Positions 1-64,000 of a DNA stretch of 64,000 nucleotides are shown here, piece after piece (positions within the stretch are counted from its first letter, which is position 1; every line of letters begins with the position of its first letter). Under the pieces are notes generated by a model that made no database searches, was not told the origin of the DNA, and saw nothing but the letters and a program-made list of their open reading frames with translations. The position numbers were made by a program, and so were the translations under genes. The stretch comes from Catajapyx aquilonaris (taxonomy: Eukaryota): assembly GCA_000934665.2 (NCBI GenBank), contig KZ538449.1, forward strand, positions 1 to 64,000, read 5' to 3'.

Positions 1-383
1 ATTTTGTCTCAGGAAGAAAAGAAAATTACCAGATCTCTACAGCAACAAAGATGGTCACAGACAATTTTTTTTCGTATTTCCTAATGCACATTCCTTGTGA
101 ATCCCAGGACATTCCCTACATTGACGAAAATCGCACTCTAAATATGAGAAAAATAAATAAAACTTATCAGATGAGCGCCTTGCTTCAGCAGCGGCATCCG
201 CCATTTTTTCCGCGATTTAATTTTCGCGGCCCAAGTCAGATATTCGACACTAGGTGGCTACAGCTATTGTGGCCAGATTGTAATCATGGGATACCAACAG
301 ATTACAGTTCTGTTGGCATCACTAGTTGGCGCCAAAAAAACTTTTCCAGATGTCCAGTATACTGGACGCCGGGTCTCAGGAGG
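1..383. mobile_element. Right part of an ATAT-flanked TIR element nested in a Tc1/mariner MITE
   Basis: Homologous to ~51350-51728. Ends GGTCTCAGGAGG|ATAT and is followed by the right arm (to ~492) of the 593-1030 MITE family. Confidence 0.7.
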
Positions 384-592
384 ATATGCATTAACTATGC
401 AACGGCGCCCAAAACAAACAGCACATCCCTATATTAGTTTTGCGAGTACTATCAGTCTACCTGGCAATTGGGCGCGAGTTTACCTTCACCCTGTATACAG
501 TTAAATGTGGTTGTATATTTTATGCTAGGTTGTCATTTCCGGATGCTTGTCAGGAACAAGACTTCCTTGAGCACTTATTTATGACCAATATA

Positions 593-1030
593 CAGGGTGA
601 AGGGAAACTCGCGTACAATCACCAGGTAAACTTATTGTACTCGCAAAACAAATATGGGGATGTACAATTAGTTTTGGACTCTGTTGCATAGTTAATGCGT
701 ATGGCGCAGTCCAGTTTCGTGACGTCACATCCGTTCCGCCAGCTTCTATGAAGCAAAAGTCAGCTCGAGGGCCTCCGGTCCCTTGCCTTGGTCCCCTAAC
801 ACATCTTCCATGTGCAATAGGTGATCAAATCCCATCAGAGAAAGAATCCGGGTACGACACCTGTCACTTTGTCGTTTTTGCCTAGTATTTTACAATCCAG
901 CCCTCTACACTTTAAAGGCGCTGTACGCATTAACTACGCAACGGAGCCAAAAACTCGTTTCACATCCCTATATTAGTTTTGCGAGTACTATGTCTACCTG
1001 GCGATTGTACACGAGTTTCCTTTCACCCTG
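593..1030. mobile_element. Tc1/mariner-type MITE
   Basis: TA|CAGGGTGAAGGGAAACTCG...CGAGTTTCCTTTCACCCTG|TA with long imperfect TIRs. A partial inverted copy lies at ~44405-44737. Confidence 0.85.
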
Positions 1031-1050
1031 TATTAGTGTATTTGCTTGTA

Positions 1051-1610
1051 CAGAGTGTCCACAATGAACCTCCCTAGTTTCAGCTTGCTACCATTACTCA
1101 CGTTACTGGACAATGGTGTCGAAATTGTAGGAATGAGAAGGGACACTCATCAAGTTTATGTAAATAAAAACCAGTAGCCTTCCACATATGCCCATTTAGT
1201 AGCAAGGACAATTTTAATCTGGTAATCTCCCTCCCCCTGAGGTTCTCTCCTTCATGTCAGGGGTGATGGAGGACACGTCATTATTTGGGCTGTTCACTCT
1301 AGTTGCATAATATTGTATAGTTGCATTGGAATTGTGGAAAGGCGAAACGTCCAGCATGTCCAGCACTTCTGTGATCGACTTCAGCTTGGCTAACCACCAC
1401 ACAAATTGCGGTTTTCCCTCTGTAGATGCTATGTTTACATCTTCCGACAGCATCCACCACAGGAGCACCACCACATGACATAGGCTATTCCACAAATTTA
1501 GGATAAAACTTGTTGAGTCTCCAGACCGCTTAACAACCAACACCTTAAATACCTCCGCATTTCTATTTTTTACCACTCTGAAATTAGGCAGGTTCATTAT
1601 GCACACCCTG
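1051..1610. mobile_element. Decayed Tc1/mariner non-autonomous element
   Basis: TA-flanked TIRs CAGAGTGTCCACAATGAACCTCCCTA / TAGGCAGGTTCATTATGCACACCCTG. Internal transposase-like remnant VSSITPDM. Confidence 0.7.
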
Positions 1611-1831
1611 TATTAGCACATTGATTCTATTAGTTGCCCATTAGATAGGTATATCAAAACACCACTGCATCCAAAAACAGATTAAAGAAAAGTAAGGCAG
1701 CAAATCATATGAGATAGGAATTAGGAGAGCACACTAAGCAGAGGAAAAATAATCCTGAGGCTTTGGAAAGGTCTCACATATTCATGGATGGATCACTCTT
1801 ACATTTAAAAACATAATTTGTCCCAACTAAC

Positions 1832-4800
1832 CTGGATCTAATGTAGGTGTGAGACGGTACAGGTACATTTGGCTTAGACTGTCCATTAACATGACAAGAC
1901 TGTTTGTCCATGAAAACTGCACTGATGCCACGGTAATATTCCGTCGTGCCATCTTCAGAGGCAGTTCTTCACCACGCTGGTAGGTAGCATTCACGTTGAC
2001 AGTGATGGGCTGTAAAATATATTTCAGTCCACAGGGTACAAGAACCATTAATCATAGCCACCTGTCTACTCCTAGCCACTCTTTACTCGGTTTGCCAATG
2101 ACCATCATCAGCACAGTTTTTCAGTCTACTGATCAGACTTATTTCACTTGGAACTGACATTTTTGTTTATATTCACAACAAATAGGATCAGCTATTCCAG
2201 CATTGTCGAACTTCAGTCCCAACAATTTCTTACATGCATTCAGATTATGATACTTCTAATCTGGCAAATTCTGAGTTTATATTATCAACAATGCTTTTTT
2301 CCCCTGTGTCTCGAGGCATGATAGTTCTAAGATAATGAAATCAAATTCCATTCATGAATACTTGGCTTGTACCCAAGATTTTTTTCTTCCCCCTAAAGTC
2401 AAGTTGGATGCAGTGGAAAACACCACTGGATTCCGTAAGTGCTACACTTGCTTTTCACCAAAATTACAGACTAATAGCACCAGTAGCTTTAAAACTTAAG
2501 TATTTTCAAGCACCACTAACATTTTGGCACAACTTGTGTACCTACCAAAAATCCACTCAAAAAGTGATAACTCAGAACTCTTTTGACTCACATTTCACTT
2601 TACATCCACCTTAAGGGGGCACTACAGTCACCGACCTTCAAAAATTAGATTTTTAAAAATGTTTGAAAAAAATCAAGCGTCTTTCCTGCGTCGCACGCGT
2701 CCCGAAATTCAAAACATTGGCACGTCGGTACCCGACGCCTGGCAACCTTTCCTGGCAACGACCTTTGGAATCTTTTAACTTTAAACGTGTTTTTCTCAGT
2801 TTGACAGATTTGGACACTGCGGGCATCGCCCAGGCCACAAAAATTTAGCTACGGACTTCCCACTTCACCACATTATTTTATCCTCAAACATGGCGCTATC
2901 GTTCGGCCTAAAAGAATTAGCCTGCTCGAACTACTTCTATTTGTAACTTTAATAAATGCTTTCTCAAAACTGCTTAATTTTGTAGTTATCTTCTGAAATC
3001 GTCAAAAAAATACTAAAACGATTTCAAAAATTATAATTCTACGTCAAACAAAAACTACATGCTCACGGAAGCCTGAGGTCAAATCTGACGGTTGTAGGTT
3101 GACCCCAGCACCCTAAATCATGCCCGAAGTGGCGTGACATCACACCGCCATGGCAGCCCTTCGACACACGAATGTGATTCGATTATAGGCGCCATGGTTA
3201 TAGAAGACTCAGGTTAGGTCACTCCCCACCCACCCCCTGCCGAGGGGTTTTGCAAAGGGTGCTCACCTGAGACCGCCATGAGACATTTCGGAGCCACGAT
3301 AAGTGGCGACCCTACCGGACTATAGGCTGAACTTTATAGGTGCGAAGGGGAGGGCTACATGCTGGCCCAACATGGCCACCGGGGGCCATGTTGGGCCAGC
3401 ATGTAGCCCTCCCCTTCGTACCTATAAAGTTCAGCCTATAGTCCGGTAGGGTCGCCACTTATAAGTGTCCGTGGGTTGATAGGCGCTAATAGGTCTTTGA
3501 CTTATGTACATTCATGAAAATGAAGTCCCAACTTCCTGTCTCTAAGGGGTTTTTTTGGGGGCGATTTTTCACAAAACCCTTGATTTTGACTGTAGTGCCC
3601 CCTTACAGACCTGAGAATGCACAACCTGAATAACTACCCACTTAGGCAACTGTCCATGGTTATCATACCATGCTGTAAGTAACCAGGACTAACAACTACC
3701 CATGTGGATAGTTATCCAGGTAGAGCATTCTAGCAGCCAACGAAAGTAAGTTGAGAGAATCACTCAGAAAGTCAGTGGGGACAAGGGAGTTGGTGGGCTG
3801 CAAACTAGCTATGTGCTACCAGAGCAGCGGTGCCTTCGCATATCCGCACTTTTTCCAAGGATTGCAACAAAGTGTTTCACTTGCACATAATCTGAATAAA
3901 TATTCTTCAGCAGTGTGCAGTCAAAGAGCAACATCCAAGTATTGGTGCAATTATTAATTGTGCATTTGGTGCATTACCATTATATTAACATTAAATCTTG
4001 TGCCACAATACATATGTCAATATACACAGTAAAGTGATTCTTGCATTACCTGCTGTAAGGAATCCCGATAGAGGCAGAGAATACTCCCATCAACTAGAGC
4101 AACTACAAGTGGGCACGTAGATGGTGTTGCTGTTGCTACAGAGCACAATGGTGTGGCTATCCTTGCAACTGGTGATGATGTAGAGAAATGTGTGCTATGT
4201 TGCCACACCTGTAAACATACAAGGGTGTTATGTTACATGAACCAAGCAACACCAGTGATATTCAACTTACCACACTTTTGTACGTCTCATTAGTTTGATT
4301 TTGAAGAAATAGCTTATTGATGGGTACAACTTTTTCTCGCAATTCCCAAAGTTCAACTATACTGCCTGCCTTTCCACTTGCAGCTACAATTAATGCATCT
4401 GCATCTTCTCGAAATGCAAACTTAAGGGCACTGATATATGTGTCTGAAAGTGTCACAATTAGGCATGACCGTGGCTATAATTTCAAATTTACTACTCACA
4501 TGCATTGTCTTCCTTGCTTCCACATTGCAAAAAAAAGCTGGGTAAGGCCTGGGTGGTGACCACACACTTATCCTCATTCATTCGCACACCAACTCTGTAG
4601 CACTGGACTGGCAATGATATTTTACCACAGCTAGCAGCAATCAGAAAGTCACCATCTGAAATGTCACATAAACTGTCAATTTCATTCTTAATTTGCAATA
4701 ATGTTGCTCATACTTTTTGCGTAGCATGTATCTATGACTCTAATCCGACGGCGAACAGAACCAAGACTTTCGCTTGCTGTCAGAACCCTTTTATCAGGAG

Positions 4801-6083
4801 CAAACACAACGACGCCAACCATTCCACTTGTGCCAACTACTAGACATCCCTCCAGTGGACGACCACCAAAATGGCGTAATGATGGAGCAAATCGCAATGA
4901 AGCAAACTTGTCACTGTAAGAAGGCAAATCCTTCTTGTCTGGTAACAAACTCATCTGGAAGGAAAGAAACAGAGATAAGCTCTAAATATCATAATAGAGA
5001 AAAAATATCATACCTTCTTTCCATTGTGAAAAAATGCAGCACAAATTATGTGCTCCCCTGGAAATGTGGCACTTTCTAGACAGACCCATTCATTCAAAAG
5101 GTGATCCTTTGTGGACCACACTTGAACCTTGCCACCAACATCAGTCATCAACAATTTGCTTCCACTTAAGTCCCATTCTAATCCAGTTATCTCAGTGTCA
5201 TTTGTGAGCACCCTGAAACAAAATGTCATTAAGGATTATTCTGCACATCAGAGGTAATGTTAAGATAATTTCACAAACTCGTCATTGCAAGAGCAGGGCG
5301 TGTGGAGCACGGAACACTGGCTAGGGGCTATTCACAAATGTTGCATGGGATGGCTGAGCCCTGGCATCCAACCCGGTGGACTTTCTGCGTGCAGGGAGTA
5401 AAAGGCGCACACGCCCCACTCTCACAACGCTGAGTTTGTGAAATGGCCTTTTGAAAAATATCCTTACCGATGACAGTCCCATGGGCTATTCAAATCTGCA
5501 ATGTAAACATGTGACGCCCATGATTTTCCTGATGTATCTTCTACATCCGTTGAAGTGGTGAATGCCACTATATTTTGGTTTGATATGCTACAAAATGTGA
5601 CGCATTCATGTAACCTGGGAAAGAAAAACTCTGTTAACAATACCCTCCTATACAGAACATGAAATCAGTTTAATAGATGAAGCCTTGAATGAGCATCCTC
5701 GTTTACACTCTGGTCTTGTTTTTTAAACATTACCTGCACTGTACATGGTGTGATGTACAGTAAAAATTGTACACAATGCAAAAGCAATCTATCAGGGTAA
5801 TGAAGCCATTCACACTTGTAACTTTAACCAAATGGTTCCAGGTAGTTTCTTTTCTTTTTTTTGTACTGGAGCATTTTTATTTGTGGGCATTTTTTCTCAG
5901 TTGTTGGCACAGCATTGCCATTCTTAATTTCAGTCCATAATATCCCCAATCAATTTTTGGGGTATTACATGTACTGAATGACCAAAGAGACCCACAGGTT
6001 ATACTGTTTGTTACATACCAGTCAATATTCTGGTTCTTGCTTGAAGGAAGTTGCTTTCTGGATACGGTGTAGAGAAGTTCCAT
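1832..6083 (-). CDS. MED16: Mediator of RNA polymerase II transcription subunit 16, 5' part; gene continues past the left edge
   Basis: Phase-consistent GT-AG exons: 6019-6083 (MELLYTVSRK), 5468-5614 (ISNQNIVAFTTS..HVYIADLNSPWD), 5014-5212 (ITGLEWDLSGSKLLMTDVGGKVQVWSTKDHLLNEW), 4714-4954 (YSDKFASLRFAPSLRHFGGRPLEG), 4500-4655, 4271-4443 (LKFAFREDADALIV..VELWELRE), 4050-4208 (LYRDSLQQ), 1832-2009. The peptides match remembered MED16 N-terminal WD40-like motifs. Confidence 0.92.
2615..3602. mobile_element. TIR element (GGGGGCACTACAGTCA) at a TTAA site, Sola3/piggyBac-like, in a MED16 intron
   Basis: 16-bp perfect TIRs, left TTAA, right TTAC. Hosts the hairpin element 3193-3478. Confidence 0.7.
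3193..3478. mobile_element. Hairpin element with 8-bp TSD (family copy A)
   Basis: TSD ATAGGCGC at 3185-3192 and 3479-3486. Ends CATGGTTATAGAAGAC...GTGTCCGTGGGTTG with a ~160-bp internal palindrome. Confidence 0.8.
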
Positions 6084-6512
6084 GATTACGTAATTTTATT
6101 GCTTGTAGAGGCTAATAGGCTCAGTTTGCATTAATTTGGCAACTGAAGCTCCACTTATGAAGTGTTATCTTCTTATGCAATTTCCTCCATGGTTACTTCT
6201 GGGGTAGAGCTTACATTCCGTAATAAATTTGTACAGTCATGGCTGAAAAAAAAATCAATTTCAAAATTCCCGACATGGCAAATTGCATGCTTATTTTCTA
6301 ACAGATGTGTACATTTGACAATAATTACTCTAATTTTATATTACAGCAGAACACTGATTATTATCTGTCACCCACAGGACCAGGGCATAGTCAGAACACA
6401 AAAAAGGTCAAGTAATCAGAGGAGCAAAGAAAACTTGAAGGAAACAAAAAAACATGCAAAATCATGAAATAATGTACACTTTTATGGTTTTCTAAGAAAT
6501 ACTAAAGTCTTT

Positions 6513-6621
6513 GGGTGGAATTTTCGTCGTACTGCTAGTTACTTTTAACTTAGCAGTACCATTGCATTACATTGGTACTGCTAAGTTAAAAGTAACTAGT
6601 AGTACGACAAAAATTCCACCC
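6513..6621. mobile_element. Short hairpin MITE with GGGTGGAATT termini
   Basis: ~50-bp inverted arms. A related copy lies at ~22124-22238. Confidence 0.7.
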
Positions 6622-7117
6622 CTTATCTTTTACTTACTCTACGGCATTTATAATTTAACTAAGGCAATACACGACAAATGCGTAGTACATTACAGTATTG
6701 ATGAGAAAACGTAGATTTATTGCTGGAGAGGAACAGTTGGATATGCCGAGGAGTCACATAATAATAATAACAAGTCGGATAATCGGGGTTCTACAGAATT
6801 ATCCTTACCCAACACTATCCCCACTACCCTGTTTGACCCCCTGCCTTTAATTTCTACATGCTTCATCCATTCCTTCAAGCCCCTTAGTTTTCCCCTTGTT
6901 AACCCCACTGCTCCCAGATCTAGCTGATGATATTCGCTTCTGTTCAACTTGCACGTACTCTGAAGATATGGACAAGATATTTTACAAATAATAACAGTTA
7001 TACTTACATGTTCATGCTGTACACTATATATATGTTTGGAACAATTTTCCACTTCCAGAAGTCGCAAAATTAATTTCCAAAAGAATTGCTGTAAAAACTC
7101 GAAATTTAATAACTACT

Positions 7118-7461
7118 GGGGAAGGCGCGGTGGCCGAAATGGTAACGTCTCGGCTTGCTGAGCGGAAGGTCCCGGGTTCGATCCTCGCCCGGGATTTCCC
7201 TTCTGCCTGCGTCAGTGGGTCTCTGCCCGCACCTAAGAAGGCGTCTTGGCAACCTAGCCTTCTGGGGGACTGTACATGACCCATTTCCGACATTGCTCTT
7301 GCACCTGCGTCCCCTCCCCAAAAATCCCTATCCTTACCCCATGTCCTTTCATCCTTGCACCGGAGTTAGAAGAAAAAGTTAGAAAATCGGAGGAAAAATG
7401 GTGCGGTAGTATTCCATCACCACCACCCCTATAAGGGCCCTTATATGTAAAAAAATTATTG

Positions 7462-7514
<53 letters not shown>
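7118..7514 (+). mobile_element. tRNA-derived SINE, family 1
   Basis: A-box GGTGGCCGAAATGG, B-box GGTTCGATCC, (ATT)n tail. A second copy is on the minus strand at ~37840-38190. Confidence 0.85.
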
Positions 7515-7689
7515 GGCCAACTGTTAGGCTGATTTAATTATGAAGTATATTAAAATATACAGAATAACAACCTTACGAATCTGCTGAAACTGTCGTACTT
7601 TGCGAGAATTAAATTAAGTTTGGAGTTTTCCAGAGTGAGAGGCAAGCTGCAGTAAGTATTAATCTAATTCACTAATTCACTAATTCTTA

Positions 7690-8017
7690 GGGGAGGCGGA
7701 GTGGTGCTGCGGTAACGTATGCGCCCACGGATGTTAAGGTCCCGGGTTCGATCCCAGCTCGGGGACACCCCCTTCATCTCGTGCAGAGTTCATTGGGTCA
7801 CCTTTGGCTTCGTCTCGGGTGGTATTTCCTACAGACTAAACCACCCGGGGGAGTTCACTAAAAATGGCCACGTAAAGACATTGCACTGCACCTAGCACAT
7901 CCCCTCCTGTCATCCTGCCCATGGGCCCGGGCGTTACGTATAAAGGTTCCAATGTACGTATGAGTATAAAATAAAGGTCCGTGCTATATACCTCAGATGA
8001 GGTCAAGCACTACCCGG

Positions 8018-8066
<49 letters not shown>
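7690..8066 (+). mobile_element. tRNA-derived SINE, family 2
   Basis: Head GGAGTGGTGCTGCGGTAACG..GGTTCGATCCC and (ATT)n tail. Near-identical copy at 22406-22772. Confidence 0.85.
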
Positions 8067-8068
<2 letters not shown>

Positions 8069-8583
8069 CTAATTCTCATGAAGTACGACAATTACACAAA
8101 TTCGTTGTAGCACAATTCTCAAGGTTGTTATTCCATATATTTTAATGTATTTCATAATTAAATCAGCCTAACAGTTGGCCGGTAGTAATTTAATTTCGAG
8201 TTTTTACGGCGATTCTTTTGGAAATTAATTTTGCGAAGCCTAGAAGTGGAAAATTGTTCTAAACATATTCATAGTGTACAGCATGAACTTGTAAGTATTT
8301 GCCACTATTTATAAAATATCTTGTCCGTATCTTCAGAGTACGTGCAAGTTGAACAGAAGTGAATCTCATCACCTGGATCTGGGAGTGAAGAGGTTAAGCA
8401 GAGTCCTTATCCCAGCCACATCCAAACCAGACCCACACACTTATAAATTGTGTTTTGGACATCCAAATTGTCCATTTTAAGTACTGTGACTGAAATCCTT
8501 TCCATAAATTCAGTTTATGCTGCATGGTATAGTATAAACAGTTCAAATGCCATTTTAAACGTACAGTAGTAAACACAACTTAA

Positions 8584-8866
8584 CCCTGGAACAAGGCCAT
8601 GCCTGAAAGTTACGTTAACCGTGCCGTGGAGTCTTTTAGGACCCCATGCTATATTATTTTTTATTAATTTTTATATAATACTTTTCAATGTATTGGCTAT
8701 ATGCAATCATTCTTTGAACCATGCCTAAAATGATCGCTAATTCAGAATAAACATGCACTTCCTGTTATATCCTTTTTTTAAATGGCAAACAGTTCATTGT
8801 AATTGTAATTTTAATGCATTTTAATTCCATTGGGGTCCGAAAAGACCCCACGGCACGGTCCCAGGG
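8584..8866. mobile_element. piggyBac-like MITE
   Basis: TTAA|CCCTGG...CCAGGG|TTAA with internal GGGGTCTTTTAGGACCCC hairpins. An inverted copy lies at ~42387-42669. Confidence 0.8.
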
Positions 8867-9455
8867 TTAATGCGGCTCTAACTTGTCAACCTAATTATGC
8901 GGAACCCTCTGTGCAAGTTTTGCCATGCTGGTAGTGCCAGTAAAGTAAGTAAAAAACCGCAGCCCATAATTCTTCACTTAGGCGAAACAACTGTGCTAAT
9001 AATTATTACCATATTTCATGTCAGTCTCATCAGTGCACCTTACCTTCATTAGTAACGAGCCCAATCCAATGCAATACAACACCAGGTGGTGCGCTTTCCA
9101 CTTGAATGATCTGAAACAAGTTTGTAGTCTGTCACCACACTGATTGCAGGTAAGTTTGGCCTTCCATTTTTAACTTATTGCAATTACATTCTATGATAAT
9201 TTCAACCTGTAAGTTACAATGGCAACGCCCAAACTTCCAGTGAAACCTGAGAAGATACAAACCGTCGAGTAGCCTGGTCGTCTCCTATTACTGCCGCCTC
9301 CGTTGGCAGCTACAGGCACGACTAGTGTTGTAAATACAAGAGGCGTTGTTGTAATTAGATGTAGGGGTGCTGGGGTGGGGGTCGGGGCCGATAGGTGTAG
9401 TAGGTGTAGTCGGCACTCGGCGGTAGTAGGTGAGGGCGCCAACATCACTTTTTCC

Positions 9456-10237
9456 CAACGAGATAGAATAGGGTAGAGGCCGAAAAGGTCGGACATCTTT
9501 GAAGCAAAATGGCGGCCATCGGGCGGCCATGCCACTTCACGGCAAGAACTTTGAAATTATTGTAGTATCGCTAACCCTGTTCTCCTCTCCTGTCTCCTGG
9601 CCACGGCTCCTGGCCACGCTCCTGGCGGGACTAGGAAGAAAAGCCTGTCTGGGGACCAGCCCACGGACAGTTATACCCGTGGTTATACTACGTTCTGGCG
9701 TTATCACCTGCCGAGGCATTTTGCAGCGATTTCTCACCTGAGACCGCCATGAGACATTTCGGAGCCTCGACAAGTGGCGACCCTACCGGACCAAGGTTGA
9801 ACTTTATAGGTACGAAAGGGGGGGGGGGGCTACATTTGGGGGCCCAACATGGCCGCCGGCGGCCATGTTGGGTCATCATGTAGCCCCCCCCCTTTCGTAC
9901 CTATAAAGTTCAACCTTGGTCCGGTAGGGTCGCCACTTGTCGAGGCTCCGAAATGCCTCATGGCGGTCTCAGGTGAGAACTCGCTGAAAAACGCCCCGGC
10001 AGTGGGGGGGTGGGAGTGACCTAACCTGTCTTCTATAACCATGCTGGGGACCGTGCTGGGGACGTTTTTATTTATTCCCACCCCCCGCCAGGAGGCAGGA
10101 GTGTAGACAGAGGAGAACAGGGTTAGAACGGGTTAGAAATAAGGCCATTTCAAATGAGCGCATGTTCTTGCCGTGAAGTAGCATGGACGCCAAAGATCAC
10201 GTGACCTTTACGGCCTCTACCCTATTCTATCTCGTTG
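9456..10237. mobile_element. TIR element (CAACGAGATAGAATAGGGTAGAGGCCG) with a nested hairpin element
   Basis: 27-bp perfect TIRs plus subterminal inverted blocks. Flanks CTTTTTCC / CTTTCACC may be a decayed 8-bp TSD. Confidence 0.8.
9657..10043. mobile_element. Hairpin element with 8-bp TSD (family copy B)
   Basis: TSD CTGGGGAC at 9649-9656 and 10044-10051. Ends CAGCCCACGGACAG...TTCTATAACCATG. The ~290-bp palindrome is homologous to copy A. Confidence 0.8.
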
Positions 10238-11755
10238 CTTTCACCCTACATCCCCTGGCGGCGAAGAGTGAAAGCTATTGGTTTGGGCTACGGCCATGGG
10301 CTACGGTGGCGACATGCCGACATCAGCGCGCGGCATTTGTGTATGTATAGTAAGGTGTAGCAAGCACAGTGTAGAATGTACATAAAAGTGCAGCTGTGGA
10401 ATTTTAATATTTTTTAATTTAAAATCTCTACTCCGGTTCTGATCAGGATATTTAAGGTTAACTTTGTGGTAGAATATTATAACAAAGTAGCTGACAATGA
10501 TAACCTCTGCCCGCTGATGTCCTCACGTGCTTCGTCCTCAGTTCATGTTTCAGTTGGTCAGCAAGTCACCAGGAAAAATTCTTTCTAGTACCACCATCGT
10601 CAGTCCAACGCCTGCTTGACCCAGTGCCTCCTTGTGTGGACCACCCACTAGCTAGGGGACTTATTGCCCACCCGCAGCGTTGTCTTGCAGCAAGCTTGAC
10701 AAGCTTCTTATGGGTCCTCAGGGTCTCAAGTTTTGATTCTTTGCGTGGGTCCCACTACCAGCCACCGTAAAACATGGCTACCTGGGAGGAGGCCAAAGCG
10801 CCACAGGTATGATTACCTGCACAGTAATGCTACCCCAGTATATAATTTTTACAACACAGGTTAAGCTTCAGGTCTGTCCATGATGCCTGCCTTGAAAGAC
10901 ACATCAGAGTGGGTATTTGCTTTAGGTGTCTGGGGATTCTGTTAAAGGAGTAGTGCTTTCCTCCCCTTGAGGCAGAGGAGGTTATGGATATATGAGAGAG
11001 AATGAATAAATGCCAAAGTATAATGTAATGTTAGGATTGTCAAAACATTAAGCCAATTCAATTTTAATGACAGATGAGACTCCTTTCAGGCTAGGGTTGT
11101 CGTACAATCATACTCGTATGTTGTGCAAAGCTAGAGACCGGACTCACTCAGTTGTACAATATCTCTAGTAACCCCAAAGAGTTAGAGCAAGGTTATTGCA
11201 CCAGCAGGAATCTTCTGTGTAGTCAGCATGGCCTGTGGAACATGATTGTGCTGCATGACCATTACATAGTGAACCACCCATAAAAATGGATGCTGTTGCA
11301 TGATACCTGTTTTTTTCTCCACCATGGGAGATGTGGAAGTGACGTTCAGCTGCTATGACCACACCCATTAGCCATTCCCATGAAATCCATTCTGTCACTC
11401 ATTGCTGAAGTAGGCAAAAGTGATGAATCACATTTTTACTGGAGCTCATTTTGTGGCATCATGTGGTAAGCGTATGTATCCTTCACCCATTTTTCAGGTA
11501 AAGTGTGTCCTTCCAGATTGGTTACCAATTAGGGACGACGACAGTCTGTGGTAATAATAGACAAATAATACAAGAGGATGAAAGGCTATGTGGGGGGACT
11601 CCTGTGGAGGGCATGCGGCAATATCCGAGGTAGGTTTCTATAATTATTTTTATCCTTGTCTAGTATATCTTGTGAAATGTTTCTCGTAACATACTATATA
11701 ATAATATTATGATCTAAAAATTGAGAATATGCCAATTCTGTTGTACAGTGCATAA

Positions 11756-13765
11756 TGTGTGAACAATCCCATCTTCAGACTGCTGCTTTCAAAGGGGAAC
11801 TACCCTTACTCCATTACAAAGAATAAAAGTAAACTCCTTCACTCCTTTGCTTTGCTCAATACGTCAATGTTTGAAGTCTCACTGGTTCTACACTTCAAGC
11901 ACACTGGTAGGTAGTTAATAATATTGGTAATATTAATTAATGAAAGGGTTAATTTAAAAAAAACACTATCTCCCAAGAATCAGCATAGCCTTTGTTTTCT
12001 TTTTCGAGGAAATGATACTGACATATTGGATTCTTTCAAAAAAATAATCTGCTCGTTTACCGACAATTTTAGGTTGAAAATTGTTGCCGTATTCCCATAA
12101 CAAAGCGTGGCCCAGAATCCACTTTTTGAATAACTTAGTTTTGAAAAAATCAGTAAAAGTGTGCATGACATTTTTATCAACCCCTTTCAATGCCAATTTT
12201 CTTAAGGTGTTGGTAATGGCATATACCATCCAACTGGGTGAACTTGGTCCAAAATTTCCGTTTTACGAAGATATAAGTGTGAAGATATTAACCCACAACT
12301 GTGACATTTTTTTATTAGGTGTTGGACAATGCTGGCCAATAGGACGAGTATAAAAATATTTTTTTCCATGCACAATACTACTTAGGAAATATTATGACGT
12401 CATGGCCATGTCCACCCCACTGGTTGGGGTGGACTTGGCCATCTAATTTTCCCATTACAAATGAACTGCTCTGGGCAGGAAAATATTGGAATGGGTTAAC
12501 CTGGCCATTGCCATCCACATGGGACAGCTTGGCCAGTCCTTCTAATATGTGTTACCCGTAGGGGAGGAACCTAACCTTACCACAAGCATAGAATCTTTGA
12601 AATGTGAACTTGTATTACCCATTGATATATAACCCATATATAAAGTGTATCTTGCGAATGTAACCAGTTACTAAAATCAGAGTTCATGGTGACTTAACAT
12701 TAGGAGGATGTTATTGACCACTGAACAAGTGTAACTAGGTGGTATCACGTGTGAACTACAAATGTAACGTTCGCTCATACTCAGCGGTTTCTAGAGAACA
12801 ATGACTATGGTGTATCAGCATGCCCATGTAAGGCAATCCTTCCGGGGCGTTGGCCAGGGGGGATTGACCAAGAAGAGGGAGGAGAACGGCGAAGAACTGG
12901 AGAAACGGAGGGCATAAAAGGGACAACTGGAGTGACCAAGGGCAGTCTAGTCATGGGGTAGAAGTGAGAAAGAAATGCTGAGGTGAAGTGCCTGGAAGGA
13001 AGGAAGGAAGGAAGGAAGGAAGGAAGGAAGGACGTCCACTGGTGATCGCTGACGGAGGAGGACACGGGATAGTAGAGTATCGTTTCACTTGTGTGTGTGC
13101 TATTGATCGTGATGACCATCCAGTAAGAAAGTTATTGTAACATTAATTTTGAACACTACCATTGTAAAACCAACCCGAACATTAAAACCAATTTATTGTT
13201 ATTCATTGAAGTCGATCCACTTTATTTTGTATTAAAAGAACCCAGATCATTCCGCATGGAAAGGGAGGGTTAACCTTGCCAACTTTTAGTTGACCAGGGA
13301 ATGATAACACTTGGCCACTCGAAGGTGACGTGGGGGTTAACTTGGCCACCTGTTTTTAAACTAAAGAAATGGTGAATTTGATGATAGATAAGTGGTTCTG
13401 GATATTATAAGTTATAGGCTATTCATTCTGCAGTAGCAGAGGAGTATGGGCTTTGCACGGCATGTTTCCATGGCCATGTAGGGCGATTCCAGGTGAGATC
13501 AGATATCGATGTCCAGCATGCATTTTTTTAGAATTTTGAAATTTGGCATAGAGAAATGTTTTGTTCACATGTGATTGTGTGAATTTCTTCGATCTGGTAG
13601 CATCCGTAGGTCACGAGAAATGACCCTGTGACAATGTGCATGTGCTAAAATTTGATCATCACGTCAACCGCCATATTTCAGCAACTATTGGCACCACTGA
13701 CATCTTTGAAGTGAATTTCAATTCTGGAGGGTTTGCCCAATATTCCTGTACCAAAAATGAATTTT
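11756..13765. repeat. Dispersed repeat, copy 1, with pogo-like GGGGTGGACTTGGCCA motifs
   Basis: Highly similar to 24118-25425 except for ~700 extra bp at 12611-13310. Confidence 0.8.
12653..13256. mobile_element. Possible solo LTR
   Basis: TGCGAATG...CATTCCGCA ends, internal (GGAA)n and ATTAAA near the right end. Absent from the second repeat copy. No clear TSD. Confidence 0.35.
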
Positions 13766-16700
13766 TATGGAAAATGTGAAAACCAAATGATTACACACAT
13801 ATTTTTGAATATCAAACTTATTTTTAATGAATAAGACATCACTGCTTGAACGTGACATTCACAGCATGGCAGTTATAATATTATTGTCTTCATATCACTA
13901 ATATATTATGCTGCAAAAATATACTTGACAACTAAACGGCAGAATGAGAAGAGTCAAAGGAGACAAAAATCATCGGTGCGAATAAAATATGTGCAAGCAT
14001 AACTTCTCTGAGTGCAAGAAAACCCTAAGAAAAGCTGGTAATGTCCACAAAGTCATAGGAAAATATCACAATCATTAAAATAAAGCTGTGCAAAAGTTAA
14101 TTTCTACAAAATGCACTACTCTGACATAAATTAATTGAGACTTGGAATGATAGAGAAACGTCAGTGAAAAATTAATATGGCTCAGATCCCCCCCGTGAAG
14201 GTAGTCACCCCAAAATACTATCAGAAATTTAATTACCACAATGCTCAATTGGCAACATTTCTTTTCAACTCAGCTTGACATTCCCTAAACTGGAGTTACA
14301 CAGGCTGTATCACAGGTCATTCACAAAGCGGTGGATGTTCTGAGTGAATGAAGGCAGGTCCTGTGAATGAAACACAACCAGTGAGTAAACAGAAATGGCA
14401 GAAATTGACAGATAGCACCACACAACACATCACACTTCCACCTACTCTCCGATTCACATAAGTCTGAACCATTTCGGATATCCATACGCCTGAAAGTAGT
14501 GCCCCCCATGCCGAGGTCTACCGCTCCTCACAACAGAAGGTGCAGTGTGTGTAGCGCTGCAGCTGTCGCATGGGCTGCCCATGACAATTAGGCATTTGAA
14601 TTACATGAACCGGCACTGTTTCTTTGAGAAAGCCAGCGATACTGGGGACTAATTTTGCAGCAGCTCACCCCCTCGGGCGTATGTATATCCAAAAAGGTTC
14701 AGACTTATGTGAATTGGAGAGTAGCAAACCCATCACGATAAATGGCAATTTTTTGCATTCTCTTCTGCATCTTATTACACTTTACTGCAGAGCCTGACTT
14801 TATTATTATTTATTTACAATGTGAATGAATCACACTTCCTACGCCAGTGATTGTGAAGAGCACAATATTGGCAAGTGCCAGATTGTCCGATGACTTAAAA
14901 CCTACTGTTGAACCTGCCTCGGATGTTATAATAAATGCACTCTTTCTAGCTAGCAATAGCAGATCCCCTTAAGAGGGCCGGGTACCTGGCGTTCGCGCCA
15001 CTTTTCAGGCATAGCGAGGAGAAAAACCGGTGCGGATTCATCGTCTTCGTTCGACATATCCTCGCTCCTATGGGAGGTACGGACATGCGGTTTTTGCGTG
15101 GCACGGAGGGATGACCGGGACTGCCTCCGGTCTTGGTCCGGTCCGGATCAGCCCACAAACACCGCATCTGGGACGGGAAACGCATTTGCCACAGGGGCGT
15201 CGAGCCGGAGGACGAAATTCAAAAAAGGTGCTTGTAGGTCCACAGGCCCACTGTCTATGTCTCTGCTGACGATTTTTGGTGCGCCGGGACTGTTTTTGTG
15301 GACGTGAGGCTGCACGAAACGAGACCCTAAGGACACAGACACAGCGGACAGAAGGAGGGAAAAACAGAAATCGGAAAATATTTGTCGGGGAGGGGGGTCC
15401 AGTTGACGTGGAATGCCTCATATATATACAGGGTGGTCCAACTTTTTTGTCCGAACAGCTATTGACAAATTCGGCCTAAGCTGCTTATGTTGTAGTGCGT
15501 TACCTGGCAACACCGGCCGGCGGGCCAATTCAAACATCAGCACATGGAGACGTCATATTTCAAAAGGGCCTCCCCATCTAGGGTGGTCCTACTTAGCGTC
15601 TTATGGGGACAAATTACGAGACAGACGCGGTTCTGTCACACAGGGCATGGGCTCCATTTGTCTTAGCGGCAATGGAATCATATATCTGCTGCAGTCTACT
15701 GCTAGATAAGGTATATTTTTATGAGTACAGCATTACAAATTTTAAGCAAGTCATTGGATAAAAACTGTCTGGGCAGCTTTTTACAATACAAACACTGGTA
15801 CACAGACAGAATGGCCTGAAAAACATCAATTGTTCAACAATTGAACAGGTCTTCCTATTTCATTTTCCATAATAATGTACAAAATTGAGAATGACAAAAT
15901 GGCACAAAATAATCTCACATAAACAAAGGAGTAGATCAAGATCATTTTTATCAATGAAATACTGACACACAGCAAGAGCAATTAACCCTTTCACTCGAAG
16001 GTGTTCATTATCATACACATCAGGAAAAAAATTCACACCTCATATTTGAAGGTCCAATAACCTATCTCAACAGTGACATCAGACATCAAAATAACTGGGC
16101 TACTACCCATCTTTCTTTGAAATGCAGTACCCACCTACTGTCTTTTCTGAATCCAACCCAATTTGGATCACCTACTGTAAAATAACCGTCATATTGCAAT
16201 GGAAAGACGCTGCATTGTCACTTGCCATGAATTTGATATAATGATAAAATAAACATGGCATGACAACTCACTACTAATTTAAATTGAATTTACTTTAGGT
16301 AAAGTTTTCCTTGCACTAAAATTGTAAACATACTCATGAAGGAAGCCGCATGATCCTAATCTTCAGAAATAATTATTGCGATTTTTCCACTCCCGATTTG
16401 ATTCCCCTCAGAGATCTTGAGTGCTCAAAAATGTCAAAAATGCATCATTCTGAGATAAGGTTGAAGGTCAATCAGGTGGGATGTCCTGAAAACTGCTCTA
16501 AATTAGCCTTCTGTGTTGAGGTTAAAAACAAACTCCCAAGTTCTTTGCCAAGGTTCTTACAAAAATTAATTTCCACTTCTTGCACACAGTCATGTGAATT
16601 CCTTAGCAGGCAGCTGTAAACTAAAAAAACACCTCACAGTAGAATTATTGCTCTATCACACTGTCATTATGACTTTTAGTCATATCATTGAAAAAAAAAA

Positions 16701-16953
16701 CACAATCATAATTCCCTTTGACATAATTATGTCTCTTCAACCACCCAGTATATGTCTCACGGCTGGTTTACACATAAGGACCTCTTCCAGTGATTTTGAG
16801 CCTAAGCTACTGGAAAATTCAATAATATAGCCCCTTTCCACCATGAATCTTAACTCTCTGTGCTCTGCTACTCCAAGAGATAGGAAAACTTTCAACTTAA
16901 CAGTGACTCCCATGACCGCTTGAAACTGACACTGTGCTGAGCTCCACTAATCC

Positions 16954-17228
16954 AGGGCGACATGGTGGCGGAGTGGTTAGCGCCGCAGCCTTCCACCTCT
17001 AAGGTCCCGAGTTCAATCCCCGGATCGGACAGAGGATGCTTATGTGGATAGAGTTTCGATGGGTTCTCTCTGTGTTCACGTGGGTTTTCTCGGGGTTCTC
17101 CCGTTTCCTCCCACTATCAAAATCCATCACAGCAAAGGCAATGATTAAAGACGGATAATTAAAAAGATGATCCCCTAAAAAGCCCAAGGAGGCTTATCAC
17201 GGGGTATCCATTATTATATTATTATTAT
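16954..17228 (+). mobile_element. tRNA-derived SINE with V-domain-like core
   Basis: A/B boxes, core GTGGGTTTTCTCGGGGTTCTCCCGTTTCCTCCCAC, stem-loop tail plus (ATT)n, and 14-bp TSD AGCTCCACTAATCC. Confidence 0.85.
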
Positions 17229-17459
17229 AGCTCCACTAATCCGGCCATACCTGTCAAAGACTTGGAAGACATACTTCCAGACCAAACCAAATATTGGTTG
17301 ACAGATATGGTTAGTGGGCACCTTCATCAACATTTATTTTAAAAAAACATAATGGAAGGTAAAAAACATGGTTGTGACAAGCATGACCCTCTAGCAGGGA
17401 GAGAGATGAGTAGGAGTGCTGCAATGTCCAACGATGAATCCACAGCTTTGTGCCTAGGC

Positions 17460-17757
17460 CACAGGCTTATAATACTCCGGTTCGGACACTCCATTTCCTT
17501 TTCTGTGAGTTTAGTTGCTTCCAATTTGGTGCTGGTATTTATCCACAGTTCCTAAGGTGGTTCCTGCAGACGACTCTTTGCACTGCAGCTGGATATGGAG
17601 CACACTGGCAGAGTTGTACACCAGAACCACCTTAGGAACTGTGGAGTGACACCAGCACCTAATCGGCAACTGCCCCTCCCTGCAGGTGGCCGAGCTCAGC
17701 TCCATGGGGGTCTCCATATGGGTGGGGTAGAAGCTGGGTAGAAGTGTCAGGGGGCTG
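17460..17757. mobile_element. Hairpin element with 8-bp TSD (family copy E)
   Basis: TSD GCCTAGGC / GTCTAGGC. Ends CACAGGCTTATAATACTC...GTGTCAGGGGGCTG with internal inverted arms CCACAGTTCCTAAGGTGGTTC. Confidence 0.65.
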
Positions 17758-18196
17758 GTCTAGGCTGTGCTTGTCACAACAAACAGTTGGGAGACAAAAT
17801 TCCAGACTAAAACCGGCATTGGTATTCTCATATAGAAACTGCGCAGTTCTATGGACATAGGCAAGGTGGTCAAATGCATGATAAAAAGGTTGGAAAATGT
17901 ATCAGAACTTTACAAACTACTTATGTCAGTGCTTGTAAGCAGCAGTTCTACTCCTCACACCACTTCTAAGTGGTGTGAGGAGTAGGCCATTTCAGAAGTA
18001 TACACCACTTGCATTCTTATCTGCCCATACTACATGGCCCTTACAATGGGATATAAACCAGCCTTTACACTTTGTACTGTTACATCATGATGTATAGTCT
18101 AGAAAAGACACTAAGAATTAGCATAAAGGAAAATAAAGTTTCCTGTAGTACATGACACCTTATGATTTGTTGACTTCTTTGACCAACAATTTTGAA

Positions 18197-20742
18197 TTAT
18201 GAATCGCTCTCTGAATCCACAAGTGACTTAATTCTTGAATACATCTGCTTCGATTCCTCAGCCACCTTGGGTTTCATTGACCATTTACTGGCATATAAGC
18301 TTCTTGCACTACGTCTGCTGCGACCTGCAATGAGGAAAACATGAGTAACGGGATTATAATTCCACAGTGAGCCAAATAACCTTGTGATCCACAAATAAAC
18401 ATGGACTGTACTCACCTTCAGTGCTGTCAATAATGTTGCCCAAATCCAATTCAGCAATTTCTTGGGCTCTTTCACGTTTCTTCTTTAACTTCCTGCACTT
18501 CTCCAGAGTTGGCTTTCCTGATGATAAAAATACAGCAATTTCAATTTTTTTAGATACCTAACTTACAAGGTAGTCCAGAAATTTCAAACCCACTAATCCC
18601 ATGGAAATCCATTATTTCACATGGGTGTGGATCAACCATCATTTTACCAATCCCTATGCAACCAACACATTGTGTCCTGTTTAAGACCAATGAGAGAAAT
18701 GACTGAATTTCAAACTCATGTGCCACTCGGGTATAGCTGTGTCATTCAATAAATGGCAAGATTTACCACTTTTTTGTGTGACATTTATGAATCTAGGCAG
18801 CCCCACACAACTCCCACCCCTTTGTTATGATGACGTTAGTGTAATATTAGAGTCTGCGCTGACGCTGGCATCGCTCACTGGGGCACCCTCAACCCCATTC
18901 CGTAGATTCGCAACCAGCCACATGAATGAATCTGGCAGCCAGCTCGCCCCCAGTAGCCCCAATGAGCGATGCCAGCGCCAAATTCCCATGCTGGCACACT
19001 CTTATATTAATCTTACAGTATCGTAGACGTTGCGTGGGGGTGAACCTATAGGTGTAATTGCTGGTCTTGAGGAATATTTTTAGATTTCTACATTCATAAA
19101 CCAAATTCAAAATGTGCAGATCTCAGATATGTCATATTTAAGTTACTTTGAATATTTTGTAAGGTAGGGATACCATTGAAATTATTTCACAAATTTTCAT
19201 CCACTGGTAAAAATTTTGATGCNCCCCCCCAACTTGTGAAAGGCCGAGTTTTTTCTGGGTTTTAACTCCAATTACATTACACTCATTGTCAGTTACTCTG
19301 GGAGGATAGGCTGTGGAACCAGTTGTTGCAGGATTCAAGTAATTGGCTGTAAGATTCCCACCATATTCTGTTGTCACAATTACTTTGATAAGGTGTCTCT
19401 AGTTGCAAATATTTTGTACTCATTACTTTGTACCAAAAATTATTCCTATGATTAGGAAAACTAATTTTAAAGTTGTAACAAACCTTTTAACCCATTTTCC
19501 TCCAGCACATCAATGAGTTTCTGGACCTTAGCCTTTTTTGTACGGCAGTTGTCCCACAACTTTGGGTAGCTGCGAATGTGAATTCCTGCTGTGTTTATCA
19601 TCCGCTTCAGGCGCTTAATTTTTGGGTCATCATCTGGGTTCTGCAATTGCAAGACAGACTTATTAGTATCAAGCAAGCACAAGAAATGATCATAAAACTT
19701 ACGCTTTTCTTCTCTTTGCTTGTATTTTTATCACCATCATCAGAACTATCACTGCCAGAGTCATTGTCTTCCTTTTTGGTTTGTATTTTTTCTCCATCGG
19801 AATCAGAATTGCTATCTGATGCTTTAGCAGCTTTTCCGTTTCTTGTAGGTGATTTTTCTTTCTTTTGGACCTCATCATCACCACTTGCAGATTCTGAATC
19901 ATCCACTTCTTGTTTGAACCCAGCCTCTTTTCCAACTACCCGAGGATTTGCCCCAGACCTCTTGCTCTTCATTTCTTCAGTGTCACTGTCAGAATTAGGC
20001 TTCTTTTCCTTCTTGATACCCCTAGTTTTTTGTGTAACAGGTTTCTTTGGCTGACGTTTCATATGATCAGAAATTGCCTTCTTCTCCTTCCTGACACCTT
20101 TAGATTTGCGGGAAACTGACTTCTTAGGCAGCTCCTCTTCACTGTCACTGTCAGAACCTTTTGCTGAAGTCTTTTGCTTCCTGACACCTTTAGGTTTGCG
20201 AATAACTGACTTCTTTGGTTGCGCTTCTTCACTGTCACTGTCAGAACTTGCCTTTTTCTTGCTGACACCTTTGGGAGAAATTGAACCTTTTAGCTGCTCC
20301 TCTTCGCTGTCACTGTCAGAAGTTGCCTTCTTTTGCTTTTCTTCTTCACTTTCACTCTCAGAACTGTCCTTATTGCCTGCTTTGTGGCCATTCTTCTTTA
20401 TTCCACCCTTTGCCTTCAGGCTTCTGTTGGCTAAGTCATTGTCATTTTCTTCAGTGATTTCCTCATCACCTGAGCTGGCTGACTTGTTTCTAGCCCTCTT
20501 CATTAGGATCTTGTCTTCAGCCTGGGATGACCTCTTCCGCTTCCTGTCAACTCCCCCATCACTGTTTGATTCCTCTCTTTTTACCCGGGAGAGTGGCATG
20601 TCATCACTATCATCACTTTTGTTGCCATTGCCACCAGACCCACCATCACTATCTGAGCTGACTGTCTTTCCTTTGTCATTAGGAGTCACTTCTTTGAGGG
20701 ACAGCTCCTCCTCTGACGATCCAATGCTTCTCCTGTCGGCAC
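18197..20742 (-). CDS. HIRIP3: HIRA-interacting protein 3-like histone chaperone with CHZ domain, 3' exons
   Basis: Exons 19703-20742 (K/S/D/E-rich low complexity, SDSDSEEE repeats), 19484-19640 (DDPKIKRLKRMINTAG..KLIDVLEENGLKG), 18416-18517 (KPTLEKCRKLKKKRERAQEIAELDLGNII) and 18197-18324 (stop TAA). Splice phases are consistent and the C-terminal motif is typical of HIRIP3/CHZ proteins. Confidence 0.8.
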
Positions 20743-20801
20743 CTTAGAGGGGGAATGGAAATGATTTATAACCCCTACACCACCTTACTCTTGCTAAATA
20801 C

Positions 20802-21180
20802 ACAGGTAGGCTGAAGGAGTTGAGCTTGAAGATATGGTTAGATATCCCACTTTATAAAATGCAAAACTCAAACTTCATAACAGTAATGATCATTGCAGCA
20901 GGGCAGCATGATTGTCATTGATTGCACCTGCTATGGTCATGCTACCATATTTCCAAATATTATTTTGTGAAGTAGGTAATCAGTTTACCTACAGTATACT
21001 GATCACCAACTTCACAAAATAAGATTTGGAAATATGGTAGCATGACCATAGCAGGTGCAATCAATGACAATCATGCTGCCCTGCTGCAATGATCATTACT
21101 GTTATGAAGTTTGAGTTTTGCATTTTATAAAGTGGGATATCTAACCATATCTTCAAGCTCAACTCCTTCAGCCTACCTGT
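20802..21180. repeat. Near-perfect long inverted repeat (~185-bp arms)
   Basis: ACAGGTAGGCTGAAGGAG... pairs with ...CTCCTTCAGCCTACCTGT around a very short loop. Confidence 0.95.
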
Positions 21181-21511
21181 TTAGCTATAACAAAATGTCA
21201 AGTTGACTTTGCAAATGGTGCCACAGGATTCTACACCTTCACAGAGAATGCAACATATCAGCATAAAAGTGAAACTACACTATGGCCAATTTAGGTGGTT
21301 TTAAGTTATTCTTACCACTAACGTAACATTTTAAATGCTTTACGTCCTAGTGAAGTCCAATTATTAGCCCCAAAGATTCATAATGCGCCAGCAATCCCGA
21401 ATTTTTTGTTTTCACGCAAATGCCTTCAATTTTCTCGAAGCTGGTTTTTTTTCCAATTTAGTGTGTTACATTCTATGTCAACAATATGTTCGGCATTTGC
21501 AGTTTTAGTTA

Positions 21512-22088
21512 CAGTAAAACTTCTATAAGTCGAACTTCCCTACGTCGAAGTTCTCTATAAGTCGAAGAACATGATGAGCTTGGTTGGTCAAAATGTAAAA
21601 TAATAGGAAATAAACTTCTCTAACTCGAATTTCTATAACTCGAAGTTCTCCATAACTCGAATTGCAGGCAGGGCCTTACGATGCGATATCAATGCATTTT
21701 CAGTCTCCCTTAGTCGAAGTTCATGTTGGCGAGTACGGAAGATTGTATCATGTACAGAAAGGCTTCAATTTCCTGATCTCCGTCTACCAGACGTACCGAA
21801 AGAAGTGTTTGACTCGATTGTGACAATTGAATCCTTGAATCTAAGAGTAGGCAAATGTCAATCACTGAGTTTTTTTTTACACCAAAACAACGAGGAACTT
21901 TGTGTGATACTATAAGTGATAGTGACAGTTATTCTTAAGTTTTGAAAACCTTTCGTCGCTGGATATAAAGGTAGGCTTCCTTATAGAGTTATGTGCTTCA
22001 AAATAGCCAAACTTCTCTAACTCAAATCTTCTCTAACTCGAAGTTTTTTCCTGGTCCCATGGAGATTCGACTTATAGAAGTTTTACTG
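21512..22088. mobile_element. pogo/Tigger-like MITE
   Basis: TA|CAGTAAAACTTCTATAAGTCGAA...TTCGACTTATAGAAGTTTTACTG|TA with repeated TAACTCGAA subterminal motifs. Confidence 0.85.
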
Positions 22089-22405
22089 TATGTAGACTCC
22101 ATCAAGCCTATGTTATAAGGTATGGGTGGAATTTTCGTCCCACTGCTATAGTTACTGCTAACTTAGTAGTAACCATTCCCAACACTGGTACTAACTGTAA
22201 GTTAGCAGTAACTAGCAGTGGGACGAGAATTCCAACCTATATTACTGTATATTCTTCCAAGTTCAGTTCTGCCTCCAGCAATGCCCACTGACTCTGTGCT
22301 GAGAGTATAAACTTAGGTCAGAATGGGGAGGGGGGTGTGCAAAGAAAGTGGGTCGATCTTGTTAAAATTTGAGAAATTTTAAAATCAAGTGCTGGTATTT
22401 AACCT

Positions 22406-22723
22406 TGGGGGAGGCGGAGTGGTGCTGCGGTAACGTATGCGCCCACGGATGTTAAGGTCCCGGGTTCGATCCCAACCCGGGGACACCCCCTTCATCTCGT
22501 GCAGAGTTCAGGGTCACCTCTGGCTTCGTCTCGGGTGGTATTTCCACAGACTAAACCACCCGGGGGAGTTCACTAAAAATGGCCACCACGTCAGACTGCA
22601 CTTGCACATCCCCTCCTGTCATCCTGCCCGTGGGCCCGGGCGCTTCTCAATGGCTCCAACTTGTACACTATGTACGATCAAATAATAAAGGTCCGTGCCG
22701 AACGCCGAAGCACTACCCCCACA

Positions 22724-22772
<49 letters not shown>
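22406..22772 (+). mobile_element. tRNA-derived SINE, family 2
   Basis: Copy of 7690-8066 with TSD TATTTAACCTTGG. Confidence 0.85.
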
Positions 22773-22775
<3 letters not shown>

Positions 22776-22807
22776 TTAACCTTGGAACCATGTCATGGGG
22801 TCTTTTA

Positions 22808-22815
22808 TTATTATG

Positions 22816-22884
<69 letters not shown>

Positions 22885-23752
22885 TATTACCCTTTCTAAG
22901 GTATAATACCTTTTGAGGGGGAGTTGCCCCTACAAAACAAGTTTACATAGCACAAACTAATACCCTTTTAACCATACTGTGATTTATGTAGATATTAACC
23001 AATTCACAATTTGAAAAATAAATAAATAAATAAATAAATGACGGATTACACTTTGAAATCTGCAATTAGGTAATCACCCTTTGGACTGGGCCGGCCTCAG
23101 ATCTGGTATTTAGATTTCATCTTTAAATCACAAAAGCTCAGATTTTTATGAAGCGTCAAAAAAAAGACGGTGAAGGGAATAAATGTTCATTTTCGTTAGA
23201 TCACAAAAAATAGTGTGTATCGAATCCGGTGGGACAGCCGGGATTTCCGCTAAGTACTTTCGCCGAGCACCCTAAATGAAACTGCATTCATATAATAAAT
23301 GGCGCAAGGATGTAGGGTTTCGTAAGGAACACAAGGAACAATAGTCATCTTCGCTGAAATTTATCCGACTTGTCATAATACCAAAGCCTTCCGATTTGTT
23401 TCGCAAGTTTATTTCTAGCCTTGTCATTTCAATTGGTAAGTTAAACTGTAAATATGAAGCTGGAGCAAGTCCATTACAGAAGTCCTTGTAATACGAATAT
23501 CTTGACGATTTCTCATATGCAAGGAAATCCAATTGTATAGAGCGGTCTATTATGGTTTTTATTAGAATATTAGCATTGACACTTCCGGGATCAATAAGCC
23601 AGCAACCCACGTCAGCACCCATGTCACGGAATAGCTTCTTTAAGTTCCCCATCCAGGGAATTTGGCTAGAGGAGGGAGATTTTAAATATGATAAGGCTTG
23701 ATAAGACGGTATACTTGGGTCCTGACAGGATATTTTAACAATCAACGCTACA
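22808..23752 (-). mobile_element. 5'-truncated non-LTR retrotransposon (3' end)
   Basis: ORF 23272-23745 with C-terminal zinc-binding motif CSLC..SLRHLLYEC, a microsatellite tail and TSD CATGGGGTCTTTTA. Confidence 0.75.
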
Positions 23753-24117
23753 CATGGGGTCTTTTAGGACCCCACAGGAATTAAAATGAATCGCAGTGAG
23801 TGACCTTGAAACGATAATTACATGAAACTAAGTGTATTCCTCAAAAGAACTTCATTTCATGGATCAAATCTGGCTTCATAATTTTCACTACTACCAAAAT
23901 GTAGCAAAGTCGTTGTTTTTGGACCCATGCTCTCGTGGGGTCCAAAAGGACCCCATGTCACGAGTCTCGGCATACTTTTTTGTGTCAGTTCTTATTGAAA
24001 GCTATATTTTCAGTGAAGTACCTTCAGGCTGATATTCACCTTTTACGAAACTCCTTACACCATCAAATCATGCACTCACGCTGGACTAGAATTTCATTTT
24101 GTCACCCAACCCTGCAA

Positions 24118-25425
24118 GATGTGTGACCAATCCCATCGTCACACAGCTGCTTTCAAAGGGGAACTACCCTTACTCCATTCCAAAGAATAAAGGTAAACTC
24201 CTTCACTCCTTTGCTTTGCTCAATACGTCAATGGTTGAAGTCTCACTGGTTCTACACTTCAAGCACACTGGTAGGTAGTTAATAATATCGGTAATATTAA
24301 TTAACGAAAGGGTTAATTTCAAAAAAAGGATCTCCCAAAAATCTCCTTGGCCTTTGTTTTCTTTTTCGAGGAAATGATACTGACATATTGGATTCTTTCA
24401 AAGAAATAATCTGCTCGTTTACCGGCAATTTTAGGTTGAAAATTGATGCCGTATTCCCATAACAAAGCGTGGCCCAGAATCCACTTTTTGAATAACTTAG
24501 TTTTGAAAAAATCAGTAAAAGTGTGCATGACATTTTTATCAACCTCTTTCAATGCCAATTTTCTTAGGGTGTTGGTAATGGCATAAACCATCCAACTGGG
24601 TGAACTTGGTCCAAAATTTCCGTTTTACGAAGATATAAGTGTGAAGATATTAACCCACAACTGTGAAATGTTTTTATTAGGTGTTGGACAATGCTGGCCA
24701 ATAGGGCGAGTATAAAAACATTTTTTCCATGCACAATACTACTTAGGAAATATTATGACGTCATGGCCATGTCCACCCCACTGGTTGGGGTGGACTTGGC
24801 CATCTAATTTTCCCATTACAAATGAACTGCTCTGGGCAGGAAAATATTGGAATGGGTTAACCTGGCCATTGCCATCCACATGGGACAGCTTGGCCAGTCC
24901 TTCTAATATGTGTTACCCATAGGGGAGGAACCTAACCTTACCACAAGCATAGAATCTTTGAAATGTGAACTTGGCCACTCGAAGGCGACGTGGGGGTTAA
25001 CTTGGCCACATGTTTTTAAACTAAAGAAATGGTGAATTTGATGATAGATAAGTGGTTCTGGATATTACAAGTTATAGGCTATTCATTCTGCAGTAGCAGA
25101 GGAGTCTGGGCTTTGCACGGCATGTTTCCATGGCAATGTAGGGTGATTCCAGGTGAGATCAGATATCGATGTCCAGCATGCATTTTTTTAGAATTTTTAA
25201 ATTTGGCATAGAGAAACGTTTTGTTCACATGTGATTGTGTGACTTTCTTCGATCCGCTAGCATCCATAGGTCAAGAGAAATGACCCTGTGAAAATGTGCA
25301 TGTGCTAAAATTTGATCATCACGTCAACAGCCATATTTCAGCAACTATTGGCACCACTGACATCTTTGAAGTGAATTACAATTCTGGAGGGTTTGCCCAA
25401 TATTCCTGTACCAAAAATGAATTTA
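24118..25425. repeat. Dispersed repeat, copy 2
   Basis: Near-identical to 11756-12610 joined to 13311-13765. Confidence 0.8.
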
Positions 25426-26698
25426 ATCAAAATGTGACCTCTCATTTTTTGTGGTTAAAATATATGACCTTTGACTATTTATTATTGGCTATGTTACAAT
25501 CGTACTCTGTTACAACCAATCCCGATCTCCCTTATTATAACTGACACGTACAAAAAAAAAGATCTCCTATGATGCTTGGTTGACTCATGAGGCTCAGTTC
25601 ATTGTTTACCTGTAGTTGTTCTTGACATGTACATAAAAATAGGAATGTTGAAATAAATAAGCGATACTCTGCTATACTTATCAATTACGAGAAGGGTTGA
25701 ACACTATATGCAATACATGGGTCATTTTGCTTTGCACTCGGTGATTACGCATGTCAGGTCATGAATTTGCCATGGGTGATTAGGGTGAGGAAAAAACCGG
25801 TCGCTAACTTGGGGTCCTTTTTGGACCCCAAGACAACTCGTGAGTGTTTTAATGTGAACAACTGGTTTTGAACATTTTTTTCGTTGTGCATAATTTTTTC
25901 TCGGGTATGAAAGAGTATTTGGCTGTCTTAATGTGTAACTCTTTTACATCTCAATACAAAATATTCAGCTATTATAGGGATATGTTGAACTCTCATCTTC
26001 AGTTTTTCTTTCCTGGCCCTACTGTTCGTCTCTCAGAAAAACTGCTTATGCCCTCGGAATCAGGCTTTTATGGCCGATTTTTAGAGCCCAACTTGTATTT
26101 TCAGTGGAGTGTCCCTTTAAAGGCATAGCAAAACTGGTACACTGAATAGCGAGTGAATTACACAGGGCTGTGAAATAATACGTTTTATTTTTTTTCTGCA
26201 CAGTTTTATGTGTTCCTAATGTGTTTCGATACGCTGCATTCAGACATACCAAGCGTTTTCCTCTATCACGTCAGGTTTTTCCACAAAGTGAGGATAAAAA
26301 TTCAGGAAAATCACACAGATGATTATAGCAGAGTAAAAAAGCCTTTGGTTCAGGCGTAGGTGGGGGATGAGTAGGTTTGAGAAAAAAATAGGTTACAAAG
26401 CCACGGCCATATCCTTCAAGATGAAATAGGTGGCATGAGTAGGTACTTAAAGGTACTCCTGGAAAAAAAATGTTCTTTATGCACCCACCCTGTCGCGTGG
26501 TTCAGGTGTTGCCACATTAGAGGTTATAAATTAAATTTTAACATTTTAACATTTTCCTACTTTCTATGTTTCAATTTATCGGCTTTGACCTGAAATATCT
26601 ATTTTTCTAAGCTAAATATTGGTTTGACACATGTTTATAGCAGAGCGCCCAGTATGTAGGCAACCAGACAGAAATTCACGATTTGTGTCGAAACTGTA

Positions 26699-26946
26699 TG
26701 AAGAGTCCAGGGGAAAAGGGGGGAATGTCACACAAAAAATGTTCGTGAGAAATCGAAGAAATTGCTTTATTTCTTCACGTGTATAAGGAATAATAGGGAT
26801 ATCTTCACGTCATTATATGCAACTGTCCCCCTTGTACCCATGGAAAGCCTCCAGGTATAAGTGGCACCTACGCTACTATTGTACTGTGCACTTGGCAGGA
26901 ACCCCAATGGAATGTGACATTCCCCCTTTTTCCCCTAGACTCTTCG
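26699..26946. mobile_element. TA-flanked MITE
   Basis: Inverted ends GAAGAGTCCAGGGGAAAAGGGGGGAATGTCACA / TGTGACATTCCCCCTTTTTCCCCTAGACTCTTC. Confidence 0.65.
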
Positions 26947-27283
26947 TATGTGATAGAAGGTTTGCGTATTTTCCCCGAAATCAGTATCAAAAAATACATA
27001 GGAAACACCTCTCACTTTGAAGAAAAAATTTTTAACGCAGGCCTCTGATATATATAATAATATATATTATAATCTATTATTTTCCCCCGAACCATGCATG
27101 ACCAAGGCCTCTAACGTAACATACTGAACCTTGTGTCAGTCACACCTAGTGTCACTAAATATGACTTATTTAACGCAAACACATCACTAATTGTTGAGGT
27201 CACAATATATTCTTGGGCATGTGACTGAGCAAGTGACCAATATATATATATTTTAAGGGCGATAGCCCTTAAGTAAGACCGTA

Positions 27284-28128
<845 letters not shown>

Positions 28129-28148
28129 TATATATATATATATATACA

Positions 28149-28560
28149 CCGAAGCAGTGGTAGCGGAGGGGATTTGGTATCCGGCTGCAAATCGGGAGGT
28201 CCAGGGATCAAATCCCCAGGCCGGCAACTCTGACCGTGGTTTTCTGTGGTTTCCCACGGTCACCCCCAGGTGAATACCGGAGTTGTTTCCTAATCGTAGG
28301 CCACAGCCGCATCCTACCTTTCCTATCCATGTCCCACACTGGAGGAGGTGCGGTGTTTGTGGGAGGTCTCTTACCCGCACCTAGAGGGTCGTCTTTCAAC
28401 CTAAGCCCTCTGGGGGACTGCACACGGCCTCCGCCATGAGACATTGCACTTGCACCACTGTCCCCCCCTCCATCCTAGCACCGGAGAGATTGAAAAATGG
28501 TCGAAAAACCTCCCCCCTATATAAGCCTGAAGGCTTCAAGGGTGTAATTTTAAAAAAAAA
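28149..28560 (+). mobile_element. tRNA-derived SINE, family 3
   Basis: Head CCGAAGCAGTGGTAGCGGAGG and core CCGTGGTTTTCTGTGGTTTCCC..AGGCCACAGCCGC. Other copies at 30960, 62303 and 63237 (minus). Confidence 0.8.
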
Positions 28561-28584
28561 TATATATATATACACACACACACA

Positions 28585-29331
28585 CAGGGTGAATACTGTA
28601 ACTTTGGCAAAAATCACAGGGTGGGTAGTGTATACCAAGACAAGTATTTTTGACATAGGAACCCATGTCCGGCCGTTTCCCACACAATATTTGGATGCAG
28701 CCAAAGGCCTGAACAACAATCGTTGTTTGGCTGTTTACATAGCAATTCAAGATCCCAACACAATGACGCATGGTAATAAAATTGTGTCATCCATTAGTTC
28801 CATCTTTCATGACTAAAATCTGTGTAACAGAGTTGGCTGACCTTGATCTAATAAAATCCTCCGTTCGGCACTTGACACTCGAAATTGTCCACCTTCGTCT
28901 CCTTCACACGCGACACACCTGATGAACGCAAGTTTCGAGTACGGTGGGTTGCCTATCCACCAGGCGCAAGTTTCGAGTACGGTGGGTTGCCTATCCACCA
29001 GGCGCAACTAGAGACCCTTAAAGAAGAGAGTAGCCAACTTGTTATGCAAGGTCGTCTCTGATTCATTGGTGTCATTCTTACTCCAGCGAATCAGAGACGA
29101 CAGTTTTTGGAGTGTTGACGTGCTTTAAGCGGGTAGGGATCTCGAATTGCTATGTAAACAGCCAAACAACGATTGTTGTTCAGGCCTTTGGCTGCATCCA
29201 AATATTGTGTGGGAAACGGCCGTACCCCCGTACGGGGGCATTTCCGGACATGGGTTCCTATGTCAAAAATACTTGTCTTGGTCTACACTCCCCACCCTGT
29301 GATTCTTGCCAAAGTTACAGTATTCACCCTG
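28585..29331. mobile_element. Tc1/mariner-type MITE with long TIRs
   Basis: CAGGGTGAATACTGTAACTTTGGCAA...TTGCCAAAGTTACAGTATTCACCCTG, ~170-bp TIRs, internal 38-bp tandem duplication at ~28927-29007. Confidence 0.85.
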
Positions 29332-29344
29332 TATATATATATAT

Positions 29345-31399
29345 AGCATTTTAGAGGAAAACTAATTCCAGCTACGCATTCTCCTGGTGTTTCTCTTTCT
29401 TTCCATCCCGTAGAGATACCTACACAGAGCAGCCCTTTTTTTACATTCTTTACAAAGCTTTACACCTCTTCATCCTCCATTCCTTCCACCGCCCGTATCC
29501 ATTTCCTCCTCTCCTCCCTCATTACCCTGCAGTCCCTCACAATGTGCCCCATATTCTCCTCCCCCTCCCCACACAACAAACAGTTGCTCTCGGTTTTTGT
29601 CAGCCACGGCCAGCTTGCCCTGCACAGTGTCCCACATCTTAGCTTCGCCAACACCTTCAAAAATGCTACATTTCCTCTGTCCAGATACTGGTCTTCCTCT
29701 CCCTCTATCTTTACAAATCTGTAGTCGGGCCAGTTAGTCGTGTTGTCAATTCTCTCCTCCCTCTCCTTGACCATCCTCTCCCTCAGTTCCTTCCCTCACG
29801 AGTCCCATCGTTCTTCCCAAGTTTGCTTTAGCCACTCCTCGTTATGCTCCACCCCCCATTCACGTTCCTTCTTCATCACATCTTCCCACCAGGCATTTTT
29901 ACTACCCCCCTCCCTTTCCTTCTTCATCTCTTCCCATATCCTTCGCAACAGTCTGTCTTCCCCTAACCTTTCCACCTTCATAATCCACCTAACTGCCCTT
30001 TCTAATGCCGCCACTTCCACCTCCATCATTCCTCTCCAGCACTATGTACCCCGGAGTATTCTGGGCAACTCCGAGCCACCTCTAGAGGAACCCCAACTGT
30101 ATACACACTCCATTGCTCGTCCCACCTTCCACGCCCACACCTCAGCTCCCTGCAGTAGGATCGTTCTCACCATGCTACCATACAACACCTTTACCAAACC
30201 CCACTGTTCAATGTTTTGTTGCCTGCATATCCTCCTGACCCTGTGCAAACCCTGTCCATGCTTTCTGTCTTTGCGCCTTGATATGTTCCTGTATCCCCCC
30301 CTTCGTTGTGAACCAATACCCTAAGTATCTGTATTTGTTTACCACTTCTATCTCTTCCCCTTTCCAAAACCATCCGTCCCTTTTGGACCTTTTTCCTCCC
30401 TTCCTGAATACCATGTTTTTCGTCTTTCCCGGATTCAACTCTAAATCGTTTTTCTTTAAATAGGCTTCTATCTGTTTCACCATAATACTTAACTGTTCTC
30501 TTTCTTCTGCAACCACCGCCATATCGTCCGCAAACATCAACCCCCACACCTTTCCCCTTCCTAGCCTGACCCCCCCTGAATTTTCCTCCTGCAACATGTT
30601 CAACCAATCATTTACATAAATTATGAATAACAATGGGCTCAGTGGGCACCCCTGCCTCACTCCATTCGTTGTCCAAAATCTTTCCCCGCCTGTTCTTATT
30701 GTATTAATGCTCTCTTCGTACATTTTGCTTAGTAGCCTCCACACATTCCCCTTTACTCCTAGGTGCCATAGTTTTGTCATTAGTTTTACTCGATTCACTT
30801 TGTTGAATGCGGATTTGAGGTCCACGAACATCGCTTACATCTTCCCCCTCTTCCTCCCCAGCCTGTACTGTACCAGTGCGTTTAACATAAATATGTTGTC
30901 ACTTGTACTCCTCCTTCTCCGAAAACCAGCCTGTCCCTCATGTAATATGCCCTCCCCCACCGAAGCAGTTTGGTGGAGTGGCTATAGGGTCCGACTGCTA
31001 ATCGGAGGTCCTGGGTTCGAGCCCCAGGGCCGGCAACTCTAACCGTGGTTTTCTGTGGTTTCCCACGGTCCCTCCAGGAGAATTCTGGGGTTGCTTCCTA
31101 ATTTTAAAAGGCCACAGCTGCCTCCTTCCTTCCCTATCCTATCCCAAATAGCAAAAAGTACACATATAAGCAAGAGTTCCAGACAAAACAAAAATCCCCC
31201 CTAAAGAGCCGAAAAAGGCTGATAACGGGGTAAGATATTATTATTATTATTATTATTTATTATTATTATTATTATTATTATATTATTATATATAATATAA
31301 TTATAATAATATAAATATAATAAATAAATAAAAAATAAATAAATAAATAATAATAAAATAAAAATAAAATAAATAAAATAAAAATAATAAAATAAATAA

Positions 31400-31433
<34 letters not shown>

Positions 31434-31493
31434 TAATAAATACAAAATAAATAAAATATAATAATATAAATACCGGTATATTATATATTATTA

Positions 31494-31536
<43 letters not shown>

Positions 31537-33019
31537 ATGCCCTCCCCCTCAGCCCATGCCCTTATCCTAGCTTGTATAATCATGGCCCAAATCTTGTAAA
31601 CCCCGTTTAGCAGTGCCACCCCCCTGCAATTTTTTACTTCCTCCCTTGAACCACCCTCATGAATAGGATAGATTTGTGCCTCCTTCCACTGCTCAGGTAT
31701 CATCTCTTTCTCCCACACCTTTCGGAACAAGTTCCATATCTCCTCCACCATCACTTCCCCCCCTTCTTTTAGAAATTCCTTTAGTACCGTCCGTTCCAGG
31801 AGCCTTCCTCTTTTTTAGCCTCCTGATACAATCTTCTATCTCCTTCTTCGATATTTCCCAATCCCATCTCTGGTCTGCCTCTTCGACCCCACCTTCCCCG
31901 AACTTTACTACCCTTTTTTCCCTATGCCCCCCCAGTAACCCAACAAAATGATCCCTCCATTCCCTTTCCAGTTTGAGTTAGGTGCTGATTCCCTACACTT
32001 CGTCTTTCCCCTCAATTTTTCCCACATTTCCACCTCTGTTTTTACTTTTTTCCAATCGTCCACCATTTTATTCACTTGTTCATTTTTCTTCTCCATGCAT
32101 AATTTGCCATATTCTTTCTTTCTTTTAACATACTCAAGTCTGTCTCTTTCTTTCCCCTCCTTTTTATACACCCTAAGACTTCTCCAAACCATTTCCCTTT
32201 TAATTTTACAGTCTCTGTCAAACCAACCCGCCCTACTCTTTTTTTCTTTTCGTCTCTTGAATCTCATCCCCACAGCTGCCCGTTCTACCCATTTGTGTAT
32301 CCCTATGCCCATGTCGTCGACTGTGTCCTCCTGCATCTTTCCCACGTTTCCGTCTTGCAGCCTCTCCCTGTACTAGTCTCCTTTCCCCTCTATGCATCTG
32401 TATCTTTCTCCCTCATCTCTCGTCTCCTGGGCCACCTCTTTCTTTGTTCCCCCGTCCCTGATTGTCACCTCCAGCGGCTGATGGTCCGACGCAATCCTCG
32501 TTCCCACTTTCATGTCTTTGATTTCACTCCACCCATCCTCGTCCACCACTGCATAATCAATTACCGATTTACCTTGTGGACCAATGAACGTTAAATCCCC
32601 ATCCCTGTCACTCTCCGTCCTTCCATTTATCACCAGCATACCCCACACTGACCATGTGTCCAATAATATCTCCCCCTCTCTGTTGACCGTCTTGTCGACT
32701 GAATGTCTGTCCAGAATGTCTCTCTTTCACCTGCCTCTAAGGCTCCTCCTTCCCCTATCCTTCCATTAAAATCCCCACACACATCCAACACACCCTCTCT
32801 TCTTCCTCCTCACTCCGCCCTCACCTCCTCCAACTCCTTCCCCCACCCTTCAACATTTTGCACATACACCCCCAAAATCTTCCACCTTTTTCCTTAGAAG
32901 GTCGTTTCTAAACTCACACCCTGTTTTTCTGTGGTCATTTTCACCTACCTCGCTCTTCTCCACCCAACCACTATCCTATCCCCCCTTTGGTCCTTCCCCA
33001 CTTCTTCTCATTTGTTGCC
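29345..33019 (-). mobile_element. Decayed LINE (APE endonuclease plus reverse transcriptase ORF2, frameshifted)
   Basis: Fragments LTFIGPQGKSVIDY..IASDHQPL (APE), FVDLKSAFNKVNR, GVRQGCPLSPLLF, FADD, YRYLG (RT) and CLLCGEGEENMGHIVRDC. The 3' tail probably resumes at 27241-27286. Confidence 0.9.
30959..31532 (+). mobile_element. SINE family 3 with expanded AT-rich tail, inserted in the LINE
   Basis: 16-bp TSD TAATATGCCCTCCCCC at 30943 and 31533. Confidence 0.85.
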
Positions 33020-36000
33020 CTGGGCCTAACTCATCTTCTGGATCCAAGAGCACTCTTGGCTTCTTTGCTCCGATGCGCTTCGCTGCAGCCTCTTGGAAAT
33101 ATTTATATACCATCATGTTTTTGTACTTGTATCTAGGTTTCTCCCCAGAGTCATGATTCGTGATACTAGAAACTCCGTCTGCTTCTTTCTCTCCAGACAA
33201 TTTCGCTCTCTTCCCATCTGTTTTATCAGAGCTACTTGACACTTCAGTTTTTTGGTCACTATGTTGTCTTGCTTCGGTCGTATCTTGATCAACATTCACT
33301 TCTGCTGCAGGGATGTCTGGGGGTGCGTGCTCTGCTGGCAGCTCATAATCTGCTCTCAAGTCTACCTCTTCACAATCTACATCAGTTAGCTTAATTATAC
33401 CTGCCAACTGAGGAGCCACAACTTTCCGCATGTTTAATGTTGATTGCTGCCAAATTACAAGAAATGTATCATTACATTGAAACATCCCGCGTAAGAGTGT
33501 GGGACTTACCTGTAAATGCCAAAATGTTGGAGAATCAATTCTAGCATCTTTCAAGGAGGCTTTCCAGGTGGCCGAGTGTGACGTAAAGTCATCCAATTGC
33601 GGCTCTGGTAGAAAGCAGGAGTAGTCTCCAGACACACTATCACCCAGGAAGCCATGGAAGTCATCACCTTCAAATTCTTTGTCATCATTCAATGACTCCA
33701 ACTCCTTTTCCATCAGACTGTAAGACATTTGCAACAGTGTTAGCATGCGGTTAAATTCTCTGAAATTATTAACAAATGGCACTGGCACGAATACCTTCTC
33801 TGTTCGGGCATTTCCCTCTTGACTCGAATGGTCCATGCCCGGATAACAGACAGGGAATTTCCAGGGTCATCCTTGATAAATCCTGGATTTGCTTCAGATT
33901 TCTCTGGCAAATCATTCACACTGTAACAGTCAGTGACATATTGATATGAGTCAGCTTGCATAATATTTCTCATAACAGGTAGCAATATTAAACTACTCTT
34001 TACAGTAAATATTATTCTCAGTTGCAGACCCTTCTCCATATGACAAATTCTTCAGTAAGGTTAGTGGAGTGTCATCATATCGTACATAAAGAAGTGGAAG
34101 TGGGATAATTATTATCTATGCATTCCAGTACCTTAAGAGTGAATACATGATCAATGTTAACTCCAAAATAAATGGATGATATCCATTGTTAGTTAGGCTC
34201 CGTTGGAGTAAGTGCAACCAGAATTTGATTAGGTGCAGTTTGAAGGCATGCTACTTCCTCAGTTATGAGCAAGTGATAAAAAATGTAACGGACAATATAC
34301 CTTACCTTATTGGCTTTCAAAGTATTATTATTATTATTTATTATTTATTTATTCCATGGGCTCGCGCCCTTAGGAAGCCTTCCCTTACAAGAATATACAG
34401 AATAATCACAAACGTCACTCAATACCGGATAACTTCTTTATCCATAGATAGAAAGGACCCGGCTCTCATTAAGTTAAGACAATATCAACAAAGCGGAGCA
34501 GCCGGGTAGCTTCCCTAAAGTAATCATGCACTTTCGTCATTAGTTGGTGGTGGGGGGCAACAAAAAGTAATCTGGGGTACAATTTAGGTGGAGCAGCTAC
34601 ATCATCAAGGCAATTAATTCTTGTTAAATGGAAAAATTGGCATTCAAACAGAAAGTGGTATAAAGAAAAAGGTTCAGCATCATTACAAAGTGTACAGGTT
34701 TCTTCTGACCATGGGTATTTGTACCCGTCAAACCAGATGTGCAATATATTCAATCTTAAATTAGCCCATAGTTGCGAGTGACGCAGGCTTTCAAAGTAGC
34801 CTATTGAGTAACATTCATCTAGGTGGGTGCTCGCTGCCACACTTGCTCCGCAATATGGGGTAAGTGCGATTGTGGCATTCTCTCAGAGTAATATACACAG
34901 CTTGGGTTGCATAGGACCACCACCACAAAGACACAAACTTCCTATGTCAGTATGTTTTTCCCAAATAAAAAAATGCCAAGAAGTTCTTACACGACGAACT
35001 TTTATTTACTGCTCCGCAACAGGTTGGCTAACAGTACTGGCATTATCTGATTAAAATGCATTGTGTGGAAGTGTTTTCACGCCAATGCATTAGCATGTCA
35101 CCAGTCGCGGAATATCTATTGGTTACCACACCAAGATGTCTTGTTGCCTCTTTTGTCGACCGCTACCTTTATTCATCCAAGAGTGCATTGCAATTTGTTC
35201 CACATACCGGTATTAATTGTTTACGGACTTGCCCCTAACCATGTTTAGTCAGGGGCAAGTGCGTCACCTCTTTTAAAAACCAGCCTGATTATGACACCAA
35301 AAGGGAACAATAACAGCATGATAGTGCACCTCAACCTCTTATGTACAGTACCAAAGAGGTTACGCAGCATGCGATTTAAGACTCGTCAAAAATTCTGCCA
35401 AAGATTCTTACATACTCGCCGGAAAAGTTAAAACACCACCTTGAGCTTGGTGACCATTTTTTGGCTATGTTTCGAAAGGAAGATTATCGTGCTACTGTTA
35501 GCAGAGTAGGCAAAGGTCGTTGTCAACGTTTACGTATATTTCCGATGCTCCTGCCACCTTGTGCTATATATTACCGTATTTACACGCATATAAGACGCAC
35601 CCTGGTTTTGAGGCGAAAAATCGTGGAAAATCAGTTGGTGACTCATATAAGACGCACCCAGATTTATTGCCGTAGTTTGGGAACGGGCCTCGAGCTACCT
35701 CGTGTGCAATGCATGTGCGTGTGGAATCCATTACAATACAGTAAAGGGGGGGGGGGGGGGGGNAGTGGAAAATGGGACAATGCTACGCATCTGAAACGTA
35801 TAGGTGGCAAGGTCACACTGGAATTGTGCACGAGTGTGGACGGGGAGAGCATAACAATGGAAGTGAAGGAGAACGCAGGTCGTACCGGGCCGATTTCAAG
35901 AGGAAAGTGATCAACTGTGCTGACAGTACATCAAACCGACAAGCTTAAATTTTTCAATAAACGATTTTCACGATTTCTCATGGGTTTCACCCGTTGTGCC

Positions 36001-38403
36001 CTGCCATATAAGACGCACCCTACTTTTTGAGCTACAAAAATCGGAAAAAAGGTGCGTCTTATATGCGAGTAAATACGGTAGAAGCAATTTCGCACTTGCC
36101 CCATTATTGCACTTACCCCAACTTACCCTATTAGATATAATTTATCATCACCAACAGCAGATAACAAGGATCAGACACTTTCTTTTGGAGAATTCAGGAA
36201 TACACAGAATTAACAAATATAAGCACTGGATTTTTTGATTTTTTAATATCCCATGATAGGAACTGAGGGGAAGGGGAAGTCCCCAAGGGAGGGCGCTGTG
36301 CGGTAGTCATTTCTGACATCCATTAAACACCAGGTCTTTTCTCCTGGCCCCGGGTAGAGAAGGGAGTGCAATTCTGCCCCGGCATGTCGGGTGAAAAGCG
36401 GAAAAAGACCCAGCCAAGCAGAGGTGACGGGGACGGGATTTGAACCCCGGCCTCCCGCTTGGCTGGCCAGTGGCGTAGCCACTAGACCACCATGCCTCCC
36501 TAAGCACTAGTACTTGTGAATACTGACAAGGGAAGTGTAAGTGTTTCTGAATGAAACTTGGCCCAATAATATAGCCAGGTAAGTTATTAAAGTAAATGCA
36601 AACAATTTAGGCGAATGCCCACAAGGTCAAAAGTTATTATGACCTCTCGAACTCACAAGGGACACTTTCCAAGGTCTCACCGATTTCTTGAAATTCGGTA
36701 CATTGGTAGGCCACCCCAAGGGATGAAAAACTCACCTGAAGTGACCTGCTCAAAATGACCCGGTTGACCCCTTTTTCGGGGCTGCCAATGCACCGAATTT
36801 CAAGAAAATGGGTGCGTTTTCGGCATTTATGAGTTTACCTCTGTCCCCCAAAAAGGGGTCACCGGGTCATTTTGAGCAGGTCACTTTAGGTGCGTGTTTC
36901 ATCCCTTGGGGTGGCTTACCAATGTAATGAATTTCAAGAAAATGGGTGAGACCTTGGAAAGTGTCCCTTGTGAGAGGTCATAACTTTTGACCTCGTGGGC
37001 ATTCGCCTAAATTGTTTGCATTTTCTTTAATAACTTACCAGCCTATATTATTGTGCCAAGTTTCATTCAGAAATTCCACGGACAACACTTACACTTCCCT
37101 GAGATCACAGTAGCACAAATAGATGCAAATATGTGTAGCACAAGACAGTCAACTTGCATGGCAGCACATTTCTGTCAAGAAGTTGCAACTCACTTGTGCA
37201 GCACTTATACTTTGAACAATGCAACCAGAGTCATAAAATGTTGCAACCACAGATGTTAGGTAATCTCAGTAGAGCCCAATGCTCTTAATGACACCAAACT
37301 CAATAAGCTCATTAAAAATTCCGCTCATCCCCTTTGCCTGCCACAAGACCAACAAATAATTTGTCTCATTATTCATATAATATTTGAATAAAATTTCCTT
37401 GCACAGCTGACTTGCACTTCCTCCCAAAAAGGTGCAGCAGGCACATCAACCACACCTGATCAGTTGCAAGACAGTCTCAGTAACCGCATTGGGCATACCA
37501 GTGTAAATCGTTTACCATGGCAACAGCATCAAACTGCTAATGACTTGCACCATTGCACTGTGCTCTTGTTGGCACCCATTTTCAAACCCACTATTTGGCA
37601 TTTGGCCTTGGTCACCTGCTACATAGCAATGTAATCATGACAAATTGTCCCAGAAGGTAGTTACCCCATGATCTATGCATTTGCAGGAAACTCAATACAG
37701 TGTCAGAAAATATACAAACAGTATGTTCTGTCATAATATTTCTATTGACTCTTGTCTAGTGTTCAAACTTCGGGCATAGATCTCTGCAGGGCACATGTGC
37801 TGATCCTGTCTTCCCACCCTTGCCCTCTCCATCCATAATTATATAATATATAATAATAATAATAATTGTGGGTAATGCTTTCACCCCCAAACGGGGGTAT
37901 ATCGCATGAACCTTTATTTATTTTTATTTTCAATTTTCTCAACTTCGGTGCAAGGAATCAAGGAAATTGGGTAAGGATAGGGATTTTCGGGGAGGGGACA
38001 CGAGTGCAAGTGCAATGTCGTTAAGCCGGTCATGTGCAGTCCCCCAGGAGGCTAGGTTGCCAGACACCTCCTTGGTGCAGGTCAGAGACCCTCCTGACGC
38101 AGGTGAAAGGAAAGTTCCCCAGGCGGGGATCGAACCTGGGGCCTTTCACTCAGCAAGCCGAGACGTTACCATCTCGGCCACCACACCTCCTCCCATCCAT
38201 AATAATTCAGTTTATGCACACTCCAAACCAAAGACAGTCTTGCAAAGAAGTGCTAAAAATGTGGATAAAATTTCATGCTAATACCGGAACTTGTTTTCTG
38301 GGGCAGCTAGGAACCTCTCCGGAATATGTGGATACAATCTTGGGGTTAGTTCTTCTGGCATTGTCCCGTGAGGGGGTCCCACATAATACTGGTGACCTTC
38401 CAT
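33020..38403 (-). CDS. Spliced coding exons of unknown domain, probably the N-terminal half of the HIRIP3-like gene
   Basis: Phase-consistent exons 38285-38446 (probable ATG at 38403, MEGHQYYVGPPHG), 33795-33920, 33510-33717 (LMEKELESLNDDKEFEGDDFHGF) and 33407 down to ~33020 (LAGIIKLTDVD..YKYFQEAAAKR). The 102-nt stop-free intron 33408-33509 explains the read-through ORF 32976-33836. The link to the 20742 exon is inferred. Confidence 0.65.
34324..34860 (-). mobile_element. 3' fragment of a non-LTR retrotransposon
   Basis: ORF 34469-34840 with CTLCNDAEPFSLYHFLFEC motif, then a stem-loop and an (AAT)n tail. Confidence 0.7.
35574..36078. mobile_element. pogo-like MITE
   Basis: TA|CCGTATTTACACGCATATAAGACGCAC...GTGCGTCTTATATGCGAGTAAATACGG|TA. 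Confidence 0.85.
36232..36500 (-). mobile_element. tRNA-Gly-like SINE, family 4
   Basis: Head GCATGGTGGTCTAGTGG..GCCAAGCGGGAGGCCGGGGTTCAAATCCC and TSD TAAGCACT. A copy lies at 62514-62840. Confidence 0.8.
36529..37100. repeat. Foldback element with ~250-bp diverged inverted arms
   Basis: AGGGAAGTGTAAGTGTT... pairs with ...AACACTTACACTTCCCT. Confidence 0.85.
37840..38190 (-). mobile_element. tRNA-derived SINE, family 1
   Basis: Reverse copy of the 7118 element with TSD CCATCCATAAT. Confidence 0.8.
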
Positions 38404-38779
38404 AACTCTTTTGCAGATCAGCACAAATTTGTCATCACCAGGAACCCTGAAACATAACAAAATAACTTACTCAAAACATATTTACTGGCTTTAACTTTTT
38501 GCTACTCCATACTCACTACTCTCTGCCATAAATACTAGACTCCAGATTACTTGACTCTGTTTATTACTAAAATAAATACTATTACTGGTACTTTCGAATA
38601 ACTCAGTTATTAGGAAATACATGTTTTAAATCCTAGTCAGAAGAAATTGAAGGCCCCTGAAAAGCATGTACCAGTTGTCACTCTCACCATAGAAAAATAT
38701 CAATTGGTTGTATCAGCTTCCATTATGAGAGTTTGATGCAATGGTTTCCTCATCACAACAACAAAAAGGAACATTGTAT

Positions 38780-39178
38780 TAGCCCCCGGACACTCCCCCT
38801 ATAATAAATTCTTATCGCCTGATGGGGCGTTTTGTGGGAGGTGCTCACTTGAGAGCGCCTTTCACTGATGTAAACACATGTGGCAACCCTACCTGACTGC
38901 GCTGAACTTAGGTGGAAGGGAAGAGTCGGTCAAAATTAAGAACCTACCTATTCTACCTATGTTCAGCGTAGTCAGGTAGGGCCGCCACATGTCGTGTTTA
39001 CATCAGTGAAAGGCACTCTCATCATTGGTCAAAATTAAGAATCTCATACGAGTATACTCTGAGTATACTGGTATGAGATTCTTAATTTTGACAGCCTTCC
39101 CTTCTACCGCACCGCACCGCAAAATGCCCCGTCAGGCAATAAAAGGGAGTGACCAGACCTAAGTATTCTAAGGCCATG
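38780..39178. mobile_element. Hairpin element with 8-bp TSD (family copy C)
   Basis: TSD CATTGTAT at 38772-38779 and 39179-39186. Ends TAGCCCCCGGACAC...TATTCTAAGGCCATG with nested palindromes. Confidence 0.75.
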
Positions 39179-41189
39179 CATTGTATCATCCTCCAAAATC
39201 ACCTGAAACTTTCTTCATTGACCCTCAGGGCCTGTTCTCACCTGGCCACTTCAGTCGCGCGTAACAGCCACTCCCCACTGCAGTCACTTTCGTCTGGCAC
39301 TGCAAGCGCTCGAGTCGGCCACTGCACTGGGGCAGAAGCTCACCACAGCAGGTGGGCGAGTCGTATGCAGTATGGAAATCCAGTGAAGACCATGCACTAC
39401 TGATACTCCTATTGAAAATGAAGAAAATAATATTGCAGGCAACACAGGAAAATTCAAGTTCGAAGGACTGTGCCATACCGTATTTGAGGATTCTTTATCC
39501 AAAATTCCGCAATTCGAAAGTTTTTAAAATAATGCTGACATGACACGTCACAAACGGAAAATTCCATGTGATTGTGACATGACAAGCGTCATTTCCTGTA
39601 CATAGGCTACTGTATGTGCATGTATAAACGTTACTAAAAATTTATACAAATATTCTTAAATCCGAAAAATTGCAGGTCCCAACTCCCAAGCATTTCGGAT
39701 GAAGGATTCTCAGCCTGTAGGGGAGAGCTCCCCGCTCTCCCCTACAGGGTTCAGACGCGGGGTTAATCTGGACACCTTCAAATTTCCCACTTCCTGCATA
39801 GTACATAGACATCTAGCGGGCCACACTGGAACGTCTACATCATACGCATTACCCATTGTGCTGTGGTTGAGATCGGTCCATCAGTTTCACGGCAAGAATA
39901 GTTTTTCGTTTTTTGACCTCTCTGATGTAATATTTCGTGACGGCATCGTATGGTTCTGACGCCTCGCTTCGCATCATAGGTGCGCGGGAAGTCGTACATG
40001 CCGAAGTATGCCTACCTGACATTGAATCGGGTGTGTTATCTGTGGCATGCTTTCGTTAACAAAGGCGCGAGAAGCCATGTTTACTGCGAATGCGCAGTGG
40101 GGAGGAATCGGACGCAGTGTCAGCAGTGTCCGAATCCTCCCCACATGCATTGACGCAGTGTCCGAATTCTCCCCACATGAGTCCTAACTCATGATATAGC
40201 CACATGATATAGCCTATGTATTCAGTTTCAGAGTAATAAACTAAAGGATATATATTTCTATCCCATTAGCACTCGAATGTAGGCCTATCATTCTGTCCGA
40301 AACCGCCCCACATCTTGTCCGGATCCACCCCATATATGGGGAGGGTTCGGACACTTTACATAACCGCATTTAAAAATGCACTTAATAATGGACTTATATA
40401 AGGACATGCCTTAGTGATAATTTTGAAGATTAAGGACGTACCATTTATGTCATGCATAAAACGCTACTTGAGAAGGTTAAATTTAAGTATAAAAAATTAA
40501 AACGTAAAAACTGTCCGAACCCTCCCCGCTCTCCCCTACCAAGATCTGAGGCAAGATGATTAAATGTTTTTTCGATATTTTCAGCAGCTGATGCATCCCA
40601 AATAGTGGGATGGGCCTCGACTTCCTATATAAAGTCATCGACATTTTATTTCCTGAAGTAATTGCAGAATCCACGGCGGTAAAGTGCCCTTTCCTCGCGG
40701 CATGGTGAACTAGCATGGACATATGACTGAACCTGTGGTGGACGTCAGTGGTCTGTGGCTGTGGCTCCGCGTGAATGCACCAATGCAAAGCAATGGTCTG
40801 CTACCTCGCGGCCTCTGGCCTTGAGCGCTTGTAGGAGCAAAGACGCTTGCGCCTGCCACTCAGTGCAGCATATAGAGAAGCACTGTCCATGGGTTAGATG
40901 TCCCCTTAAAAGTGGTCATGTTCGTGACTGTTACCTGGTGCTTCTGTGGGCCTGCAGCTGAAAGCCTTAGGCCCCCAACTACAACTTATTAATCGTCGGA
41001 GCAGCTGGTGTACTATAACCTCACAATGGGCAACATATCACGTACTACATCAGTGCTATTATTCTAACACGACCAAAAAAAAAAATCACAGCATGGAACG
41101 GCAGCACCCCTTTTCTGTGAACTCACATTCGAGTGTTGGAATATCCTTCCGCAGGTGCATCCCACTGTTCCGGGCTCTAGGCTACTTAC

Positions 41190-41530
41190 CGGTAGATGTA
41201 AAACGGCGCGCACCAAATGACTTGGTACGTTCCGTGCAACGAGATGGTTCCGTGGGCCTGATGCAGGGATTCCAGGGAAGAGGTCCGCCAAGCGTTGTTC
41301 CAGAATTTTCCTCCGGCCCGCGAACGCTACCTAAGCTCACCCTGCTCAACCAATGCCCGACAGACCTAGGTGCCGATTGGCTCTCCATCACTGAACTGAC
41401 CAATCGCAGTCATTTGGCGCGCAGTTAGCAAAGCGATGTAGTGCCGCCGCTACTAGCGCCCTAGCGGGTAGTAGAGAAGAGAAGCAAGGCGTATCTCATC
41501 TCCACATGTTCGAAGATGGCGGCGCGAAGG
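41190..41530 (-). promoter_or_regulatory. Probable promoter and first exon of the minus-strand gene with exons at 38446-33020
   Basis: CpG-rich unique DNA, strong donor CG|gtaagt at ~41189, and a YY1/Pho-type AAGATGGCGGC motif at ~41513. The TSS is inferred. Confidence 0.4.
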
Positions 41531-42386
41531 CTGCTGCACATGCCTGGGACATGCCATTGAGTTTAGAGAACTATATGATTTATTTTACCTGTTGGGGATA
41601 TGAACGAGCCCGGGATCAGTCTTCTGGTCCGCGTCGGGACGGGGGTTTGCTGTGGGCCACCCCGGCCACCCTACAGTATAGCGACGCCCTGCTTGAACTT
41701 CATTATTACACCATGCGCTCTAAAGTACACAAGATGTCAGCTCCTGGTAGCTCAGTGGTTAGAGCACCCGATTCGCAATATAGTGATGCAACATGGACTA
41801 AAGTACACAAGGTTTCATAATTTAGCTAATATCTGTATAGGTTGGAATGTCGTGGACACACTAGTCTAGTGTCAGTAAAACTGAATTAGAGTAGGGGAGG
41901 GGTGTTGAATTAAAATTTTGAACCTATCATCTGAATTCTCTTTACAAAATATGGTACACATGACCCTGAGCAAAATAAGTCATATTTAGTTGTAATTTAA
42001 AAATTCTAACCCACCCCTCCACAGTACATCCCGTCCAAAGTTGTAGACCTGCGCAACCCTTTTGCCATCAGTGTGGAGTTATCAGCATCGCATCAAGCAC
42101 GTCATCCAGAGTGGTGGTTGCATATGTATATCGGAGTGTAAATCGCTCCCTCAAGTTTCGTCATTAACACTTACCACAAATGAGAGATGTTCTAATGTGC
42201 AGCCAAGAAAAGTAAAAAAAAAATATTGAAAATTACAAGTTTCTTGTATGTATGCATGTATTGATTATTTATTATAATTTATAATTTATTATCTATACCT
42301 TGGTGTAGCGGCCAACACAACTAATGTTTTTTAAAGTCAATTTCATAATGGTGGCTCCTAGTTGGAGTTTTTTCTAACGACCTTAA

Positions 42387-42669
42387 CCCTGAAACTCTGA
42401 TGTGGGGTCTTTTAGGACCCCAAAGGAATTAAAATGCATTAAAATGATAATTACAATGAACTGTTTGCCATTTTTAAAAGTATATAACAGGAAGTGCATG
42501 TTTATTTTGAATTAGCGATCATTTAAGGCATTGTTTAAAGAATGATTGCTTATAGTCAATACATTTAAAAGTATTATATAAATATTAATTAAAATTAAAA
42601 TATGGATGGGGTCCTAAAAGACCCCATGTCACGGTTAACGTAACTTTCAGGCACGTTATGGTTCCAGGG
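42387..42669. mobile_element. piggyBac-like MITE, same family as 8584-8866
   Basis: TTAA-flanked CCCTG...CAGGG. Confidence 0.8.
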
Positions 42670-43211
42670 TTAAGGAGTGGCTCGAGGGTACGGATACTGG
42701 ATGAAAGGTTATTGTTTAAGTTTTGACCCAGAGGAAATATGTATTTGATGCAACATTAAGGCAAGCAACACGATATACCAGATGATTTATCAATGTTATT
42801 TTTTAAATTAAGCCAGACACAACCCTACGTGACTTCCCGAAGGTCCCGGTAGACATATTCCATATGGTATTTTTTCAAATCTCATCAATCAAATTGTTGT
42901 TTGTGTTAAATAAATTCTTTGGTCTAACAATAAATTTAAAATTTATGCTGTGATATAATATGGTAAAATTATACTATGTATTGAGACTGTCTTTCCCACA
43001 ATGCAGTTAGCACGCGTGGAAATATCTCTCTATCCATCTAGTAACAAAACTATGATGTGAAATCAATTAGCCATTAGTCATACAGAAAGACATGGAATGA
43101 GCTTTATTTCCCGAGAGGTTGTACAGATTTACTGTATGCATGCAGTACACTGAGAGGTAAATGTAGCTGACACTTGAAATGCAAGATGGTACTTTTTTGT
43201 TTGATAAAGTC

Positions 43212-46200
43212 TTAAATAATTAAGACCTGGCCATTAAAACATGAACTTCCTTGCAAGATGACACAACACACTAGTTCAGCAACCTTTTTCTCCTCTCCAG
43301 AGGTGACATAGTGAATGAGAGCAACAACTTTTTTCAAATGTTCATATTGCTTCGTCAGTTGAATGCCATACTGATGCATGTCAAAGGCAGACATGGTGTA
43401 GATAGCACTGTCACCATTCCCTGCAGTATGATCAACAATGTGCACTACAGTCCCTGGGGTGGTCACATCCAAAGCAGTGGTCAGCTCAAGGCTGCCATTT
43501 GTTAGGGATAGTCCATCGGTGTGAAACACTACTGCATTGTTGAAGGGAACTGTTGGTGGAGATACATCATATGAACATAGTGATGTCTCAAGCCGTCCCA
43601 CACGAGCATCGAGCTTCTGTTGTACTTCAGTCACAAGGAGATTCTCATCCGGAGCAATGATACATACACTATTGAGTGTCTCTGAAAGGAACTTGCATTG
43701 TTTAAGGTTCCAGTTGGATAGCCTTGCTGGATATGTACTCAGGATGGCTGACCTTTCAGATAGCCTTCGATTGCATATATGTCCTTTTTGAATGTCACTT
43801 TCCACAAGTCAGGGGGTCCTTCCAATAATTTTGCCTTAACTCCCGCATATACATCTACCAGGTGAAGACATTCAGTTCCATAATCCAAGTCATATTCATG
43901 GCACTGAAAAAAAAATTGTTGGTGTGTTGGTACAAATTCCATGCTGGTGGTTTACAACATAGTTATAGGTCTGGTATAAGCTCACCTTGTCATATGCTGT
44001 GACTAGTAGTTCATATTGAAATGCCTGTGGCATTTCACTAGCTCTATGTTTGGATCGTTCAAATGCAGTATCCAAGTATCCTTCGTAAGTAGTTGACACA
44101 ATGGTAGATGTCAGGGGTCGTATAGCACCTGCAGCTCCACACTGGTATGCAGTCAGTGCCAATTGTGTGACAAAATCCATAGGAAGGATAGGACGAACGG
44201 CATCATGGACCACCACTACATCTGGACGTTCCTCTGTAGAATAAATGGTATTGTCATGAAAGAATAGCTCTCCATTATTTTTATAAACAGCTTACAGATG
44301 CAATAATAAATTATTAGAAATTAGAATAAAAGAAGAAAAAGAGCTGGGAAAGAATCAGAATGCAGCAGTGTACTTATGCACAATGCACCTCCCAATTACT
44401 AGTACGGCGCCCTTAAAGTGTAGAGGGCCGGATGGTGGAATATGAGGCAAAAATGACAAAGTGCATGCATGTTGTATCAGGATTCTTACTCTGACGGGAT
44501 TGGATCACTTTTTGCACATGGACGATGTGTTAGGGGACCAAGACAAGGGACCAGAAGCCCCCAAACTGACTTTTGCTTCTTTATAGCTGGCGGAACGGAT
44601 GTGACGTCATGAAACTTTGATGGCGCCGCACGCATTAACTACACAACGGAGCCCAAAACTAATTGCACATCCCTATATTAGTTTTATGAGTACTATCAGT
44701 CTACCTGGCTATTGTCCGCGAGTTTCCCTTCACCCTGTATATTGATGCAGAATATACCCAATGACAAAAGAGAAAAATCTGCACTTTGCAGCAGAAAAAG
44801 GCTGGTTAATTTTTCATGTGAATGCATATTTGGGGAAGTAAGACTCCCTTAATCTACCATGTCAACCAAGTCAGCCCCTTGTCACTTGTATACCTTATAC
44901 ATTGCTCCCCCCGTGAGCTTAGCTGATCTCCCCACCGAGGGAGGTTGGCCACGGGCGGCACTCGAGTCATGCACCAAGGTGGTAGCACCTTACCTTGTGG
45001 CCAATTCTGAACTATTTCGCAGGGGGTGTTGATGCCTTTATGTCTGGTTCAGGATTGTCCGCTAGGTAAGGTGCTACCACCTTAGTGCATGATTCTAGCG
45101 CCACTCATGGCCAACCCCCCTCGGTGGGGGAGATCAGGTAAGCTCACGCAAAAAGAGGGAGTGTGACCGGGGGCTGAACCAAGTTCTGATCTGTATCTGT
45201 AGAAATTTTAGCTCATGATTATTGTTGGCTGTCCGTTTGCAAGGTACCTTCACATCGCTTAGAACTGTAGGGCAGATAGTTATGTTTTTACATATTTTTT
45301 TCCTCTGTATGCATGAGGGCATGATTTGTATGAAAATCCGAATTATGACATCTCGAGTCCAAAAAAGTGGGTCTTATTTTGAATATAAAAGAATATTTCG
45401 AGCTTAACTGCATATTTTGGCTTTAGCGATATATTTGGAAAATTTCCTGCTTTTTCCTTCATTAATCTTGTTATCTACGTATATCTATATAAATTAAGTC
45501 AGGCCCTGCAAAAATAAATCCTCGCTGGAACATCGTAAACGATGTAGCTGAGATCCTGTGTGGGCACTCTGCAACTGCGGTGCCTAAGAAATACACTCCC
45601 CAGCACATCTCATGATAAAGTTTGCACCAATAACCACATGTGATGCGGAGCAGTCATTTTCCAAGGCCACTCTCAGTGAGAGAAGGCAGCAATTGACTGC
45701 ATCAAATTTGGAACAAATAATATTGTCTCTCATTGCCACTTCAATGAAAATAGTGAAATTGAAGACGATTGATGAAGTGGTGATTAAGCTGTGATGTTAC
45801 TACTGTAAGAAATAAACCTCTTGTGTGAGATAAAGTCTCAAGTCCATGGCATATAATTTGCATGTATTTATTTTTCAGGGTAATGCAAGAATAAATCGCA
45901 AATTGAATGCAGGTTTGAGAGAATATTTCACTATTTTTTGGGGAATATTTGCATGCATATTGTGACCTTTTTAAGAGTATAACTATCCACTCTCTACGTA
46001 AAACAGAGTACCAACTCCACATGGGAGCATCTGAAATATCCACCAATACAAATCAATTCTAAAAAAATTTCCACAGATGTTGTGTAGAAAAGTCTCATTT
46101 TAGGTTAGTTTCTTTTCCTAAACAGGTAGGACCTAGAATTGAAAAAGGTAGCTTGAACTGTGAACAATTGCAACTACTGGAAGAACAGTGCGATATCCCA

Positions 46201-49200
46201 TCAACTGGGACATTACCATGATCCACCAGTAGTGTCATACTTACAAAAAATTTAACATGCAGTAGTAGATCATACTATCAACCGTATCAGCTGCAGGTTA
46301 GTCATAAACATCCGTAGGGTTTCCCTGCAGATTCATTAACATCGATAGGGTTTTTTCATCTATACCTATTCAGGTTCCAATGATAACATAATACACTGAA
46401 TATCAATGCACTTCGATCCTAAGCCAGATAAACTGAAAAGCAGCCTTAACCTGGAATGAAACTACTGGGTGTCTCGTAATGATATCAACAAAGCTATATG
46501 GTTGCATTCCTGTGAGCCAGGGGAGACCTTGATATACTGGTATCATTAGGCCTGCTCTACCTCATTTCTGATACATAAGGCTCTTTGTCATGCAGTATAG
46601 CATATGCTAGACAATTTGCACCCAACCACACATAAAATGCTTCTACAGGGTGGCCGAAAAGTCCCGCATTAATGGGAGGTCTGTGATTTGCTTCGCAATG
46701 GTGTTTTGTCTTTCCACAGGTGAACCATATTGATCTCTGATGAGAGTTTGGAACACATTCTCCTCTGTAGACACGAAGGATACACCCACACAGATGTCCT
46801 GGCGAAATTTAATTGAAGGCAGAGTCTGGAGAATGAGGCCATAGTGCAAAGCACCATGAGCAGATTCAGGACCACAGTGGGTGTAGCTTTTGCATCCGCA
46901 GAGGAGAATGAGTTCCACACACTCGCCACTGGTCAACACGGTTCACACGCAGAAAGACAAAACACCATTACAAGGCAAATCACAGGCCTCCCCATTCATG
47001 CGTGACTTTTCAGGCACCTTGTATAAACCATGCATCTTCTGGCAGCTTGCCATAGGTCCACATACAACGTCAGGATTGTGGCCAATTTTCAGCAGGCCTA
47101 TGGTGTACATTGAATGAAGCATTTCACTGAGTTTGAGCTGATTGCTGCATGCATTCTTCCATAGGATGCTGAAGGTCATTTACTCGGCCAATATCTCACA
47201 CACACTAGCCACTTGCAGACAGTTTAGACACACTTCACATACATGTATGTGACAAGAGTGCAAACCTTCCAGGACTATTATGTTGCACTACCTCTTAACC
47301 CAGATATGCTGAGTGTCCCCTATAGGGGACACCTGCACAGTTCTCGTTTTTAAATTTATTGTCTAGGCTCTTCTTCTGCTCTTGAGTTGGTAGTAGTCCA
47401 AAGTGCTTCAGTAGACTCTAGCCAATGCATTATGGATCAAACTGGCTCAGTGTTACTTCAGCTTTTGAAGGGACAGCATCTTGAAAATTGTACTGAAAAA
47501 AAATGGCTGCGCCTTTGCATCCCAAAGGTAATTCTCGTACATTGATTAGTGTTATAAGTAATTATTGTTTGTAATACTTATAAAACATGAAAGAAGACGT
47601 AGGTGTTAAATATAAGCATTTTTTTTACTTCCCTTGTCTGAGGGTGGCGTTGAATAACCGAGTGTCCCCTATGAGGGACACTCGGCAAATGCACCACATG
47701 TGGACCGGCAAGTCAAGTACCGGCACTGTAGGGTACTGTATGTGTGCGGATTTTGTGCGTTTTGTTGAACTGAATTTTTATGAATCCCTATTTTTAAAAC
47801 GAGGGTTACCCGGCAACTTGGTTACCATGGCAACCATGGCAGCTATGGTAACCCATTGCCATGTACAATCAAACATACATGCATACAAACTTTCTCTTTT
47901 GGATACAGTGTATTGCAGAATAGCACGGTGCCCTAAAAAAATCATAATTGACAAGTTTCCGCTGAAAATTACAATTTTCCTAGTCATCAGCAGCAAACGG
48001 AAAAGAGTGGAAGTGAACGCTGCAACACTGCAAAGCATTGTGGGCATAGGTGGCAGAGAGTGGGGGAGAAAAAAATAATGGTGCTGTTTTTGAGGATCGC
48101 GCGCAAACCATTTAACGATGTCGGATATACAGGGTGGTCCAACTTCAAGTGTCGTTTTATAACGGCGATTAATAGCAGTGATTTTGCGATGACGTAGCAG
48201 CGATGTGTAAAATGTCCCACTTCGGCGCCATCGAAAATATTAGCTGCCAATAGCAGCACACATGTAATCAACCCTGCTGCTGGGTTGACCTGGTAAAAAG
48301 GAGGTGCACACATGACCTGCGATGCGCCTGGGTGAAATGGGTGACATCCAAGGCACCAGATGGACCTGTAATGCAAGGGGGAAGCCTGCTAATATTTTCG
48401 ATGGCGACGAAGTGGGCAATTTCACACGTTGCTGCTACGTCAATCGTAAAGCGCTTCTATTAATAGCCGTTATAAAACGACAGTTGAAGTTGGTCCACCC
48501 TGTATATAGTACGGTATATCAACCGTTTCCGCTACATTCGACACGGTAGTTATGTCCTATGCATACGCCCGTTCCCGGAAAAATTCCGCAATGGACAAGT
48601 TTTTGTAACACTCAGGGTACGTTATGGACAGGTTTCACTACATATTTATCTACAGTGAATCCTGTCCATAACGGACCCTGAACATGACAGAAACTTGCCT
48701 ATTGCGGAATTTTTCTGGTAACTGGCGTATGGAAAGTACATGATTTCCGCGTCGAATATAGCGGAAATTGTGTTATTTTCATACGCCAGTTACCAGAAAA
48801 ATTCCGCAATAGGCAAGTTTCCATTATACACAGGGTCCTTTATGGACAGGATTCACTGTATATTTATATACAGCGAAACCTGTACATATCTGAATAGCAT
48901 GTGACTCTTAAATTCCGCAATGAACAAGTTTCCGTTATACCCTCCTGACTGAGACCCGAGAAGCCATTTGTGCAATTGTTTAGTAATACTTTGAAAGAAC
49001 CCTCTGTAGTGAGGTGTAGAAGCCATTTTTCAGAATTTCATATTTTTGTTGCAATCACTTATTGCAAAATTAGGTGTCCAATATTCAGGGTGTTTCAACT
49101 TTTTTGTCCGAACAGTTATCGGAAAATTGCACATAGCTGCTACTTTGTAAGCGGTGACTTGCAAACGGTGATTTTTCGGAGGAACAGGGAATATTCCCTG

Positions 49201-50480
49201 TGAATCATAGGTTGAAGTGGCAGACGTGCTGCCCCCTGAAAATTGAGGGTCAAGCCTGGAAAAAAGAGGGTCACACATGCCATGGGATGTGTGACCCTCT
49301 TTTTCCCATTCCCCATTCCTCCGACAAATCACCGGTTGTAAGTCACTGCTTACAAAGGAGCAGCTACTTGCAATTTTCCGATAACTGTTCGGACAAAAAA
49401 GTTGAAACACCCTGTATAGGACATTGGGTCTTAGCTAAACATTCCTTCTCTATATTTTTCAATAAATTTAAAAAAAAATTATATCTTTATTTCAATACAG
49501 CAGGCTATATCTTACGTTTTCCTGGTAGAGTATAGCCATACTAGAGGTTACATTTGCCAAGTGTCCCCTATCGGGGACATCCCTTTTCTTACAATCTAGC
49601 ATCCCATAAATTTTTTTATCATTTTTGTTGTGTTTTGGGGACTATTATGAACTACTAAAAATAAACAAAAAACAAAATTTTAACAAGAAATCTTGCAGGC
49701 ATATCTGGGTTAAAGGCAATTATGATACCTGATCTCAGTAACAAGGGGTAGTACAGAGCAAGTTGTACCTCTATGCAAAATAATCCTCTGGTTTACAGGA
49801 ATAAAACCTTGTAGGCTTTCTGGTATCACTACAAACACCCTGTAGCTTGCACCTCCTGTTTCATGTCATGTAAATAATAAAATGGATTAGTGACTTAGTA
49901 CCTGAATTCTGAAGTATTGCAATCCCTGCTTTGATTGATCTGTGACGAGACGTGCCTCCAGCAACTGCTTTTGTCTTTCGATATTGATACTCTTGAATTA
50001 TTGATTCCATCTTGACGATGTTGTCTGTTGCAACTACAACTTGCTTCACCCATGGCAATTGTTCAAATGCTTCAATGGAATAACAAACCAATGGCTTACC
50101 CTGTGGAAACAAAAACAGTGATGGTGATAAGTAACATGTATATTTGTCACTCTTGCCAAGCTGCTTGACAACAGCTCATGATTAGAATAAATAAGTTTTT
50201 ACATGATATGGCACCTAGTTAAAAACACTGTGTCCCACCAATCTGTCTTGAAATTGATCATATGTAGGGTACAGAAATTTGTGCCAAAAGATTGCTAACC
50301 CCTAAGGTCATTTCAGTTGGGACACCCTGCATTGTGCTGTTGTACTATCACTGTCATTGAGCTGGCTTACTGGTCAAGTACCTGTACAAGATGATATTGC
50401 TTGGGTAGTATATCTCCCACTCTCTCTCCTGTACCAGCTGCTGGAAGGATCACACTCACACGGAAATTGATAGTTGCCAT
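43212..50480 (-). CDS. CRPPA: D-ribitol-5-phosphate cytidylyltransferase (CRPPA/ISPD)
   Basis: Exons 50382-50480 ([29 protein letters not shown]), 49902-50100 ([12 protein letters not shown]), 43986-44233 ([19 protein letters not shown]), 43753-43903 ([20 protein letters not shown]) and 43212-43681 (C-terminal domain, stop). Carries IspD-family motifs plus the metazoan C-terminal extension. Confidence 0.93.
44872..45176. mobile_element. Hairpin element with 8-bp TSD (family copy F)
   Basis: Perfect TSD AACCAAGT at 44864-44871 and 45177-45184. Ends CAGCCCCTTGTCAC...GTGACCGGGGGCTG with ~85-bp inverted arms. Confidence 0.75.
45316..45995 (+). mobile_element. Decayed hAT-related DNA transposon remnant
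   Basis: Peptide [30 protein letters not shown] resembles the hAT dimerisation ERSFS motif. Ends are approximate. Confidence 0.5.
46646..47021. mobile_element. Tc1/mariner MITE
   Basis: TA|CAGGGTGGCCGAAAAGTC...GACTTTTCAGGCACCTTG|TA. Confidence 0.75.
47299..49709. mobile_element. piggyBac-like non-autonomous element with nested MITEs
   Basis: TTAA|CCCAGATATGC...GCATATCTGGG|TTAA with internal GTGTCCCCTATAGGGGACAC hairpins. Nested Tc1-like MITEs at 48130-48502 and 49086-49414. Confidence 0.8.
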
Positions 50481-50833
50481 GTTATAAGGCGTATCTGAAA
50501 AAAATTACCCATTTAAAAAGGTACAATCAGAAAACACAGGTAATCCGAAAATGGTCTTAGATACCATAAAAATGACCTATTCAGAAGTTTTAAATGAACT
50601 ATTGCACATCCTGTATGATGTTTTACATAAGGTTCAATCAAAATAATAAAATTTACCATAGATTTTTAATTCGTCCTCTGGAAAAAGTCTGCTATATTTC
50701 TTTATTTGCGAGACGTACTGACATTCTTTTGCACTCTTCTTTCTAACCTTTTTTGGACAATGCACAGATAATCAGCACCTGGATAATCAGGAGTAGTGTA
50801 TTGGCAATAGGCCCGAACCTATCAGTGCCATAT

Positions 50834-51728
50834 CCTCCTGAGACCCGAGAAGAATTGAGTAACGCAATATCAGTTCCTATTGCATTTTCTGAACATTTTC
50901 CCAATAAGAAACGAGAAAAAAAATTTAGTTTTAAAATATCGACAAAAATGGCGACAAACAACCAATGAGAACATTAGAACCCAATTGGTGCTACAAAAGC
51001 AGAACGGATTAAAGCTGAAAATTGAAATACCACTTAATGGATCACTCACATAGTGCTCTATCCTCCAAACAATGTTTTTAAAATTTATTTGTGGTATTCG
51101 TGGTAGCAATTCCTCTCAGAAGACAATTAAAGATAAATGAAATCATTTTTTAACGCCACCACTCCAGGGATGGGGCTTGCTCCTTCCCTTCTTACCCGCT
51201 AAAGTGGTACCTTCCTATTCTAGATTTCAAAACTGAACTGCACAGTGCAAAGCCCACTTCCTTATGGGTGTATAGGTACAGGCACGTAAAGAAAAGTCAC
51301 ACCCATTCAGCTAAAAATGCCATTTTTCGGATGTCCATTTAAATGGGCATTTGGTCTCAGGAAGAAAAGAAAATAATCAGTTCTCTACAGCAACAAAGAT
51401 TGTCACAGAATCATCTTTTCGCAGTTCCTAAGACACATTCCTTGTGAATCCCAGGACATTCACTGCATTGCGAAAATCGCATTCTAAATATGAGTAAAAA
51501 AATAAAACCGATCAGATGAGCGCCTAGCTTCAGCAGCGGAATCCGCCATTTTGTCCGCGATTTAATTTTCGCGGCCCAAGCCAGATATTCGACGCTAGGT
51601 GGCTACAGCTATTGAGGCCAGATTGTAACCATGGGATACCAGCCTATTACAGTTCTGTTGGCATCACTGGTTGGCGCCAAAAAATCTTTTGCTGATGTCC
51701 ATTTAAATGGACATTTGGTCTCAGGAGG
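50834..51728. mobile_element. TIR element CCTCCTGAGACC with ATAT target duplication
   Basis: ATAT|CCTCCTGAGACC...GGTCTCAGGAGG|ATAT. Partial copies at 1-383 and ~48941. Confidence 0.75.
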
Positions 51729-52755
51729 ATATGAGTCCACGACTACCGTTCTCAAACAGAATCCCAAATGGTCCGTATATAAATTAGTTATTTCAGTTTT
51801 CTTCTTTTCATTTGATCCACAGTTGTGTGTCGTCAGGCCAACAGTACTGCTGTCCCAAGGAAAAATCCCTATCTGCAAAATCAGTAAGGAGGATGGGTCC
51901 AGAGCCTGAGTGAGACTTTCGTACTTACTAGTTTTGAAGGTAGGACTTTTTGCCTTGGGTCCGCATAGTGTACCCACTAACGCAAAAAAAGCAAAAAATA
52001 GAGTGGGGAGAAATGTCAAGGGACCAATGAGTAATGTGAGGTAGAAAACCAGATACACTGGCCTGCCTCTAGACACATACAGCAAAACAAACTACATCTT
52101 TTGGTAGGGAGATCACCTGCCAGATCCTCCTCACCTTACAGTGGTTGCCTAGGGAGCAGGAAATGGGCATTATATTAATCATTAGGCTGCTATGGGATTT
52201 TGCAAAGTTTTTATCGTGTTCATATCCTGCTCCCTAGGCAAAGACTGTAGTTGAGTCCATCTGCCAGGAAACGTAAATCTCCCCCACATGTGTCTAGGGG
52301 TGGTCCAATGTGTCTGGTCATCTACATCATTACTGGTTGGTCATTGGACATCCCCCCCCCCCCCCCNCACTCACACACACACACTTTTTTTACTAGTTTT
52401 GGGCCAATGAGTATGCTGCTGGCCAGATGACAAACGTTAAAAGGAATACTGACTACTCGTATACAAGGTATCTCAAAGTACCGTGTTGCATAGTGTTATA
52501 TTTAAATTTAATATTGAGAGTTTGTCGTCTGAGATGGGCAGGGGTGGGGGGCGGGACGGGTTGTTTATAGGTTATTTTTTACAAGTTTTAATTTAGTTCA
52601 TATTTTGGGTTAGCTTGTGGCTCTCGTCATCGCTGACTACCCCTTATAGGGAAATGTCGTGGTGATGATGATGATGTATACAAGGTCCATGCAGATGAAA
52701 GCAAGTCAGTTCACCATATGTGGACATGGATGAATAAGTCAAGGAACAAAGGATA

Positions 52756-52969
52756 CAGGGTGTTCCAAGTATTTGGATCACTTCTTGATAACTGATATCA
52801 CCCGCAGTTATTTTTTTGTAGCCTTTGCCCCTAACCATGTTCCCCATTCTATAACTACCATACTATACTATAGAATGGGGCACATGGTTAGGGGCACAAC
52901 AAGCTACAAAAAATAACTGCTATCAGGTGATATCAGTTATCAAGTGACCCAAATACTTGGAACACCCTG
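52756..52969. mobile_element. Tc1-like hairpin MITE
   Basis: TA|CAGGGTGTTCCAAGTATTTGG...CCAAATACTTGGAACACCCTG|TA. Confidence 0.85.
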
Positions 52970-53742
52970 TATTCTGAAAATCAGGGCAAGTCTCATCTAC
53001 CAGCAAACCAAGAAGCCAAGAATGAGGCCCCCTCCCCCTCCCAAATGACACAAATGTTCAGTGAATGTCCGATAAACATCACTGCCATTGGCTTCTAAAT
53101 TTTCACTGAATGTCCCTGTACATTCACCAAATATCGGTGTTGCTGTGGCTAGTAAGTACAAATTTCATTTTACATGTGGCCAACTCTTGACCACTGTGGT
53201 AGTGAACATAATGTTTACTAGTTCATAAACAAAAAATTGCACTCACTTCCTTGAAATCAAATACAGCATGAACAGGCCTTTGCAGGCAAGGTGGTCACTC
53301 AAAAATATATGATGTAAAAGTAACAGCCAAATTGGCAGGGTGAGGTAATTAAATACCCACCCCCATTGTATATCACAAAATCTGTGATGCTTGCATGAAT
53401 CTTTCAGCACCTTTTGTTTTGATGTGAAGGGCCACTTCAATCTCTCCCTGTGATTTTTTCTGCATTACTTCTTCCTCAATGTGAACACAGGTTCAGCTAA
53501 TGTTGATGTACATCTTTGTCTGCAATACATTTTTTAATGCACTTATTAGTATACATTCTTTAAAGACAAAAAATGGATGACAAGTTTTTGCCAAAATTAC
53601 CTTCATGAGAGCAAAAGGTTTTATGGTCACATGAGCCGTAACAATATTGATCAGTGATCTAATTCTCATGTTAATACTTCTTGAAAATATGTGAGGCAAC
53701 TAGGCAATAACTCATGTATCTCTCTACATTTATCAGGCTTTA

Positions 53743-54172
53743 GGCTGGGTTCACACTAGGCGTTTTTGTCGCGCGACAAAAACGCCGCGACAAGTCGCTC
53801 AAAACAGAACACATGCAAACTTATGGGGCATGACACACCACGACTTCTTTCCTGCTTGGTCGTCGCAAAACGCAGCATGCTGCGTTTTTGCTGCCGCTAC
53901 AAAAACGCCGCGACAAAGTCGCTGAACACTGAACACATGGTAATCAGTTGGGGCAGACACACCTGGCGACAAAGTCGCGTGAAAAGTGTTTAATTTTGAC
54001 TATTGTGGAACGGTAGTTGCTAAGGATCAGGTTGGCAACGCTGCTCGGGTTGCATCAGTAGGGGAAGCAAAACGCGCGACAAAAACGCCTAGTGTGAACC
54101 TCGTGAGGCGTCAGCGACGAAAACGCGGCAACAAAGTCGCAGGCGACAAAAACGCCTAGTGTGAACCCAGCC
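53743..54172. mobile_element. PIF/Harbinger-type MITE
   Basis: TTA|GGCTGGGTTCACACTAGGCG...CGCCTAGTGTGAACCCAGCC|TTA. Confidence 0.85.
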
Positions 54173-54344
54173 TTACACATATGCAGTATTGTTGATACAA
54201 TGTCCTTCCCCAGTTCCAAAATTTTGTCAGGGAAAAATAATGACAGTACCATAGCGATAATAGCTGTCAAGTTGAAACCATGTTGGACCCAGCTTGTTTG
54301 ACATTCTCCCATTGAAATTTTTGCTTGACTGGGGAAAGATGTAA

Positions 54345-54490
54345 GTATCAACGGTTCAAAAAGAATTGTTCCTCGCGTCGAGCAGGCAGCCACGTGTCAG
54401 GATGAAAGCAACCAGTTAACTGGTTCCTTTCATCCTGACGCGTGGCTGCCCGCTCGACGCGAGGGACAATTCTTTTTGGACTGATGATAC
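54345..54490. repeat. Loopless ~140-bp palindrome
   Basis: Centred on CCAGTTAACTGG with few mismatches. Confidence 0.85.
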
Positions 54491-56789
54491 AATGGTGTAT
54501 AATATTGATTACATCAATGGTTTCCATAGAAATATTGTGCCAAGTGGTGCACTTATGCTTCTCCATATGACAAATGGATAATTTGAATTCACTCTCTTCT
54601 GATTCCTCCACCCTCTAATGCACAAGAGCAGTGAACAATTACTGTATACAGAGGATCTAGATAATTATTCAGTGGCCCTGTCCATTTGACTGCTCCAAAC
54701 TAGTTACAGATTAGTTTTTTGGATTCCTACTAGCATTGTGCTGGGGACAGGGGCAACAGGGGTTCGAAGGTCTAGTCCATCTAGAACTAGTTTGGGGCAT
54801 ATTGGCAGACAGAGCCTGTAAAACATGCATTGAAATAACTGGAATAATTTCATATGACTGTAACTTTAAAATGTGCTGTTCATTAGAAAAACCTAATCAC
54901 TTCTAACATGGTACAATTTACTGTCAGATTGTTGCAATACTTAGAAAACTTGCAGATAATGAAAAAGTGCCACTCTTGCAGGAAATGTCAAGCCGTGTCT
55001 TGCACCCATGCAAATTAGACCTTTGGCGATCTTTTGATAATAGGCCTACCCATGAACCACAGAAGAAAGTGCTATGAATTTAACTGGCAAAAAAACCCTT
55101 GGGAGTTTTGTCATTGTGAGATTACAGAAACATTTCATTATTATTAATGTTTCAGTGTTAAAGGATGCAATGCAGTGCCATGTTTCCCAAATAGGTTTCA
55201 AAAATTAGTTTGTAACAGCTGCGACACTTCCATATGCAGTGCCCAAGTGGTGAAACAATCACCCTGTTTCAAACTAATATGTAGTCACATTGATTAAAAG
55301 AACACTAGCATGTCTGCAATTCAGATCTTTATATGGGGCCTTCAGAAAGTAATGTTACAAATTACACTGAAACTTTGCATCTAAGAGTTGGTTGAATGAA
55401 TGCAAATATACCTGCCCCTAGACACAGATTTTCATGACAGGACCAGTGGACAGAGCAGTTTGTGCAAGGGCTACTTAGGTGCCGGATATCAGTGTGATAC
55501 TATAATGAAAGCTCCTATTATGGAAAAATGTTGTGGTCTTGGGTGCGAGATAGGATTTTGCTTTAATTTTTCTCCGATTTTTCACAAACTGAGCGAACTA
55601 TGATTGGGGTTAGAAGTACATCAGACATGAGAGTGAAAAAGGGGTGAGATTTATGGGCAGAAATAAATTTTGAACAGTTACAATCTTACAAAATTAATAA
55701 ATCACAGCAAGTTTTAGAATGTGATAACAAATAGTGCCCACAGTATCAAACTGACCCCAGGTGAGCAGTACAAGATTCAAGATGAAATTTTCCAGTTTGT
55801 TGGATTAGGTACTGTGGCCTCCTATACATAATCGGGGATTTTTTCCTAATTTGTTTTCACACAACCAGCCCTAAATAATAGACCAAAAGTGGCTACTTGG
55901 TAATTCTAAACAGTAGAATCGCTTATAATTATTTTCTGCTACTACTTTGTTGATACTTGTTGACAGGTTGTTATCAAACTTCAACACGTCCAGAGGAAAA
56001 TGCCAATTAAGCATGGGTCATTTTACACAGCAACAATTTTAATATATTTAAAAACCATGTTCTCAGATGACGCGATCTCACATCGCTGTACATTGTCAAA
56101 ATGAATCTTTGTGGACAAGCTGCATTTCGAATATCACTGTCTTTCAAAAGCCAAGTTCGTGAAAACACATTTGAAATTCGTGCGTCAACTTCATAAGAAA
56201 TGAAAAAAATAAAAATAAAAAACACCAAAGAACTAGTATCAGCACTGACAGCTTATAAGCCTGACACATTTTTAAAGACGCATAATTCACACAAATAAAC
56301 ACAAGATTAATGAAGGGTGAATAAATGTGATTCGTTTACCCATTGCGAACCTCAAGGACCCCCTTTTTTGCGAGTTTACTTCTTCAGAAGAATCCCAGAT
56401 ATTTTTTCAGCACTCCAATATCGAGGAAAAGCGGCCATCTTTTTCCATGCGCAAGACACCATCCATCGATCGTTATTATCCAAACCGGTGTAAATTTAAT
56501 CATTTAAACACATTCCCACCGCTAACAGACACATTTAAAAGCGGAATTGTCATCATCAATTATTTACAATAAAAGTGACAGTGTATTCCACGACCAAGGA
56601 TTGTATAGATCGGTGCTCTACCGGGCAAATGTGCAAACACTCCATTCACTAGATCTCTGTTCCATCATGCCGGTACGCCCTCTGTGTGTAGATGCATGGG
56701 TTGCATATGAATTCTTAGAGGCCAACGCGGGAGAATGTAACGTTTCTTGAAGGTCTACCTGGTTCTACAACGAGTTCTACTGCTGTAAA

Positions 56790-57194
56790 ATGGCGACAGG
56801 GAACTCGAGGAAGAGGCGCTTTTCTGTAGTGGAGTCCGATGAGTCACGGTAGGCATGTTCGCATGGTAGTAGTTGCATTGAGGCAGTAATTTTGCACCCT
56901 TATGCTGAAACCTCCAGGAGTGTTCCTGCAGCCGAGTTGACGCAGCCAGCCACTAGCAAAGGCGGTGGGACGAAGAGGAGTGCTAGTCCGTCATTTGATC
57001 AGGCACAGCCAGGCACTAGCAAAGGCGGCGGGATGAAGAGGAGTGCTAGTCCGTCATTTGATCAGCCACAGCCAAAAGTGGAGCAGAAGAGGGAGGGCAT
57101 GTCAGAGGTAGTGCTTGAACACATACGGAAGAGAGTCACTGAAAAGGAGGAGAGACTTAGTACCCTCCGTTCAGCCAAATCACGTCGCTCTGAG
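56790..57194 (+). CDS. First two coding exons of an unidentified gene
   Basis: ATG in AAAATGGCG context. Exon 56790-56848 (MATGNSRKRRFSVVESDES), 69-nt GT-AG intron, exon 56918-57194 in matching phase 2 with a 21-aa tandem repeat and a coiled-coil-like end, then donor GAG|gtactt. Possible exon 3 starts at 57770 (WDLLHARVELNKC). Confidence 0.6.
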
Positions 57195-57229
57195 GTACTT
57201 TTGTGAGACAATATCCTGAGGGTGTAGAA

Positions 57230-57707
57230 CAGGGGTATTCAACTAGTTTCTGTCAAGGTCCAGTATTTACCTTTCCTGGGCCATTGAAGGTCTGGACCCC
57301 CCCCCCCCCNCCCCCCCCCCCAGGGGGGGGGGGGAATATATAGATTTTATATGGTACCACAGAGTTCATATTCGAAAACATAAACATGTGCAGCAAGGGG
57401 AGAAGGGCCTATCAAGACAGGGCATATTAAGACAATTTCGCCCTTTATGATGTCCTGTAAAGGCGCGTAGGCAGAAGAATTTCGGAGGGGGGCCCATTTC
57501 GTAAGCAAAAGGTGAACAAGCCGTAAAGGGCGGGGGTGAGGTGAGGAGCTTAGGTGAGATTTGATGAAATTGGTAGCACTTTTTCCAAAAAATCATGAAT
57601 TAGTAATTAATCATGCTATTTCAAACTGTCCTGTATATTGTCGCGGTCCGGACAAAATTGCGTCGCGGTCCGGATCCGGACCGCGGTCCGCCAGTTGAAT
57701 ATCCCTG
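57230..57707. mobile_element. hAT (Charlie-like) MITE
   Basis: TIRs CAGGGGTATTCAAC / GTTGAATATCCCTG and a perfect 8-bp TSD GTGTAGAA with central TA. Confidence 0.9.
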
Positions 57708-58354
57708 GTGTAGAACTTATGTGTGGGCCTAACTCTAATGCATCCGGTAGTTACTGCCTGTGTGTACAGTGGGACTTGCTCCATGCTCGTGTAGAACTGA
57801 ACAAGTGCAGTTGTCAGCTGGTATTGAAGGGTATAAACTATTCTCTGCAGTCTTACCTTCTCCAATGCATATCATGAGATGCTACATGGGCCTTGGTTGG
57901 ACACAGCCATTATTTTTCAAGTTTGGTGAATATGTCATCAACATATCATCACCATCACGACATTTCCCTATAAAGGGCAGCCAGTGATGACGGGAGCCAC
58001 AAGCCAACCCAAAAATATGAACGACATTAAAACTTGTAAAAATAAACCTATAAACAACCCCCCCCNNNNNNNNNNNNNNNNNNNNNNNNNNNNNNNNNNN
58101 NNNNNNNNNNNNNNNNNNNNNNNNNNNNNNNTCCCCCCCCCCCCCCCCCCGGAAGCGGAATCAGCAATTATATAGGTGAATATGTAACTAGTAGTTTTAG
58201 CAATAACGTTTGCGATGGAGTAGGGAGACCATGCCTTCCCAACAGAAGGTAGTGAGTTGGTGGGTAAGGTTGAATACCTCCTCATGCAGAGTCCCAGATG
58301 GTGGAGTTGGGTGGGGTTACCATAAAACATAACTCATGAATGGAATAAGTAGTA

Positions 58355-58406
<52 letters not shown>

Positions 58407-59359
58407 TGTTTTATTTCCCAGTGGGCCGGTGGCCCTTGGGTACTCCAATTCATACAATTTTTAGTACTTAAGTTTAGGTGTACAGGGTGTTTCAGAGTCA
58501 TGGGTCAAGCGCACGCGAGGGGGTGGGGAAAAATCGGGAAAAAACAAAAAGCATACATAATACAGCACAGTTTTTGATTATGAGAAAAGGTAGGTTTATT
58601 GGCAGAGAAAAAAAATCTGTTATACAGGGTTTCTGAGTTCGTGGGTTGTTCTTAGTTATCACTGATATTGCCTGAAGTAGTGTTATTTATGTGTAGAACT
58701 CTTGTTGTTCCCTGATCCAGGTGCCTTAGTACTATCAGGTGATTCAATGTAGAAGTTGTTGTAGAATAGGGCACCTGGATAGGGAACAACAATCTACAAA
58801 AAAATAACAGCTTCAAGCAAAATTTTCTATAACTATAGGCAGTGGCTCCCCAAGAATGCATGTCTGGCACCTCCCACATTTCAAATTTCCACAAACGACT
58901 CTAGATTGCCAGATGGCATAATTGACGTTTTTGAAAGAATGCGGTTAGTTTATAGAACAATTACATACAGGAGTGCATCATATCTTAATATCACCATATG
59001 ATAAGCACACAAGCACCTGAATAATATTTCCTTTGCCAGTGGAATATTTTTAGTGAGATAATATTCCCTTCACTTGGTACCCTCACTTTCTCCTTGGAGC
59101 ATGCGTGGAAATTTGAAAAGTGGAGGTGCCAGACATGCATTCTCAGGGAACTGCTGTCTATAAAAGATACCATGAACTGGGAACACCCTGTATTTTTTTG
59201 TTTTAAAGGCGACATCCTGGCCTTGGCTGCTAAGTCTCTCCACTTCTTTAGTTAACCTCAAAATGTCCATAGGTGTTGAAGTAGGATGCTGTTCTATATG
59301 AGCGGGATGTTTGGATGTGCAGAGGAGATGGATATTCTTAGGGATTTTGGTTCTACTGT

Positions 59360-60100
59360 ATAAAGGTCATTCAAATGAAAACGAGCCAAGGTCATAAGCA
59401 AACTCCCAAATGGGTTTCTCAGGACATCATCTACACCAAATGGTGGTACAGTACCACTGTAGTGTTATGACTCACTTGGTATTTCGGTCTTGTGACACAA
59501 TGGCAGTGTCCGTTTGTTCAGGATCCTCTGCCAAAAAGACAGTCCAGTCAGAGATGGAAGCATATGTTGAGCAGCGAGCTGTAATAAGTTTTTTTAACTT
59601 CAGAAGGGGCCACATTTTCTTCTCCCACAATGAATGAAATGGTGAACTTCCTTATAATACCACAGGAAATGCTCCAAGAGGACACCCATGTGAATGTCTT
59701 TCTGCACAGGTTCCGAATTGTGTGGCACCCACTGTAGGTCTTTCTGTACAGTACTCCAGACGATCCTGAATAATGGTGTGGACACACTCTCAACACTGAT
59801 TCCAGCTTTTATGGCAAGCACTTCCACTGTGATTCTTCTGTCTTTTGAATGTGGCTGTCAACTACTGCTAAGGAAACATTGGTGATCACACAGTTTGCTT
59901 GCCCTGGCCTGGAATCATCAGTCAACAATGACTGCCCCTCTGGGACCCACCCCATTCTTAAGCACATGACAGAGACATGCAGTTTTCATATACGATACTC
60001 GTGCCACATTGAATTTCTGTACTCCCGACACCTTTCATGGTTAAAAAACATGCTGCTGCTCGCTGCTCAGCATTTCATGCTCTTATATGACTGGCTGGTC
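59360..60100. mobile_element. Decayed, internally inverted mariner element
   Basis: Plus-strand N-terminus MEAYVEQRAVISFF and minus-strand AGISVESVST..WVPH segment. Ends are approximate. Confidence 0.55.
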
Positions 60101-61224
60101 TTTTTGACAGGGGGGTCGTGAACAAAGGCACACTGTACGTCACTGTATCACATTATCTAATTGCCAACTGTCAGTGGGTGGTAATGCTACAGCAATACCA
60201 CTTTCATTTTGTGCCACAAGAAACCCATCTGAAAACATGCTATATGACCATGTCTCATTTGCGTTTGAATGACTCGTATACAAATGGTCACTCTCAATCA
60301 ATGGTGGGTTACCAGTGATGGCCAAGGACTTTCCCCTGGCCATCTCATATGACCAGTATAATATAGTATATCTTCTGGTGACTGCTCAGGCCATGCAGAG
60401 AATATAATGAAATGGTGATGATGAAAACTATGACAAGAACACACACACACACATACAAAAAATTATAGAGTGTAAATACACAAAGGTATATATCAAGACA
60501 ATGTAGACAAATATGGACCCTCAGGTTGACGGCCATCCCACCAAGATGTCAGTTGCATCCTCGAGATCAGACGGCTCTCTACTGACGGAAGCGATGGAAC
60601 TGGGGCAAGGAAAACCGTCATAAGTTTATAAGGTGGTGTTTTATAATATTCTAAATTTATAATGTCCAAATTGTTTTTAAATGGTTTGCACAATAATATA
60701 AATCCTTGATATTGCTAAAGCACCACTCTTTCCTGATTTTTTGATTTTTGATTAGACGATGCAGAGAGCAAGAATGTTTTTCATTCAAAGGCAAAATGTG
60801 AGGGCGGTTCGATAATATACTTATCTATCTGAGTATGAAAGAGGAGAGATGCATGCCTGAACTTATGCATACATCTGCATACATGTCTTGGGGTGACTCA
60901 TACCAAATCACAGCTCAGTGGGTTGTTTTAGCTGTGAGTGGCAGGATGTCAGATGAGAATACTTGCCTCTCAGTACTTAAAAAAATAAAAAATCCAAAAA
61001 ATCTGAAACACTTCCAGTCCTAAGCACTTTAGATAAAGGATTCTCCACCTGAATTATAACCAAGGGCAACCACATGAGCAAGTAGCTATCTAGGTAGGGC
61101 TTTGTAAAGGTATAAAAGTAATTTAAAATTTGGGATGATTTAATTTAATAATTTGAGTTTGTCTTGTGGAATATTGCTGGATTAATGGAAGTGATTTTGT
61201 TGACTGCAAACAAATCAGACTTAC

Positions 61225-61885
61225 TTAGTCCTGGACCTAAGCGCAAAAATCAGACCTAACTCTGCACTTTGTGATAAGAAAGGTGCCACTTGGCAATCAT
61301 GTTCCCCAGGCCTATAAGAGCCATTTGAGAGTTGGCATCACCTAATCGGCCCCTTATGTCACAAGTTATGCGGTGTTGCCTACCTGGTCCAGGACCTAAG
61401 CGTTTTAACGCGGCACTTTGTGATAAGAAGGTGCCACTTGGCAGACACGTTCTCAAAGCCTATAGGAGTTATTTGACATATTGCGCCACCTGTTCGGCCC
61501 CTTAGGTCACAAGATATGCGGTGTTGCCAAGAAGGCCAACGCATGAGGCTCAAAACATGGAAATGCCCTAAAGGCCGGATAAAACAGCATGAAAATGGCA
61601 GAAAATGATACACATCCACTCCGCCGATGTATTACAAGGTAATGAGGTGACACCTGTCCATAACGGACCCTGAGTGTAGTGAACACCTGTCAATTGTGGA
61701 ATTTTCTGGAAACTTGGGTATATGCAGAGGACATGCAATGTTTATTTTTTAAATTTTTACATACAGGACTGATTAGGTGGCACCATATCTCAAATGGCTC
61801 CGATATGCCTAGAGAACATGTCTACCAAGTGGCACCGTCTTATCACAAAGTGTTGAGTTAAAACGCTTAGGGCCCGGACTAACTG
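61225..61885. repeat. Two ~150-bp direct repeats plus one inverted copy
   Basis: GGACCTAAGCG..CACTTTGTGATAAGA..GTGCCACTTGG at ~61233 and ~61392, reverse copy at ~61770-61880. Confidence 0.7.
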
Positions 61886-62302
61886 GTTTGATGTTGGGGC
61901 GGTATGGCACAGTACTGTTCATAAAGTATGGTACGACTCCAGCATGTTTTTAGCAGTCATCCTGAAGTCCGGGAAAAGGGAATGAAAATAAAATAAAAAA
62001 GAGAAGATAAAAACAAAGCAAAGTAGGAAAATTTTAGGGGGGAAATTCACATCAAATCTACATAAGAATTGCACCTAGTTGAACATTTTGGTAATTAAAA
62101 TATTCATTTAAAAATCGGGATGGGTCATACAAGTCACCAGAGGTCCAGAAAAGGTTGTCCATAGGGTTTCTTTGAAATAAGGTTGGGAATAATGCTGGAT
62201 AATAATCAGGATGAACATTTCGTCCATGGAGTTGTACCATTATTTATGAACGAGACTGTACAGGTACTTCCAATTTTACGCCATTTTGTTTTATGCTGTT
62301 TA

Positions 62303-62796
62303 CCGAAGCAGTGGTAGCGGAGGGGATATGGTATCCGACTGCTAATCGGGAGGTCCTGGGTTCGAATCCCGGTGGCCGCCGACCCTGACCGTGGTTTTCT
62401 GTGGTTTCCCATGGTCTCACCAGGAAAATTCCGGGGTCGTGTCCGTAATTATAGGCCACAGCCGCTTCCTTCCGTCCCTATCCCATCCCCATATACGAGA
62501 AGTAAAAACGAAAGGGGGCGGCATGGTGGTCTAGCAGCTACGCCGGTGGCCAGCCAAGCGGGAGGCCGGGGTTCAAATCCCGTCCCCGTCACCTCTGCTT
62601 GGCTGGGTCTTTTTCCGCTTTTCACCCGACATGCCGGGGCAGAATTGCACTCCCTATCTGCCCGGGGCCAGTAGAAAAGGCCTGGTGTTTTTCACAAGTC
62701 AGAAATGACTCAAAAATTACAGCGCCCTCCCTAGGGAACCTCCCCTTCCCCCCTAAGAGGGCCCATGGCTCTAGCACGGGGTACAAATTATTATTA

Positions 62797-62840
<44 letters not shown>

Positions 62841-63266
62841 TTATTTTATTTATTTTTTAGATATACCCCGTGCTAGAGCCATGGGCTCTCTTAGGGGAGT
62901 GGAATACCACTATGTGCAGGGATAGGGTGGAGATAGGAGGGGGGGACACTGGTGCATGTGCAATGTCATCAAGTTGGGGGTCGTGTGCAGTCCCTCAGGG
63001 GGCCCGTTCGCCAAGATGCGAGTTAGAAACTCCCGACTAACCCGCACCTCCTCCAGGACAGGGAAAGGAAGGAAGCGGCTGTGGCCTATTTTACGGTACG
63101 ATCCCGGAAATTATTCCTGGGGTGACCTTGGAAAACCACAGAAAACCAAGGTCAGGACCGCCGGCCTCCGGGACTCGAACCCAGGACCTCCCGATTAGCA
63201 GTCGGATACCATATCCACTCCACCACTACTGCTTCGGTTTATTATTATTATTATTATTGTTGTTGT
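62303..63266. mobile_element. Composite SINE cluster: family 3 (+), family 4 (+), family 3 (-)
   Basis: The whole block is flanked by the direct repeat GTTTTATGCTGTTTA. Confidence 0.8.
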
Positions 63267-63362
63267 TGTTTTATGCTGTTTAACATTAATTCCGGTTTAA
63301 AAGTGACATTTGAGAAAAAAACCTGATCTGAAAATTGTGACTAGTTTGAAAATAAAACAATA

Positions 63363-64000
63363 CAGTGCGCCCGCTTATTTGGACTACATGGGGGCTATGG
63401 CATTTTGGCCCAATAAAGCGGGGGTTCCATTAACCGGGGTTCATGTGAAACAACGGGGGCAGGGGGGGGGAGTGCAAAAAATTAGACTGCACTACCAGCT
63501 TTAATCCTCAAAAATGATTGCGCAACAGGTGAAGGTATAATCGTCATATAAAAGTGACTGTGTCATGCAAATGTCATGGAAGTGCAAAGTACTGTACGAG
63601 TGTACAGTAATGTTGTAGTACTCACTCCGCTGTAAAAATGGTCTAGTAACACCTGCCGGGTTCTTGTTTTTGACTTCATGTTAACAAAGTCTGCGCAGGT
63701 GTCGAGTGCAGTCACAGTACCGCCATCATTCCCTACTCGCATAAAAAATTGTCTTAAAATAGCCACAGAATTCCACGCTTCTCTGGCTGTCACTGGAATA
63801 GGCGCAGGTGTTTCATCCTCCTCCTTTTAGTACTTGGCCGCCACTTGATCAATAATGGCATGTTCCACCCTGGATGCACTACTGTAAATGACTTTGGAAT
63901 GGTCCCTAATCACAAGCCCTACAGGTGTTATGTGCAGTACAGTAGTATAGCATTATAGCAACCAAACTGGTCCGACTAACCGGGGAAATTACCAGCTATG
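63363..64000 (-). mobile_element. Tigger/pogo-like remnant
   Basis: TA|CAGTGCGCCCGCTTATT terminus. ORF 63563-63793 (TAREAWNSVAILRQFF..RQVLLDHFY) resembles a Tigger transposase C-terminus. Confidence 0.6.

What the first reader, a model, noticed from the sequence alone, without database searches (positions are those of the whole stretch)
3193..45176. Short hairpin elements with 8-bp TSDs, shared mostly asymmetric termini and different internal palindromes
Seen in sequence: five ~290-400 bp elements (3193-3478, 9657-10043, 17460-17757, 38780-39178, 44872-45176; possibly an older one at 18798-19042) each have an 8-bp direct repeat (ATAGGCGC, CTGGGGAC, GYCTAGGC, CATTGTAT, AACCAAGT). One end reads (C/T)A(A/G)CCC..GACA. 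In four copies the other end is a different motif (CATGGTTATAGAAGAC..GGTCACTCCC-like), while copy F has CAGCCCC at both ends. Each interior is a long fold-back: A and B are close homologues, C is distant, E and F look unrelated. Inference: non-autonomous elements moved by a transposase that needs short ends rather than classical TIRs. 8-bp TSDs with asymmetric ends are reminiscent of Zisupton/KDZ elements described mainly from fish and fungi; the assignment is not established here.
Basis: partly seen in the sequence, partly recalled or inferred. Interest (0 to 1): 0.72.

Follow-up and report, generated by a model that had tools for sequence, protein, structure and literature searches.

The report
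P-type transposon family with mismatched ends
These short hairpin repeats are gene-less leftovers of a P-element-type jumping gene in an arthropod-type genome, unusual because most copies move with two different tips instead of the matching inverted ends such elements normally carry.

Summary
The elements are real. A, B, E and F have exact 8-bp target duplications, C has 7 of 8, and D has no clean one. In the genome the two tip motifs occur at least 1048 and 689 times (controls 7 and 0). Of 95 paired copies examined, 75 have an exact 8-bp duplication. The mobiliser is P-superfamily, not Zisupton/KDZ. The A/B/E hairpin arm runs straight into the 5' leader and 3' trailer of decayed THAP-P transposase genes, and a 401-bp copy keeps both stubs. 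The target motif matches the Drosophila P motif. The hairpin is therefore the parent's two long subterminal inverted repeats, left after the gene was deleted. E is a homologue of A and B; C, D and F interiors are not detectably so. F belongs to a family with matching tips. What is unusual is a 31-bp tip paired with a 15-bp tip that share only CA and a GGWCACT motif 24 and 8 bases in. The closest precedent is BuT5/repleta P. No intact transposase was found. The scan probably noted this family before on other DNA (e1-7507041, filed near hAT).

The parts
3185..3192 (.). Left 8-bp target duplication of A (right copy 3479-3486)
   Evidence: empty-site joint 3184 to 3479 skips 294 bases with 8 shared letters
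3193..3478 (+). Element A, A/B/E family, L tip at 3193 and R tip at 3478. Part of the R arm is deleted; hairpin 3299-3462.
9649..9656 (.). Left 8-bp target duplication of B (right copy 10044-10051)
9657..10043 (-). Element B, A/B/E family, R tip at 9657 and L tip at 10043. Arms 9708-9826 and 9884-10002 are the subterminal inverted repeats of the P-type parent.
10052..10063 (.). Four bases (CGTG) plus a third copy of B's target 8-mer: footprint-like remnant of an excised CACG-type tip, or a 12-bp local duplication
   Evidence: (joint skips 407)
17452..17765 (+). Element C (17460-17757) with 7-of-8 duplication, divergent L tip and R tip. Its interior palindrome is unrelated to A/B/E; a relative lies at L106.
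18798..19042 (.). Element D, old fold-back with R-like imperfect ends and no clean duplication; membership uncertain
38772..39186 (-). Element E (38780-39178) with exact 8-bp duplication; rearranged member of the A/B/E family, R tip at 38780 and L tip at 39178
44864..45184 (.). Element F (44872-45176) with exact 8-bp duplication; member of a separate family with R-type tips at both ends (short imperfect TIR). It lies between two IspD-like exons.

Best explanation
The elements are non-autonomous members (MITE-like deletion derivatives) of one P-superfamily lineage. The A/B/E parent is a THAP-P transposase element with inverted arms of about 125-175 bp set inside two unlike tips: L, about 31 bp, starting CAYGG, and R, about 15 bp, starting CAGCCC. 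Deleting the gene brings the arms together as the hairpin (shown by intermediates). The transposase most likely binds family-specific subterminal repeats that start about 30-45 bp in from both tips through its THAP domain, and reads the terminal CA and the GGWCACT motif with its core. It then cuts out the element and inserts it at a palindromic target, giving 8-bp duplications (inferred from Drosophila P biochemistry). Recombination between arms keeps them matched, makes mosaics and flips the interior relative to the tips (inferred). C and F share the tips and probably use sister transposases (inferred from tips only).
For: (1) A second, young family with the same tip types forms a deletion series of 296-569 bp. 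Its longest member, L130 (2522 bp, both tips, 7-of-8 duplication), carries a THAP gene starting 315 bp inside the R tip. (2) Its THAP relatives in the genome head P-type transposase genes. In L221 the R tip (interrupted by a nested insert) and the A/B arm run into the 5' leader and start codon of a gene with THAP, PF21787, PF21788 and PF21789 hits. Its only solved match is Drosophila P transposase 6P5A, E 7e-11, and the FDEM, VSD and QDALE acidic residues are present. (3) L215 is a 4.5-kb decayed P gene with the arm at both ends (125 bp, 83%). (4) A 23-mer that extends the arm occurs 11 times against 0 in the control. The loci continue into a shared 5' leader or a shared 3' trailer, and the 401-bp L261 with an exact duplication holds both stubs. 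(5) R-type tips also stand upstream of THAP-P genes in L218 and L223 with different flanks. These genes and L221 fall in one clade, support 0.969, apart from the genome's other P transposases. (6) 75 exact duplications give the target motif WTRGTCNNGACYAW; the mean match to GTCCGGAC is 4.09 of 8 against 1.84 +/- 0.13. The Drosophila P motif is ATRGTCCGGACWAT (PMC2577343).
Against: No intact transposase and no long element with both tips, a duplication and a whole gene was found. L221 has frameshifts and no recognisable 3' end. L215 has a degenerate 5' tip and has lost its 3' tip. L130 lacks the catalytic core. Three clade members (L216, L217, L222) show no arm or tip near the gene. The F-arm profile hit none of 14 long-element loci tested, so C, D and F are tied in by tips only. 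The hobo (hAT) target motif GTNCGNAC is similar to P's (PMC3276498). The central palindrome of A and B does not appear in the long elements aligned. Binding and cutting were not tested.
Confidence: 0.88

Rival explanations
1. hAT-superfamily MITEs (8-bp duplication, YAR-type start; some hAT-derived proteins carry THAP, recalled). An earlier scan note filed a probably identical family near hAT.
For: 8-bp duplication; the genome has at least 134 hAT dimerisation-domain matches; the hobo target motif resembles ours.
Against: Among the 30 best of the 134 hAT loci (1.5-kb flanks), the only strict R tip belonged to a short MITE copy in L082, and no L tip was found. The tips and arms are joined to PF21787/8/9 genes.
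Confidence: 0.04
2. Zisupton/KDZ elements.
For: Zisupton and Dileera make 8-bp duplications, and fungal Kyakuja has CA..TG termini without TIRs (PMC12730594, passages).
Against: Kyakuja makes 7-bp duplications. PF18758 found 0 candidates (weak because the control rang nowhere). The joined coding sequence is P-type.
Confidence: 0.02
3. The MITEs have another, unseen mobiliser, and captured pieces of host P-derived genes or landed beside them.
For: Clade members without ends exist (L216, L217, L222). The MITEs are abundant, so proximity alone would mean little.
Against: The same arm-plus-extension junction leads into the 5' leader in 5 loci and into the 3' trailer in 5 loci. Two further tip families show the same link independently (L130; L218 and L223). 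The target motif matches P.
Confidence: 0.06

Closest known systems
BuT5 MITE and the repleta-group P element of Drosophila buzzatii and D. mojavensis (PMC3698922; abstract and passages read)
   Same: P-type THAP transposase parent; MITE shares its ends; 8-bp (there 8-9 bp) duplication; true TIR reduced to 3 bp with sub-TIRs inside.
   Different: There the 16-17-bp sub-TIRs end 32 and 30 bp from the tips, nearly symmetric, and the MITE interior is unrelated to the parent. Here only CA is shared at the tips, the shared 7-bp motif ends at 31 versus 15, and the MITE is a hairpin made of the parent's long arms.
Galileo, the long-TIR foldback member of the P superfamily (PMC3688188 and PMC4168063; passages read)
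   Same: Long inverted arms, two-arm derivatives without a gene, about 40-bp terminal segments conserved across families with family-specific sequence further in.
   Different: Galileo's TIRs include the tips and it makes mostly 7-bp duplications (GTATTAC). Here the tips are outside the inverted repeat and unlike, and duplications are 8 bp.
Drosophila melanogaster P element (PMC7776569, passages and section 6 read; PMC2577343 passages)
   Same: Domain order THAP, RNase H, GTP-binding insertion; D/D/E; terminal G at both 3' ends; 8-bp duplication; 14-bp palindromic target motif; unequal spacing of an inner site at the two ends.
   Different: P has perfect 31-bp TIRs, and its asymmetry lies in a 9- versus 21-bp spacer behind them. 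Here the tips themselves differ, with a 16-bp offset of the shared motif.
Kyakuja/Dileera/Zisupton (KDZ) (PMC12730594, passages read)
   Same: CA..TG termini without TIRs (Kyakuja); 8-bp duplication (Zisupton, Dileera).
   Different: No KDZ gene found or joined to the ends; the joined gene is P-type.

Membership tests
P superfamily | Transposase with THAP, split RNase H and GTP-binding insertion domains | tested here: met
   L221 exons hit PF05485, PF21787, PF21788 and PF21789; 6P5A E 7e-11. The gene is decayed.
P superfamily | Catalytic D/D/E | tested here: met
   Two aspartates align with 6P5A. QDALE and FDALN are seen; their mapping to D528/E531 and F443/D444/N447 is by spacing, an inference.
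P superfamily | 7-8-bp target duplication with palindromic 14-bp motif | tested here: met
   75 of 95 paired copies exact at 8 bp; none of 94 within one mismatch at 6, 7, 9 or 10 bp; motif WTRGTCNNGACYAW
P superfamily | Element ends joined to the transposase gene | tested here: met
   L221, L215, L257, L258, L261, L130, L218, L223; shown for the A/B/E and Y families, by tips only for C and F
Canonical P-element family | Matching terminal inverted repeats of 13-32 bp | tested here: not met
   L and R tips share only CA. Met only by F's family. A P element with a 3-bp TIR is on record.
P superfamily | GTP-dependent, 17-nt staggered cleavage | not testable with these tools
   Only indirect footprint-like remnants
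Galileo | Long TIRs that include the tips, mostly 7-bp duplication | tested here: not met
   Arms are subterminal; duplications are 8 bp
KDZ/Zisupton | KDZ transposase (PF18758) between the ends | tested here: not met
   Long elements carry P-type genes. The genome search gave 0 candidates, weak on its own.
hAT | hAT transposase between the ends, short TIRs | tested here: not met
   No tips flanking the 30 best of 134 hAT loci within 1.5 kb; no TIR in L/R copies
Catalogued Repbase/Dfam family | Consensus match to an entry | not testable with these tools
   Neither library is held

The most novel reading that the evidence does not exclude
This P lineage treats its two ends differently. The 31-bp L tip has P-like geometry (16-17 outer bases plus an inner R-like segment) and is cut with a long stagger. 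The 15-bp R tip lacks the outer bases and is cut with little or no stagger, an 8/24 pairing rule built into the tips. Hints: the inner half of L resembles an R tip. Fillers between 8-bp repeats are enriched for the L-type 4-mer (10 against 0.54 expected) but not the R-type (1 against 0.95), and 9- and 11-nt L remnants occur. R/R families exist here, and an L/L mini-element lies beside a sister transposase in a metagenome record (L303), so L/R may be a hybrid of two TIR types that one enzyme accepts. Against: other CACG-tipped families could leave those remnants, one-sided CAAG fillers are enriched too (9 against 0.98), and the test was post hoc.
Probability: 0.25. Interest if true: 0.75.

Novelty: new variant of a known kind. 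Interest (0 to 1): 0.52.

Why it matters
It assigns a high-copy repeat without terminal inverted repeats, which TIR-based annotation would misfile as hAT, Zisupton or unknown, to the P superfamily. It also shows how its hairpin arose. P transposase is the one GTP-using transposase with a 17-nt staggered cut, and how it pairs unequal ends is open. Natural L/R, R/R and L/L versions of one lineage give a ready test of what each end must supply.

Tried and rejected
KDZ family search: 0 candidates, control silent. hAT loci: no flanking tips in the 30 fetched of 134. The 30 best of 87 PF21787 loci (1.5-kb flanks) showed no tip; wider flanks of those loci were not read. L130's interior is single-copy apart from a nested unrelated MITE, and its THAP exon found no close parent. 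Reading L130's L-side interior as a second gene: no Pfam hit, and it is homologous to the non-coding 3' region of L215. GGWCACT as the THAP site: its reverse complement matches the P site TAAGTGTA 7 of 8 in some R tips but only about 5 of 8 in L tips (site), so it is left open. Two automatic tallies mis-paired tips because of loose patterns and were replaced. The first footprint control (shuffled tips, 76 against 21) was ill-matched and showed no enrichment; searches used 4-mer frequencies instead. Frequent insertion into other members' tips: only 2 of 86 by a formal test, so not claimed as a rule. Metagenome scan: 9 relatives, 8 without tips. Viral contigs: no relative, and 8 isolated 15-mer matches without a second tip, taken as chance. 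Sequencing runs: no RNA holder listed; DNA holders are one sample, so no population polymorphism was tested. One tree was built but failed at display and was redone.
Full report
Observation. The five elements stand at the given coordinates. A, B, E and F have exact 8-bp direct repeats and C has 7 of 8. D has no clean duplication, and the tip profiles miss it. E's interior is homologous to A and B (z 17.9 and 12.5 against 200 shuffles; profile E 1e-17). C, D and F are not detectably related to them, and C-F is borderline (z 2.9). Contigs of one DNA sample contain joined forms that skip A plus one 8-mer and B plus 20 bases, at depths far above single copy. Both therefore inserted into other repeats whose empty copies confirm the boundaries. 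The host looks arthropod-like, an inference from the homologues; F lies between two IspD-like exons.

Genome-wide. The genome holds 1048 exact matches to an R pattern (control 7) and 689 to an L pattern (control 0). In all fetched own-genome loci (L001-L302, seeded by B, the R pattern and a second family, so not a random sample) there are 114 distinct strict R tips. Of these, 95 pair with an L tip: 75 have an exact 8-bp duplication, 11 have one mismatch, 8 have more and 1 has N. None of 94 comes within one mismatch at 6, 7, 9 or 10 bp. The other 19 are unpaired: truncated, at contig ends, long, R/R or missed by the pattern. In the least biased subset, the first 30 places, 27 of 31 R tips paired, 18 exact and 5 with one mismatch. 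A 75-bp copy without a long hairpin has both tips and an exact duplication. F heads a separate family. Of 17 places fetched, those resolved have R-type tips at both ends; 5 have an exact duplication and 4 have one mismatch. L/L copies are rare: two have imperfect duplications, and two are inverted duplications that run into the flanks.

Finding the mobiliser. KDZ and hAT searches gave nothing joined to the tips. A pattern shared by C's R end exposed a young family (59 matches) with a deletion series of 296-569 bp and no long hairpin. Its longest member, L130, is 2522 bp with both tips and a 7-of-8 duplication. It holds a two-exon THAP gene that starts 315 bp inside R, and a 569-bp copy independently keeps its start codon. 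The THAP relatives in the genome (11 besides itself) mostly head P-type transposase genes.

Junctions with the hairpin arm. In L221 an R tip, split by a nested insert, and the A/B arm run into the leader and start codon. The gene hits THAP, PF21787, PF21788 and PF21789 and Drosophila P transposase, keeps the acidic residues, and is frameshifted. L215 is a 4.5-kb decayed element with the arm at both ends. A 23-mer that continues the arm occurs 11 times (control 0). Aligned, five such loci continue into a common 5' leader and five into a common 3' trailer. L261 (401 bp, exact duplication) has both stubs between an R and an L tip, and L257 and L258 carry the arm beyond a P C-terminus. R lies at the 5' end in some loci (L221, L261, L130) and at the 3' end in others (L215, L257), as expected if the interior flips between long arms (inference). 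L218 and L223 have an R-type tip upstream of related genes. A FastTree of 56 core segments puts L221, L218, L223, L216, L217 and L222 in one clade (0.969), distant from most other P transposases of the genome; three duplicate rows and segments under 85 or 130 residues were left out. The 23 database homologues include P-type proteins of ticks, a wasp, an ant and aphids.

Target motif. The 75 exact sites give WTRGTCNNGACYAW, with A/T in 137 of 150 outer positions. Drosophila P has ATRGTCCGGACWAT with most information at the outer positions (PMC2577343, passages). Hobo is GTNCGNAC (PMC3276498, passages), so this supports P but does not exclude hAT alone.

Mechanism. Shown: ends, duplication, junctions to a P-type gene, deletion intermediates. 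Inferred from P biochemistry (PMC7776569, passages and section 6): GTP-dependent cut and paste, contact of GTP with the terminal G (both tips normally end in TG), HTH binding to the inner half of the end, and THAP binding further in. In each family an inverted repeat starts about 30-45 bp from both tips and differs between families while the tips are shared. This parallels Galileo, where THAP sites lie inside the conserved terminal 40 bp (PMC3688188, passages). In 36 copies the two arms of one copy differ by a median 2.8% against a mean 17.7% between copies. Only 10 of 36 have their own arm as the strictly closest, some rows were cut short by the script, and some are mosaics. Arms are thus homogenised and exchanged (inference). 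The central palindrome of A and B is unexplained.

Footprints. B and a copy in L131 are followed by four bases and a third target copy. Across the fetched DNA, 8-bp repeats spaced by 4 bases (69 blocks, 116 fillers) have the L-type 4-mer 10 times (0.54 expected), the R-type once (0.95) and CAAG 9 times (0.98) (a stricter count gave 4 and 7). Two longer L remnants of 9 and 11 bases occur. This is post hoc, and other families could be the source.

Comparison and novelty. The closest precedent is BuT5 with the repleta P element: 3-bp TIRs and nearly symmetric sub-TIRs (PMC3698922, abstract and passages). Galileo supplies the precedent for long arms (PMC4168063, passages). Zebrafish Pdre2 has 13-bp TIRs (PMC10983969, passages). 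KDZ features come from PMC12730594 and PMC9297572 (passages); PMC7599744 (passages) added nothing. I found no description of a P element with unlike tips in the searches (0 papers). The library lacks most subscription papers, no supplements were read, and Repbase and Dfam could not be checked, so the family may be catalogued. That some hAT-derived proteins carry THAP is recalled, not checked. An earlier scan note (e1-7507041) describes what is probably this family on another piece and files it near hAT; my evidence contradicts that assignment. Verdict: P superfamily, new variant with mismatched tips, interest 0.52.

Noticed in passing
L303:2262-2345: In a metagenome record, an 84-bp AT-rich mini-element with the L tip as a 14-bp TIR and a 7-of-8 duplication sits 15 bp after the stop of a sister P transposase (59% to L221).
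   Followed up: partly
L130:641-3162: 2522-bp deletion derivative of a young second family; keeps a short two-exon THAP reading frame with two DHMY repeats and may act as a repressor-like product.
   Followed up: partly
L216, L217, L222 (G000 contigs C584, C76, C378): P-derived genes of the same clade with long open frames, no ends seen and an altered third catalytic motif; candidates for domestication.
   Followed up: no
L082, L142, L190, L220, L242, L252, L260, L107: 8-bp repeats spaced by CAAG/CTTG (9 against 0.98 expected): probable excision footprints of another 8-bp-duplicating family.
   Followed up: partly
L045, L049, L121, L130, L290, L295: Family members inserted into or beside the tips of other members; the tips contain a near match to the target motif.
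   Followed up: partly
L264, L265: L/L copies whose inverted repeat runs on into the flanks: inverted duplications or assembly artefacts.
   Followed up: no
window 43899-44291 and 49864-50175 (-): Exons of an IspD-like gene (PF01128); F and other repeats lie between them.
   Followed up: no
window 19607-20743 (-): 378-aa acidic, Ser/Lys-rich open frame with 75-90-bp repeats and no Pfam hit.
   Followed up: no
window 30208-33866 (-): Decayed non-LTR retrotransposon (RVT_1 hit) interrupted by a SINE-like insert with an (ATT)n tail.
   Followed up: no
window 20799-21183, 27379-29345, 48125-49418, 6899-8397: Several other fold-back and MITE families with long inverted arms, some with nested tRNA-like SINEs.
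   Followed up: no
window 11749-13608 and 24113-25268: Two 94-98% identical copies of an interrupted repeat of about 1.2 kb, some 12 kb apart.
   Followed up: no
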